From Mobula hypostoma (Eukaryota): 64,000 bases of DNA. This document shows, one piece after another, positions 1-64,000 of this stretch. The stretch covers positions 12,772,001 through 12,836,000 of the forward strand of contig NC_086109.1 in assembly GCF_963921235.1 (NCBI RefSeq), written 5' to 3'. The position numbers and the translations under genes were made by a program. The notes beneath the pieces are model-generated. The model saw only the letters and a list, made by a program, of their open reading frames with translations. It had not been told where the DNA came from and did not search any database. Position 1 is the stretch's first letter, and each line of letters starts with the position of its first letter.

Positions 1-293
1 GGAGTTTCTCCCTTTTACTGTCTGCTATCGGGGACCCGCGAGTCAATCGACTCGGGGACTTTTGAGATTTTATTTACCGTGCCCATGGTTTGTTCTTCAT
101 CAAATCATGGTATTGCTTTGCACTGCTGTAACTATATGTTATAATTATGTGGTTCTGTCAGTGTTAGTCTTTGGTTTGTCCTGTTTTCTGTGATATCACT
201 CCGGAGAAACATTGTATCATTTCTTAATGCATGTATGCATTTCTAAATGACAATAAAGGAGGACTGAGTGTTCTCATGATCCAAAAAAAAATC
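1..293 (+). mobile_element. 3' end of a non-LTR retroelement (AATAAA plus A-tail), family unassigned
   Basis: Ends in aatgacaataaaggaggactgagtgttctcatgatcc followed by an A run (284-292) and abuts a CR1 3' fragment. No coding evidence in the window. Confidence 0.4.
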
Positions 294-510
294 TGTGGAA
301 TTCATTGTGACAGGCAGCTGTGGAGGTTAAGTCATTGGGTATATTTAAAATGGAATATCACAGGTTCTTGATTAGTAAGGGCATCAAAGGATACAGGAAG
401 AAGGCAGGAGAATAGATTTAGAGATCTAATAAATCAGCCATGATGGAATCGTGGAGCAGAGTCAATGGACAGAATGGCCTAATTCTGCTCCTATGTTTCA
501 TGGTATTATG
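294..510 (+). mobile_element. CR1 LINE 3' fragment
   Basis: Similar to the 3' end of the intact CR1 at 25075-25299 (tctgtggaattc...aatggcctaattctgctcctatgttt). Confidence 0.7.
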
Positions 511-1002
511 GTCTATGATCTCACATCATTCCTTGTTGTCTTCATATAGCTATCATTACTAATGGGTTCCCTTGCTGCTGTAGGTCACCGAAATCAAATC
601 ACAATTATACTTTCTCCTTAAAGTCACCATTCATCTTGTATGTATCTGACAATTTCCTGCTTTCAAATTATGGTGAGTTTTCCAGGACACACACAAATAT
701 TGCCATTGCAAAGTCACATTGTTTGCTCTCACTTACGACTGTTTCCTCGCTGCGAGAGAGACTGAAGCCCAGATTATCACACAGACACATTCTCAGTGTC
801 ACCACTGTTGTTCTGATCAGGCATCCTTCTGTCTCCGGTGATACTGACAGACATGGAAGTTCAGTCAGATGGGAAGATGCAGAGACACAATGGAGCAGAT
901 GAGCTGCTGAGATTCCAAACTTGTGGGTTCTGGTTGAGATACAGAACTGCTGAAATCTTCACTGTGTTTGATTTTCAGATGTTTACTGATTGTTTTCCAC
1001 AG

Positions 1003-1323
1003 AACCTGTGTCTATTCCTTTGCTTCAATTTTCTCCACCATCAAGTGGCTCAAGTTGTGCGGACTCCGTGTCAGTGTCCTGTGAGTCTGTCCATGGATCC
1101 CTTCCCATTCAGTACTCATGGTACAAAAGGACCCCATCTGCGGATTCAAAGATCTCCGATAACAATAAACTGGATCTACATTGCCAACCATTAAAATACA
1201 AAAAAGATCTCTATTATTGCAAAGCCTCAAATGTTAATGGAACAAAGTCCAGTGAAATGGTCAATGTGTCCATCTCCAACAGTGTCAGTATCTGCAGATA
1301 TGTGATTGAAGTCAACAGCACGG
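1003..1323 (+). CDS. Gene A: C2-type Ig domain exon of a CD300/pIgR-like (MDIR-type) receptor
   Basis: ttttccacAG|AACCTG...ACGG|GTAAGT; 321 nt, phase 1-1. Encodes EPVSIPLL...SVSCES...YSWYK...LYYCKASN...ICRYVIEVNST with the Ig C-W-YYC pattern. Same length as paralogous exon 45678-45998. Confidence 0.9.
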
Positions 1324-1607
1324 GTAAGTGGTGCAGAGTTTGATTCTTTGTGATGGTTGATGGAGTACAACTGCATGACCGATGCCTGTTGGATATTGTG
1401 TTGTTGGATCTTCACTCAGGAGCATGGAGTGTATGTTGTCACCACCTTTCAGAGAATGAAAAACCTTTCAGCACAGCAGTTTAAACGTGAGTCGCTCACC
1501 ACACTGTCTCCTACCTCCGATCTGCTCTCACTGGTTGGGTGTGAATGTGTCTCGTCTGGTAATATTTCTAGCCATTAATTAACATAATCCTTCTAAGATA
1601 AACCACT

Positions 1608-2065
1608 TCAATGTTCAAAGTAAATTTATCATCAATGTACATATATGTCTTCATATTCTACCCTGAGATCCATTTTCTCGCAGGCATTCACAGTAGATAC
1701 AAATAAATACAATAGAATCAATGAAAAATTACACATAATCAAAGATGGACAAACAACCAAAAGAAGACAACCTGTGCAAATATAAAAGAAACAAATTATC
1801 AATAAGTAAATTAATAAAAAATACTGAAAACGTAAGTTGTAGAGTCCTTGAAAGTGAGTCCATTGGTTGCAGAATCAGTTCAGTGTTGAAATGAGTGAAG
1901 TTATCTAGGTTGGTTCAGTATCCTGATGGTTGAAAGGTAATAACTGTTTCTGACCCTGGTGCTGTGACACCTCCTTCCCAATGACAGCAGCGTGAAGAAA
2001 GCATGGCCTGGGTGGTCCATGATGATGGATGCTGCTTTCTCATGGCAGTGTTCCATGCAGACTTT
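1608..2065 (-). mobile_element. Rex1/Babar-type LINE 3' fragment
   Basis: Same sequence family as 28780-29612 and 39115-40010, whose minus strands encode Rex1-type RT C-terminal peptides. Confidence 0.6.
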
Positions 2066-3459
2066 TATCCATATTTGTTCTGCCTGAATTTATAAACAAT
2101 TATCTGTGCTGCATTTTATAGCAAATGGGCTGAGTCATCAAATCAAAGCAGTTGTATCTTGATGAAAAGTACAGAAATCACATGGATTGTGAATGTCTGT
2201 GTCCTGAAAGCCAACATATCTTTCCCCGCAGGTGGGATTGTGAGATATGACCTCAAAAAACTATGCATCCTAGTTCATTGAGTCTCCAAGCAAAAGTGTA
2301 GAGAGATGGAGCTCAAGTGAATTCTATGCTGAGCAGTTTCAAGGATAGAAACATTATTGAAGAGGGTAGGTTTATATTGGAACAAGTCAACCACTCAACC
2401 ACTGGGGCTTGGATTGTCTTATTTCCCCTGTTCAGCAAATTGAAAATACATGGGCAAAAAAATTAGTATTACTTAGACTGTGGCAATAACAGAAATGTAG
2501 ATAATTACCTGGATGGCAATAGAATAGAAAAGCGGGAAACGTAATGAGTTTTGGGTGTCCTTGTACATCTTTCACTGAAGGTAAACATGCAGATGCAGCA
2601 GGGCATAAAGAATGCAAATTAGATTTGGACTTTCAGAGAGAAGATTCAAGTAAAGGAAAAAGCATGAAACACTACAATGAAACAGGGCCTTTATCAGTTG
2701 GGAAAAAAGTTCCAAGTAACATTTTTTATCGAAGTATGTATACCATACACAACCTTGAAACTTGTCTCTTTACTGGCAGCCACAACACAAAGAAACCCAA
2801 TAGAACCTATCAAAAAAAGACCATCAAACACACAATGTGCCAAAAATAAACAAATCAATCAAACAATAATAGTAAGCAAATAACATTCAGAACTGAAGTT
2901 CATACAAGTGAGTCCCCAGCTATGAAGCCAGTCACTGGCAATCTCGGAGCCTGTCAGTTGCAGGCCGCAGCCTCAGCTCAGCGCAGGGATGAGTAAACTT
3001 TGCGGAGCAGTTAGCCTCACATCAGCCCGTCCCTCTTGTCCAGCCCTGACAGCCTGAACTTTTCAATCTGGCCCTGTGTTTAAGTCGGCCAACCAGAGCG
3101 TCATTCCTCACACTCACACTCAGGCCCTGCCATTCGATGCGCTCACATGCTCGGGACCTGCTGACTCGATTCGATCTGGCCCAAAGGTTAAATCAGTGAG
3201 ACATCAACTTGTTCCTCGCTCTCGACTACTAGAATTGTGTGCAGTTTTGGTCCAATGAAATATGTTCCTGTTATAGGTCAGCCGATCGTTCCTTGCTCTC
3301 TGACACGTGGCCCTGATGCTCCGGTATGCTCTCATGCCCAGGACCTAATGCCTCAATTAGGTCCGTACCAGACATTTCCAATCTGGCCCAGCACTAAAAT
3401 TGGTATCAGGCCATCAGTATTGTGTGCAATTTTGGTCCGATGAAAGATGTTCTTGTTTT

Positions 3460-4020
3460 GGATGGAGGCGAGCAAAGGACCAGCAGACTGATTTCTGGAA
3501 TGTCACAAGTGACAAAAGATCAGAGATTTAGTTGAAGAGGTTTTCACTTGCTGCAGTTTAGAAGGCTGAGAGGTGATTTCATAAAAATTTGCAATATTTT
3601 AGATACAGATTCAGGTTGGATGCTTCCAATGCCAGGGAATACAGGACAGTTTCCGGACTCTGAGAATAGTCTAATGGGTGAGTCATTTAAGACTGAGATT
3701 AGGAAAGGTCCCTTCTCCCAGAAAGTGGTGAATCTGTATTTCAGAAAGATTGAGTTATTTTTCTCAGAGGTAGAGAGATCAAAAGATATGGGAAACAGTT
3801 ACTCTCCCAGATATCTCCAGGTTCTAATATTCTACGTCCAGGAGAACTTAAAAAGTTGGGACAAGAAAAAAATTACTGGCCATTTCTAATTTCAATGGAC
3901 TAGGGGAAAGCTAACCACTCTATTTTAAAAAAGGAGCTAGAGAAAAAAGAGGAAATGATTGAGCAATTAGCCTGACACTGGTATTGAGAAACGTGATGAG
4001 GAAGGACAAATGGTAAAACC
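3460..4020 (+). mobile_element. Degenerate, rearranged CR1 ORF2 fragments
   Basis: ORF 3548-3889 (LQFRRLRGDFIKI...FKTEIRKGPFSQKVVNL) matches the C-terminus of CR1 ORF2 22201-25200. Confidence 0.7.
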
Positions 4021-4453
4021 AATGTATTGAATTGGTCTTGGGTTTCTTTGTGCCCATTATAAATTCCCCCATTTCTGTCTGTTAGCTATCCTATATATAT
4101 TTGTTTTAATTCCTCATCTCTCCATGTACCTATTGAAGGTTTCACATGAGTATATGTGTTCCCTACAAACCTGCTCACGTTCTAAATTTTCAATGATTTA
4201 ATCAATTTCTTTGTTTTGTTTTGAATTCTAAACTATTTCTAATATTCAGCTTTGCAGATTTGCTGAACATGATGCATTTCCTTGGATCTAATAGATTCAC
4301 TAATTTCTTTTGAAAGTCGTGCTTGATGGTCTTAAAAGCTCGAAGGGGATCTCTTTAATGCATGAAATATTCCCTGAGGGTGGATGGAGTTCATGTTGAA
4401 AAGGATGTTTCACAGGCTGCAGGGTCCAGAATGGGGACAATTCCAGGAGAATA

Positions 4454-7043
4454 TGTCATGGTCCGGTCTGTGAAGTCCGTATTCCGGTTCACGGTCCAGT
4501 CCATCGACCCTTGCTCCAGATTTTCCTATCCACCCTGTTTCTTTTCTTGTTGAGCTAATTTAGGCAGTTGATGCTAGTTGGGGCTGGCTGCATAAATACC
4601 TTCAGAGACCCAGGCATGGCTGCTGGATTGTTCTTGTCGTTACTCCTTGTATCCCTTGCTCTGCCTTCTGTTTCCTCGCCTGAAGTTCTTGTCTCGTCTT
4701 GGTTTGCCAGAAGCCTTGCCTTGTCTTGCCGGTAACTCTCACCTTGTCTTGCCTGCAGTCTTGTCCTAGAGGCACCCTGTACCTCACTCCCTTCCTGTCC
4801 TTTGCCTCCGCCCAGGTAAACCAGGCTGTCTTGCCGTTACCTGGGGATGGTTGTATCCCTTCCTGTCCCTTACCTCTGTCGGGTGGTTATCCACGCTCTG
4901 CCCAGGAGTACCGCGCCCTGCCAAACCTCGCCTCGCCTCAAGTCTCCTGCCTCCTGCCAAGCCTCGCATCGTCTCCTGCCTCCAGCCTCGCCTCGCCTCA
5001 AGTCTCCTGCCTCCTGCCAAGCCTCACCTCAAGACTCCTGCCTCCAGCCTCACCTCACCTCAAGACTCCTGCCTCCAGCCTCACCTCGCCTCAAGACTCC
5101 TGCCTCCAGCCTCACCTCACCTCAAGACTCCTGCCTCCAGCCTCACCTCGCCTCGACTCCTGCCTCCAGCCTCACCTCGCCTCAAGACTCCTGCCTCCAG
5201 CCTCACCTCACCTCAAGTCTCCTGTCTCCAGCCTTGCCTCGCCTCAAGTCTCCTGCCTCCAGCCTCCAGACTCGCCTTGTCTCAAGTCTCCTGCCTCCAG
5301 CCTCGCCTCGCCTCAAGTCTCCTGCCACCAGCCTCGCCTCTCCTCAAGTCTCCTGCCACCAGCCTCGCCTCTCCTCAAGTCTCCTGCCACCAGCCTCGCC
5401 TCTCCTCAAGTCTCCTGCCACCAGCCTCGCCTCTCCTCAAGTCTCCTGCCACCAGCCTCGCCTCTCCTCAAGTCTCCTGCCTCCAGCCTCCAGGCTCGCC
5501 TCGCCTCAAGTCTCCTGCCTCCAGCCTCACCTCTCCTCAAGTCTCCTGCCACCAGCCTCGCCTCTCCTCAAGTCTCCTGCCTCTAGCCTCGCCTCTCCTC
5601 AAATCTTCTGCCTCCGGCCTCGCCTATCCTCGAGACCCCTGCCTCCGGCCTCGCCTCGCCTCAAGTCTCCAGCCTCCGGCCTCGCCTCACCTCAAGTCTC
5701 CAGCCTCCGGCCTCGCCGCCAGCCCGAAGGCTCCAGCCTCCTGCCGGGCCGCCAGCCCGAAGGCTCCAGCCTCCTGCCTGGCCGCCAGCCCGAAGGCTCC
5801 AGCCTCCTGCCTGGCCGCCAGCCCGAAGGCTCCAGCCTCCTGCCTGGCCGCCAGCCCGAAGGCTCCAGCCTCCTGCCTGGCCGCCAGCCCGAAGGCTCCA
5901 GCCTCCTGCCTAGCCCCTTGCCAAGCCAAGTCTCTCGCCTCTCGCCTCATCAAGCCAAGCCTCTAGCCTCTAGCCAAGCCAAGCCGTCTCTAGCCTCTAG
6001 CCTCTTGCCAAGACAAGTCACTAGCCTCTAGCCTCTTGCCAAGCCATGCCAAGTCTCGAGCCTCTAGCCTCTAGCCTCTTGCCAAGCCAAGTCTCTAGCC
6101 TCTAGCCTCTTGCTAAGCCAAGTGTCTAGCCTCTAGCCTCTTGCCTAGCCAAGCCAAGTCTCTAGCCTCTAGCCTCTAGCCTCTAGCCAAGCCTAGTCTC
6201 TACCCAATCCAAGCCAAGTCTCTAGTCTCTAGTCTCTAGTCCCTAGTCTTTAGTCTCTAGCCAAGCCAAGCCAAGCCAAGTCGCTAGCCTCTAGCCTCTG
6301 GCCTCTGGCTTCTGGCCTTATAGCCTCTAGCCTCTTGCCAGGCCAAGTCTCTAGCCTCTAGCCTCTAGCCTCTAGCCTCTTGCCAGGCCAAGTCTCTAGC
6401 CTCTAGCCAAGTCTAGCCAAGTCTCTAGCCTCTAGTCTCTAGCTCAAGCCTGAAGATTCCAGCCTCCTGCCTAGCCCATTGCCAAGCCAAGCCAAGCCTC
6501 TGGTCTCTGGTCTCGAGTCAAGCCAAGCCTCTAGCCTCTAGCCAAGCCAAGCCTCTAGCCTCTAGCCAAGCCAAGTCTCTAGCCTCTAGTCTCTAGCCAA
6601 GCCAAGTCTCTAGCCTCTAGCCTCTTGCCAAGCCAAGTCGCTAGCTTCTAGCCTCTAGCCTCTCGCCTCTAGCCTCTAGCCAAGCCAAGTCTCTAGCCTC
6701 TAGCCTCTAGCCAAGCCAAGTCTCTAGCCTCTAGCCTCTAGCCAAGCCAAGCTTCTAGCCTCTTGCCAAGCCAAGTCGCTAGCCTCTAGCCTCTAGCCTC
6801 TCGCCTCTCGCCTCTCGCCTCTCGCCTGAAGATTCTAGCCTCATCCTGCCTGCCTGCCACGCCTCATCCTTGCCTAGTCCTGGGGTCCAAGCCAGAGGCA
6901 AGACCCAGGTACTGGGTCCTTGTCCAGTCTCTGGCTCGGAGTCCAAGCCCGGGCTCCAAGCTCTCTTATCCTAATCCTGTCCCTAGTACTTCAGTGTCTG
7001 TGTCTTGCACTTGGGTCCATTCCCAGCCACCCACCTTATGACA
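4454..7043 (+). mobile_element. Solo LTR (Gypsy/ERV-like) with expanded internal tandem repeats, in the C2-stalk intron of gene A
   Basis: Termini TGTCAT...ATGACA; 5-bp target-site duplication GAATA at 4449-4453 and 7044-7048; TATA-like CATAAATA at 4591. No gag/pol present. Strand assignment is tentative. Confidence 0.75.
4925..6840. repeat. Compound minisatellite inside the LTR
   Basis: About 22-26-nt units (cctcgcctcaagtctcctgcctccag) at about 4925-5715; about six 33-nt units (gccgccagcccgaaggctccagcctcctgcctg) at about 5716-5910; mosaic of ctagcct and ccaag units at about 5910-6840. Confidence 0.95.
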
Positions 7044-8127
7044 GAATACTGATAATCATTTTGTTATTGTACTTAAGTCTGTTACTCTGTGCAGTTTGAA
7101 CAAATGTTTCAAAAATGAAAAGCTTTATTCAAATCTCTGAGTGTTCACTGGAGGGGTGGAAACTCTCTCACCAGCAAGAGAATCAGCAAAATTATATGTA
7201 AAGAAAATTGTTGCCAGGATTTTATGACAACTTCTCAGAATGGTCGAGGTTTCTGTCACTAGTGCAAACACAGAAAGCCAGACATATATTTTACACACAC
7301 ATTGTACAAATGATTGCATTTAATTGGAGTTTGTACTGAGGAACAGCTTATTGAATATACTTTCAAATTCAAAAGCTCATTGCCCCTAAATGAGTACAAC
7401 AGGTGAGACCATCTCAATCTTTCTTCTACCCATCCTCTTAGTTTTCTGCCACTCTACACCTGAAGTGAGGTTCCATCATTTCATTTATTTAGCAATAGAG
7501 CATGGTGTAGGCCCTTCCAGCTCTTTGAGTCATGCTGCCCCAGCAACCCCTACCAAACCCAATTAACCCTAACCTAATCATGGGACAATCTACACTGTCC
7601 AATTACTTTACTCGGTCGTCTTTGGATTCTGGAAAGAAACCGGAGGACCCTGAGAAAACTCACACATTCCACAGGGAGGACATACAGAGGCTCCTTATAG
7701 AGCAGCGTCAGAATTGAACTCCAAACTTCGGAATGCCCTGAACTGTAATTGCATCACTCTAGCTGCTTCGGTACCATGGCAACCAGGGTACATTGACTTT
7801 CTGTATATGGTTTTAAAAGACTTTGCCTTTTCATTGAGAAAACGCCCTGCATTATCCTGTTGGATAAAAAGTGTACTTGAACCATTACCTGCCTGAATAC
7901 TCAAGCAGTTATGACCACGCCCCTCAGAGGGTGAGGGGGCCCCGGAAAGAGGTCTCCCCATGGCTGGCAGAGGCCAGCTCCCTGGCTGGAAATCTCCCTT
8001 ATGATTGGGATTACAGTTCCCTCAGTCCAAGTCCCCAGCAGCATCTCCACGCCACCAGTGCCTAAATACGGGAAAGAATCCAAATTGTCGGTGAATGTAA
8101 CTGGGTGCTCAGGAGAACAGCAATAAG

Positions 8128-8395
8128 CATAAAACCATTACAGCACCAGCGATCAGTGACCGGGGCCCAATTCCCACCACTGTTGCAAGTTGTTTATGCA
8201 TTCTCCCAGTGACTGTGTGGGTTTCCTCTGAGTACTCTGATTTCCTCTCATTTTCCAAAGGCACACGGGCAAGTATTAGTAATTCATAGGCATGCTATTT
8301 TGGTGCTGGAAGCATGGGACACTTGCAGGCTTCCCCCAGAAAATATTCTATATTGGTTGTTATTGCTAACAATGCATTTCACTGTGTGATCTGAT
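8128..8395 (+). mobile_element. Degenerate V-SINE (HE1-like)
   Basis: Central block tgtgggtttcctctgagtactctgatttcctctcattttccaaag resembles the V-SINE conserved domain; related to copies at 9951, 11950 and 12803. Confidence 0.5.
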
Positions 8396-8557
8396 GAACA
8401 TGTGACAAATAAATCTCATCTTTAATCTTTAAATGTGTATTGGATAACAGATCACCTTTGGTCTACCGTGCTCAAGTACCCATTGGTCCAACGATTGTGC
8501 TCTCTTGTTTTTGCAAATACAAAGCAGATAAAACGTCATTTGATTTTCTTTTAACAG

Positions 8558-8636
8558 GGCCAATCCATTTCTGTGAAAATACTGGGACAGTATCTACAAC
8601 AAGTGCACAAAGGGGAGAACCTATTTCACATAAAAC
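8558..8636 (+). CDS. Gene A: stalk exon (GPIHFCENTGTVSTTSAQRGEPISHKT)
   Basis: ttttcttttaacAG|GG...AAAAC|GTAAAG; 79 nt, phase 1 to 2. Bridges the C2 exon (phase 1) and the TM exon (phase 2) in frame; Ser/Thr-rich. Confidence 0.8.
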
Positions 8637-9327
8637 GTAAAGTATAAGTTTCTCTCTACGGCTGGTTTCACTGCTACTCCTTCCAAATAGAGCCAGTTGG
8701 GAGAGAAATTTGTCTCTCTTTAACTGGTATTAGAAACATTTGACATGATTAACTTCAATGAAATGACATGTTGGAAACTAAATTTTGTTGTACAGGCGTC
8801 AAGCCTGAGATCAAAGATAATTTTCTTACTCTAAATATTCTGAGTACTAAAGTCATTGTTGTATATTAGAACAACAGGCCCTTCAGCCTGACTCGTCCAA
8901 GCCAAACAAGGGTCCAGACAGCCGCAAAACAAAGAAAACCATGGAAACCATTCAAAGAAGAGGTTCGGCTACATGGTCAGCAACTCTGTCTGTCAGAGAA
9001 GAAGCCACCAATCAATTCTTTAATGTAACAGTTCCAATGAAATGTTTGTAAAAGAACATGTGAGGGTTCCCAAATGGCCTGGACAGTAGTTAATATCACT
9101 CATAACCAATATCACTCTCATTGGTCATGATCACATTTCTACTTGTGAGACCTTGCTGTGAGCAGATTGGCTATTGCAATTTCCCACACTGTCAACAGTG
9201 TCTAACAATCATTTCTGATCTGTAGACATCCTGAACTCATGAAAAATGCTGTGTAAATGTCAGACCTTACAAATGGCCAAGAATAAGTTTGAAACCAGGA
9301 CTGACACTTTCTTATTCTTTACCACAG

Positions 9328-9419
9328 GCCCACTTACATAAGTGTGCTCAGTGTTGTTGGAATTCTTCTCATACTACTTGTCGTTTGTCTACTTTGCTAC
9401 CTGAAGAGAAAAAGGAGGG
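9328..9419 (+). CDS. Gene A: transmembrane exon, no charged residue (PTYISVLSVVGILLILLVVCLLCYL-KRKRR)
   Basis: cttattctttaccacAG|G...AGGG|GTAGGT; 92 nt, phase 2 to 1. About 23 hydrophobic residues followed by the basic stop-transfer KRKRR. Confidence 0.9.
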
Positions 9420-9950
9420 GTAGGTTTCTTTTTTCCTTTAATTATTTCATGATGAATATGATAACTAGCAGCTGAACCTTAAAGAACTTGATTTCGTTGC
9501 AGTCAACAAAAAGCCAGGATTAGAGTGCCAATTTGTTGGTTTACAACACATGATAAAATGGTGTTGCTTCCACTGTAACCTGGTGACTCCATTATTCCTG
9601 AAACATCAGGTGATGGAATCTCACCTCAGGTGTGGAATGGCAGAGAACCAAGAGGCTGGGTTGAAGAAAGATTTAGGTGGTCTCACTGTTGTACTCAGTT
9701 TTGGGGAATTAGCTGTTGTATTTGAAGGTGTATTCCATAAGCTGTTCCTCAGTACAACTTCCAAATTAAAAGCAATCATTTGGACAATGTATGTGTAAAA
9801 TCATTCTCTCATGTCATTCTCAAAAAAAAAGATCAGGTGTATCTTTCACCTATCTACCACTCACTATATATCACTGGACAAAGTACCCTGCTCTCATTGG
9901 TTGCTGTAGATTAAGTCACGGGTCTGCTTTGCTGAGATGATCCTGACATG

Positions 9951-10235
9951 GGCACCACGGTAGCGTAGGGATTAGCACCACACTGTTACTCCTTGGGGCT
10001 TTTTGGAGATCGGAGTTCAATTCCGATGTTGTTCTGTACAGAGTCTCTGTGTCCAGCCCATTGAATGTGTCTCTGGGTGCTCCAGTTTCCTCCCACTCTC
10101 CAAAGAGAGTTATCTGGTCATTGTAAATTGTTCCATGATTGGATTAAGTTTAATCAGGCTTGTCGGGGTCACTGGGTCAGCGTGGCACAAAGGGCCAGAA
10201 GGGTTTACTCTGTGATGTATAAATAAATAAATAAG
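9951..10235 (+). mobile_element. tRNA-derived V-SINE (HE1-like)
   Basis: tRNA-like head (ggtagcgtagggattagc...gttcaattcc), V-domain (gggtgctccagtttcctcccact) and AATA tail. Confidence 0.65.
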
Positions 10236-11949
10236 TAATCTTGTGTCCTTTAAGTAGACTTTGTAAACCATTGAAGAGAACTGTGAGTACAGAGATCATC
10301 TCTGTGTTATTATCAGATGGGGAAATGGAGTTGATCACTGGAAAATAAAGCCCCTGCAGCCTCCAACTCACTGGCTGATGGAATATAACTCACTGGATGA
10401 AAATGAAGACAACTAATAATTCAACTGCTCCCCATGATTTAGTTTCTGGCCCCTCTCTCTCTCTCCCCAACAAACCAGACAGTTACTTTCAGCGTAGTAT
10501 TATCCTCAAGTCACTGCTTATTGCAACGATCTGAACAAAAGGAATGCATTCTTTTCCAAAGAGAGATTCCCTAAATGGTCAATACCTGAGGTATAGGCAG
10601 GAAAGTGCTAGGGATGCTCAGCATGTCAGATGGCAGCTGTGGAGAGAGGAACAGCTGATCCTTCAAGGCAATGAACTTACATCAGAACAGGAATATATGA
10701 GCGATAACAAGTCCTGAGGTGCAGAGGAAGTACGGAAGGAAGCATAAAAGAGAGGGTTTCTGAGGGAGTACAAGACAGAAAAAATACGTCAGGAAAGATG
10801 ATGTGTGAGGCAAAAGGTGGGTGGTAATAGGATAAATGAAGACTTAAAGATGGGCAGGCTTTGAAATTTGATATCTTCATTGGTGACATTATCCTCATCA
10901 GTAACAGAGTGTACTGCTCTTGATTTCCTTTGGCATTTCTCTTTCTATTGTTAACTATTAATTTAAAAATGGGAAGCAGGATTTGGGAAATAAAATCTGT
11001 TCACAATTCCACTTCCACTATTCTGCCCTCACTCAAGAGTTTTCCCCGTTTTCTTAAGGTAGGCAGATAGGTAAACTCCAGTCTAGGTGTAGTTGTAGTT
11101 TGAATGCAGTTCTGTTATTCAGCAACCCATTACAGTAAGCCAAGAGCTGAGAAAAAAAGTGTTTCTAGATGTTTTCACAAGAGATGGATTCAAATATTGA
11201 TTAAAATTCCTTTGCCTCGTCACAAAGTTTCATGGACAACTGAATGAGTAAATATGCAAGCAATTACAAAATGGCTGACCTGATGTCGTAGGTCATTTGC
11301 TTAGAAACACAGTAGTAAGAAATGAACAACTGCTGTAAACTTACAAGTAAGCAGTGATTTCTAGTGACTAGAAATAAAATGGCAAACCAAATCAGGGGGA
11401 ACATAACATTCACTAATAGTCTCAGGCCATAAAAACCTTTGATTGAAGATAGGGCATTTGGTTTCCATATGAAATTGTTGATCTCAGTGTTGAATTTGAA
11501 AGGAGATTTTGTGACCAGTAGGAAAGTGAGGTAATTTTTATTTTGGGCAGTTTGTTCCTTCTTCCCGAGGGACAATCTGCCACAGAGTCCTGGGGAGATC
11601 AGTGAAATGTTCATGGGACAGTGTGAATATTGTCAGGTAACCTGTTCCATCATATTGTGAAGAAGAAATATTATCTAAAAACATGCACAAACAATGTAGA
11701 AAATGTAGGTAGATCAGACAGAATTTGAAGCAATAAAAAGAAAAATGAAATTTCAAATCTGAATTCTTCATTACAATGTTCAAAGATAAAAAAAATGTCA
11801 GTTTGCAGTAGCAGAGAAGGTGAGGCATAAAACAACATGATCCTTTCTGAATATTGTGCAGTAACCAGAGCAGAGGTTTGCTCTGTGTGGAGAATCATTA
11901 TGGTGTTGCAGCCTGGGTTCCTGTGGTTCTGAGATTCAGTATGGGGGCC

Positions 11950-12257
11950 ATGGTAACGTAACAGTTTGGGCGAAGCTATTACAGCTCGGGGCAGTTCAAT
12001 TCCAGTGCCGTTCTGAAAGGAGTCTCTGTATGTCCTCCCTGTGGGATGCATGGATACACTCCGGGTCCTCCAGTTTCCTCCCACAGTCCAAAGACGTACC
12101 AGGTAGGTGAATTGGTCAATGGAAATTGTCCCGAGATAAGGTTAGGGTTAATCTGGATTGTCGGGGGTTGTTGGGGTGGCGAAACTCAAAGGCTGCAAGG
12201 GCCGACTCTGTGCTGCATCAATCAATCAATCAATCAATCAATAAATGAATAAATAAA
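11950..12257 (+). mobile_element. V-SINE with (ATCA)n/AATA tail
   Basis: Contains ccgggtcctccagtttcctcccacagtccaaagacgtacc; (ATCA)n at about 12218-12241. Confidence 0.65.
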
Positions 12258-12311
12258 TGTTTATGTCTGTAACAACCATGCAATTTTTAGCAATAATGGT
12301 ATATTTTCCAG

Positions 12312-12358
12312 AATTCAAGCACAACGCATCTCACAGAGAAGGCAACAATGATACCCAG
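12312..12358 (+). CDS. Gene A: first cytoplasmic exon (EFKHNASHREGNNDTQ)
   Basis: tattttccAG|AA...CCCAG|GTATGG; 47 nt, phase 1 to 0, exactly the phase change needed between the TM exon and the terminal exon. Confidence 0.75.
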
Positions 12359-12802
12359 GTATGGACAAGAAGTATAAATTGTCTGAATATTTCAGAATAT
12401 TTAAAATTTGGATTTCATGGGAGTTTACAGATCATTCATCCCCACTAGTCCAGTCCAGTATTAATATTTTACACAAACCTCTGAACACTCCCTTATTGAA
12501 TCCCATCTGTATATCCTTCCAGTTATTTGTCCCTTGCTCTCATGCTCATCTAGCTATTCCTTCAGTCTATCCATAATATTTTATGTGACTTATCTTCAAA
12601 GTGCTTCAGTCTTTATTACGTTACTGAAAAGTGAAAAGTGAGACTGGTCCTTTCTCTACATTTGGAGATGGAACACCTAATTGTGTAAATCTGTCTTTGG
12701 GTTGAATAACTTTTCTGTTTACATTTTGTATATTCCCTCTAAGTCTCAAACTCTGACGTGTAATCAGAAAAATAGGGCAGGTCTATTCAGAATAATAAAT
12801 TG

Positions 12803-13055
12803 GGGGTGACACAGTAGGGTAGCGGTTAGCGTAACGCTATTACAGCGCCAGTGACTTGGGTTCAGTTCCCCTCCTGTCTGGAAGGAGTTTGTATGCTCTC
12901 CCTGTGACTGTGTGGATCTCCTCTGGGTGTTTCCATTTCATCCCAGATTCTAAAGATGTTAGTATGTTAATTTGGTCACATGGGTTTAATTGGGTAGTAT
13001 AGGCTTGTTGGGCCAGAATGGCCTGTTTCCATGCTGTATCTCTAAATAAGTAAAT
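12803..13055 (+). mobile_element. V-SINE (HE1-like)
   Basis: Head gtagcggttagcgtaacgctattacagcgcc...gggttcagttccc, V-domain and AT-rich tail. Confidence 0.65.
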
Positions 13056-13548
13056 ATCAGTTCTGTGATGATCTCACCCCCACCCCCCCTCCCACTTTCT
13101 CACTCTACCCTTCAATCCTGATACCATTATGAATAGTCTATTGTCTCTTAGGTCTGTTATCAACAATCTTTGTGATATTTTCCACAGTTTCTAACATGCC
13201 TCTTGTGTATTATTACCTTAATTAATGTCCCAATTAATTTAACTTTTTTTCCTTATTGAGTGATTGGGTTCAATATTATCAAAGAGTTTCAATTGGTTTC
13301 TCAATTTTATCATTTGCCTTTCTTATTCCCAAAGGTAACTGCAGGGTGGAGATTGTTGGAGGATTCTGCTCTGCCGTACATTTTCCCTTGTTTGCATCAC
13401 TTTCCCTCTCAGAACTGTACCCTCAGAGAACTGTGTGTTCCTCTTCTGCATCCTCCAGCCTCGGAATCCCACCACCAATGTCAGCAGCTTCAGCTGCCCA
13501 AATCCCACACACTAGACAATCCCACAAATCCATGAACTCCTGCAATTC

Positions 13549-13675
13549 TAGCAACACACATCAAAGTTGCTAGTGAACGCAGCAGGCCAGGCAGCATCTC
13601 TAGGAAGCGGTACAGTCAACGTTTCAGGCCGAGACCCTTCGTCAGGACTGACTGAAGGAAGAGTTAGTAAGAGAT
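13549..13675 (-). mobile_element. Short Penelope-like element (PLE) 3' insertion
   Basis: 11-bp TSD TCCTGCAATTC at 13538-13548 and 13676-13686; nearly identical to 27781-27905. Confidence 0.75.
13613..13650 (-). ncRNA. Minimal type I hammerhead ribozyme motif (best-preserved copy)
   Basis: Minus strand reads CAGUC-CUGACGA-A-GGGU(CUCG)GCCU-GAAA-CGUU-GACUG: 5-bp stem I, complete core, 4-bp stem II, palindromic ACGU helix III, GUU site. Activity untested. Confidence 0.7.
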
Positions 13676-14370
13676 TCCTGCAATTCGGTCCTCTTAACTT
13701 TTGTTCGTCATGAGTCCTTCTGGCTTACGAGCCTCCTAATTACACCCATCTAATCAATTTACCTGCTTCGACAACCCATTTAGACTGTAAACCATAAAAG
13801 TACTGTAATTTGCCCAAATAATTCCCAACTTCATTCTCAACCTCTTCTCTTGTTGAATCCCTGTGAAACACCTTGGACCAGTTTAGTGTGTTGGTGTTGT
13901 AAAGCAACATGCCGATGTTGTACATTTAGTAGCGGGTCCTCACTAGTGATCACTGTCACTCAGTCATAAACTGTTATCAAACATTCTGAAAAATTATATT
14001 CTACAAGCTGATTGAAAAGATTGGGATTTACTTAAAAGCAGAAAACTGAGGGTGATCTGGTAGATATCTGCAACAGTATCCAATTGTTTTATACAGTAGT
14101 GAACATGTTTCTACTTACAAATGAGAGCAGAAGTAAAGCTATAAACATAAGATAAATAATTTAAAAATCCATGGACAAAACCATAGACCATAAGGTATAG
14201 GAGCAGAATTAGGCCATTTGGCCCCTCAAGATTGCTCTGCACATCAAATCATGACTGATTTATTTTCTTTCTCACCCTATTATCCTGCCTTCTCTTAGTA
14301 GCCTTTCACACCCTCACCTTCCACATTCATCAGACATAATATAGATCTTGGAATTTATTTATTATTTCAG

Positions 14371-14577
14371 GAAATGGCCAGGTTGGATGAAAACATTGTT
14401 TATGCAGATCTACACCATGTTCAAAACAATGAGGCAGCTGCCCAGTCGGCTAACAATGAAAATGGAGTTGTGTATGCAAACATGAAATTTAAAAGGAAGT
14501 CACGAGCTGTTATGGATGAGGACAACACCACCTATGCAGATATCAAATTTCAAAGCCAACCCGCAAGGCCCAAATAG
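14371..14577 (+). CDS. Gene A: terminal cytoplasmic exon with ITIM, ITIM-like and ITSM-like motifs
   Basis: ttattatttcAG|GAAATG, phase 0, stop TAG 14575-14577. Motifs IVYADL (Tyr codon 14401), VVYANM (14473), TTYADI (14533). Confidence 0.9.
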   Translation, partial: EMARLDENIVYADLHHVQNNEAAAQSANNENGVVYANMKFKRKSRAVMDEDNTTYADIKFQSQPARPK

Positions 14578-14661
14578 AAAGCTTTCTCTCCTGGTACTCC
14601 ACAGGACTCAGAATAAGCGTGAAAAAGTCATTATGTGGATTAATTTAAGGCAGAAAAGTTA

Positions 14662-15559
14662 CACTCAGAAGCCACTTTATTAAGTACACTTGGTTACCTG
14701 TTTGTTAGTGCAAATATCTAATCTGCCAATCACGTGGCAGCAACTTGATGCATGTTGACATGTCATGCATTGAAAGGTGTAGTTCTGCACACCACTGTTG
14801 TAACGTATGTTTATTTGACTAACTGGCACCTTGAACCAATCTGGCCATTGTCCTCTATTGGACCTGTTTATTGACTGTTCCTTCAGGTTTTTCCAGGAAT
14901 CAGGAATGATGAACAGTCTTAATTCTAATGATCATTTATTTTAAAGTATAAAAAAACATACAAGTACTAAGCAACACACATAAAATGCTGGAGGAACTCA
15001 GCAGAGTAAACAAACTAAATAAGGTGCAGAGAAATTACACTGAGAGGTAAATGAACGGCTTAAAATGTGAAGTCAAAATGATGACACCTCTGAAAAATCC
15101 ATGACTTTTATAGGCAAGATAAGGAAAATTCCTTCGATAGAAATAAACTAGTTAATAGGCCACATAATTAAAACAATTATCTCATGTGGATAATGTGATC
15201 ATTCTTCACCAGTGAGTGGGTATAAACCACCACATAATGTCAAAAATATATGAGTATGTTAAAAAAGTACAAACGTTATAAGAAGTATTGTTTAAAAAAG
15301 CAGTAGTTTACAACACCTCTGACCTCTCTCAATAACAAGGCATTTTCACACACAGAACTGCCACTCATTGGATGTTTTTTTGTTTATCGCTTATGTCATA
15401 TTTCTTCTCCATTCTAATGTTTGATCTGAACAACAACTGAACCCCTTGATCATATCTGCATGTTTTTACGCATCTTGTGGCTGCCACATGATTGGCTGAT
15501 TAGGTATTCACATTAACGAGCAGGTGTACGGGTGTATCCAATAGAGTGGCCACTGAGTG
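14662..15559. mobile_element. Tc1/mariner deletion derivative (MITE-like)
   Basis: TA flanks at 14660-61 and 15560-61; inverted termini cactcagaagccactttatt / atagagtggccactgagtg; same family as 45075-45630 and 62460-62905. Confidence 0.65.
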
Positions 15560-16469
15560 TAACTCATTTGACTGAATCTATCCACTTAATTACTTTGTTG
15601 AGCTTATCTTGAGCTGATTCTTCCACAGATCCCTCTTGTCCAGTTCAGCTTCATAGGTAAGTATAACCAACTGGCATTGAGCGTCTGAGTCTATATCGTC
15701 TCTGAGTTACTGACCATCATGTCGCGGGCTTTTGGAGCAGCAATGGAGGTCCTCCATCTCTGGTGGTGTTCAGTGCTTCCTTCATCGTGTCAGTAGCTTC
15801 CTCTCAGTTTTCACTATTGTTAGTCATGCAAGTCCCGATTTGAGACTCAGTTATAGAATCACACTCAGACGTAGCATTCTTCATTGCTGTTTCCGCAACA
15901 GTTTTGTTTTAGCTGTCAGAGTTGTTAGCCCTGAGCTGAACCACTGAACCTAGAGGACCAGTGCAATACTCTTCATCTGGCCTCGACCCTTTGACCTGCT
16001 TGGCAAGGGTAACCCTGCCAAGGGCCAAAGCATAATGCCTTAACTCCAGTCGATGTAGCTCACCAGGCCATTGAGGTACAAAACCCTCCAAAACATGACA
16101 AAGTTGTGATCCTCTTGGAAGATCGATCATCTCTACAAATGTCAAAATGCTACTGCCTCTCATTTTGAGTTCTGCAATATCCACCCTGATATCCCCTCCT
16201 CAATCATAATTTCTTTCAGGTATTTAAATATTAATAGAGTGATTATCGTGTTTTAATTATATAGAGCTTTGGTAGACTGCATATGGACCATTTTGTACAA
16301 GTCTGGTTCTTCCCACCTAAGGAAGGATACAATGGACTGAGTACAGCAAAGTTTTCCCAGAAAGATTCTTGGGATTTTGTGTTTGTTAGATTGGTGTATG
16401 AATTCAGTGAAACAAGGAATATGGAATATAGAATACAGATCATATCAGGGTATAATACAGGGACTCACC

Positions 16470-18140
16470 CTGTCTGTGCTGACCATTATTCCAATCTAAC
16501 TAATCCCATCTGCCTGCACATGTTCTTACCTGGCCATGTGTCTGTTTAAATACCTTTTCAATGTTGCTATTTTATCTGGCAAATTATTCCAGGCACCATT
16601 TATACTTACTGTGTAAAGAAAAAATGCCTCTCACATCTCCTTCAATGTTTTCCCCTATTCACTTTAAATGTAAGTCCTTTGGTATTTTATACATTTACCC
16701 AGGGAATTATGACTATCTCCCCTGTCCGTGCCTTTCATAATTTTAAACTCTCCCTCAGGCTCTGACACTCCAACTTTGCACATGCTCTCCATATATCTAT
16801 TACACTCTAATCCAGGCCAAACCATGGTTAACCTCTACTGCACCATCTCCGAAGCTTCTACGTTCTTTCTATAGTCTGGAGACCAAAACTACACAATTGC
16901 TCCAAATGTTGCCAAATTTTTATACAGTTGCAACTTGACTTCCCAACTTTCATACTCAATGTTAGCAAGCATGCCATATACCACCTTTACTGCCCTGTTC
17001 ACTTGCATTGTTACTTTCGGGAGCTGTGGACTTTCATGTCACGATCCCATTGTCGATCAGTGCTCCAAAGGGTCCTGCCAGTTCCTTCATAATCTTGTCT
17101 TGCATTTCACCTCCCAAAATGCAACATTTCATGCTTGTGTGATTTGAAGTCTATCTGTCTTTTCTCTACCCAAACAGCCAGCTGATCTACAGAGGTTATA
17201 AAAACTATTCACCCCCACCCACCTTGGATGTTTAAATTTTTTATTATTTTACAACATTGAATCACAGTGGATTTAATTTGGCTTTTTTGATGCTGACCAA
17301 CAGAAAAAGACTCTTTCGTGTAAAAGTGAAAACAGACCTCTACAAAGTGATCTAAATTAATTACAAATATATAACACAATAATCACCCCCTTCAAGTCAA
17401 TATTTAGTAGATGCACTTTTGGCAGCAATTACAGCCTTGAGACTGTGTGGATAGGTCTCTATCAGCTTTGCACATCTGGGCATTTTTCCCCATTCTTCTT
17501 TACAAAATTGCTCAAGCTCTGACAGATTGCATAGCGATCTTGCTTGAACAGCCCTTTTCAAGTTCAGCCGCAAATTCTCAATTGGATGAGGTCTGGACTC
17601 TGACTTGGCCACTCCAGGACATTAACTCTGTTGTTTTTAAGTCATTCCTGTGTTGATTTGGCTTTATGCTTGGGGTCATTGTCTTGCTGGAAAGCAAATC
17701 TTCTCCCAAGTCTCAGTTCTCTTGCAGACTGCATCAGGTTTTCCTCCAGGATTATTATATCCTTCTGTATCCTTCGACCACATTCCTGACTATCCCCAGC
17801 TCTGAAAATTTTGTTTTTTCTACAAAAATACCTATGTCTTCATGCAAATCATTTATATTTATTACAAGCAACAGAGGTCCAGGCACTGAACCTTGCAGAG
17901 CTCCACTGGTCATGAGCCTCGAGTCACATCATCACCCCTCTACCACTGGTTCACTTGTCTATCAACATGCCCACTTTGTTTCTAAATTACAGACTCACTA
18001 TGGATCCTGTGTTACTTAATTTTCTGGACCAACGTAATATGAGGGACCACGTCAAATGGTTTCTAGAGACCATGTATAAAACATCCATAGCATTCCCCTC
18101 ATCAATCATTTTCTTCACTGCCCTGTATTATCCAGGAGTT
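16470..18140 (-). mobile_element. Old CR1 ORF2 fragment, interrupted by a Tc1 element
   Basis: Reverse complement resembles the CR1 RT and C-terminal region (ctggagaccaaaactacaca...; ccaggcactgaaccttgcagagctccactggtc); split at 17188-17752. Confidence 0.6.
17190..17752 (-). mobile_element. Tc1-family transposon, right-end fragment (IR/DR-type terminus)
   Basis: TA then cagaggttataaaaactattcaccccc, with an inner repeat aataatcaccccc near 17378. Minus ORF 17397-17612 (PIENL...LKRAV...ELEQFCKEEW...AAKSASTKY) is a Tc1 transposase C-terminus. Confidence 0.85.
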
Positions 18141-18264
18141 ATGAAATTATATGAATAATTGGTATGAATTGAAAATGGGAACAAAGCTTCCTGAAATAAA
18201 ATGTAATCCACTAATATTCTAAGGGTTTTGAAACCAATCATTGAGGGTGGGATATTCTATTTCT

Positions 18265-18660
18265 AAAGCAACACACACAAAATGCTGGAGGAACTCAGCA
18301 GGTCAAGCAGCAGCCATGGAAATGATGTTTGGATCTGAGACAGGACAGGAAAGAAAGGGGGAAAATGCTAGAATAAAAAGGAGAGAGGGAGTGGATAGTT
18401 AGAAAGTGATAGATGGAAGCAGACGGGTTGGAAAGATAAAGGGCTGGAGAAGAAGGAATCTTATAAGAGAGGAGAGTGGAACATAAGAAAAAGGGAAGAG
18501 GGAGGGTACCCAGGTGAGAAGAGGTTAGCGGCCAGAGTGAGGAATACAGAAAAGGTGAGGGGGTGTGTTTTTTTAACTGGAAGAAGAAACCAATATTCAT
18601 GCCATCATGTTGGAGGTTAACCAGATGGAAAACTAGCTGTCGCCCCTCCACCCTAAGGAT
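18265..18660 (-). mobile_element. Penelope-like element 3' fragment with GIY-YIG C-terminal remnant
   Basis: Minus ORF reads EGRQLVFHLVNLQHDGMNIGF (degenerate LIFRLGSLQPDGMNIDF-type tail), then a pyrimidine-rich UTR and the gctgagttcctccagcattt end. The hammerhead segment is deleted. Confidence 0.6.
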
Positions 18661-19444
18661 GGCCCAATCTGCATCTATAACACTTCAGATTGAGACAACT
18701 GAAAAATCGAGGTGTTAAATTGTACTGAATAAAGTCTTCAGGATTAAATCAAAGGAACCATTAAGTGGCCATATCCTGTATTAACACAGTGTTGAAGGCA
18801 TATACCAACCTTTGTATAGTCAGGGGGTCATCGCTCAAATCTGTAATAAAAGATATATATTTTGGATGTCCAGTGTTTATGCTCAGAAGCTCTTAGACCA
18901 GCTGCTAGGCTATTAAATTTTAGATGTGCTGTTCATTTGGGATGTTCTCCCATGTAAATATGCAATTCTGCAAAAGTTACCTGTCTATTTTCAGCAATTA
19001 AAGTTAAAGGTTAAGTAACAATAACTATTAAAATGCATTTAATCACTGATTGTTTTCTTTTTGTTTACAAAGTATAAAACATCACTGTATTGTTTTGTGT
19101 GGAGTGAGCAGAAATAGACTCTCTAGATCTGCTGTGTTGAATAAAGTTCTTCTGTATCTCACATGTTCGGTTTCCATGTGGCTCAGTTCAGCACTCACAA
19201 ACATCTCGTAGAATTACAGAGCAATACAGCATGGATAAAGGCCTTTCGGCCCAGTCTCTCCATGCTGACAAGTGCCCAATTCAGGAAGGGGAATTCTAGT
19301 GAACACACACAGCGAGTAATCAGCAGTGGAAAGGGTGAGCAGTTTCAAGTTCCTCAGTGCCAACATTTCAGAAATAGCTTCAACCCCTCCACCAGCAGAC
19401 CTATGAATGGACAGTGAACCCATGAATATCACCTCTCTATTTTT

Positions 19445-19960
19445 CCGCAGAAATGAGGAAATCTGCAGATGCTGGAAATTCAAGCAATACACACAAAAAA
19501 AATGCTGGTGGAACACAGCAGACCAGGCAGCATCTATAGGAAGATGTACAGTCAACATTTCGGGCCGGGATCCTTCGTCAGGACTAACTGAAAGAAGAGA
19601 TAGCAAGAGACTTGAAAGTAGGAGGGGAAGCGGGAGATACAAAATGATAGGAGAAGCCGGGAGGGGAGGGGTGGATCTAAGAACTGGAAAGTTGATTATC
19701 AAAAGGGATACCAGACTGGAGAAGAGAGAGGATCATGGGACAGGAAGCCTGGGGAGAGAGAGAAGTGGGGAGGGGAGCCTGGAGGGTGGAGAGCAGGCAA
19801 GGAGCTACAGTGAGAGGGACAGAGGGAGAAAAAAGAGAGAGAAAATATATATATATTAAATAAATAAATAAGAGATTGGGTGTGAAGGAGAGGAGGGGCA
19901 TTAATGGAAGTTAGAAAAGTCAATATTCATGCCATCAGTTTGGAGGCTTCCATGGGAAAC
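19445..19960 (-). mobile_element. Penelope-like element 3' fragment with GIY-YIG tail and hammerhead
   Basis: Minus ORF ends GSLQTDGMNIDFSNFH, followed by a CT-rich 3' UTR and the hammerhead motif at 19550-19585. Confidence 0.7.
19550..19585 (-). ncRNA. Minimal hammerhead ribozyme motif
   Basis: AGUC-CUGACGA-A-GGAU(CCCG)GCCC-GAAA-UGUU-GACU; core intact, one mismatch in stem II, helix III palindrome altered. Confidence 0.55.
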
Positions 19961-21760
19961 ATCCTTTCTACATTTACTCTGTCTGGCCTTACAATGTTCA
20001 AAAGGTTTCAATGAGATTCCCCCCATCCTTTGAAATTCCTGTGAGTAGAAGCCCAGAGCTATCAAATGTTCCTCATATAATGATTTCATTCCTAGAATCA
20101 TTGTTATGAACCACCTCTGAACCCACTACAATGCCAGAACATCTTTTCTCAGATAAGGAGCCCACAACTCTTCACAATAGTCAAAGTGCGGCCTCACCAG
20201 TGCCTTATAAAGCCTTAGCACCACATCCTTGTTCTTATATTTAGACCACTTGAAATGAATGTTAGCATTGCATTTGCCTTCCTCATCACTGCCAGAGTAT
20301 CAAAGGGTATGGGGTGAAAGCAGGGGAGTGGGGATGACTAGAAGAATTGGATCAGCCGGTAATTAAATGGTGGAGCAGACTTGATGGGCTAAATGGCCTA
20401 CTTCTGCTCCTATATCTTATGGTCTTATGGACCTGTAAGTTAACCTTTAGGGTGTTCTGCACAAGGACTCCCAAGTCCCTTTGCATCTGACTTTTGAATT
20501 TTCTCCACTGTTAGAAAACAGACTTTACATTTATTTTTACTACTAAATTGCATTACCATGCATCTTCCAATGTTGTATTTCATTTGCCACTTTCTTGCCC
20601 ATTCTCCCAATCTATCTACAACGTTTGTAATTCCTTCTGCAGCCTATCTGTGTCCTCAACACTATCTGCCCCTCCACCAATTTTCATATCAGCTGCAAAA
20701 TTGGCAACAAAGCCATCTATTCCATCATCTAATTCATTGACATACAGCATAAAAAGAAGCGGTCCTAATACCGACCCCTGCAGAACACCATTAGTCACTG
20801 GCAGCCAACAAGTAAAGGACCCTTTTATTCGCACCAGGTGTCTCCGACCAATCAGCCAATGCTCTAACCATGCTGTAGTACCATGGGCTCTTAACTTGGT
20901 AAGCAGACTCATATGTGGCATCTTGACAAAGGCCTTCTGAAAATCCAAATATACAACATCCACTGCATCCCCTTTAACTATCCTACTGAAATCTTCTCAA
21001 AGAATTCCAACAGATTCACCAGGCAAGATTTTCACTTCAGGAAACCATGCTGACTTTGTCCTATCTTGTTCCATGTTACCAAGTTCTCCATAACCTCATC
21101 CTTAACAATTGAGTCCAACATCTTCCCAACCACTGAGGTCAGGCTAAATAGTCAATTATTTCCTTTCTGCTGCCTCCCTCCTTTCTTAGAGAGTGGAATG
21201 ACATTTGCAATTTTTCTAGTTCTCTGGCACCATGCCAGAGTCCATGAAGAAGAGTCCAATGATTCTTGAACGATCATTACTAAGGCCTCCACAATCTCTA
21301 ATGCTACAACTTTCAGAATCCTCGGGTGCAGTTCATCTGGTCTGGGTGGCTTGTGCACCTTTAGGTTTTTCAACTTTTTGAGCACCTCATCCCTTGTAAT
21401 GATAATTGTACTCACTGCTCTCCCCTCACACCCTTCTATACCTGGCACATCGCTAGTGCCTTCCATGGTGAAGACTGAAGCAAAATACTCATTTAGTTCA
21501 TCTGCCATATTCTTCACTCCCAATATGATTTCTCCTGCCTCATTTTCTAGCAGTCCAATATCCACTCTTATCCCTCTTTTATTTTTATAAATACTTGAAA
21601 AAGCTTTTTACTATCCACCTTGATATTGTTTGGTAGCTTGCTTTCATATTTTGTCTCTTCCTTCCCAATGATTCTTTTAGTTGCTTCCTGTAGTTTCTAA
21701 AAGCTTCCCAATGTTCTATTTTTCTGCTAATTTTTGTTTTGTTGTATACCCTCTCTTTTG

Positions 21761-22195
21761 ATGGTAGTTTGCCTCCCTGGTGCCAGGGTCCGGGATATTT
21801 CTGATCGTGTCCAAGATATCCTGAAGTGGGAGGGTGAAGAGCCAGAGGTCCTGGTACATATAGGTACCAATGACATAGGTAGGAAAAGGGATGAGGTCCT
21901 GAAAGAAGAATATAGGGAGCTAGGAAGGGAGTTGAGAAAAAGGACCGCAAAGGTAGTAATCTCGGGATTACTGCCTGTGCCACGCGACAGTGAGAGTAGG
22001 AATGCGATGAGGTGGAGGATAAATGCGTGGCTGAGGGATTGGAGCAGGGGGCAGGGATTCAAGTTTTTGGATCATTGGGACCTCTTTTGGCGCAGGTGTG
22101 ACCTGTACAAAAAGGACGGGTTACACTTAAATCCTAGGGGGACCAATATCCTGGCAGGGAGATTAGCGGGGGCTACTGAGGTGACTTTAAACTAG
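21761..22195 (+). CDS. CR1 ORF1 C-terminal SGNH/GDSL esterase domain (5'-truncated)
   Basis: CLPGA...VHIGTNDI...DGLHLN motifs; stop TAG 22193-22195. Confidence 0.85.
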   Translation: MVVCLPGARVRDISDRVQDILKWEGEEPEVLVHIGTNDIGRKRDEVLKEEYRELGRELRKRTAKVVISGLLPVPRDSESRNAMRWRINAWLRDWSRGQGFKFLDHWDLFWRRCDLYKKDGLHLNPRGTNILAGRLAGATEVTLN

Positions 22196-22200
22196 AATGG

Positions 22201-25200
22201 TTGGGGGGTGGGAATCAAATTAAAGCGGCTAGGTGTGAGGAGGTTAGTTCACAACAGAGGGATGGGAACCAGTGCAGAGAGACAGAGGGGTGTAAAGTGA
22301 GCGTAGAAGCAAAAAGTACAAAGGGGAAAAGTAAAAGTGGCAGGCCGACAAATCCAGGGCAAGCATTAAAAAGGGCTAAGAGAGTTGTAAAAGAGCGCCT
22401 GAAGGCTTTATGTGTCAATGCAAGGAGCATTCGTAATAAGGTGGATGAATTGAAAGTGCAGATTGTTATTAATGATTATGATATAGTTGGGATCACAGAG
22501 ACATGGCTCCAGGGTGACCAGGGATGGGAGCTCAACGTTCAGGGATATTCAATATTCAGGAGGGATAGACACGAAGGAAGGGGAGGTGGGGTGGCGTTGC
22601 TGGTTAAAGAAGAGATTAACGCAATAGAAAGGAAGGACATAAGCCGGGAAGATGTGGAATCGATATGGGTAGAGCTGCGTAACACTAAGGGGCAGAAGAC
22701 GCTGGTGGGAGTTGTGTACAGGCCACCTAACAGTAGTAGTGAGGTCGGAGATGGTATTAAACAGGAAATTAGAAATGTGTGCAATAAAGGAACAGCAGTT
22801 ATAATGGGTGACTTCAATCTACATGTAGACTGGGTGAACCAAATTGGTAAAGGTGCTGAGGAAGAGGATTTCTTGGAATGTATGCGGGATGGTTTTTTGA
22901 ACCAACATGTCGAGGAACCGACTAGAGAGCAGGCTATTCTGGACTGGGTTTTGAGCAATGAGGAAGGGTTAATTAGCGATCTTGTCGTGAGAGGCCCCTT
23001 GGGTAAGAGTGACCATAATATGGTGGAATTCTTCATTAACATGGAGAGTGACGTAGTTAATTCAGAAACAAAGGTTCTGAACTTAAAGAGGGGTAACTTT
23101 GAAGGTATGAGACATGAATTAGCTAAGATAGACTGGCAAATGACACTTCAAGGATTGACGGTGGATATGCAATGGCAGGCATTTAAAGGTTGCATGGATG
23201 AACTACAACAATTGTTCATCCCAGTTTGGCAAAAGAATAAATCAAGGAAGGTAGTGCACCCATGGCTGACAAGAGAAATTAGGGATAGTATCAATTCCAA
23301 AGAAGTAGCATACAAATTAGCCAGAGAAAGTGGCTCACCTGAGGACTGGGAGAAATTCAGAGTTCAGCAGAGGAGGACAAAGGGCTTAATTAGGAAGGGG
23401 AAAAAAGATTATGAGAGAAAACTGGCAGAGAACATAAAAACGGACTGTAAAAGCTTTTATAGATATGTAAAAAGGAAAAGACTGATAAAGACAAATGTAG
23501 GTCCCCTGCAAACAGAAACAGGTGAATTGATTATGGGGAGCAAGGACATGGCAGACCAATTGAATAATTACTTTGGTTCTGTCTTCACTAAGGAGGACAT
23601 AAATAATCTTCCAGAAATAGTAAGGGACAGAGGGTCCAGTGAGATGGAGGAACTGAGCGAAATACATGTTAGTAGGGAAGTGGTGTTAGGTAAATTGAAG
23701 GGATTGAAGGCAGATAAATCCCCAGGGCCAGATGGTCTGCATCCCAGAGTGCTTAAGGAAGTGGCCCAAGAAATAGTGGATGCATTAGTGATAATTTTTC
23801 AAAACTCGTTAGATTCTGGACTAGTTCCTGAGGATTGGAGGGTGGCTAATGTAACCCCACTTTTTAAAAAAGGAGGGAGAGAGAAACCGGGGAATTATAG
23901 GCCGGTTAGCCTAACGTCGGTGGTGGGGAAACTGCTGGAGTCAGTTATCAAGGATGTGATAACAGCACATTTGGAAAGCGGTGAAATGATCGGACAAAGT
24001 CAGCATGGATTTGTGAAAGGAAAATCATGTCTGACGAATCTCATAGAATTTTTTGAGGATGTAACTAGTAGAGTGGATAGGGGAGAACCAGTGGATGTGG
24101 TATATTTGGATTTTCAAAAGGCTTTTGACAAGGTCCCACATAGGAGATTAGTGTGCAAACTTAAAGCACACGGTATTGGGGGTAAGGTATTGGTGTGGGT
24201 GGAGAATTGGTTAGCAGACAGGAAGCAAAGAGTGGGAATAAACGGGACCTTTTCAGAATGGCAGGCGGTGACTAGTGGGGTACCGCAAGGCTCAGTGCTG
24301 GGACCCCAGTTGTTTACAATATATATTAATGACTTGGATGAGGGAATTAAATGCAGCATCTCCAAGTTTGCGGATGACACAAAGCTGGGTGGCAGTGTTA
24401 GCAGTGAGGAGGATGCTAAGAGGATGCAGGGTGACTTGGATAGGTTGGGTGAGTGGGCAAACTCATGGCAGATGCAATTTAATGTGGATAAATGTGAAGT
24501 TATCCACTTTGGTGGCAAAAATAGGAAAACAGATTATTATCTGAATGGTGGCCGATTAGGAAAAGGGGAGGTGCAACGAGACCTGGGTGTCATTATACAC
24601 CAGTCATTGAAAGTGGGCATGCAGGTACAGCAGGCGGTGAAAAAGGCGAACGGTATGCTGGCATTTATAGCGAGAGGATTCGAGTACAGGAGCAGGGAGG
24701 TACTACTGCAGTTGTACAAGGCCTTGGTGAGACCACACCTGGAGTATTGTGTGCAGTTTTGGTCCCCTAATCTGAGGAAAGACATCTTTGCCATAGAGGG
24801 AGTACAAAGAAGGTTCACCAGATTGATTCCTGGGATGGCAGGTCTTTCATATGAAGAAAGACTGGATGAACTGGGCTTGTACTCGTTGGAATTTAGAAGA
24901 TTGAGGGGGGATCTGATTGAAACGTATAAGATCCTAAAGGGATTGGACAGGCTAGATGCGGGAAGATTGTTCCCGATGTTGGGGAGGTCTAGAACGAGGG
25001 GTCACAGTTTGAGGATAGAGGGGAAGCCTTTTAGGACCGAGGTTAGGAAAAACTTCTTCACACAGAGAGTGGTGAATCTGTGGAATTCTCTGCCACAGCA
25101 AACTGTTGAGGCCAGTTCATTAGCTATGTTTAAAAGGAAGTTAGATATGGCCCTTGTGGCTACAGGGGTCAGGGGGTATGGAGGGAAGGCTGGGTTCTGA
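22201..25200 (+). CDS. CR1 ORF2: APE endonuclease plus reverse transcriptase, uninterrupted
   Basis: 999 codons without a stop; NARS, ITETW, YRPP, GDFN, SDHN (APE); YRPVSL, YLDFQKAFD, GVPQGSVLGP, FADD (RT). The track start is TTG; the frame is open from 22180. Confidence 0.95.
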   Translation: MGGGNQIKAARCEEVSSQQRDGNQCRETEGCKVSVEAKSTKGKSKSGRPTNPGQALKRAKRVVKERLKALCVNARSIRNKVDELKVQIVINDYDIVGITETWLQGDQGWELNVQGYSIFRRDRHEGRGGGVALLVKEEINAIERKDISREDVESIWVELRNTKGQKTLVGVVYRPPNSSSEVGDGIKQEIRNVCNKGTAVIMGDFNLHVDWVNQIGKGAEEEDFLECMRDGFLNQHVEEPTREQAILDWVLSNEEGLISDLVVRGPLGKSDHNMVEFFINMESDVVNSETKVLNLKRGNFEGMRHELAKIDWQMTLQGLTVDMQWQAFKGCMDELQQLFIPVWQKNKSRKVVHPWLTREIRDSINSKEVAYKLARESGSPEDWEKFRVQQRRTKGLIRKGKKDYERKLAENIKTDCKSFYRYVKRKRLIKTNVGPLQTETGELIMGSKDMADQLNNYFGSVFTKEDINNLPEIVRDRGSSEMEELSEIHVSREVVLGKLKGLKADKSPGPDGLHPRVLKEVAQEIVDALVIIFQNSLDSGLVPEDWRVANVTPLFKKGGREKPGNYRPVSLTSVVGKLLESVIKDVITAHLESGEMIGQSQHGFVKGKSCLTNLIEFFEDVTSRVDRGEPVDVVYLDFQKAFDKVPHRRLVCKLKAHGIGGKVLVWVENWLADRKQRVGINGTFSEWQAVTSGVPQGSVLGPQLFTIYINDLDEGIKCSISKFADDTKLGGSVSSEEDAKRMQGDLDRLGEWANSWQMQFNVDKCEVIHFGGKNRKTDYYLNGGRLGKGEVQRDLGVIIHQSLKVGMQVQQAVKKANGMLAFIARGFEYRSREVLLQLYKALVRPHLEYCVQFWSPNLRKDIFAIEGVQRRFTRLIPGMAGLSYEERLDELGLYSLEFRRLRGDLIETYKILKGLDRLDAGRLFPMLGRSRTRGHSLRIEGKPFRTEVRKNFFTQRVVNLWNSLPQQTVEASSLAMFKRKLDMALVATGVRGYGGKAGF

Positions 25201-25627
25201 GTTGGATGATCAGCCATGATCATAATAAATGGCGGTGCAGGCTCGAAGGGCCGAATGGCCAACTCCTGCACCTATTTTCTATGTTTCTATGTTTCTATGT
25301 TTTGCTCTTACATTAGCTTTGACTTCCCTTGTAAGCCATGGTTGTACTATTTTGCCATTTGAGTATTTCTTCATTTTTGGAATAAATCTGTCCTGCACCT
25401 TCTTCATTTTTCCTAGAAGCTCACAACATTGCTGCTCTGCTGTCATCCCTGCCAGCAGCTACATCCAGTTTACTTTGGCCAACTCCTCTCTCATACCACT
25501 GTAATTTTCTTTACTCCACTGAAATAATGCTATGTTAGACTTTATTTTCTCCCCATCAAATTTCAAGTTGAACTTGAAATATGATCACATATCACACATC
25601 AATTGGCTTGCTGTGTTTATATGACTG

Positions 25628-25650
25628 GACTTCCTCGCCACTTCCTCCTT
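25628..25650. promoter_or_regulatory. Tandem ETS/PU.1-like sites upstream of the gene B leader
   Basis: GACTTCCTC at 25628 and CACTTCCTCCTT at 25639; TTCC cores sit at equivalent positions upstream of all three leaders. Confidence 0.5.
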
Positions 25651-25715
25651 ACTTTTCTTTGACAGTTATTTCACTCTGTGACCAGACAAGTGCTGATCGG
25701 GTCTCCATTAATAAA

Positions 25716-25755
25716 ATGATGTGGAGTTCGATTCTTCTAATTGGTGTCCTACACG
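25716..25755 (+). CDS. Gene B: leader (signal peptide) exon MMWSSILLIGVLH
   Basis: aataaaATG context, 13 codons + G, donor GTGGGT; paralogous to 43167 and 63670. Confidence 0.75.
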
Positions 25756-27465
25756 GTGGGTGACAACCAGAGTGGGGTATTTTCATAATCTGCTTTGATT
25801 AGGGGGTCATTGATCATTTCCGGAACAGTGCATGAATATATGTAGACACTAAAGATGTCAGAATCTGGAGATAAAAGAAAATTTCTGGAGGAACTCAGCA
25901 GACCTAGCAGCAGCTGTAGGGGGAAGGGAACTGTTGATGGTTTGGGTCAAGACCCTGCATTGAACCTGAGTGGAGTGGAATAGGAGAGAGGGCATTGTGA
26001 AATAGAATCAGTTATCTGGACTACATCCCAAGGTTCTGAACGAAGTAGCTGGAGAGATTGTGGAAGCATTAGAAGTGATTTTTCAAATATGGTTCCTGAT
26101 GACTGGAAAATTACAAATGTCATTTATCTCTTTATAGGGGGAGGGAGACAAAATCAGGAAATTATAGATCAATCAGTTTAATTTCAGTGGTTGGTACATT
26201 TTTAGAATCTGTTATTAAGGATGGGATTTCGGAAAACTTGGGGCACATGATAAAATAGGCCTGATTCAACATGGTTTCCTTCAGGAGAAATCTACCCTCC
26301 CAAGTCCATTGAAATTATTTGAGCAAATAACAGGCAGGACAGACAAAGGAGACTTTGTTGATCAGTGCATTTAGTTTGCTCTGCCAAATGCCAAAATGGT
26401 CAACATACTTCATGCTATATTAGAGTTTCTCTCCATTTTCAAACTCTCATCATTCAGAACCTAACTTGACGAAAAACTCTCAAGGCAGCGGGAAATACTG
26501 TAAGGGAAGGCTGTCCAATGAGATTTGAGCTTGATGTTTCAGGCCATTGTAGATTGGAGGGAAACCTGCAAAGGACTGTCTTCACTCGTGAGGTACCATC
26601 AGACATCAACTTCACTGGTGAGTTGTCAGATGGATGGTTGACGGTACTGTGAGAGTCAGGGATTCCACTGATCCTCACACCCAAATGTCATCTGAAAAAA
26701 TGAAGGCTGGTGTTGCTTCAAGGATGAATGTAGCCATTACAGCTGGGAGTTCCCTTAATGAAACATCACTGAGTGATCTTTGTGTGCATTTGAGTAGTTG
26801 GAAGGCATCTGATTTGAAAGCAACATCTCTATTACTGCTGTACTTCAAAGTTCAAAGTAAATTTATTATCAAAGTACATTTATCATCATATACTGCCTTA
26901 AGTTTCATTTTCATGCGGGCATTCACAGCAGAACAAAGAAATATAACAGAATCAATGCAAAGATTACACACAAGCAAAAGACTGGTGGGGTGGCCTTTGC
27001 CTGTCATGGACTGGATTGATTCCACTATTCATGGAATATAGAAGATAGAACATTACACCAGAGTACAGGGTCTTTTACTCTCCTCTAAGATCAGTCTCAT
27101 CCTTCCCTTCTGTAACTCTCCTATTATCCATTTACCAATCTAAGAGTCTTTTAAATGTATCTGCCTCTGCAATCACTCCTGGCAAGGCCTTTCATGGACC
27201 CACCACTCTGTGTTAAGAACATACCTCTGAAACCCCCTCAATACTTTCCTCCAATAACCTTGAAATTATTCACCCACATAGTAGGCATTTCTTCCCTGGG
27301 AAAGTCTCTAGATATCTGCTCGATATGTGCCTCTGATCATCTTGTAAGTGTCTATCATGTTGTCTCTCACCCTCATTTGCTCCATTTTTTGAATTGTCTT
27401 CATATCCTCGAGAATGACGCTTTTACTTTCAGCTTGCTTAGAGGGAAATGGAGTTGTGTAGATGG

Positions 27466-27626
27466 AGAGAGAGGGTAAGAGGAGTTGTTCGAAAAGTGAT
27501 CACAATCGATTGCCCCTCTGCAACAGTAAATCAGTCACACACAACGTACTGCTGCTGTGGAATATTGGTCGTCAATATTCATTTTTAGTGGAAACAAATC
27601 GGCTGCATAGACAAGAAGGAAATATT
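27466..27626 (+). pseudogene. Gene B: frameshifted, 3'-truncated Ig V exon remnant
   Basis: VRGVVRKVITIDC...SHTTYCC, then in another frame RQYSFLVETN. Aligns to the N-terminal half of V exons 44551 and 49738; no second-half strands and no donor. Confidence 0.8.
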
Positions 27627-27744
27627 GCATGTATATTCAGTTTTATTAAAAAGATTGGCTTTTTATTTGTCACATGTCCATGAAAACATCGAAACATACA
27701 GCGAAGTGTATCTTCTGGTGTCAAATGAAGTTAGTGAAGACTGT

Positions 27745-27940
27745 AAACAACAGGAATTCTGCAGATGCTGGAAATTCAAGCAACACACATCAAAGTTGCT
27801 GGTGAACGCAGCAGGCCAGGCAGCATCTCTAGGAAGAGGTACAGTCGAAGTTTCAGGCCGAGACCCTTCGTCAGGACTAACTGAAGGAAGAGTTAGTAAG
27901 AGATTTGAAAGTGGGAGGGGGAGGGGGAGATACAAAATGA
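27745..27940 (-). mobile_element. PLE 3' insertion with hammerhead motif (27843-27878)
   Basis: TAGTGAAGACTGT at 27732-44 and 27941-53; the paralogous empty site is at about 34948-34960. Motif AGUC-CUGACGA-A-GGGU(CUCG)GCCU-GAAA-CUUC-GACU. Confidence 0.75.
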
Positions 27941-28260
27941 TAGTGAAGACTGTGCTGGGATTAGGCTGGGTTAAATCGGTGGGTTACTGGGCAGTGTGGC
28001 TCATTGGGCCTAAAGGGCCTGTTCTGTGCTGTATCTCCAAAGAAGTAAATACTGAGAACATCAGTTGTGGAGTCCTCGAAAGTGAGCCCTTAGGTTGTGT
28101 GCAGTGATCAGTTCAGTGTTGAGTGAGTGAAGTTATCCATGCTGATTCAGGTGCCTGATCTTGAAACTACAGTTGGTTAGTTACTGAAACTTGACACATT
28201 AAAATGTGAATCCTCCAAGTCATATTTATCCAAAAAATGACATTAACTTGATCAATGGTG

Positions 28261-31200
28261 AAAGATATACAACTCAAATAAGCTGAAAATTGGTGCTATT
28301 TTTATTTCATGTTGTCAAGAGTTTCAAGAGTGACCTGTCACAATTTTCCATGTCAATGCGGCCTTTGGTCACATTACTTCTCTCTCTCATCCATGGTGTG
28401 AATACATTTATGCTATACAACATCATTATCTGATTACAAAGAATCTTCTAAAATTTTGCACTTTGTTATCATGCAGTGTTGATTCTCACATTTGCAAACA
28501 GCTCCCTTCATGTAGCAGCTCTGAGGCTAATTTAACATCGACGGGTTACAGATACATGTCAACTCTGAGAAAAGTAACACCTTCCATTTGCAGATTCACA
28601 CCCCGTTGACCATTGCAAGCTGCATCAAGCTGTAACCACTCATTTTGTTCAATGCTCAACTTTCAATTCCATTGTTCATTCATCTTCAAGATCTTTGAAT
28701 ATTGACTGGAAATATAACCAATTTCAATCATTTTTAATGTTATATTGATCAAATTGTTGTATCATTCTCAGAAAAGAAACTTAAATGTATTATTAAAGTA
28801 CATACTGCATTTGTTACCATATACTATCCCATTCATTTACTTTCAGGCAGTCAGTGTAAATACAAAGAAACATAACAGAATCAATGACAAACCCATGAAC
28901 AAAGACAGACAAACAATCAATGTGTAAAAGACAAAAAATGTGAAATACCAAAAGTAAACTAAATGATAATAATAGTACTAAATAATATTTGAGAACATGA
29001 TTTGTAGAGTCCTTGAAAGTGAGTCCAGAGGTTGTGGAATCAGTTCAGTGATAGGGGAAATTATCCACTCTGGTTCAGGAGCCTGGTGGTTAAGGGGTAA
29101 TATCTGTTCCTGAACTTGATGACATGGGAATTGAGGCTCCTGTACCTGATTCCAGACAGCAACAGGAAAAAGAGAGCATAGTCTAATTGATGACGGATGC
29201 TGTTTGTAGTCTGACAGTGTGCTCCACAGTGAAGAGGAGTTTATCCGTGATGGACTGAGCTGTATCCACTACCTTTTCTCATTTTTTTTTCCATTCAAGG
29301 ACATTGGTGTTTCAATCAGTCAGAGGTGATATCTTGATCCTCGCAAATTTCTAAGTCAACAATGTGCTGCCATGCTTTCTTTGTAATGGCAGATATGTAC
29401 TGGACTCAGGACATGTCTTCTAAAATGATAATGACAAGGAATTTAAAGTTACTGACTCTCTCCACCTCTGATCCCCTGATGAGGACTGACTCATGGACCT
29501 CTGGATACCTCCTCCTGTAGACAATAATCAGCTCTTTGGTTTTGCTGAAATTGAGTGAGAGATAGTTGTTGTGACACCATTCAGCCAGATTTTCAATCTC
29601 ACTGCTATATGCTGATTGAACACACATGAGTGCTGAAGGAACTCAGCAGATCAGGCAGCATCAACAGAAGGGAATAAGCAGTTGATGTTTCGGGTGAGAC
29701 CCTTCATTGAAGCCAGTTTCAGGTCAGGGACCCCTCCTCAGATCTGGATTAAAAGTGGAAGACTGTTAATGTAGAATGTAGATCTGGTCAGAGGAATAAT
29801 GTGTAAGATAAAAGATGATACAGTTCAGTCCCAGGTTATGACCTACTGATCTATGGACACTTGTGTATATGAATACGCCTCTGTAATGTTAACTAATTCC
29901 AAAGTCTGATGTATGTACTAATGTTTACACATGACACAAATATAGTCGGTGTTTTGGATCATACAGAAAGTTGTAATTTACAAGAGGATATCGACAGGAT
30001 GCAGTGCTGGGTGGAGAAGTGGTAGATGGAATTTAACACTGAAAATTCTTCTGCCGGGGTGCCTAGACGCGACTCAAGTAGCAGCAGTACTCTCAATGGA
30101 TCTGATTAAATATTAAAGATATACAACTCAAATAAGCTGAAAATTGGTGTTATTTTTATTTCATGTTGTCAAGAGTTTCAAGAGTGACCTGTCACAATTT
30201 TCCATGTCAATGCGGCCTTTGGTCACATTACTTCTCTCTCTCATCCATGGTGTGAATACATTTATGCTATACAACATCATTATCTGATTACAAAGAATCT
30301 TCTAAAATTTTGCACTTTGTTATCATGCAGTGTTGATTCTCACATTTGCAAACAGCTCCCTTCATGTAGCAGCTCTGAGGCTAATTTAACATCGACGGGT
30401 TACAGATACATGTCAACTCTGAGAAAAGTAGCACCTTCCATTTGCAGATTCACACCCCGTTGACCATTGCAAGCTGCATCAAGCTGTAACCACTCATTTT
30501 GTTCAATGCTCAACTTTCAATTCCATTGTTCATTCATCTTCAAGATCTTTGAATATTGACTGGAAATATAACCAATTGCAATCATTTTTAATGTTATATT
30601 GATCAAATTGTTGTATCATTCTCAGAAAAGAAACTTAAATGTATTATTAAGGTACATACTGCATTTGTTACCATATACTATCCCATTCATTTACTTTCAG
30701 GCAGTCAGTGTAAATACAAAGAAACATAACAGAATCAATGACAAACCCATGAACAAAGACACACAAACAATCAATGTGTAAAAGACAAAAAATGTGAAAT
30801 ACCAAAAGTAAACTAAATGATAATAATAGTACTAAATAATATTTGAGAACATGAGTTGTAGAGTCCTTGAAAGTGAGTCCAGAGGTTGTGGAATCAGTTC
30901 AGTGATAGGGGAAATTATCCACTCTGGTTCAGGAGCCTGGTTGTTAAGGGGTAATATCTGTTCCTCAACTTGATGACGTGGGAATTGAGGCTCCTGTACC
31001 TGATTCCAGACAGCAACAGGAAAAAGAGAGCATAGTCTAATTGATGACGGATGCTGTTTGTAGTCTGACAGTGTGCTCCACAGTGAAGAGGAGTTTATCC
31101 GTGATGGACTGAGCTGTATCCACTACCTTTTCTCATTTTTTTTTCCATTCAAGGACATTGGTGTTTCAATCAGTCAGAGGTGATATCTTGATCCTCGCAA

Positions 31201-31968
31201 ATTTCTAAGTCAACAATGTGCTGCCATGCTTTCTTTGTAATGGCAGATATGTACTGGACACAGGACATGTCTTCTAAAATGATAATGACAAGGAATTTAA
31301 AGTTACTGACTCTCTCCACCTCTGATCCCCTGATGAGGACTGACTCATGGACCTCTGGATACCTCCTCCTGTAGACAATAATCAGCTCTTTGGTTTTGCT
31401 GAAATTGAGTGAGAGATAGTTGTTGTGACACCATTCAGCCAGATTTTCAATCTCACTGCTATATGCTGATTGAACACACATGAGTGCTGAAGGAACTCAG
31501 CAGATCAGGCAGCATCAACAGAAGGGAATAAGCAGTTGATGTTTTGGGTGAGACCCTTCATTGAAGCCAGTTTCAGGTCAGGGACCCCTCCTCAGATCTG
31601 GATTAAAAGTGGAAGACTGTTAATGTAGAATGTAGATCTGGTCAGAGGAATAACGTGTAAGATAAAAGATGATACAGTTCAGTCCCAGGTTATGACCTAC
31701 TGATCTATGGACACTTGTGTATATGAATACGCCTCTGTAATGTTAACTAATTCCAAAGTCTGATGTATGTACTAATGTTTACACATGACACAAAGATAGT
31801 CGGTGTTTTGGATCATACAGAAAGTTGTAATTTACAAGAGGATATCGACAGGATGCAGTGCTGGGTGGAGAAGTGTTAGATGGAATTTAACACTGAAAAT
31901 TCTTCTGCCGGGGTGCCTAGACGCGACTCGAGTAGCAGCAGTACTCTCAATGGATCTGATTAAATATT
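28261..31968. repeat. Head-to-tail tandem duplication, 2 x 1854 bp (28261-30114, 30115-31968)
   Basis: Both units begin aaagatatacaactc and end gattaaatatt; I counted 15 substitutions by eye and saw no indels. Confidence 0.95.
28780..29612 (-). mobile_element. Rex1/Babar LINE 3' fragment (duplicated at about 30634-31466)
   Basis: Minus ORFs: NLAEWCHNNYLSLNFSKTKELI...VERVSNFKFL...ISAITKKA. Confidence 0.75.
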
Positions 31969-32944
31969 CCTATTTCAGCCTGATACAGCTAAAAAGTACA
32001 ACTGCTTCCAAAGTCAGGACAGTCAACAAAGATGTCTTTATGTGTTTAAACTAACTATCGCTGCTTAAAACCGATGGAAACAACACCGATTGTGGTGTTG
32101 GACCTTCCAGATACCGCTCTTTTTTTAATACATTCAATTGAAACACCTTGACTGCACACAGGTCTCCAAAAACAGATCTCTATTTAACTAATTACCTGAC
32201 CTCTAAAGCCAATTGGGTGCACAATTAATGACTTTGTGCGTCATATTAAAGGAAATGAATATTTATGCAAACTGAAGAAAAGAAGTGCTGCTGTAATGCA
32301 CTGTTTGTGCTAATTGGAGGTCACAAACAGACAAACAGACAGACAGAGCATGAGAGCTTTAGTAGTATATAGATTGATCCTTTCATTGCAATGCCTTGAA
32401 GCTATGATAACATTGAATGATATTTCTGTGTTTACTGATTTATCAGCAATATTGACTTGTAGCCAACTGTAAAAACAGACCCATTCATTGCTCAGAGGCA
32501 GTTAGTATGGAGATTGGTTAAGACTGATCAGTGATCGGTAAAACCCTCCCCTCCAATGAGCACATCTGCAAAGGAGTGTTGCCACAAGAAAGCAGGATCC
32601 ATCATCAAGGACCCTGATCGTCCAGACATGCTCTCTTCCAGCTGCTGCCATCAGGAAGGAGGTACAGGAGCCTTCGGTCCCAAACCACCAGGTTCAGGAA
32701 CAGTTCAGCCATCAGGCTCCTGAAACAGTGTGGATAACTTCACTCACCTTAACACTGAACTGCTCACCGAACACAGCCTATGAACTTTTTTTCAAGGTCT
32801 CCACAACTCATGTCTCAGTCTTACTTATTTATTTACATCTTTAATTTTTTTTTGCATTTGCCCCATTTGCCTTCCTATGCACATTGGCAGTTTGTCAGTC
32901 CTTGTGTAGTTTTTTTTTGATTCTGTTGTATTTCTCTGATCTAC

Positions 32945-33275
32945 TGTAAATCATGGATGACACACACATCAAATGAAGAAGTTCTCAGAAGAGCCCAAGC
33001 AGTTCCATCACTCGTAACAACAATAAGAGAAAAACAACTCAGATTCCTAGGACACATCATGCGGAACAATGAGCTAGAAAAACTCATACTTTCTGTTAAG
33101 ATCGAGGGGAGAAAACCTAGAGGAAGATCTTGGCTTATGTACAGCAAAAGCCTAGCCAGGTGGTTACACATCGAGGAAATAGAAGTTATCCAAAGAACGA
33201 AGGATAGATCTATATGGAAAACCATGGTCACCATTGTCCACATCGGATATGGTACCTTGACAGACAGACTGTAAA
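32945..33275 (+). mobile_element. RTE-clade LINE 3' fragment
   Basis: SNEEVLRRA...KQLRFLGHIMR...LEKLILSVKIEGRKPRGR is homologous to the C-terminus of the RTE at 35419-35691; (GACA)n tail. Confidence 0.75.
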
Positions 33276-34699
33276 TGTCTGGAAGAAAATGAATCTCAAG
33301 GGAGACAGACATATACATACTTTGAGAATAAATTTACCGTGAAGTTTCTCAACTGTGATAAGCTGAATGATTCCTGACCTCTCAAAACACATTTTATTGA
33401 AATGGAGTGAGAAAGAGCCACAGCACGAACATTTCCAGTCAATGTACAAAGGTCTTAAAGGAGAACAAGCAATGGAAATAAAAGTTAGGTGCTGAATAAA
33501 AAGAGTGAGCTGCAAATTTTTGCAGCTTGCATTGGTCATCAGGGTGTCAATCTTCAAACAGAAGGTATAACTTCTCTCAATGCTGATCTGTGACTGTAAC
33601 ACGTGAATGTACAATAAAGAGTCTTGAAAAGGAGAGAAGGTAAAGTATTTTTGCAGTTATAATCAGGGTAGTAGAGAGTGACATATATATACTTTGATAA
33701 GAAATTTAATTTGAATTTTGAACCTTGAAATGCCCCACTGACAATGTGGAATATCACATAATAAACTTCACCTGCTCTGTGAGGATGTGAAGCAGTAACG
33801 CCAGAGTCTGTTTGGAGCCCTTGATCTCTTCAGCTCAGAGTTATCTGATGAGTGTTGATTAGCTGCAGATAATTTCAGATGCAGTGTCCCACTTCTGAAC
33901 CTGGACCTGTTAAATCTGAGCTCATTAATGGTCTGAGGGAAAGAACTTGCTTTGTGTTTTTTCTCCGCTACAAAACATTTCACATCAGATTACAGTGAAA
34001 ATAAGGCTGATTCTGATTCTGAAAGAGAACTTTACTTGTCCTAGGACATCCCAAAGCCATTCTCAAAGGATATGGTAGAACTTCTGTGCTCTTTACTTGT
34101 CGTTCAAAACAGGATTCAAGGAAGTGCCAATGGATGCCTCATGTAAATAGACTGTTCCATCATCTCCTGCATTGCCTGTACTTCAGACCATAAGACAATG
34201 AGTCATCGGGGCATAAGAGGGCCATTCAGCCCATTGAGTTTGTTGCACCATTCTATAATGGCTCATTTATCATCCCCGTCAACAACATTCTCTCCATAAC
34301 TTTTGACACCCTTACTAAGCAAAAACCTATCAACCTCTGCTTTAAATATACCCAATGGCCTCCACCACCATCGGTGACTATTAATTCCATAGAATCATTG
34401 CTCTCTGGTCAGGGACTCTCCCACCAGAGGAAACAGCCTCTGCACGTACACTCCTCGGACACCCTCTCAATCCTTTCCTCCAATCACTTTGAAATTATTC
34501 CCCACACATTGGCAATTTCTGCCCTGAGATATTCTCTGGATCTCCGCTTGATCTGTGCCTCTGATCATCTTGTATATCTCTATCATGTTGTCTCTCACCC
34601 TCATTCGCTCCAATTCTGAATTGTCTTCAGATCCTCAAGAATTTTTGCATTCATTCAGTTTCCTTTTTGGTTAGAGAGAGATGGAGTTGTGGAGATCTA

Positions 34700-34856
34700 G
34701 AGATGGGATAAGAGGAGTTGTAGGAAAGGCGATCACAAATGATTGCTCCTATGCAACAGTAAATCAGTCACACACAATGTATTGGGGCCATGGAATATTG
34801 GTCAACAACATTCAGTTTTAGTGGAAACCAATGGGCTACATGGACGGGAAGAACAT
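34700..34856 (+). pseudogene. Second frameshifted, truncated Ig V exon remnant
   Basis: IRGVVGKAITNDCSY...SHTMYWGHG, then HSVLVETNGLHGR in a shifted frame. Truncated at the same point as 27466-27626 and followed by the same flanks; no leader upstream. Confidence 0.8.
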
Positions 34857-35406
34857 ATGGCATATATATATTCTGTTTTATTTTTAAAAATTAGCTTTTT
34901 ACATCAAAACATACAGTGAAATCCATCTTCTTGTGTCAAAAGAAATCAGTGACGACTGTGCTGGGATTAGGCTGGGTTAAATCGGTGGTTTACTGGGTGG
35001 TGTGGCTCATTGGGCCTAAAGAGCCTGTTCTGTGCTGAATCTCCAAATCAATAAATTCTGAGAACACGAGTTGTGGAGTCCTTGAAAGTGAGCCCATAGG
35101 TTGTGTGTAGTGATCAGTTCAGTGTTGAGTGAGTGAAGTTATCCATGCTGATTCAGGAGCCTGATCTTGACACTACAGTCTGTCAGTCACTGAAACGACG
35201 CATTAAAATGTGAATCCTCTGTCATATTAATCAAAGAAAATGACATCATCTTGCTCAGTGGTGAAAGATATACAACTAAAATAAGCACAAAATTGGTGTG
35301 TAGATAGCAGTTTTATTCCATGTTGAAACTTGCTGCATAGTAGTGACCTGTCACAGTTTTCAATGTAATGATGGCCTTTGGTCTTACTTATTCTCTTTCT
35401 CATCCA

Positions 35407-38400
35407 TCATCATCATCATCAGGTGCCATGCCCAGTTTGAGCTTTGACTGCCATGGCCCACACACTCCTGTTTCGGGTCAAGTGAGTCAATTCATCGGTA
35501 TTCATTTTCAGTTCTCTGACTGCTGTCTCCATCATCATTTGTCTTTGTCTTCCTCTTGCTTTCTTCCCTTCAATCTTTCCCATAATTACCGTGCATTCTA
35601 ACTCCTCTTTCCTAGTCACATGTCCAATGAAGTTACGCTGCCTTTTCATGATCTCATACATTATTTCTCTTTTTGTGTTTGCTCTATTCATGACATCCTC
35701 GTTAGATATTCGTTTCCTCCATTCTCCTCAAAAAACACATCTCTGCTGCTACAATTCATTTCCTCGTGTTACTAGATATTGTCCAACATTCTGAGCCATA
35801 CAACATAACTGGATAAACGTAACATTTCAGTACTCTGAGGCGAGTTGTCATGCCTAGTTTAGTACTGGTCAATATACTCCTCATTCTCGTAAAGGTGTCT
35901 TTTGCCATCCCTATTCTTCTTTAGATGTCCAAGTTGCAGCTGCCATCTGATGTCACCCAGCTTCCTAAGTAGCAAAAGTTCTGTACTTGTTTTATGTCTT
36001 CCCCAGTTATTCTCAGCCTGCAGATAGGATTCTCCTTCTTTTTGGATATCACCAGACATTCTGCCTTTTTGCAATTGATAGATAGACCCATTTTTGCACT
36101 TTATTCAACAATTATATCAATTAAGTTTTGTAGTTCTTCCTCCGTACTTGCAATTAACGCAGTGTCATCGGCATATCTGAAATTATTGATGTTTTCACCG
36201 CCAACTTTGATTCCCAAGATGTCTCTTATTTTTTGTAATATTGTTTCACTGTACACATTAGCTAAATCAGGGGAGAAAACACACCCTTGTCTAACACCTC
36301 TCTTGATTTTTGTAAACTGACTCACGTCTCCATCTATTCTTACAGAGGCAGTTTATTCCCAATACAGATTTCTGATTAAGCAGAGGTCTTTCAAGTCTAG
36401 ATCTGGAGTTTTCTGTAATATTTCAAATAACTTATTGTGCTTCACTTTATCAAATGCTTTTGTGTAATCGATAAAACAAACAATCTTTCTGCACTTGAAT
36501 AGCTTGTTCTGATAGTATCCTTAACATCAATATTGCGTTTCTTGTACCTTTGTCTTTCAAAAAAACCACATTGTTCTTTACCTATTTCAGCTTGTATCTT
36601 ACTTTTAGCTCTTGTCATCAAAATTCTTAGAAGTATCTTGGTGTCATGACTCATTAAATTTATAGTCCTATGTAATTCACATTCCATTGCTCCAGCTTTC
36701 TTAGGAAGAGTGATAAATACTGATTTTTTTCATCTCTTCTGGAATTATTCCAGTCTCATAAATGTCATTGATTAAATCAGTAAGTTTTTCAATTCCATAA
36801 TCTTCAAGGGTGATAATTTGTTCTGCTGCTAATCCATCAGGACCTGCTGCCTTTCCTTTCTTCACCTTATTTATTGCATTACGAACTTCAGATTTTACAA
36901 ATACTTGGACCTTCAAGGTTTTTCTTGATTTCTGGTTTTTCACCTCGATAGTCTACAAACAATTCCTGAATATACTCAGTCCATCTGTTCATAATCTCAT
37001 CTTTTTCCATGATAATGGTACCGTCGTTTGCTTTCAAACATCCACCTGAAGAACAGAGGAGCTTTTTACCAGTGATATTCTTGATTTGTTGATGTAACCT
37101 GGTTGGATCAGTAATAGGGATTCTTTCTATTTGCTCACATTCCTGGTTTAACCATTCTTCTTTGGCTTTTTGACATAAGCTTTTAACTTTTTTATTTAAG
37201 GACTTATATTCTATAGGATTTGCTTTCTTCTGTCTCCTTTCTTCCATTAGATTTTTTATTTCATCTGTCATCCATTTATTCTTTGTGCTTTTTTCTTTTT
37301 TTATGAATCATTGACTTTGCTGATTCTACCAAGGCATCCTTTAGAGAGTTAAATTTCATTTCTACATGATTGCTATCATCTTTAACAGATTCTATTTCTA
37401 GACTTTGAAATCTATTCCTTACTTCAATTGTAAATTTTTGTCTTAAGTTTTCTTCTTTAATTAATTGCAAGCAGTCAAGGGATTGTTCAAGTTTTTCCTT
37501 CGTTAAGTTTTAAGTTTTACTTTTACATGACATACTATTGGGTTATGGTCACTATTACAGTCTTCATCTGGATTTGTTCTGCATTTAGTCACTGAGTTTC
37601 TAAATCTTTGGTTTATAGTAATAAAGTCAATTTGGTTTCTAGTGTCATCACCTGGACTTTTCCAGGTCCACAAGCGTCTTGGATGGTTTTTACCGCAGGT
37701 ATTCATAATGACCTGATTATTCATCATGCACCATTCTACCCATTTCTCACCTCTTTCATTTCTTTCCCCTAGTCCAAATTTTCCTATGGTATTTCCATCA
37801 GCACCTTGTCCTACTTTAGCATTTAGATCTCCCATCACAAAAACAATATCTTGAGATTTGCATCCATTCTTTGCTTGCTCAAGCTCTTCATAGAATTTAT
37901 CTATATCCTCATTTGTTCCATCTGTTGTTGGTGCATACACCTGTATAATTGCTAAATCAAATGGTTGTCCTCTGAATCCAACAAGCAGCACTCTTTCTGA
38001 TATTGCCCACTTTTTGCCATGTTTTCATCCATAAGAATTCCTATTCCATTAGTATGGGATGTTCCACAAGAATAAATTAGTGTTTTATTTCTATTCTGAC
38101 ATGTTCCAGCACCTATCCAACAAACTCTGTTAATTCCCATGATGTTAATCTTTCATCTTTCCATTTCATTTCTCACATTGTCCAATCATCCTGTTTGATA
38201 TAGGGTTATTACATTCCAAGTGGCAATAATTTTCTTTTGTTTTACTTGAGTTCTATGAGCAGTAGCTTGATGACAGTTGGGGATCCCCTGCTGCCCAGAG
38301 TCAACCCTACTGAGCAAAGCATCTTCAGAATTGTCTTGAAGATCCTTTTTACGCTGTTGCTGTGTGATACATTTTGTGAGTTTGACCATGATTTTTGTAG

Positions 38401-38724
38401 CAAATAGATTCTAGGAAACCTAGTATCTAGTAATGGCAGTTTCCTATTGCCTATCGTTGGGCAAACTAAAGAAATCGTCATTTCTCTTCCCAAATGTTAA
38501 TCCGCCTGTACTATAGCCGTTGACATTTGAGGTCCTAGCTCATCTGCCTTCAGTTGCTGAACCTGACGGATCTACCGTTGGCCTTCGCTCGTGCTACCGT
38601 TCTGGGTCAGAGTGGCCCTGGGAACAATGAATAACTAAGGGGTAACTCCACTTTCCCCAAAGCTCTGAAAGTCCCCAATCAGAGCCACATCACCAGTTGC
38701 AGTTTAGAGTCATACCCAGGACAA
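35407..38724 (-). mobile_element. Apparently full-length but decayed RTE-clade LINE (about 3.3 kb)
   Basis: 12-bp TSD CTTTCTCATCCA (35395-406, 38725-736); (GAT)n 3' tail. Collinear minus ORF pieces: IATWNV, IIQVYAPT, VMGDLNAK, NQIDFI, SDHNP, KGKAAGPDG, GVRQGC, FRYADD, FIGHV. Confidence 0.9.
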
Positions 38725-39114
38725 CTTTCTCATCCACTGTGTGAAAAAAACTTATGCTATACCACATCGTTACCTGATTACAAAGAATCTTTGAATATTT
38801 CTAACTTTGTTATCATGTAGTGAGGATTCTCACATTTGCAAACAGATCCCGTCATGTAGCAGCTCCGAGGCTAATTGTACATCCATGGGTTACAGTTACA
38901 TGTCAACTCTGAGAAAAGTAGCAACTTCCATTTGCCGACTCACACACCACTGACCACTGCAAGCTGCAACAAGTTGTAACCACTCATTTTGTTCAACACC
39001 CAACTTTTAATTCCATTGTTTATTCATCATTAAGACCTTTGAATATTGACTGGAAATATACCCAATTTCAATCATTTTTAATGATATGTTGATCAAATGA
39101 TTGCATCATTCTCA

Positions 39115-40010
39115 GAAAAGAAACTTAAACATATTATTAAAGGACATACTGTATATGTCACCATATACTGTTTCATTAACTTTCAGGCATTCAGCGTAAA
39201 TACAAAGAAACACAATAGAATCTATGAAAACTACACACAAAGACAGACAAATAACCAATGACTAAAAGAGAGAAAATATGGAAATACTAAAAGAAAAACA
39301 AAATAATAATAATAGGTAAGTCAGTTCTGAATAATATTTGAGAACATGAGTTGTAGAATCCTTGAAAGTGAGTCCAGAGGTTGTGGAATCAGTTCAGTGA
39401 TAGGTGAAATTATCCACTCTGGTTCAGAAGCCCCATGGTTAAGGGGTAATATCTGTTCCTGAACCTGGTGGTGTGGAACATGAGGCTCCTGTGCCTGCTT
39501 CCTGACAGCAACAGGAAGAAGAGAGCATAGCCTAGTTGATGATAGATGCTGTTTTTAGTGCGATAATGTGCTCCACAGTGAGGAGGGGTTTATCTGTGAT
39601 CAACTGGACTTTATCCACTACGTTTTGTTGGTTTATCCATTCAAGGACATTGGTGTTTTCATACCATGTCATGATGCAACCAGTAAGAATACTCTCCACT
39701 GTGCATCTATAGAACTTTGTCAAAGTTTTAGATGACAGTTTGATCTTTGCAAACTTTTAAGTAAATAATGCGCTGCTGTGCTTTCTTTGTAATGGCAGAT
39801 ACATGCTGGACCCAGGACAGATCCTCTAAAATGATAATGCCAAGTAATTTAAAGTTACTGACTCTTTCCACCTTTGATTTCCTGCTGAGTACTGGCTCGT
39901 GGACTTCTGGATACCTCATACTGTGGTCAATAATCAGCTCTTTAGTTTTGATGATGTTGAATGAGAGATAGTTGTTGTGACACCATTCAGCCAGATTTTC
40001 AAACGTCCTC
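39115..40010 (-). mobile_element. Rex1/Babar LINE 3' fragment (third, older copy of the duplicated block)
   Basis: Minus ORFs 39728-40033 and 39532-39723 (FYRCTVESILTGCIMTWY). Confidence 0.75.
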
Positions 40011-43000
40011 CTATATACTGATTGAACACACACAAATGTTGAGGGAACTCAACAGATCAGGCAGCATCTATGTAAAGGAGTTAGCAGTGGATGTTTTCGG
40101 GCCAAGACCCTTCATTGAACCCAGTTTCAGGTCAGGGACCCCTCCTCAGATCTGGATAAAAAATGGAAGACTGTCAGTTTAGAAAGCAGATCTGCTCAGA
40201 GGAATGATGTGTAAGACAAAGACGATACAGTTCAGTCCCAGGTGATGAAGCATTTCAGATCATAAGACGATGACACATAGTGGCAGAAGGCCATTCAGTC
40301 CATTGAGACTGCATCACCATTCTATAATGGCTCATTTACTGTTCAACTCAACCCTATTCTCCCAGTACCTTTTGACACCCTTACTAAGCAAAAACCGATC
40401 AACCTCTGCTTTAAATATATACAAGGATTTAGACTCCTCAGCCATCTGTGATAATGAATTCCACAGATTCAGTAACTTTTGGTCAGGGACCCTTCTACCA
40501 GAGGAAACATCCTCTCCACATAGACTCCAACCAAGGTCTAGGCCCTTCACTGTTCAAGAGGTTTCAATGAGAACCCTTCCCCAATTCTTCTAAATTCCAG
40601 CGAGTATAGTCCACGAGACATCAAGCACTGCTCACATATTTACCCTTTCATGCCTGGGATTGTTCTCGGCAACCTCCTCTAGACCCGCTCCAATTACAGT
40701 ACATCCTTTCAAAGATAAAGGGCCAAAAACTGTTCACCATCTTCCACGTGCAGTCTGACCAATACCTCATAAAGCTGCTGCTTTTGTATGATTTCACAAC
40801 AACCGAATGGAAAATGTTTTACACCCCCACCGTTGTATTTAGAGGTATGCACAGGATTGGGATGAGGTTTAAACACAATGGTTAAATGACCTTTTCACTT
40901 TTCTTCACCAAATTGTTATTGTTGTTCAGTGATCTAGCTGCTGAAACAAAAATACTTTGCTGAAGATTTTTTGTATCTCTGCACTTGTTCTCATCAGCAT
41001 ATTGACCCATAGTTAAAAACATCGAAAACCTACAGCACAATACAGGCCCTTCGGCCCACAAAGCTGTGCCTAACATGTCCATACCTTAGAAATTACCAAG
41101 GGTTACCCATAGCCCTCTGATTTTCTGAGCTCCATGTACTTATCCAGGAGTCTCTTAAAAGACCCTATCTATCCACCTCCACCACCATTGCCGACAGCAC
41201 ATTCCACGCACTCACCACTCTCTGCATTAAAAACGTACACCTGACATCTCCTCTGTACCTACTTCCAAGCACCTTAAAACTGTGCCCTCTCATGCTAGCC
41301 ATTTCAGCCCTAGGAAAAGACCTCTGACTATCCACACAATTAATGTCTCTCACCATCTTTAATATGCATTTTACTCCATTGTGACTGTGTAATTCCATTC
41401 ACTTGGTTTCCTCTCACATCTAACCAGAGTAAGGTGAAAATCCATCAGAGTTCTTGAAATTGCACTGACAGATGGAATAGAATTCAGAAAAGGTGAGCTT
41501 TAAAGTTTCCTTCAAAGAGCGGACACGGTTTTCAGAGAGGAGAGGGAATGAAGTGAAGTACTGTATGCTGAGTTTGCATGAAAAGCCCCTTCTACATCAC
41601 ACCTATTTCCTACTTTGCTCCCTCCTCAGCAGCAAGCTCCCCAAAACATTGAATTATCAGAATCAAAATCAGAACCCGAATCAGAATCACTTTTATTATC
41701 ACTGGCATGTGTCATGAAATTTGTTAACTTAGCAGCAGCAGTTCAATGTAATATATAATATAGAAGAAGAGAAAAAAATAAATTACAGTTTGCATATACT
41801 GAATGGATTAAAATCATGCACAAACAGAAATAATATACATTAAAAAAGTGAGGTAGTCTTTATGCATAAAATATCCATTTAGGAATTGGATGATAGAGGG
41901 GAAAAAGCTGTTCCTGAATTGCTGAGTGTGTGCCTTCAGGCTTCTGTATCTCCTTACTGATGGTAACAATGAGAGAAGGGTTTGCCCTGAGTGCTGGGGG
42001 TACCAAGGCAAGATCCAGAATGATGGACAAAGCTTGGAGTGTAAGTCCATAACTCCCTGAAATTTGGAACAGAGGGAGATGGGTTTCCGCTAATGGCAAT
42101 GAGCCAGCAATGTGCATATGAAAATTCAGGTTGCAAATGTATAAAAATATGATTAGGATACGCTTCAGGTCGGTGTGTAATTGTGTTTGCAGTATATCAA
42201 GAAGGATGTGGAAACATTGGAGGGATTGCAGAAGAGGTTCAGCAGATTGCTGCCTGTATTAGAAGACCATAGGACCAAAAGGTAGAGAAGAAGAATTAGG
42301 CCATTCTTCCCATTGAGTCTATTCCACCATTCCATTCTGCCTGATTTATTTTCTCTCTCAACCCTATTCTGCTGCCTTCTCCCCATAATCTTTCATGCCC
42401 TTACTATTCAAGAATTTATCAATCTCCACGTTAAGTATACCCAGTGAATTGGCCTCCACGGCCATCTGTGACAGTGAATTTGACAGATTCACCACCCTCC
42501 AGATAAAACAACTTTCCCTCATCTCTGTTCTAAAGGAGTGTGCTTGTACTCAGAGGCACTGCCCTCCGATCCTAGAACTCCCCATCACAGGGAACATCCT
42601 CTCCACATCCACTCTGTCTTGTCCTTTCAATATTCAATAGGTTTGAATATGATTCCCCCTTTCCCCCTCATTCTTCTAATCTCCGGTGAGTTCAAGCCTA
42701 GGGCCATCAAACTTTCTCCTCACACTCACAACACTCTACATGAGCTCTTTCTCTTTCCATCGTTAACTTTTCACCATGAACACTTTCCCTGATGATGCAC
42801 CACGGCTAACGTTATAAATCAAGCAAAAAATAAATTGAACTTCAGGAGTCAGGTGGTCAACATTTCAGATTAATCCCCTGCTTCAGGACACCTACAGTCG
42901 TTTATTTTGACTTCAGATTAAAACGTTTCCTGTTGCTTGTCTCTAATATTTTAAAACTTCTCAGCACTTCATTCACTCTTTGAGAATAGTTTAAGTGTTC

Positions 43001-43082
43001 CTGTCCTGCTAAATATAACTAAAAGCTTTTCAGATTGTCACGTACCACACACCAATTGTGTTACTGTAGTTTTTTTGATCAA

Positions 43083-43104
43083 ACTTCCGACTGCCTTCTT
43101 CCTT
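43083..43104. promoter_or_regulatory. ETS-like sites upstream of the gene C leader
   Basis: ACTTCCG 43083-89 and TTCCTT 43099-104, positioned like the sites at 25628 and 63588. Confidence 0.45.
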
Positions 43105-43166
43105 ATTTTATTTCAGTCATTTCTCTCTGAGGACAGACAGGTCCTGCTTGTGTCTCCGTGAATAAA

Positions 43167-43206
43167 ATGCTGTGGACGTTGATTCTTCTGACTGGTTTCC
43201 TACCTG
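43167..43206 (+). CDS. Gene C: leader exon MLWTLILLTGFLP
   Basis: aataaaATG; 13 codons + G; consensus donor GTGAGT; joins in frame to VSGALWAE of the V exons. Confidence 0.85.
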
Positions 43207-44088
43207 GTGAGTTACAGACAGCACTGGACAACTGCATAATCAGTGTTGGATTGGAGGTCGTACAACGTTTCCACAAGAATGCTTGAATACCCGTAGACAC
43301 TAAAGATGTCGGAAACTGGAGTTCAGAGTTCACTCCTGGAGAAACTCAATGGGTCAAGCAGCTTCTGTCAGGGGCAGAGGAAATGTCAATGGTTCGGGTC
43401 GAGACCCTGCCTCATGTGTGAGTAGAGTGGGAGAGGGTTAAATAGGAGAGGGGGAGGCGTGAAACTGGGTCCTCAAGTTAGTCGGGGCTGAGGAATAGTG
43501 AAGTACAACAGGCAAATGGAGTGGGGTGGAAAAGGGATGGTGTTTGGAGGTGGGTGAGAGGTGGAAGCAGATAAGGAGAAAAGAGGAATAGTGTAGAGCC
43601 AGGTGTGGGGAGAATATGTCCAGCTGGAGAAATCTCCTACAACCTGTTAAGCAAGAACATCAGATCTACCATTGCTGGGATCTGTTCTCTCTCTGCAGGG
43701 ATCACTGTGACATTTGACGTTATTGTCTTGAAATCAAGTCCTTCCTGGGCCACTTCAGTGGTGCAGTTAGCATAGAACGTTACTAGATCTGGAGTCAAAG
43801 ATAAACCAGGGTGGTAGGGATAAGAAATTTCTCTCCCTAAAAGTCTTTCCAATCTACATGGGATCTTTACAATCTGACAGTCCATCATTATTATTATTGA
43901 TACTTGTTTTTTAAATTCCAGAAATAATAAATTGGATTTTCGTACTCAAAGTTTCTCAACAGTTATTGAAATCTCACCTGAGTTTCTAGACACAGAAGCA
44001 CTAATGACCACTGTTGCACCACCTTCTAACTACACATAGAAATACTTGATAGGTACAATATTTACAAATTGCTTCAGAACCTTGTCTG

Positions 44089-44089
<1 letters not shown>

Positions 44090-44122
<33 letters not shown>
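44090..44122. repeat. (CA)n microsatellite
   Basis: Uninterrupted AC/CA run in intron 1 of gene C. Confidence 0.95.
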
Positions 44123-44126
<4 letters not shown>

Positions 44127-44550
44127 TGGGAGCATCTTATGAAATAGCTGGGACCTCTGTGGACATTTCAAAGGCTGACATATTCTGAAGCAACTGAAAG
44201 TTGAACACTTTCATGGCCTCAAAAGCCGTGTATGGTATTGAATTCCATAGAGTCAACACCCTCTGGCTACACTACAGCTCTCCCCCAGTAGTGCACTGGA
44301 TGGTCAGCCCTGGGTCTCTGCTCAGGACTCTGGAGTGGGAAGTGAACTCACAATGTACTGACACAGGGGAGACAGCACTGACACAGCTGACACAGTAATA
44401 GCACTGACTGCACTTCACACCAGAATCATTGGCTGTGGTGTCATGGACCACATGCTGTACGTGACCTGCACCTGTTTTTACCGTCATGTTCAAAAATAAT
44501 TGTTGTATTAAATTGTTCCTTTCCCTCACATCTGACAATGCCTCCCTCAG

Positions 44551-44872
44551 TTTCAGGTGCATTGTGGGCAGAGAAATATGTAAAAGGAGCTGTGGGAAGA
44601 GCGATCACAATTGATTGTCACTATGAAGAAAAGTACCGCTCACACACAAAAGTATTGGTGCCATGGATGGACCGTCAGTTGTTCAGTTTCAGTGGAAACA
44701 AATGGGCAACACGGACGGAGTGGACGAGTGTCAATCACAGATAACCCGGAACGGAGAAAATTTACTGTTACTGTGGAGAATCTTCACCCTGGAGATTCAG
44801 GATGGTACAGCTGTGGAATTTCAACAACAGGTCCCGATTCGAGATTTAATTTAGAACTAAAAGTAAATGATG
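44551..44872 (+). CDS. Gene C: Ig V exon 1 (CD300/pIgR type), with a +1 frameshift at 44648-44651
   Basis: cctccctcAG|TTTCAGG...GATG|GTAGGT; 322 nt versus 321 for V2. IDCHY...KYWCHGWTVSC...DSGWYSCG is restored by removing one A. Confidence 0.85.
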
Positions 44873-45074
44873 GTAGGTTTCTCAGTGATTGATTTGTGCC
44901 TTCCATAAAATAAATGTCTCATGATCTTTGTCAGACACTGTCCATTCCTCACTATCTCTGCATTAATATCAGTACCAAATGTTTCCCTCTATACGGCAGG
45001 TCACTGAACCCAGTTACAATTTCATTCTCTCCTGAAAGCCACCAAACATGTGACAGATATCTCCCAAGTTGCTG

Positions 45075-45630
45075 CCTTTAAACCTCCTGTCATAATAGAG
45101 TGGCCACTGAGTGTATGTTCATGGTCTTTTGCTTTTGTGGCCCATCCACTTCGAGCTTTGACATGTTGTACCTTCAGATGCTCTTCAGCACACCGCTGTC
45201 ATAACCCACTGTTATTTGAATTCCTGTCACCTTTCTGTCGGCATGAACATGTCTGGCCATTCTCCTCTGACCTCTTTCATTAATAAAGCACTTTTGTTCA
45301 CAGAATTGCTGCTCTCTGGATGTTTTTTCATGTTGTTCGTACCATTCTCAGTAAACTCTAGAGACAGTTGTGTGTGAAAATCCCAGGAGGTTAGTAGTGC
45401 CTTAGATATTTACTACCCCGTCTGGCACCAGCAATAATTGCATGGTCAAAGGCACTTAGATCACATGACTTCTGCATTCTGATGTTTGGCCTGAACATTG
45501 ACTGAAACTCTTGAATATTTCTGCATGCTTTGATGAGTTGAGTTGCTGATGGTCTGATTGACTAATTAGATATTTGCATTAGTGATCAGGTTAATATTTG
45601 TACCTAATAAAGTGGCAGAAGAGTGTATGA
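45075..45630 (-). mobile_element. Tc1/mariner remnant in the V1-C2 intron
   Basis: Contains agagtggccactgagtgta and tgtacctaataaagtggc termini plus a degenerate transposase 5' region; same family as 14662-15559. Confidence 0.6.
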
Positions 45631-45677
45631 TATTTAGATGTTCATTCAGTGTCCGAATGTTTAATTCTTTCCCACAG

Positions 45678-45998
45678 AACGCGTGTCTGTTCCTGTGCTT
45701 CGATATCTGTCACCAGCAAATGTCTCACGTCTCAGCGGCTCAGTGTCACTTTCCTGTGAGTCTCTCCAGGGATCCCTTCCCATTCAATACAGATGGTATG
45801 AACAAACCTCATCTGTGCATCCGAACATCTCAAATACCAATGAACTGACTCTGCATTGTCAATCCTTCAATCACACACACCATCAATATTACTGTAGTGC
45901 CTCAAATTGGCTTGGAGCGAAATCCAGTGCAATGGTTAAAGTGACAGTCTTCAACAACGGAGAGATCTGCAGTTACGTGACAGAAATCAATGGCACTA
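45678..45998 (+). CDS. Gene C: C2-type Ig exon
   Basis: ctttcccacAG|AACGC...ACTA|GTAAGT; 321 nt, phase 1-1; SLSCES...YRWYE...YYCSASN...ICSYVTEINGT; paralog of 1003-1323. Confidence 0.9.
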
Positions 45999-46299
45999 GT
46001 AAGTTCTAATTTCAAGGGAGGATACATTTAAATATTTCTTTTTATTACTCTGTTACTGCTGCTCTTATACCTCGCGTGAGGGTAAGGAATTTCTTTGCAT
46101 TTGTGGAAGCTGCACATTGCAGCCTCCATGGGGTAGAACTAAAGTGCAGTGAACAGTTAAGTCTGTCACTTGCTCCTGGAAGATATGGAGCATCTCAAAC
46201 ATAGTTGGACTTGCGCATCTCAACAAATTGAGAGCATTCCATTAATACTTCTGGCTTTACATTGAAAAGTCCAGACTGGTATCGACTTCTGATTCTCAT

Positions 46300-47250
46300 A
46301 AAAGCAAAGGGAAGGACTTATAATATTGCAAATATTAGTGGGAATGACAGAAATTTGGCAATGGCAGGGGCAGAGATGAGTGTTGTTGCTATTACTAAGC
46401 AAAACGTGCTTGAGAAGCTGAGGGATCTGAAAGTAGATGAGTCATTTGGACTAGATGTACTACATCCCAAGTTACTGAAAGAGTTATTTAAAGAAATCGT
46501 GGAGGCATTAGTGGTGATCTTTCAAGAATAATTAGACTGGAATGTTCAAAGGATTGGAAAATTGGAAGTATCACCATACTCTTTAAGAAAGGAGGGAGGC
46601 GAAAGGAAGGAAATTGTCAACCAGTTAGCATGACTTTAGTAGTTGTGAAGATGTGGGAGTCTATTATTAAGAACAGGATTTTGGGGTACTTGGAGGTATA
46701 TGATCAAAAGTGGTTTCCTTATGGGGAAATCATCCTGAAAAATCAGCCTCAGAATGCAAGGGCGTCCCTTTATTTTATTTATTTACCGATAGAGTACAGA
46801 ATAGGCCCTTCCAGCCCTTTGGGTCACAACACCGAGTGAACTCTCGACAAACCCAATTAACTGTAACATAATCACAGGGCAATCTGCAAAGAGCAGTTAT
46901 CCTAATAAGTATGTCTTTGGACTGTGGGAGGAAACAGGACCACTCGGGGAGACCCTATACATTCCACATGGAAGATGTATAGACTCTGTACATTAGAACA
47001 GAGATGAGGAGGAATTTCTGTAACCAGAGGGTGTTGAATCTGTGGAATTCAATACCATACATGGCTTTTGAGGCCAAGACATTGAGTATATTTAAAGCGT
47101 ACTTAATAGTTTCTTGTTTAGGAAAGGCATCAAAAGATTACGGGGAGAAATGCCAAGGATGGAATTGAGTGGGATAATAAGTCAGCCTTGATGGAATAGT
47201 GGAGCAGACTGTATAGGCCAAATGGCCTAATTCTCCTCCTATGTCTAATG
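46300..47250 (+). mobile_element. Degenerate CR1 ORF2 and 3' fragments with an embedded SINE
   Basis: VLEKLRDLKVDES...LHPKLLKE...EIVEALVVIFQE; CR1-type tail at 47200-47250. Confidence 0.65.
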
Positions 47251-49313
47251 GTCTCATTGTCTTTGGTCGTCTCTAGCTTTTGAATATCTGAGCATCCCAG
47301 GTAAATTACCAACCGCTGAAACTGGGTTTTTGTTTGTTAAATAAAAAACCTCACTCACTTTGAGACATGAGAAGGAAATCCATTTCTTCTGTGAACAAGG
47401 CTGCTGCATTTCATGATTACAACAAGGATAACAAACTTTCAAGTCCCTTTTAATCACTAAAGGAATGTCATTCCAAGGTGAGGAATGGGCTGGTGTTCAG
47501 CTTTCTGCACAGCAAGGTTTACGTGTCTTTATGCTGAACTGAGGCTGTGGTTGGCAATTAATGGCCTCATTAATTGGCTACAGTGATGACTGGCTTCTTG
47601 GCTGTGGCCTCAGTTTTGTGAATTTCAGTTCCAAATGTTATTTGCTTACTTTGATTTCTCTTTCTTCTGTATATTGGGTGTTCTATTTTTTTTGTGATTG
47701 CCTGGAAGGAGGTGAATCTCAAGGTTGTATATGGTATAGATTCTTTGATAATAAGTATACTTTGAACTTTGATTTTTGAGATTGAAGTGCAATCTGATTG
47801 GCTGTGATCCCATAAGCTGTCACATCTATGCAATGAAATAGAATTCTGAATTTATCCTTTTAAAAGCATGTTCCAGTTTAGAGAGGATGCTGCAGAGTCA
47901 GGGAGTTATAGGTTATGGACACAGGAGTTTCACCCCAAATCATCCATGCAGACCACAGTATCTTCCTGAGCTTCTCCCATTTCATTGCATTTGTCTCGTA
48001 TCCTTCTAAAACTTGCCTATTAATGAGCTTGTCCAAATGTATTTTAAATAGTGTATTTGTAACCATCTCTAGTACTTCCTCTGGCAGCCTTTTCCACGCA
48101 CACACTGCTCTGTGTGTAAAGCAAGGCTGCTCCAGGCTCTCTAAGAATTTCCCCTCACTCCTTAAGCCGAGTGTCTCTAGTTTTCAACTCCCACACCCAG
48201 GATAAAGACTGTGATCATGCACCCTACCGTTGCCCACAAAACAAAGTAACACAATAGAATCCATGTAAAACCACACACAACAAAGACTGACAAAAAGCCA
48301 ATGTGCAAGCGATGATGAATCGTGCAAATAATAAAAATACGTAAACAAATAATACATAGAAGATGAGAGGCAGAGTCTCTGAAAGCGAGTCCGCAGCTAC
48401 AGAGTCAGTTCAGTGCTGAGGCGAGTGAAACTAATCCAGGAGCCTGATAGCTGCAGGACAACAACTGTTTATTATGAACCCTGTGGTGTGGGGCCCAAGA
48501 CTCCTGCACCTTCCACCTGATGGTAGGACCGAGAAGAGAGGGAGATGGGTCAAATGCAAGCGGACAATACAGGCTCAGGTGGGGAGGGGGCAGCTTGCTG
48601 GCACTGAGTAATGGGGCTGAACACCGGCTCATTTTCAAGATCCTCGTGTAAACTTACACAACTCTTTCCACTCTCCACCACACTGCAGTGTCACCCATAA
48701 CTTATTAATCATGCCACCTACATTTTCATTCCAAATTATTAATATTGACGACAAATAAGAGTGGTTAACAAATACAACACTGATCCTGATGGCACACCAC
48801 TGGTGATAAAGTCTGATGTTGTCAGAAAACCAACACTCCACTACCAGTCTGTATCCTTCCGTCAAGCCTATTCAATATCCATCCAGCTAGGTTACCATGT
48901 GATCTCACATTACAGATCAGTCTGCTATGCAAGGTACGGTCATAAGCCCTGCTAAACAAAACAGATAAACACTTAGGTCCTGTCCTCATCAGTTCCTTTG
49001 ATTATCTCTCAAAAAAAACTCAGTCAAATATTTTTGGGAGAGGATTTCCCATGCACAATATCATGTTGACTATCCCAAATCAGATCTTGCCTTTGTAAAT
49101 TCAAGGAGATCTTGTTTCACACAATTGCCTCCAGAAAGTTAACCCCCCACTGATCTTGTGCTCACCTGCCTGGAATGGGACTGGATCAGTAATCTATTGA
49201 CTCTGAAATGTGGAAACACACTGAGACATTATTGGGCAGTGATAATGATGACTCCAATCAAATAAGAATCGTTACTTGTGAAGAGGTGTGAGCACGAGAT
49301 GAGGGACGATGCT

Positions 49314-49468
49314 AGGGCCTCTGCCCCTTCCCTCTTCAGTCCTGACGAAGGGTTCCGGCCCGAAAAGTCAACTCATCGTTTCCACGGATGCTTCCTGACC
49401 TGCTGAGTTCCTCCAGCATGTTGTAAGTGTTGCTTTGATCCCAGCATCTGCAGATTATTTTGTGTTTT
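49314..49468 (+). mobile_element. PLE 3' insertion, sense to gene C, with a mutated hammerhead (49338-49373)
   Basis: CGATGCT at 49307-13 and 49469-75 (possible TSD). Motif AGUC-CUGACGA-A-GGGU(UCCG)GCCC-GAAA-AGUC-AACU, with two changes from the family consensus. Confidence 0.65.
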
Positions 49469-49737
49469 CGATGCTGTTATCTTCTCAGTCAATGTGGAAT
49501 TCAATTACACCAATTGACAGTGTAGCAGTTTCCTTAGGACACAGTGACAGTTTTAAATTAAATATCTTTATTATGATGATTGCATTTCTTATCTTTTGTG
49601 TCAGATTCAGTGTGATAATGATTTTGTACTCCTTTACACCTTTGTACAGGAAATGACATTGAAACCATCTAGAATCTTGAATCTCCCTGTGTTGATTTGA
49701 TTTTACCTGTGCATTTTCTGAGAAACTTCTCCCTCAG

Positions 49738-50058
49738 TTTCAGGTGCCTTATGGGCAGAAGATAAAGTAAGAGGAGTTGTGGGAAGAGCGATCACAATCG
49801 ATTGTCACTATGCACCAATGTACCGTTCACACACAAAGTATTTGTGCCGCATGTGGGGTCATCAATGCACATCGTCAGTGAATACAAATGGGGCAAATGA
49901 GCAGTATGGAAGAATGACAATCAGAGATAACACAACCCAGGGAATATTTACTGTAACTATGGAGAATCTTGTCTCTAATGATACAGGACATTACAGATGT
50001 GGAATTACAACATCTGGCAATCATCCAGTGTTTGACATGCATCTACAAGTATCTGACG
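49738..50058 (+). CDS. Gene C: Ig V exon 2 (intact, CD300/pIgR type)
   Basis: cttctccctcAG|TTTCAGG...GACG|GTAGGT; 321 nt, phase 1-1. IDCHY...KYLCRMWGHQC...DTGHYRCG, including the extra C-C' cysteine pair typical of CD300/pIgR/TREM V domains. Confidence 0.9.
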
Positions 50059-50929
50059 GTAGGTTTCTTTTTGATTGACTTGATGTCTCCAATGAAATGC
50101 CTGATTCATATTTTCTCTGGGAAGAGTCAGGGCGGCAGGAATATCCGGAGGCTCCACAGCAGTGCAGAGCCCTGCAGGGAGTAGACAAGGGTAAAGAAAC
50201 CCCGCTCATGTTGCTCTCACCCAGTGCAGGGTCTGACCCACTGATGGGACACCAATTTCCAATGGAAAGCTCAGCACATTTTCCTGCCTCCGAACTCCAT
50301 GAAATGTCACCCTGTCAGAGGAGGAGGTGTTTCCCATCCTGAGGCATATCAGTGTGGAAATATCACCTGGGCCTGCTAAGGTGTTCCCTCAGACCTGACG
50401 GGAGACACGTGCAGAAAATACCTGGTCCCTGACAGACATACTGAAACTATTCTTAGCAACCGGAGAGGTACCAGAGGATCGGAGAGTAGCCAATACTGTT
50501 CTGCTGTTTAAAAAAGGCTCTAAGCATAAATTAGGAAATTGTAGGGCAGTGAATCTCACATCTCACATCAGTTGCAGGAAAATTATTGGAATGTATTCTA
50601 ACTGAGCAGATAGATATATCATATTTGGATAGACATGGGCTGATTAAGAATAGTCAGCATGGCTTCGTGTGTGGTAGTACATGTCTAATCAAACTTATAG
50701 ATTTTATCGAGAAGGTTACCAGGAAAGTGGATAAAGGCAAGACAGTGGATGTTGTTTACGTAGACTATTAGCAAAGCATTTACCCTCTCCTAAACATCCA
50801 CATCCTTTCCACAGGGTTGCAAACAGAACTACATATTATTGTTTTCGATATGACCTATCCAAAGTTTTATGAAGCTACAAAATGCCTTGTCAGCTTTAGT
50901 CTCCAACATCAATTGAATTGAATTGAATT

Positions 50930-51720
50930 GACTCTCTTCCTTATCCATCACACACGAAGAGTAAAAACCTTTATGTTGCGTCTCTGTTTGAATCTGCAAT
51001 GTGCAATTTATATTCATTTGTAGAAAATAGTATGTGCAACAGGACAGTCAATATAGCATAGAAATACAATTGTATCAGTGTGAATTCATCAGGCTAATGG
51101 CCTGGTGGAAGAAGCTGTCCCAGGGACTGTTCATCCTGGTTTTAATGCGGTGGTACCATTTCTCGGATGGTAGCAGGTGGAGCAGTTCGTAATTGGGTTG
51201 ACTTGGGTCCCCATGGATCCTTTGAGTCCACACCTGACACTGTAAATGTCCTGAATAGTGGGGAGTTCACATCCACTGATGCGCTGGACTGTCCGCACCA
51301 AACTCTGTGATTGAGTGAAGTACAGTTTGCATCCATAGCAGTGATGCAGCCAGTCAGGATGCTCTCAGTTGTGCCCCTGCAGAAAGTCGTTAGGATTTGG
51401 GGACTCATGCCAATCCTCTTCAACAGTCTGATTTGAAAGAGGTCCTGTTGTGCATTTTTCACCACACAGCCGGTCCTCGGTGATGTGTATACTGAGGAAC
51501 TTAAAGCTGTTTACCCTCTCAGCCCCAGATCCATTGAAGTCAATATGGGTGAGACTGTCTCCGTTTCTCCTGCAGACCACAACCAGCTTCTTTGTTTTTG
51601 CGACATTGAAGGAGAGATTTGTTTCTTGATACAACTGTGTCAGGGTGATGACTTCTTCTCAGTAGGCTGTCTTGTTATTATTTGAGATAAGGCCAATCAG
51701 TGTAATGTTGTCGGCAAATT
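50930..51720 (-). mobile_element. Rex1/Babar LINE 3' fragment
   Basis: Minus ORFs LSFNVAKTKKLVV...VNSFKFLSIHIT and RLLKRIGMSPQILTTFCRGTTESILTGCIT; (TTCAA)n tail near 50910-50930. Confidence 0.75.
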
Positions 51721-52619
51721 TAATTTGCAGATTTGAGCTGTGGGTCCAATAGTCAGGAGTCATCCCAATAAATCTATACTGAACTTCCTTCAATCAGTAT
51801 ATCCATCCTTAAACTGAATGAATAAAATTACGCAGAGTACTCCAGACATGGTCTCAACAACACCGCCTGCAGTGCAACAAGAATTCATTCTGTCGAAACT
51901 CCAAACCTTTTGCAATAAAGGACTGTACACCATTTGCTTTTCTTCCAAACTGTCATGCAAAAACTTTTTTTCCATTTGTTCATAAGACACCTGGATGCCT
52001 TTTTTCACTCATTTACAGTTTTTTTTATAATACTGTATTGTAGATAACAGTCTATTTTTAGGTTCCTTACACTGAGGGTCATAACCTCATACTGTCCTAT
52101 TCTCCATGTTTTGGCTCCACATTCATCTATCTATGTACAGTTGGGGAGCCCTGATATCATCATCGACCCAGACATTTTTATGTCATTGGCAATGTAGTGG
52201 TTACTTTACAAACCAAAAACTCAAGAGAGGTGGGACTCGACACTGTATGATGCATTTCCAAATAACTGTGCTCCAAGTCGAAGAAAGTACTTTGATTCTT
52301 TATTATGAAAATTCACGAGGGGAATTGATAATGTGAACATTCACAGATTTAACAAGAGCTTAGGGGCATGTTTTTCACACAGAGAGTAGTGGGTATATGG
52401 AGTGAGCTGCTAGAGGAACAGGGAAAAGTGAGTACAGTAAAAATGAATAGAAGATTTCTATACTAGCACATATATAGAAAAGGGAAATGGGACTAATACA
52501 ACCAGGTGGAATGACGAGCTCAGGCTGGTCAGTGTGAATGAGTTGAGCTGAAGGGCCTGTTCCCTTACAGTATAACACTTCGATGTTCAATGACGTTTGT
52601 CTGACCAATATTAGAACAG

Positions 52620-52820
52620 GAATAGAAGAGATTCTGCAGATGCTGGACAGCAAGAGCAACATATATAAAATTGTGGAGGAAATCAGCAGGCCAGGCAGCA
52701 TCTATGAATGAAATCAACAGTTGATGTTTCAGGCTAAGACCCTCATCAGAAATGTCGACTGTTTATACATTTCTGTAGATACTGCCAGATCTGACCAGTT
52801 CCTCCAGCATTTTGTAATAA
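52620..52820. mobile_element. Inverted pair of PLE 3' ends
   Basis: tgtggaggaaatcagcaggccaggcagcatc... is followed by its reverse complement ...gatactgccagatctgaccagttcctccagcattt. Confidence 0.55.
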
Positions 52821-52982
52821 ACTAGAGTCGCTTTGTCATTGAGAACAGAAATGTGATCCTGTTGTATAACTCTCTGATGTTAATGACATTTATCTGCCAA
52901 ATATGTCGTCATGCGCTACTGCTTGATAACATTTGGAAAACACATCCACGTGAGACTGAATTTTCATTCCTTGACTCAACAG

Positions 52983-53019
52983 GACGTGAATATTCATTTA
53001 CAACAGTGTCATCTGCAAG
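52983..53019 (+). CDS. Gene C: short stalk exon (GREYSFTTVSSA)
   Basis: cattccttgactcaacAG|GA...GCAAG|GTAAAT; 37 nt, phase 1 to 2, joining V2 to the phase-2 TM exon in frame; Ser/Thr-rich. Confidence 0.65.
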
Positions 53020-53789
53020 GTAAATCACTTGATTCAGTTTTGCTTAATGGTACAATGTTCTCATTGCTAGTTCTATGTTTGGCCCTTGCTGATATTATGC
53101 TGAATGTTCTCTGAGACCAAGCATTCTGAGTCTTCTGCCTTCTTCTTGCACACTTTATCTTCCAAATCTTTATGCAGAACTGCTCAACATTTGTTTTTTT
53201 CCTAATGCATTAATTTGTTTTATGCCCACATCATTTTTTAAATCACGATAACATACATTTTATTGTTTGAACATCTTTTTGCTTTTATGCATGCTCTGGT
53301 TGATTGATCCTGCAGTTGTTTCAATTTACAAATTCTCTATTGGCTTTTGGATTTGTACTGAAGTTTGTTGAACCTAATTCCTCCATCCCCACATAAACAC
53401 CAGTCCAGGAATAATGAGATTTTTTTTCCTGATCAACAATGATTATCTTTCTCAGTTTCATATTCATTCATTTGTTTTGTGGCGTGTTGTATGACTTGGA
53501 TGATTATGGTCTTTCCAAGACTATGATTGTTTTTGGCAAATTTTTCCAAAGAAGTTGTTTACCATTGACCTCTTATGGGCAGTGTCTTTATAAGACAGGT
53601 TATCCCAGCCATTATCAAGACACTTCAGAGATTGTCTCCCTGGCATCATTGGTCGCATAGCCAGCTGCTCATATGACCATCCAGCACCTGTCCAATGGCT
53701 TCATGCCACCCTCATCTGTAGAGTTAAGCAAATGCTACACCTTGCCCAAGGGGCAAGGGTGACCAACAGACTAGCAGAAGGAAGGAGCA

Positions 53790-55860
53790 CCTTAGATTGG
53801 GTGTTGTATAGTAACCTAGATCTTATTAGGGAGTTTAATGTAAAGGAAGCCTTAGGAGGCAGTGATCATAATACAGGTCAACTTTCATTAATCATGCACC
53901 ATTGGGACCTAAGGAGTGAAAATGCCGAATTACAGAAGGATCACATTAAGGATAATCAGTGCCAGGTTATCGAAGGAACCGGATACAGGTTGTGGGATTA
54001 GTGAAGGTCGACTGTATGATTGAATTCACACTGCAATTTGAGAGGAAGAAGCATAACTCATATGTATCAGTATCGCAAAGTGAATTACAGAGACATGAGA
54101 GAAGAGCTTGTGCAGGTGGATCGAAGGAGATGCCGGCAGGGTTGACGGCAGAGCAGAGATGGCTGAATTTTCTGAGAATAGTTCACAGGGCACAGTATAG
54201 ATATGTCCCACAGAGGAAGAATTTACAAATGGCAGCCGTAGGCAACTGTGGCTGACAAATGAAGTTAAGGGCTGCATTAAAGCCAAGGGAAGAGCATATA
54301 AGGTAGTAAAGGTGAGTGGGTAGCTGGATGATTGGGGAGCTTTTAAAATCCAAAATGAGGCAACTAAGAAAGCGATAAGAAGTGAAAAGATGAAATATGA
54401 GGGCAGACTAGTCAATAATATAAAGCAGGATACCAAAAGTTTTTCAGTTATATAAAGAGTAAAAGGGAGGAGAGAGGTGATATTAGACAACTGAAAAATT
54501 ATGCTGGTGAGCTAATAATGGGGGGGCAAAGAAATGGCAAATGAACTTAATAGGTGCTTTGCATCTGTCTTCACTGTGGAAGATACTAGCAGTGTGCCAG
54601 AGGTCCGTGAGTGTCAGGGAGCAGGAGTGAGTGCCATTGCTATTAGAAAGGAAAAGAAGTGCAAAGCAAACTCAAAGGTATTAACATGGATAAGACACCT
54701 TGACCAGATGGACTACATCCCAGAGTCCTGAGAGAGATTTCAGAAGAGATAATAGATTCATTGGTCATCATCGTTCAAGAATAACTTGATTCTGGCATGG
54801 TCCCAGAGGAATGTAAGATTGCAACTGTCACTCCATTCTTTAAGAAAGGAGGAATGCAAAAGAAAGGAAATCATAGCTCAGTTAGCCTAAACTTGTTTGT
54901 CAATGATTTAGATAACAGAGTTGACGGCTTTGTGGCAAAGTTTGCTGATGGTAGAAAGGTAGGTGCAGTGGTAGGTAGTGCTGAGGAAGCAAAGCGATTG
55001 CAGCAGGACTTAGTCCAAATTGGAAGAATGGGCAGAGTGTGGCAGATGGAATACAGTGTGGGGAAATGTATGATAACGCATTTTTTTAAAAGGAACAATA
55101 GTGCGCACCGTTATCTAACTGGGGAGAAGTTTCAAACATCATAGTTGCAGAGGGACTTAGGAGACCTCGTGTAAGACTCCCAGAGGTTAATTTACAGGCT
55201 GAAACTGTGGTAAAGAAGGCAAATGCAATTTTGTTATTTCTTTCAAGGGGAAGAGAATATAAAAGCAAAGAGATAATGTTGAGTCTTTATAAGACACTAA
55301 TCAGGCTGCACTTGGACTTGAATATTCTCTACAGTTTTGGGTCCCATATCTCAGAAAGAATATGTTGTCTTTGGAGAAAATCCAGACAAGTTCACGAGGA
55401 TGATTCCTGGGATGAAGGACATAACATATGAGGACCCTCTGGCAGCTTTGGGACTGTACTAAATGGAATTCAGAAGAATGTATGGGGATTTCATCAAACC
55501 TACCAGATGCAGGAAGGACTAGATAGGGGTAATGTGGAGAGGCTGTTTCCTATGGTGGGGGCTATTCAGAACTAGAGGGCACAGCCTCAAAATTCAGCTC
55601 TGACCCTTTAGAACGGAGGTAAGGAGGAAATTTTTAGCCAGAGAGTAGTAAATCTGTAGAATGCTGAACCACAGATTGTGGTGAAGGCCAAGTCCGTGTG
55701 TATATTTAAGGCCGAAGTGGATCGTTTCCTGATGGGGCAGGGCGTCAAAGGATATGGCGAGAAGGCAGGTGTATGGAGCTGAGTGGAATCCAGGATCAGC
55801 CGTGACGAAATGGCAGAGCAGACTCGATGGGATGAATGGCCTGATTCTGCTCCTTTGTCT
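53790..55860 (+). mobile_element. Degenerate CR1 ORF2 with internal deletion and 3' tail
   Basis: Pieces MANELNRCFASVFTVED, TPFFKKGG, VAKFADG, VKKANAIL, with many stops and frameshifts; CR1 tail at 55800-55860. Confidence 0.85.
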
Positions 55861-56378
55861 TCGGGTCTTACACCTCTGGTAGAGATGTATTTCCGCCCCA
55901 CAACTCCATATTAATCATTCTAATTTTTCTGCATTATTTCACGTCCCTTCTCCCTTTCACCATCAGTCACGCATCATTTATTATCTTTCACATCTATCCA
56001 TGTGCACTCTATCACTGTCTTCCTTACGGCAGTGTCCACTTCCTTCAATTGTATTTCTTTATCATCGTCGCACCTCTGCACTTCACCATTTCTTTCTCTT
56101 CCTTCACAAAATTTATTTTTACTTTGCAATTTCTGATTCGCAGTCCTCATTTTCCCAGCAGTCATGTCCCAGTAATTAGGTCTGTAACTGACGATCACAG
56201 GTTATTTTCTCTCTCTCAGTTGAACACTCGTTTATTCTCCTGTTTGAACTCCCCCGGCTCAGCTGCTTTACCTCACTCCACTCCACCGAGATTACAGCAG
56301 AAACAGGAGGCAAATGATTGAAACACAATGCTGCCCCATTTCCTTGCACTGATTCTATATCTCTTCCCCTTTGCTCAG

Positions 56379-56469
56379 TTTCATGATATGGAAGGTGGGC
56401 CGTTGGCTGCTCTTCGCTCTCCTGATGTTCAGCACGAGTTCAGTCCTGTGGTTCACAAGAGAAACTGAG
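56379..56469 (+). CDS. Gene C: transmembrane exon with Lys and Arg (FMIWKVGRWLLFALLMFSTSSVLWF-TRETE)
   Basis: ctcttcccctttgctcAG|T...GAG|GTAGGC; 91 nt, phase 2 to 0; hydrophobic segment with K and R three residues apart. Missed by the ORF track. Confidence 0.8.
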
Positions 56470-56668
56470 GTAGGCTTATGGATATCAGTGGAATCACTTT
56501 CAAATATACTGCTCATGATATAACTCAGCTTTGACATGCTCTCTTGTGTGTGGAATGCTTAATGTCAATGTATAGAATGCTTGTTTCAGACGGAATTTCG
56601 TAGTGAGTGAAATAGAGCAGAGATCCCATTGTCAAAAATTCTCATGGATTGATCATTGCCTTTTCCAG

Positions 56669-56710
56669 AGACGTGAAGAATCTGATCCTCACAGCACGGT
56701 GGTCCAGGAG
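56669..56710 (+). CDS. Gene C: short cytoplasmic exon (RREESDPHSTVVQE)
   Basis: cattgccttttccAG|AGA...GAG|GTAAAG; 42 nt, phase 0-0. Read-through gives VK-stop. Confidence 0.6.
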
Positions 56711-57196
56711 GTAAAGTGAAGACTCCCAGATTACACTGACTGTGCTGCAATTTTGCATCAAGAACAAATATTAGTTTTTCTGCCCACTTTGTGCTGTGAG
56801 AATTCAACTGCTGTCTCCGTGAAGATAAAAAATAACAAGACAATGTCGTCATCCTTCAAGGCAGTGACTTTGATTTTTGAATTCCTTCTCCAACATGTTA
56901 CCCTCAAGGATATCAATATAGTGGCAGTTTTCCCAATGCTTCCTTCATCACCACAGCTAAAAATTTAACCCTTACATACCTCTGAAATGATTAACACCCT
57001 TTTACATGGTTAAACTTTGTTCTATGGATTCAAATGCCCGCAGATGTTTTTTATTCTCATAACCAATCAATGCTAATCAATTAAGATGCTTCTTCATAAA
57101 CTGATATTATCAAGAAAGGGGTTTGTTTCAAACTGAAATGCATTTATGGGAAATAGATAACATTCAGGCTCCTGGACTTCCCTTTGTTGTCTGCAG

Positions 57197-57202
57197 CTGT
57201 GA
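57197..57202 (+). CDS. Gene C: candidate terminal coding segment (L-stop)
   Basis: ttccctttgttgtctgcAG|CTG TGA in phase 0; AATAAA at 57513. Weak evidence. Confidence 0.3.
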   Translation: M

Positions 57203-58974
57203 ATCTTCAGGAAAGAGAAGCAGTTGATTGCTCATTCTGATATTCCATCAGAACACATTTATGAAGTATTAGCTTGACTTTTATCTCTTCAGAAGCTGTC
57301 GGACATACTGGGTATTTGTATTATTCAAAGATTTCATTTCAGATAGGTACATATTCATGGTTCATAGTTCAAGTTTTATTGTCAATCAGCCACCATACAT
57401 GAATATGCATGAATACAGACAAATGAAACAGTGTTACTCTGGGGCCAAGGTACAAAACATAGTACCAATATTCACACACGGCACAAAGTACCTATAACAT
57501 ATTTAAGATATTAATAAAATACAGTCACGATGATCGAAAATGCCACCATCTTATTTTGCTTGTGTGTTCAGAAATATTGTTAATGTCCAGCAGGCTCTGG
57601 TGTTTGTAAAAACTACATTTAAAATGGGCAATAATACATTTGGTTGAGCTCATAGAAGCCACAACAATTGAACATGCCACTATCTTACTTTGCTTTTGTG
57701 TTCAGAAATATTGCTACACAGCGATTGCTGTGAAGAATTATTCAATATGGTACTATTGATGTCACTGTAGAAAGGTGTTAAAGGACAAAGAGCAATAGAA
57801 AGTAATATAGGGAGCTGAATAAAATGAGTGATGCACAACTTGTTGCATCTTGTATCAGTCAACGGGTTGTGAAATTCCAAACAGGAGATGTGGTGTACAT
57901 CAAAGCTGATCTGTGACTGTAACCCAAAATTGTACAATAAACCATCTTATTTAAAAATGACAGAAGAAGAACTCCATTGTTGTAATCATGAAGTTCGAAA
58001 ACGTAATTACTTACTCCTAATCAGGTACAAATGATCAGGTGACATAACGTCCTTCACCTGATTTGTGAGAAAGTGATGCAATATGACCAGAGTCTGTTTT
58101 GAGTTCCTAACCTCTTCAGGTCACGGTTATCTCATGAGTGTTGATTAGCCACAGATACTTCCAGATTCAGTTACCCCACTGATGGGATGGATTGCCTTAA
58201 AATGGAGCCTTACACTATCATTGGGCATCACAAAGCACAGAGTGGTAAACATTGCAAGATTCCACAGTTCAATTTACAGGATTGAGTTTTGCTTTGAGCA
58301 AATATGATTAAACAACATTTTTACGCACTTCATTGAATTGCTGTAAAATGTTGAAACTCTAATCCACCAGTGAAACACAGGATGTGATTCATATCTGCAC
58401 ACTTGTTCTCATCAGCACCTGGTACTGTGGTTTGCTGAGCTGTTTTCTGATGTGATGAGGCATTCAAGGAAGAGGATGGAAGAAGTTCTCATTCTGGAGT
58501 ACCCACTGCAGTATCTCCACATTGTGTTTCATAAGGAAAGTACAGAGGGCAGAGGTTCCAGACAAAGATCTTTACGGGAAATAACCATCAAACAGCTAAC
58601 AAGAGTGCCTGCCTGATACAACAATCTCAATGTTCATACGATGTGATGCACACAATTCATGCAGTCCTGTGAGTCTGTTGGGGGCATCTACTAGGGTCTT
58701 TTAAGAGTCACCTAGATAGGTACATGTAGCTTAGAAAAATAGAGGGTTATGGGTAACCCTAGGTAATTCCTAAAGTAAGTACACGTTCGGCACAGCATTG
58801 TGGGCCAAAGGGCCTTTATTGTGCTGTGGGTTTTCTATATTTCTATATACAGTACCTTCGGTCGCCTCTTTATCATGTACCTCCTACACCTGATAAAGTG
58901 ACTACTGAGTGTATATTTGTGGTCCCCTGCTGCTAAAGACGATCCATTTCGAGGTTTGATTTGTTGTGCTTCTA

Positions 58975-59257
58975 CTCACCCCTGTCATAACACACGGTTG
59001 TTTGAATTACTGTCACATTCCTCCCAACTTGAACCAGTCTGCTGCTCTCCTCAGACTTCTCTCTTTAACAAGGCGTGTTTGTCACAGATCTGACGCGCTG
59101 ATATTTTATTTTTTAGTTTTTTGCACCATTCTCTAAAATCTCCGGAAACTTGTGTATGAAAATTCCAGGAGATCAGCATTTTCTGAGATACTCAAACAGC
59201 CCTGTCTGGCATCAATCATCATTCCACGGTCAAAGTCACTTCGATCATATTTCTTCA
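58975..59257 (-). mobile_element. Tc1 transposase 5' remnant
   Basis: Minus ORF ...DRSDFDRGMMIDARQGCLSISENADLLEFS resembles a Tc1 transposase N-terminal HTH region. Confidence 0.7.
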
Positions 59258-59533
59258 ACACAAAATAATCTGCAGATGCTGTGATCAAAGCAACACTTAC
59301 AGTACGCTGGATGAACTCAGCACGTCGGGCAGCATCAGTGGAAACGATGAGTCGACGTTTCGGGCCGGGACCCTTGGTCAGGACTGAAGAATGAAGGAGG
59401 TGGAAGGATTTGAAGAATGCTTGTAGGTTCAGTTGAAAGACCAGTAATTTGAAAGACAAAGTGAGGGGGAGGGGAAGGGGAAGCATCCTCGAAGCAACCC
59501 CTCCCCGACCCCTTTGTCTTTCAAATTACTGGT
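59258..59533 (-). mobile_element. PLE 3' insertion with hammerhead (59350-59385, core G8 to C) and terminal inversion
   Basis: AGUC-CUGACCA-A-GGGU(CCCG)GCCC-GAAA-CGUC-GACU; same subfamily as 49314-49468; 22-bp inverted repeat at 59440-61 / 59512-33. Confidence 0.65.
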
Positions 59534-62375
59534 TTGTCCAAATGGAGAGGTTCTGTGCTTTTACACTTTGACTCCATGACTCTAGCTTGGAACAAGTGAA
59601 GAACATTACAGACGTTCATAATACTAGTTTAAGTTAACTGTGCACTTATATTCCAAATTGTATAGTTCTGACTCTATTAATGATAATATTGCAATTAATA
59701 ATGTTTTCGATCAATTAAATATTCTTAATCTTTCGATAAATGATCGTAGGCAATTGGATCAAGCTATTTCCCAGGAGGACATTGCCCAGGCTATTCGAGA
59801 ATTGCATTCTGGGAAACCGCCAGGACTCGACAGATTCTCTGGAGAGTTTTATTAGGCTTTTTCCTCCTTGCTTATACCACATTTATGTTCTACCCTTACA
59901 GATTCCTTTAAGGTAGGAAGGTTACCGCAGTCTTTTTACAAAGCTTCCCTTTCGCTTATTCTTAAAAAGAATAAGAATCTTACTGACAGTTCTTCATATA
60001 GACCTATCTCTTTACTCAATTTTGATACTAAAATTTTATCTAAAGTGTTGGCTCGCAGGCTTGAAAATATTATATCTTCTACAGTTTCAGATGATCAGAC
60101 AGGATTTATTAAAAATCAATATTCCCATTTTAATATACACCATTTGTTAAATGTTATGCATTCTCCAACTAAGGAAATATCGGAATGCGTGTTGTCCCTG
60201 GAGGTGGAGAAGGCCTTTGACAGAGTTGAATGGAATTATCTTTTTACATCATTAGAAAAATTTAATTTTGGACCTAATTTTATTCGTTGGATTAAATTAC
60301 TTTATTTATTTCCCTCCGCTTGGGTTTTTACTTATCTTCAGAATTCTAAACCCTTTAAACTCCAACGTGGGACTAAACAAGGTTGTCCTTTGAGCCCTCT
60401 GCTTTTTGATTTGGTATTAGAACCCTCAGCAATTGCTTTTCGAGAGTCTAAAGAGATTACTGGTATTTTAAGGAGAGGTACTATTCATAAAGTGTCGCTT
60501 TATGCTGATGAATTATTGCTTTTTATATCATGTTACAACCTCTTTACCATCTGTGTTCCGTTTACTGACTAATTTTAGTCAGTTCTCAGGATTTAAATTA
60601 AATTTACATAAGAGTGAACTATTTCCTTTAAACAATTTAATACTAACTGATATTAACCTTGCTTTTAAAATTTTAAGAAAACAATTTACGTATTTAGGAA
60701 TAACAATTATTAAGAATTATAAGGATTTGTTTAAGGAAATTTTTTTAACTTTAATGAATTATGTTAAAAAAGCACTTTCTAATTGGTCATCTCTCTCTTT
60801 ATCAGTGATTGGCCGAATTAATTCTATTAAACTGAATATCTTACCTAAATTTATATACCTTTTTCAAGCTGTGCCTGTTTTTATTCCTAAATCTTTTCTG
60901 ACTCTTTGGATTCAATTCTTTCTTCTTAATTGTTAATTCTTAATATACGAAACATTACGTTCTGGATATATTACATTAACCATGAGAATTGTCCTATATG
61001 GGTCTCTTTGGAAGTCAACTCTGTTATGGAAGTTTCCATTATTTCTTTACTCGGATCCTCGCTTCCTTTATCTTTAGATAAACTAACTGACAATGTGGTG
61101 GTCAAACATACTTTGAGGATTTGGTTACAGTTTAGGAAACATTTTGGTTTATTGAGATTCTCTCTCTCGAGTCCATTCTCTTCTAATTGTTTTTTCAAAC
61201 CATCTATAATTGACTTATCTTTTAAAGAATGCGATAGATTGGGTATTAAACGATTTCAGGATTTGTTTGATGCAGGGAATCTCTCTTCTTTTGTACAACT
61301 TTCAACAAAATTTAACCTTTCCAACACCCACGTTTTTCGATACTTACAGATGATTTTTTAAGATCTCAATTACATTCATTTCCTGCAAGTCCAGATGAGA
61401 ATATAATAGATACAATTTTTAATTTGATACCCTTTGACAACAGTTCAATATCTTACATTTATGGTCTGCTATTGGGACTGAGAAAGGTTTCTTTAGATAA
61501 AATTAAAGGAGACTGGGAAAAGGATTTATAGATTTTTATATCTGAAGAGAGCTGGAAGATTATTTTAAAATTGATTAATTCTTCATCATTATGTGCTCGT
61601 CATTCTTTATTACAATTTAAAGTGGTACATAGAGTTCATATGTCTAAAGACAAGCTCTCTTGTTTCTACGCAGATATTTCCCCTTACTGTGATAGATGTA
61701 CTAATGGAGTGGCCACACTAATTCATTTGTTTCTGAGCCTAAAAAATTCTGGCAAGCTGTATTTCAAACTTGTTCTGCACATTTCAATGTCAGCTTTAAG
61801 CCCAATCCTTTGACTGCCATGATTGGTATTGTTGTGGATAGTGCTACAAAACTGAAGCCATCTAATTTGTGGGTATTGGCCTTTATGTCTCTTATGGCCA
61901 GGAGTTTGATCTTGCTCAAGTGGAAAGAGGCTGCCCTGCCCACTCATGCTGAATGGCTATCTGATGTTATGTTATGCCTTGATCTAGAGAAGATTCATTG
62001 TTTGATTTCTGATTCTAAACATGATTTTCTAATGTAATGGGGGCCCTTTCTGAGTTATTTTCATAATCTCTGAACTGCTATTAAAGTATTGATCTGAGCC
62101 ATTATTATTATAATATTATATGGTAAGGTCTTTTTTTTACCAACCAGTTCATTTTGGTAGTGGGGATAGATTTTTTTAATGAAATAAAATAAAACAATTT
62201 TATTGAATTTCATAATTCAATCTCTTTTTCTACATGATTGCTTTGGAATATGGATACTGTGATCATATTACTGTGATTTAAATGTAATGTAATTTGTGTT
62301 ACTTAATTGTATCCTTATGAATTTTGTATTTGTATTCATGCAATTTAAATAATATTAATAAAAATATTGAAAGGT
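59534..62375 (+). mobile_element. 5'-truncated, decayed L1-clade LINE (ORF2 RT region and 3' UTR)
   Basis: GKPPGLD, YRPISLLNFDTKILSK, DQTGFIK, EKAFDRVEW, RGTKQGCPLSPLLF, LYAD, YLGITI; several stops and frameshifts; AATAAAAA near 62357. Confidence 0.9.
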
Positions 62376-62459
62376 TCAAAAAAAAATCCCCTGCACTGGT
62401 GAAAACATACAGGGGGTGGGGTTGGGAACTATTCCACGCACATCCAAAATAACACTCAA

Positions 62460-62905
62460 TATACCCTCAGCAGGAGTACTTGATAAAGTGGCCACTGACT
62501 TTATGTTCGTCGTCTTCAAATGCTGCAGCCCATCCACTTCAATGTTGAATGTATTATGCATTCAGAGATGTTCTTCTGCACACCACTGTTGTAACGCATG
62601 CTTATTTGAGATACTGTCACCTTACTGTCAACCTGAACCAGTCTGACCATTCTCCTCTAACCTCTCTCGATAACAAGGCGTTTTCACCCACAGAGCCGCC
62701 ACTCCAAGATGTTTTTTTCATTTGTTTTTTGCATATATCTCTGTAACTTTAGAAACTGTAATGTGTGCTAAGCCCAGGAGATCACCTGTTTCTGAGATAC
62801 TCAAACTACCCTATCTGGCAACTAAAATCATTCTGCAGCCAAAGTCATTTACATTACATTTCTTGCCAATTCTGATATTTGTTCAGAACAACAACTGAAC
62901 CTTTT
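62460..62905 (-). mobile_element. Tc1/mariner remnant
   Basis: Same family as 45075-45630 (taaagtggccactga...; cccaggagatcacctgtttctgagatactcaaa). Confidence 0.6.
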
Positions 62906-63199
62906 GATCATGTCTTTTCTTTTCCTCAGTTAACTTTTTGCCATGAACCCTTTCCTCGATGACTTATCACAGCTGACATTTTAACTCAGGCAAGAAAAAA
63001 AGCTTCTGGAGGAACTTAGGGAGTCAGACAGCATCTGCAGATGCAGAGTGGTCAACATTTTGGATTAAGCCCCTGCTTCATGACACCTCCAGCAATTTAT
63101 TTTTGTGCCAGATTATAATATCTGCTGTTGCTAGTGCCTCACAATTTGATTTTTCTCATCATTTTTATCAGTCATTGGGAATTATCTTTTATTTTAGTA

Positions 63200-63535
63200 A
63201 ATATAATTATGAGCTTTTGATAATCTGGGTTGTTTTCTCAACCAACCTACTTTTTACATCCTCCTGGGTGACTGCCTCCTTCCCTTTCTCCAATGGTCCA
63301 CTTTCCTCTCCCATGAGATTCCTTTCTATCCAGCCCTATACCTTACCCACCCACTTGGCTTTACTGATCACCTCCCAGCTAGCTTGCATCCCCTTAACCC
63401 ACCTTTTTATTCTAGTGTCTTCCCCCTTCCTTTTCAGTCCTGATAAATGGTCTCGATCCGAAACATCGACTGCATGTTCATTTACATAGATGCTGCCTGA
63501 CCTGCTGAGTTCCTCCAGAACTTTCTGCGTGTTGC
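63200..63535 (+). mobile_element. PLE 3' fragment with a degenerate hammerhead, just upstream of the gene D promoter
   Basis: CT-rich UTR, then cagtc-ctgataa...-gaaacatc-gactg (63435-72; core mutated), then gacctgctgagttcctccag. Confidence 0.6.
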
Positions 63536-63572
63536 TTTTCATATGATCACACGTCAGCCTAAACTGGCTCAC

Positions 63573-63610
63573 TGTGGTTTCTGATCGGACTTCCTGCCCT
63601 CTTCTTCCTT
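63573..63610. promoter_or_regulatory. RUNX plus ETS composite upstream of the gene D leader
   Basis: TGTGGTTT 63573-80, GACTTCCTG 63588-96, TTCCTT 63605-10. Confidence 0.5.
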
Positions 63611-63669
63611 ATTTTCATTTGACAGTAATTTCTCTCTGTGAAGTGCTGACAGGCCTCGTGAATAAATCA

Positions 63670-63706
63670 ATGTGGAGTTCAATTCTTCTAATTACTTTCC
63701 TACCTG
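63670..63706 (+). CDS. Gene D: leader exon MWSSILLITFLP (rest of the gene beyond the window)
   Basis: 12 codons + G, donor GTGAGT; intron start (tagacactaaatatgtcagaatctggag) is paralogous to genes B and C. Confidence 0.85.
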
Positions 63707-64000
63707 GTGAGTGACAACCAGCATTGGACATTTTTATGATCAGTGTTCATTTGCAGGGTCTTACATCGTATCCAGAACAGTGCTTGAATATGTGTAGACA
63801 CTAAATATGTCAGAATCTGGAGTTCCGAGAAAGCTGGAGGAACTCAGCAGGCCAAGCAGCGTCTGTCAGGGGGAAGGTAATTGTCGACGGTTTGGCTTGA
63901 GACCCTGCATTGAATCTGAGTGGAAAGGGAAGATGGTGTAAATAGGAGGGAGGATATTGTGAAATAGGATTAATTACCTGGATAACACCCCAGAGTTCTG

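Follow-up and report, generated by a model that had tools for sequence, protein, structure and literature searches.

The window, a stretch of 64,000 nucleotides from the ray Mobula hypostoma, carries all of its receptor parts on the + strand: the 3′ half of an inhibitory-type gene (gene A), a relic (gene B), a further gene with a charged transmembrane (TM) segment (gene C) and the start of a fourth (gene D), the remainder of which runs past the window end (Table 1). Placement on one strand and the presence of a fourth leader had both been proposed in a preliminary description of this DNA, and both were recovered here. Each gene is built from phase 1 exons of one domain apiece and ends in either of two alternative 3′ cassettes.

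Table 1. Receptor exons and exon remnants in the window
Feature	Position	Strand	Details
Gene A membrane-proximal C2 Ig exon	1003..1323	+	321 nt, phase 1 to 1; Pfam Ig_3/Ig_2
Gene A stalk exon	8558..8636	+	79 nt, phase 1 to 2, GPIHFCENTGTVSTTSAQRGEPISHK; tblastn of relatives P0012, P0003, P0004
Gene A TM exon	9328..9419	+	Uncharged helix PTYISVLSVVGILLILLVVCLLCYLKRKRR, then KRKRR stop-transfer; phase 2 to 1
Inverted scrap of gene A tail exon, in gene A's own intron	10857..10938	-	blastn 84% over 51 nt; tblastn P0004 552-578
Gene A cytoplasmic exon 1	12312..12358	+	47 nt, EFKHNASHREGNNDTQ; short-query tblastn match to P0004 KHNISHRGGNNETQ
Gene A last coding exon	14371..14574	+	Motif scan; stop codon 14572-14574
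Gene B leader relic	25716..25755	+	MMWSSILLIGVLH, donor GTGGGT; blastn 75-78% to gene C and gene D leaders
Gene B truncated V exon, 5′ half	27463..27629	+	In-frame stop, lacks F-G strands; tblastn, alignment, translation
Gene B second truncated V half	34687..34862	+	tblastn, alignment, translation
Gene C leader exon	43167..43206	+	MLWTLILLTGFLP plus 1 base; tblastn P0029, P0020
Gene C V1 exon	44551..44872	+	pIgR/CD300-type V-set (Pfam); two-frame tblastn matches
Gene C C2 exon	45678..45998	+	321 nt; Pfam Ig_3 above cut-off
Gene C V2 exon	49738..50058	+	321 nt; Pfam V-set 1.3e-10; PDB pIgR, CD300 matches
Gene C stalk exon	52983..53019	+	37 nt, phase 1 to 2, GREYSFTTVSSA; peptide identical in H. 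akajei P0034
Gene C TM exon	56379..56469	+	(S)FMIWKVGRWLLFALLMFSTSSVLWFTRETE; tblastn 77-81% to relatives
Gene C last coding exon	56669..56719	+	RREESDPHSTVVQEVK, then stop codon; no tyrosine
Gene D leader exon	63670..63706	+	MWSSILLITFLP plus 1 base, donor GTGAGT; tblastn P0005; blastn to other leaders

The five exons of gene A that fall in the window are open, in frame and bounded by canonical splice sites; all of its junctions were placed by homology and splice logic rather than from reads. Its C2 exon is FCRL5-like in the PDB search and shares 81% identity with the fourth domain of H. akajei XP_072886821 and 89% with M. birostris XP_072134917. The TM has the top hydropathy of the window (3.24) and is 92% identical to the TM of P0004, and a motif scan of the tail identified an ITIM (IVYADL), an ITIM-like motif (VVYANM) and an ITSM (TTYADI). 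This combination of an uncharged TM and three tyrosine motifs lies at or close to where the preliminary description had put it. In M. birostris P0161, the tail is 94% identical and ends at the same stop codon. By likeness to other ITIM receptors, the tail tyrosines, once phosphorylated, would be expected to recruit SHP-1, SHP-2 or SHIP and so to damp signalling.

Gene C follows the order leader-V1-C2-V2-stalk-TM-tail. Its C2 is 79-88% identical to those of relatives and its V2 92% identical to that of H. akajei P0034; the TM reads SFMIWKVGRWLLF... and contains WKVGRWLLF, and the tyrosine-free tail of 16 residues matches the P0034 tail RRDESNPHSLVVQEVK. Two inhibitory proteins of other rays have closely related domains: V1, C2 and V2 share 74-81%, 79% and 79% identity with domains 1-3 of an inhibitory H. 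akajei protein, and V2 shares 90% with the V2 of an inhibitory M. birostris protein. Between the two window genes, the C2 exons, assigned earlier to one exon family, show 50% protein identity; the upstream exons of gene A, with its own V-C2-V, lie beyond the window.

Exact phase compatibility, claimed previously for the whole locus, holds for the junctions of genes A and C, all of which are AG/GT, with the sole exception of gene C V1. In the assembly this exon has 322 nt, a length not divisible by 3; the run at 44648-44651 holds a surplus A, and the resulting +1 frameshift ends translation after 77 codons. RNA contigs join V1 to C2 (44872 to 45678) and C2 to V2 (45998 to 49738) across GT..AG introns and stop at the V2 donor, and RNA depth sits on exons and is zero on unique intron. 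The V2 acceptor in use in these contigs, 49738, lies 6 nt upstream of the obvious site. V1 has the same tandem acceptor, and 44551 was chosen by analogy with V2; the stalk-TM-tail junctions were placed by homology and splice logic, not from reads.

Gene B is plainly a dead copy. As had been noticed before, a pseudogene lies between genes A and C, and it consists of a leader relic and a truncated V half-exon that is duplicated (near 27.5 kb and 34.7 kb), with the insertion, stop and break point common to both copies. These remains, the piece of gene A's tail exon that lies inverted in its intron, LINE insertions and the V1 frameshift fit the birth-and-death evolution suggested earlier, and within 64 kb they show how a family of this kind turns over: copies die, stumps of exons are duplicated and reading frames shift.

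As a yardstick for family identity we used the modular domain immune-type receptors (MDIR) of the clearnose skate (Cannon et al. 2006). Judged from its sequence, the locus is probably a tandem same-strand MDIR gene cluster in a ray, and an ordinary example of that known skate family. The V and C2 exons share 45-75% identity per domain with skate MDIR2 and MDIR5 (E-values 1e-13 to 1e-41), MDIR being one of the families to which the locus had been likened at the outset, and the nearest proteins to the window genes come from devil rays and stingrays. MDIR ectodomains are modular, with one to six domains drawn from a few Ig subfamilies, and the ectodomains here follow that plan; MDIR is a multigene family of ITIM forms and of forms with a positively charged TM residue or no motif, and ITIM forms and charged-TM forms likewise occur together here (gene A, gene C and relatives); and the PDB search shows distant domain similarity to CMRF35/CD300, pIgR, TREM, NKp44 and FcR homologues. 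Four position-specific domain subtypes (V1, C2-1, V2, C2-2) are separated by identities of 74-81% versus 46-56%, the two V subtypes being pIgR/CD300-like and the two C2 subtypes FCRL5-like. For the V domains, the closest PDB matches are CD300f (1.3e-14) and pIgR D1 (about 1e-12), followed by FcmuR, NKp44, TIM and TREM, which keeps them within the CD300/pIgR/MDIR grouping rather than outside it. For the C2 exons, the best match is to the Ig domains of FCRL5 (8e-31 over five domains), and the next stands at 4e-6. Junction-spanning peptides of the window genes recur in RefSeq proteins of Hemitrygon, Hypanus, Mobula, Rhinoraja and Mustelus. The idea that TM and tail exons escape annotation did not hold, since RefSeq models of Mobula, Hemitrygon and Hypanus relatives, labelled "pIgR-like" or "FCRL5" (Fc receptor-like protein 5), contain such exons. 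The window adds another member to an already known receptor family, and is nothing surprising to a comparative immunologist aware of MDIR.

Three other families were rejected as homes for these genes. Mammalian CD300 (CMRF35-like) and pIgR have V domains of the same subtype, and in CD300, as in the window, ITIM members and charged-TM partners share one cluster. However, CD300 proper has a single V on a mucin-like stalk, with no C2, and Lys or Glu is the charged TM residue of its activating members; the ectodomain of pIgR consists of V-type domains only and its long tail carries transcytosis signals, whereas the window genes contain C2 exons and have tails of ITIM type or of 16 residues. In neither family do V domains alternate with FCRL-like C2 domains, as they do in the window genes. 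The Ig domains of the FCRL5/Fc receptor-like family are specifically matched by the C2 exons, yet FCRL ectodomains are C2-only, while here pIgR/CD300-type V exons share transcripts with C2, as the V1-to-C2 and C2-to-V2 joints in RNA demonstrate. Long spurious ORFs do arise from the many LINEs and minisatellites of the window, but there is practically no probability that the Ig-like exons arose as ORFs by chance or came from repeats instead of belonging to receptor genes: this is refuted by Pfam, PDB and protein-database matches with E-values down to 1e-194, by conserved splice phases, by the RNA joints and by MDIR homology.

Gene C has a counterpart in skate MDIR5 (Rostroraja eglanteria; UniRef 'Modular domain immune-type receptor 5', P0170), whose leader-V-C2-V-C2 build is shared in kind and whose domains are 57-75% identical to the gene C exons; a difference is the frameshift that the assembly shows in the V1 of gene C. 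Both have a stalk of the type G-H/R-EYSCE..., the TM motif SWKVGRWLLF (KVGRW) and a short acidic tail (KKRDESEP.. in MDIR5). MDIR5 has a second C2, which is missing from gene C (V-C2-V only) and likewise from H. akajei XP_072886585 and P0152. Gene A is matched instead by MDIR2 (P0199), M. birostris XP_072134917 and H. akajei XP_072886821, all of which, like gene A, have an uncharged TM, an R-ESK-..-NETQ exon in juxtamembrane position and a tail in which (I/V/T)xYAx(L/V/I) motifs recur; the 94% tail identity applies to the M. birostris protein. MDIR2 differs: its ectodomain is just V-C2, and at the C terminus it has a fourth motif, IYASV, short of which gene A and its Mobula counterpart stop. 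MDIR5 is known as a cDNA, to which gene C adds genomic exon structure and neighbours; more generally, the locus provides the base-level genomic anatomy of a family known mainly from skate cDNAs, from its exon modules and their phases to its pair of interchangeable 3′ cassettes.

Gene C may itself be a decaying copy or pseudogene. Its anchor departs from the consensus at three near-invariant positions (I to F, I to S and K to E), and the V1 frameshift halts translation early. With gene B dead, and with no database protein flagged as encoded by the window, as expected if annotation calls pseudogenes, the window could be the decaying edge of a cluster, holding no working receptor gene in the sequenced individual, with functional pairs elsewhere; gene C, and possibly gene A, would then be transcribed pseudogenes. 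We regard this as a serious possibility, though not the probable state of the locus. One base aside, seven exons of gene C and five of gene A are open with intact splice sites. Because RNA contigs across the A-run lack the extra A at 44648, it may be an assembly error or individual-specific indel. For the RNA contigs as a whole, similarity is mostly 95-99%, and paralogues or a sister species may be their source. A run under the same species label contains the V1-to-C2 junction with 0 mismatches in V1. Skipping of V1 would leave an intact L-C2-V2-TM protein of 286 residues, and the 94% identity of the gene A tail to that of an annotated M. birostris protein, with the stop codon at the same place, also argues against decay.

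As expected of paired receptors, gene A combines an ITIM tail with an uncharged TM, and gene C a charged TM with a short tail that is free of signalling tyrosines. The preliminary description had emphasised a K/R-containing TM in gene C; both residues are present, but of the two the Arg alone is conserved. Used as query in a motif-free phmmer search, the gene C anchor returned 40 homologous anchors, and in the resulting set of 41, gene C included, Arg and Trp are invariant (41/41), whereas Lys occurs in only 24. Both cassettes are found on shared ectodomain builds (Arg-TM versus ITIM: V-C-V-C, 9 versus 8; V-C, 5 versus 17; V-C-V, 2 versus 3). The gene C cassette comprises a short stalk, a TM with the invariant Arg-Trp in its outer part and a 16-residue tail with a conserved ESDPH. 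On the most likely reading, the Arg would form a pair with an acidic residue in the TM of an ITAM adaptor (FcR-gamma-, DAP12- or CD3-zeta-like), and gene C-type receptors would trigger activation by means of ectodomains that share about 80-90% identity with their inhibitory-type equivalents; the label "activating" is one that we infer from the anchor sequence only.

It is also conceivable, though less likely, that the MDIR cluster is genuine and the Arg-TM cassette is neither activating nor adaptor-coupled. MDIR5-type receptors would then be signalling-neutral decoys or co-receptors, or would act through the acidic ESDPH tail (e.g. in sorting or endocytosis), and the Arg would merely mark the membrane boundary. 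FcR-gamma chain has been reported absent from cartilaginous fish, in a survey on 2014 data (PMC4016189), which sits well with such a reading. So does the tail motif (D/N)-E-S-(D/E)-P-H, whose conservation from sharks to rays suggests a cytoplasmic function of the tail itself, and MDIR5, whose anchor is of the gene C type, is reportedly grouped in the abstract of the 2006 MDIR paper with forms that lack motifs characteristic of activation or inhibition. Within the anchor, the Arg sits close to where the hydrophobic stretch ends on the outer side, and its depth in the bilayer is uncertain because about 17 hydrophobic residues follow it and polar Lys/Gly precede it, so it may be flanking rather than buried. 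Nevertheless, it takes more than 17 residues to cross a bilayer, and the Arg-bearing turn is therefore probably inside; moreover, an exoplasmic Arg-Trp that is invariant throughout the anchor set is contrary to the positive-inside rule, which implies selection. ITIM tails on the same ectodomain builds are a hallmark of paired families, and FcR-gamma-coupled receptors such as FcalphaRI, LILRA, OSCAR, NKp46 and GPVI combine a short tail with an Arg placed in the TM's outer third. Like gene C, these have a signalling-free tail and a single conserved Arg a few residues into the outer TM, although their anchor is not homologous and their ectodomains are unrelated, being of the C2-only LRC type.

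We tentatively suggest, at somewhat less than even confidence, that the Arg-Trp TM exon and the ESDPH tail exon form an elasmobranch-wide adaptor-coupling cassette in place since the shark/ray split, and that the V/C2 chains exemplify a mixed ancestor. If the cassette does couple to an adaptor, MDIR5-type receptors, described as motif-less, would become the activating arm of the family, and an FcR-gamma- or DAP12-like partner would be implied in cartilaginous fish, for which one survey had none to report. The invariance of Arg-Trp makes it testable whether adaptor-coupled activating receptors were paired with ITIM receptors already in these animals. Chains that join pIgR-type V to FCRL-type C2 would likewise be living examples of a mixed V + C2 ancestor, from which the pIgR and FcRL lineages may have come according to one of two proposals (PMC4016189). 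This mosaic also bears on a published claim that cartilaginous fish have no pIgR or FcRL homologues. Among relatives of the window genes, architectures range from C alone up to V-C-V-C-V-C, besides one single prediction of 11 domains.

The 64-kb window contains no gaps and has the composition of AT-rich vertebrate DNA with abundant LINE fragments. A tblastn search with Ig-like ORFs placed, all on the + strand, two C2-type exons (~1003 and ~45678) and two full V-type exons (~44551 and ~49738), along with a pair of V fragments at ~27.5 and ~34.7 kb. By Pfam, the V exons are V-set (1e-10 and 1e-9) and the C2 exons match Ig_3 and Ig_2, that of gene C, the Arg-TM gene, above the Ig_3 cut-off and that of gene A, the inhibitory 3′ half, below threshold (1.8e-4). 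Among solved structures in the PDB, pIgR (multi-domain chains down to 1.7e-45; single D1 chains ~1e-12 to 1e-10) and CD300 (CLM-1/CD300f, 1.3e-14) are closest to the V2 exon, and scores fall stepwise through weaker matches to FcmuR, NKp44, TIM and TREM, a placement made from graded E-values. The C2 exon has FCRL5 as its specific match (8e-31), the next match standing at 4e-6.

Using the gene A C2 as query, an exhaustive HMMER search gave 17 matches below 1e-30, the closest of which carry the RefSeq names "polymeric immunoglobulin receptor-like", "Fc receptor-like protein 5" and "CMRF35-like" and come from Hemitrygon akajei, Hypanus sabinus, Mobula birostris, M. hypostoma, Rhinoraja, Mustelus and others. 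Two clearnose skate proteins, "Modular domain immune-type receptor 5" and "2" (MDIR5 and MDIR2), belong to the same search family, and the window exons share 45-75% identity per domain with them. MDIR5 shows the same modular build (L-V-C2-V-C2-stalk-SWKVGRWLLF-TM-KKRDESEP), while MDIR2, like gene A, has an uncharged TM and an ITIM tail. This homology and these shared builds identify the locus, as judged from sequence, as an MDIR cluster. Known already were the family itself, reportedly since work of 2006, and its annotated relatives in public genomes. The domains form four position-specific subtypes, with 74-81% identity at the same position versus 46-56% at another.

In gene A, a direct splice from C2 to TM is out of phase and was ruled out, which led to the search that found the stalk exon. 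In the resulting model all acceptors are AG and all donors GT, and the spliced reading is ...EVNSTGPIHFCEN...SHKTPTYISVLSVVGILLILLVVCLLCYLKRKRREFKHNASHREGNNDTQEMARLDENIVYADL...VVYANM...TTYADIKFQSQPARPK. By the usual consensus its tail carries one ITIM, one ITIM-like motif (Met at +3) and one ITSM, so that the uncharged TM and three tyrosine motifs first ascribed to this gene are all found in the spliced model. The nearest match of the tail is M. birostris XP_072134917 (94%), which shares the stop codon. The C2-to-stalk intron holds a GC-rich minisatellite (4926-6842; periods 31, 33 and 7 nt) with three open frames, the source of spurious Pro/Ser-rich ORFs 295-394 aa long. A mucin stalk was ruled out for the Pro/Ser-rich ORFs at 4699-6031: they are minisatellite (31- and 33-nt periods), open in every frame, and find no support among homologues. 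An ITSM-bearing tail exon fragment (84% over 51 nt) also lies inverted inside a gene A intron (10857-10938, - strand) and is a scar of local rearrangement.

Exons of the tandem receptor copies in the window
Feature	Position	Strand	Remarks
Gene A C2 exon	1003-1323	+	ends in phase 1
Gene A stalk exon	8558-8636	+	79 nt; located through relatives; corrects phase
Gene A TM exon	9328-9419	+	strongest hydrophobic segment of the window; requires phase 2
Gene A cytoplasmic exon	12312-12358	+	47 nt
Gene A last exon	14371-14574	+	closes the gene model
Gene B leader copy (third)	25716-25755
Gene C leader	43167-43206	+
Gene C V1	44551-44872	+	322 nt
Gene C C2	45678-45998	+
Gene C V2	49738-50058	+
Gene C stalk exon	52983-53019	+	37 nt; GREYSFTTVSSA
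Gene C TM exon	56379-56469	+
Gene C last exon	56669-56719	+	RREESDPHSTVVQEVK, then stop
Gene D leader (fourth, intact)	63670-63706	+	donor GTGAGT

Gene C presents the same situation: a direct V2-to-TM splice is out of phase and was ruled out, and the ensuing search found the stalk exon because an identical peptide lies between the last V and the TM in H. akajei XP_072886585. Exact exon-phase compatibility had been proposed throughout, and it holds for the exons of gene C (phases 1, 1, 1, 1, 1->2, 2->0, 0) with the exception of V1, whose 322 nt include an extra A (AAAA at 44648-44651 vs AAA in the sister V2 exon). As assembled, gene C can be translated for 77 codons before a stop, and V1 is otherwise open in each of its halves; a modelled form that skips V1 yields an intact protein of 286 residues. 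The two RNA contigs that span the A-run lack the extra A, an absence that would restore the frame. Since most contigs show a similarity of 95-99% and one of the pair turns paralogue-like 24 nt further on, they fit a real lesion and an indel of the assembly or the individual alike.

The RNA contigs came from four runs and were mapped over one 6-kb stretch (44450-50400); the gene A junctions and the stalk-TM-tail junctions of gene C, which lie beyond it, rest on splice logic and homologues. Both the V1->C2 and the C2->V2 junctions of gene C were seen, as GT..AG joints at 44872->45678 (three runs) and 45998->49738 (two runs, with a variant form in two runs), and one run, which carries the same species label, shows V1 joined to C2 and matches V1 without a mismatch. 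Depth falls on the three Ig exons and is essentially zero on unique intron. In the RNA, the V2 acceptor lies 6 nt upstream of the obvious site and inserts Ile-Ser (Val-Ser after the leader), matching most annotated relatives. Tandem acceptors 6 nt apart (cag/tttcag/) are present at both V exons (44545-44557 and 49732-49744), and both forms occur among annotated relatives (LPVSGALW... vs LPGALR...); a two-residue alternative at domain junctions seems to be a feature of the family. Some contigs, 1358-1687 nt long, agree with V2 at ~95-96% over its final 100-119 nt (region 49960-50059), the match ending exactly at the donor, and then extend 1.2-1.6 kb beyond the stretch; a V2-to-3′UTR transcript of a paralogue is their probable source.

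A motif-free phmmer search with the stalk-TM-tail of gene C found homologous anchors in rays, skates and sharks, 40 in all. Counting gene C itself, the Arg and the Trp next to it are invariant (41/41), and the preceding Trp is found in 40 of the 41. The "K/R-containing TM" of the preliminary description thus stands as regards Arg; the Lys is variable, being present in 24/41 and replaced elsewhere by T, D, N and others. From sharks to rays, the motif (D/N)-E-S-(D/E)-P-(H) is retained in the short tails that follow the Arg-TM, as in the relatives P0034 (H. akajei), P0170 (MDIR5), P0160 and P0174, a conservation that may reflect a cytoplasmic function beyond adaptor coupling. The gene C anchor departs from near-invariant residues at three positions, I->F and I->S in the TM and K->E at the first tail-side residue, where 35/41 anchors have Lys; these changes may indicate relaxed constraint. 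A region-restricted search for the Arg-TM cassette gave 14 candidates, all family members, the restriction limiting its reach outside the family.

Both anchors occur on the same builds, with 9 Arg-TM and 8 ITIM forms in V-C-V-C, 5 and 17 in V-C, and 2 and 3 in V-C-V, and the gene C ectodomain is ~80-90% identical to domains 1-3 of inhibitory relatives. At the level of sequence, this combination is what a paired-receptor family would be expected to show. Both cassettes on shared builds support the original reading of 1003-63706 as a paired cluster of inhibitory and activating-type Ig receptors, "activating" being what we infer for the gene C-type, and the observation behind that reading is confirmed overall, with corrections to the V1 phase, the V2 acceptor and the Lys.

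We observed modular exons, a pair of alternative 3′ cassettes with their conservation, and transcription of the Ig exons; beyond these, a signalling scheme may be proposed. In gene A-type receptors, phosphorylation of the tail tyrosines would recruit SHP or SHIP phosphatases. In gene C-type receptors, the invariant Arg would occupy the outer portion of the helix, placed inside it because only ~17 hydrophobic residues follow, too few to span the bilayer alone, and its partner would be an acidic residue of an ITAM adaptor, the arrangement of FcR-gamma-coupled mammalian receptors. Such pairing is made less secure by a 2006 MDIR abstract, which reportedly classed MDIR5 as without signalling motifs, and by the conserved acidic tail of the gene C-type, which may have a role of its own. 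It is weakened too by a 2014 survey that describes FcR-gamma, pIgR and FcRL homologues as absent from cartilaginous fish (PMC4016189), the one paper that a search of the literature on shark FcR-gamma or DAP12 brought up. As the ray, skate and shark proteins combine a pIgR-like V with an FCRL5-like C2, this claim of absence deserves a re-look with current genomes. On a possible wider reading of the family, the Arg-Trp/ESDPH cassette would bear on when adaptor-coupled activating receptors arose, and the family-wide pIgR-V/FCRL-C2 mosaic on when the pIgR and FcRL lineages arose.

The pseudogene described between genes A and C is indeed present as gene B, in which two truncated V-exon copies, each covering the 5′ half, follow the leader. 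A small insertion, an in-frame stop and the truncation point are common to both copies; gene B is a dead gene, and its stump was duplicated afterwards. With gene B dead, gene C carrying the V1 frameshift and three anchor departures, and protein database searches returning zero proteins flagged as window-encoded, a result consistent with a possible listing of these copies as pseudogenes in public annotation, the stretch may be a decaying edge of the MDIR cluster, as birth-and-death evolution predicts; against this, the portion of gene A inside the window is intact. The fourth leader, that of gene D, is likewise present, and its last position, 63706, coincides exactly with the end of the interval originally outlined.

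Between genes A and B lies an apparently intact CR1-type LINE (21734-25200, +), with a GDSL-esterase domain in ORF1 and endonuclease and reverse transcriptase in a 999-aa ORF2. A further match (33409-33492, +) has 75% identity to the C-terminal 28 residues of M. hypostoma XP_062921369 (P0008), a protein model that here probably includes an alternative terminal exon derived from a repeat.
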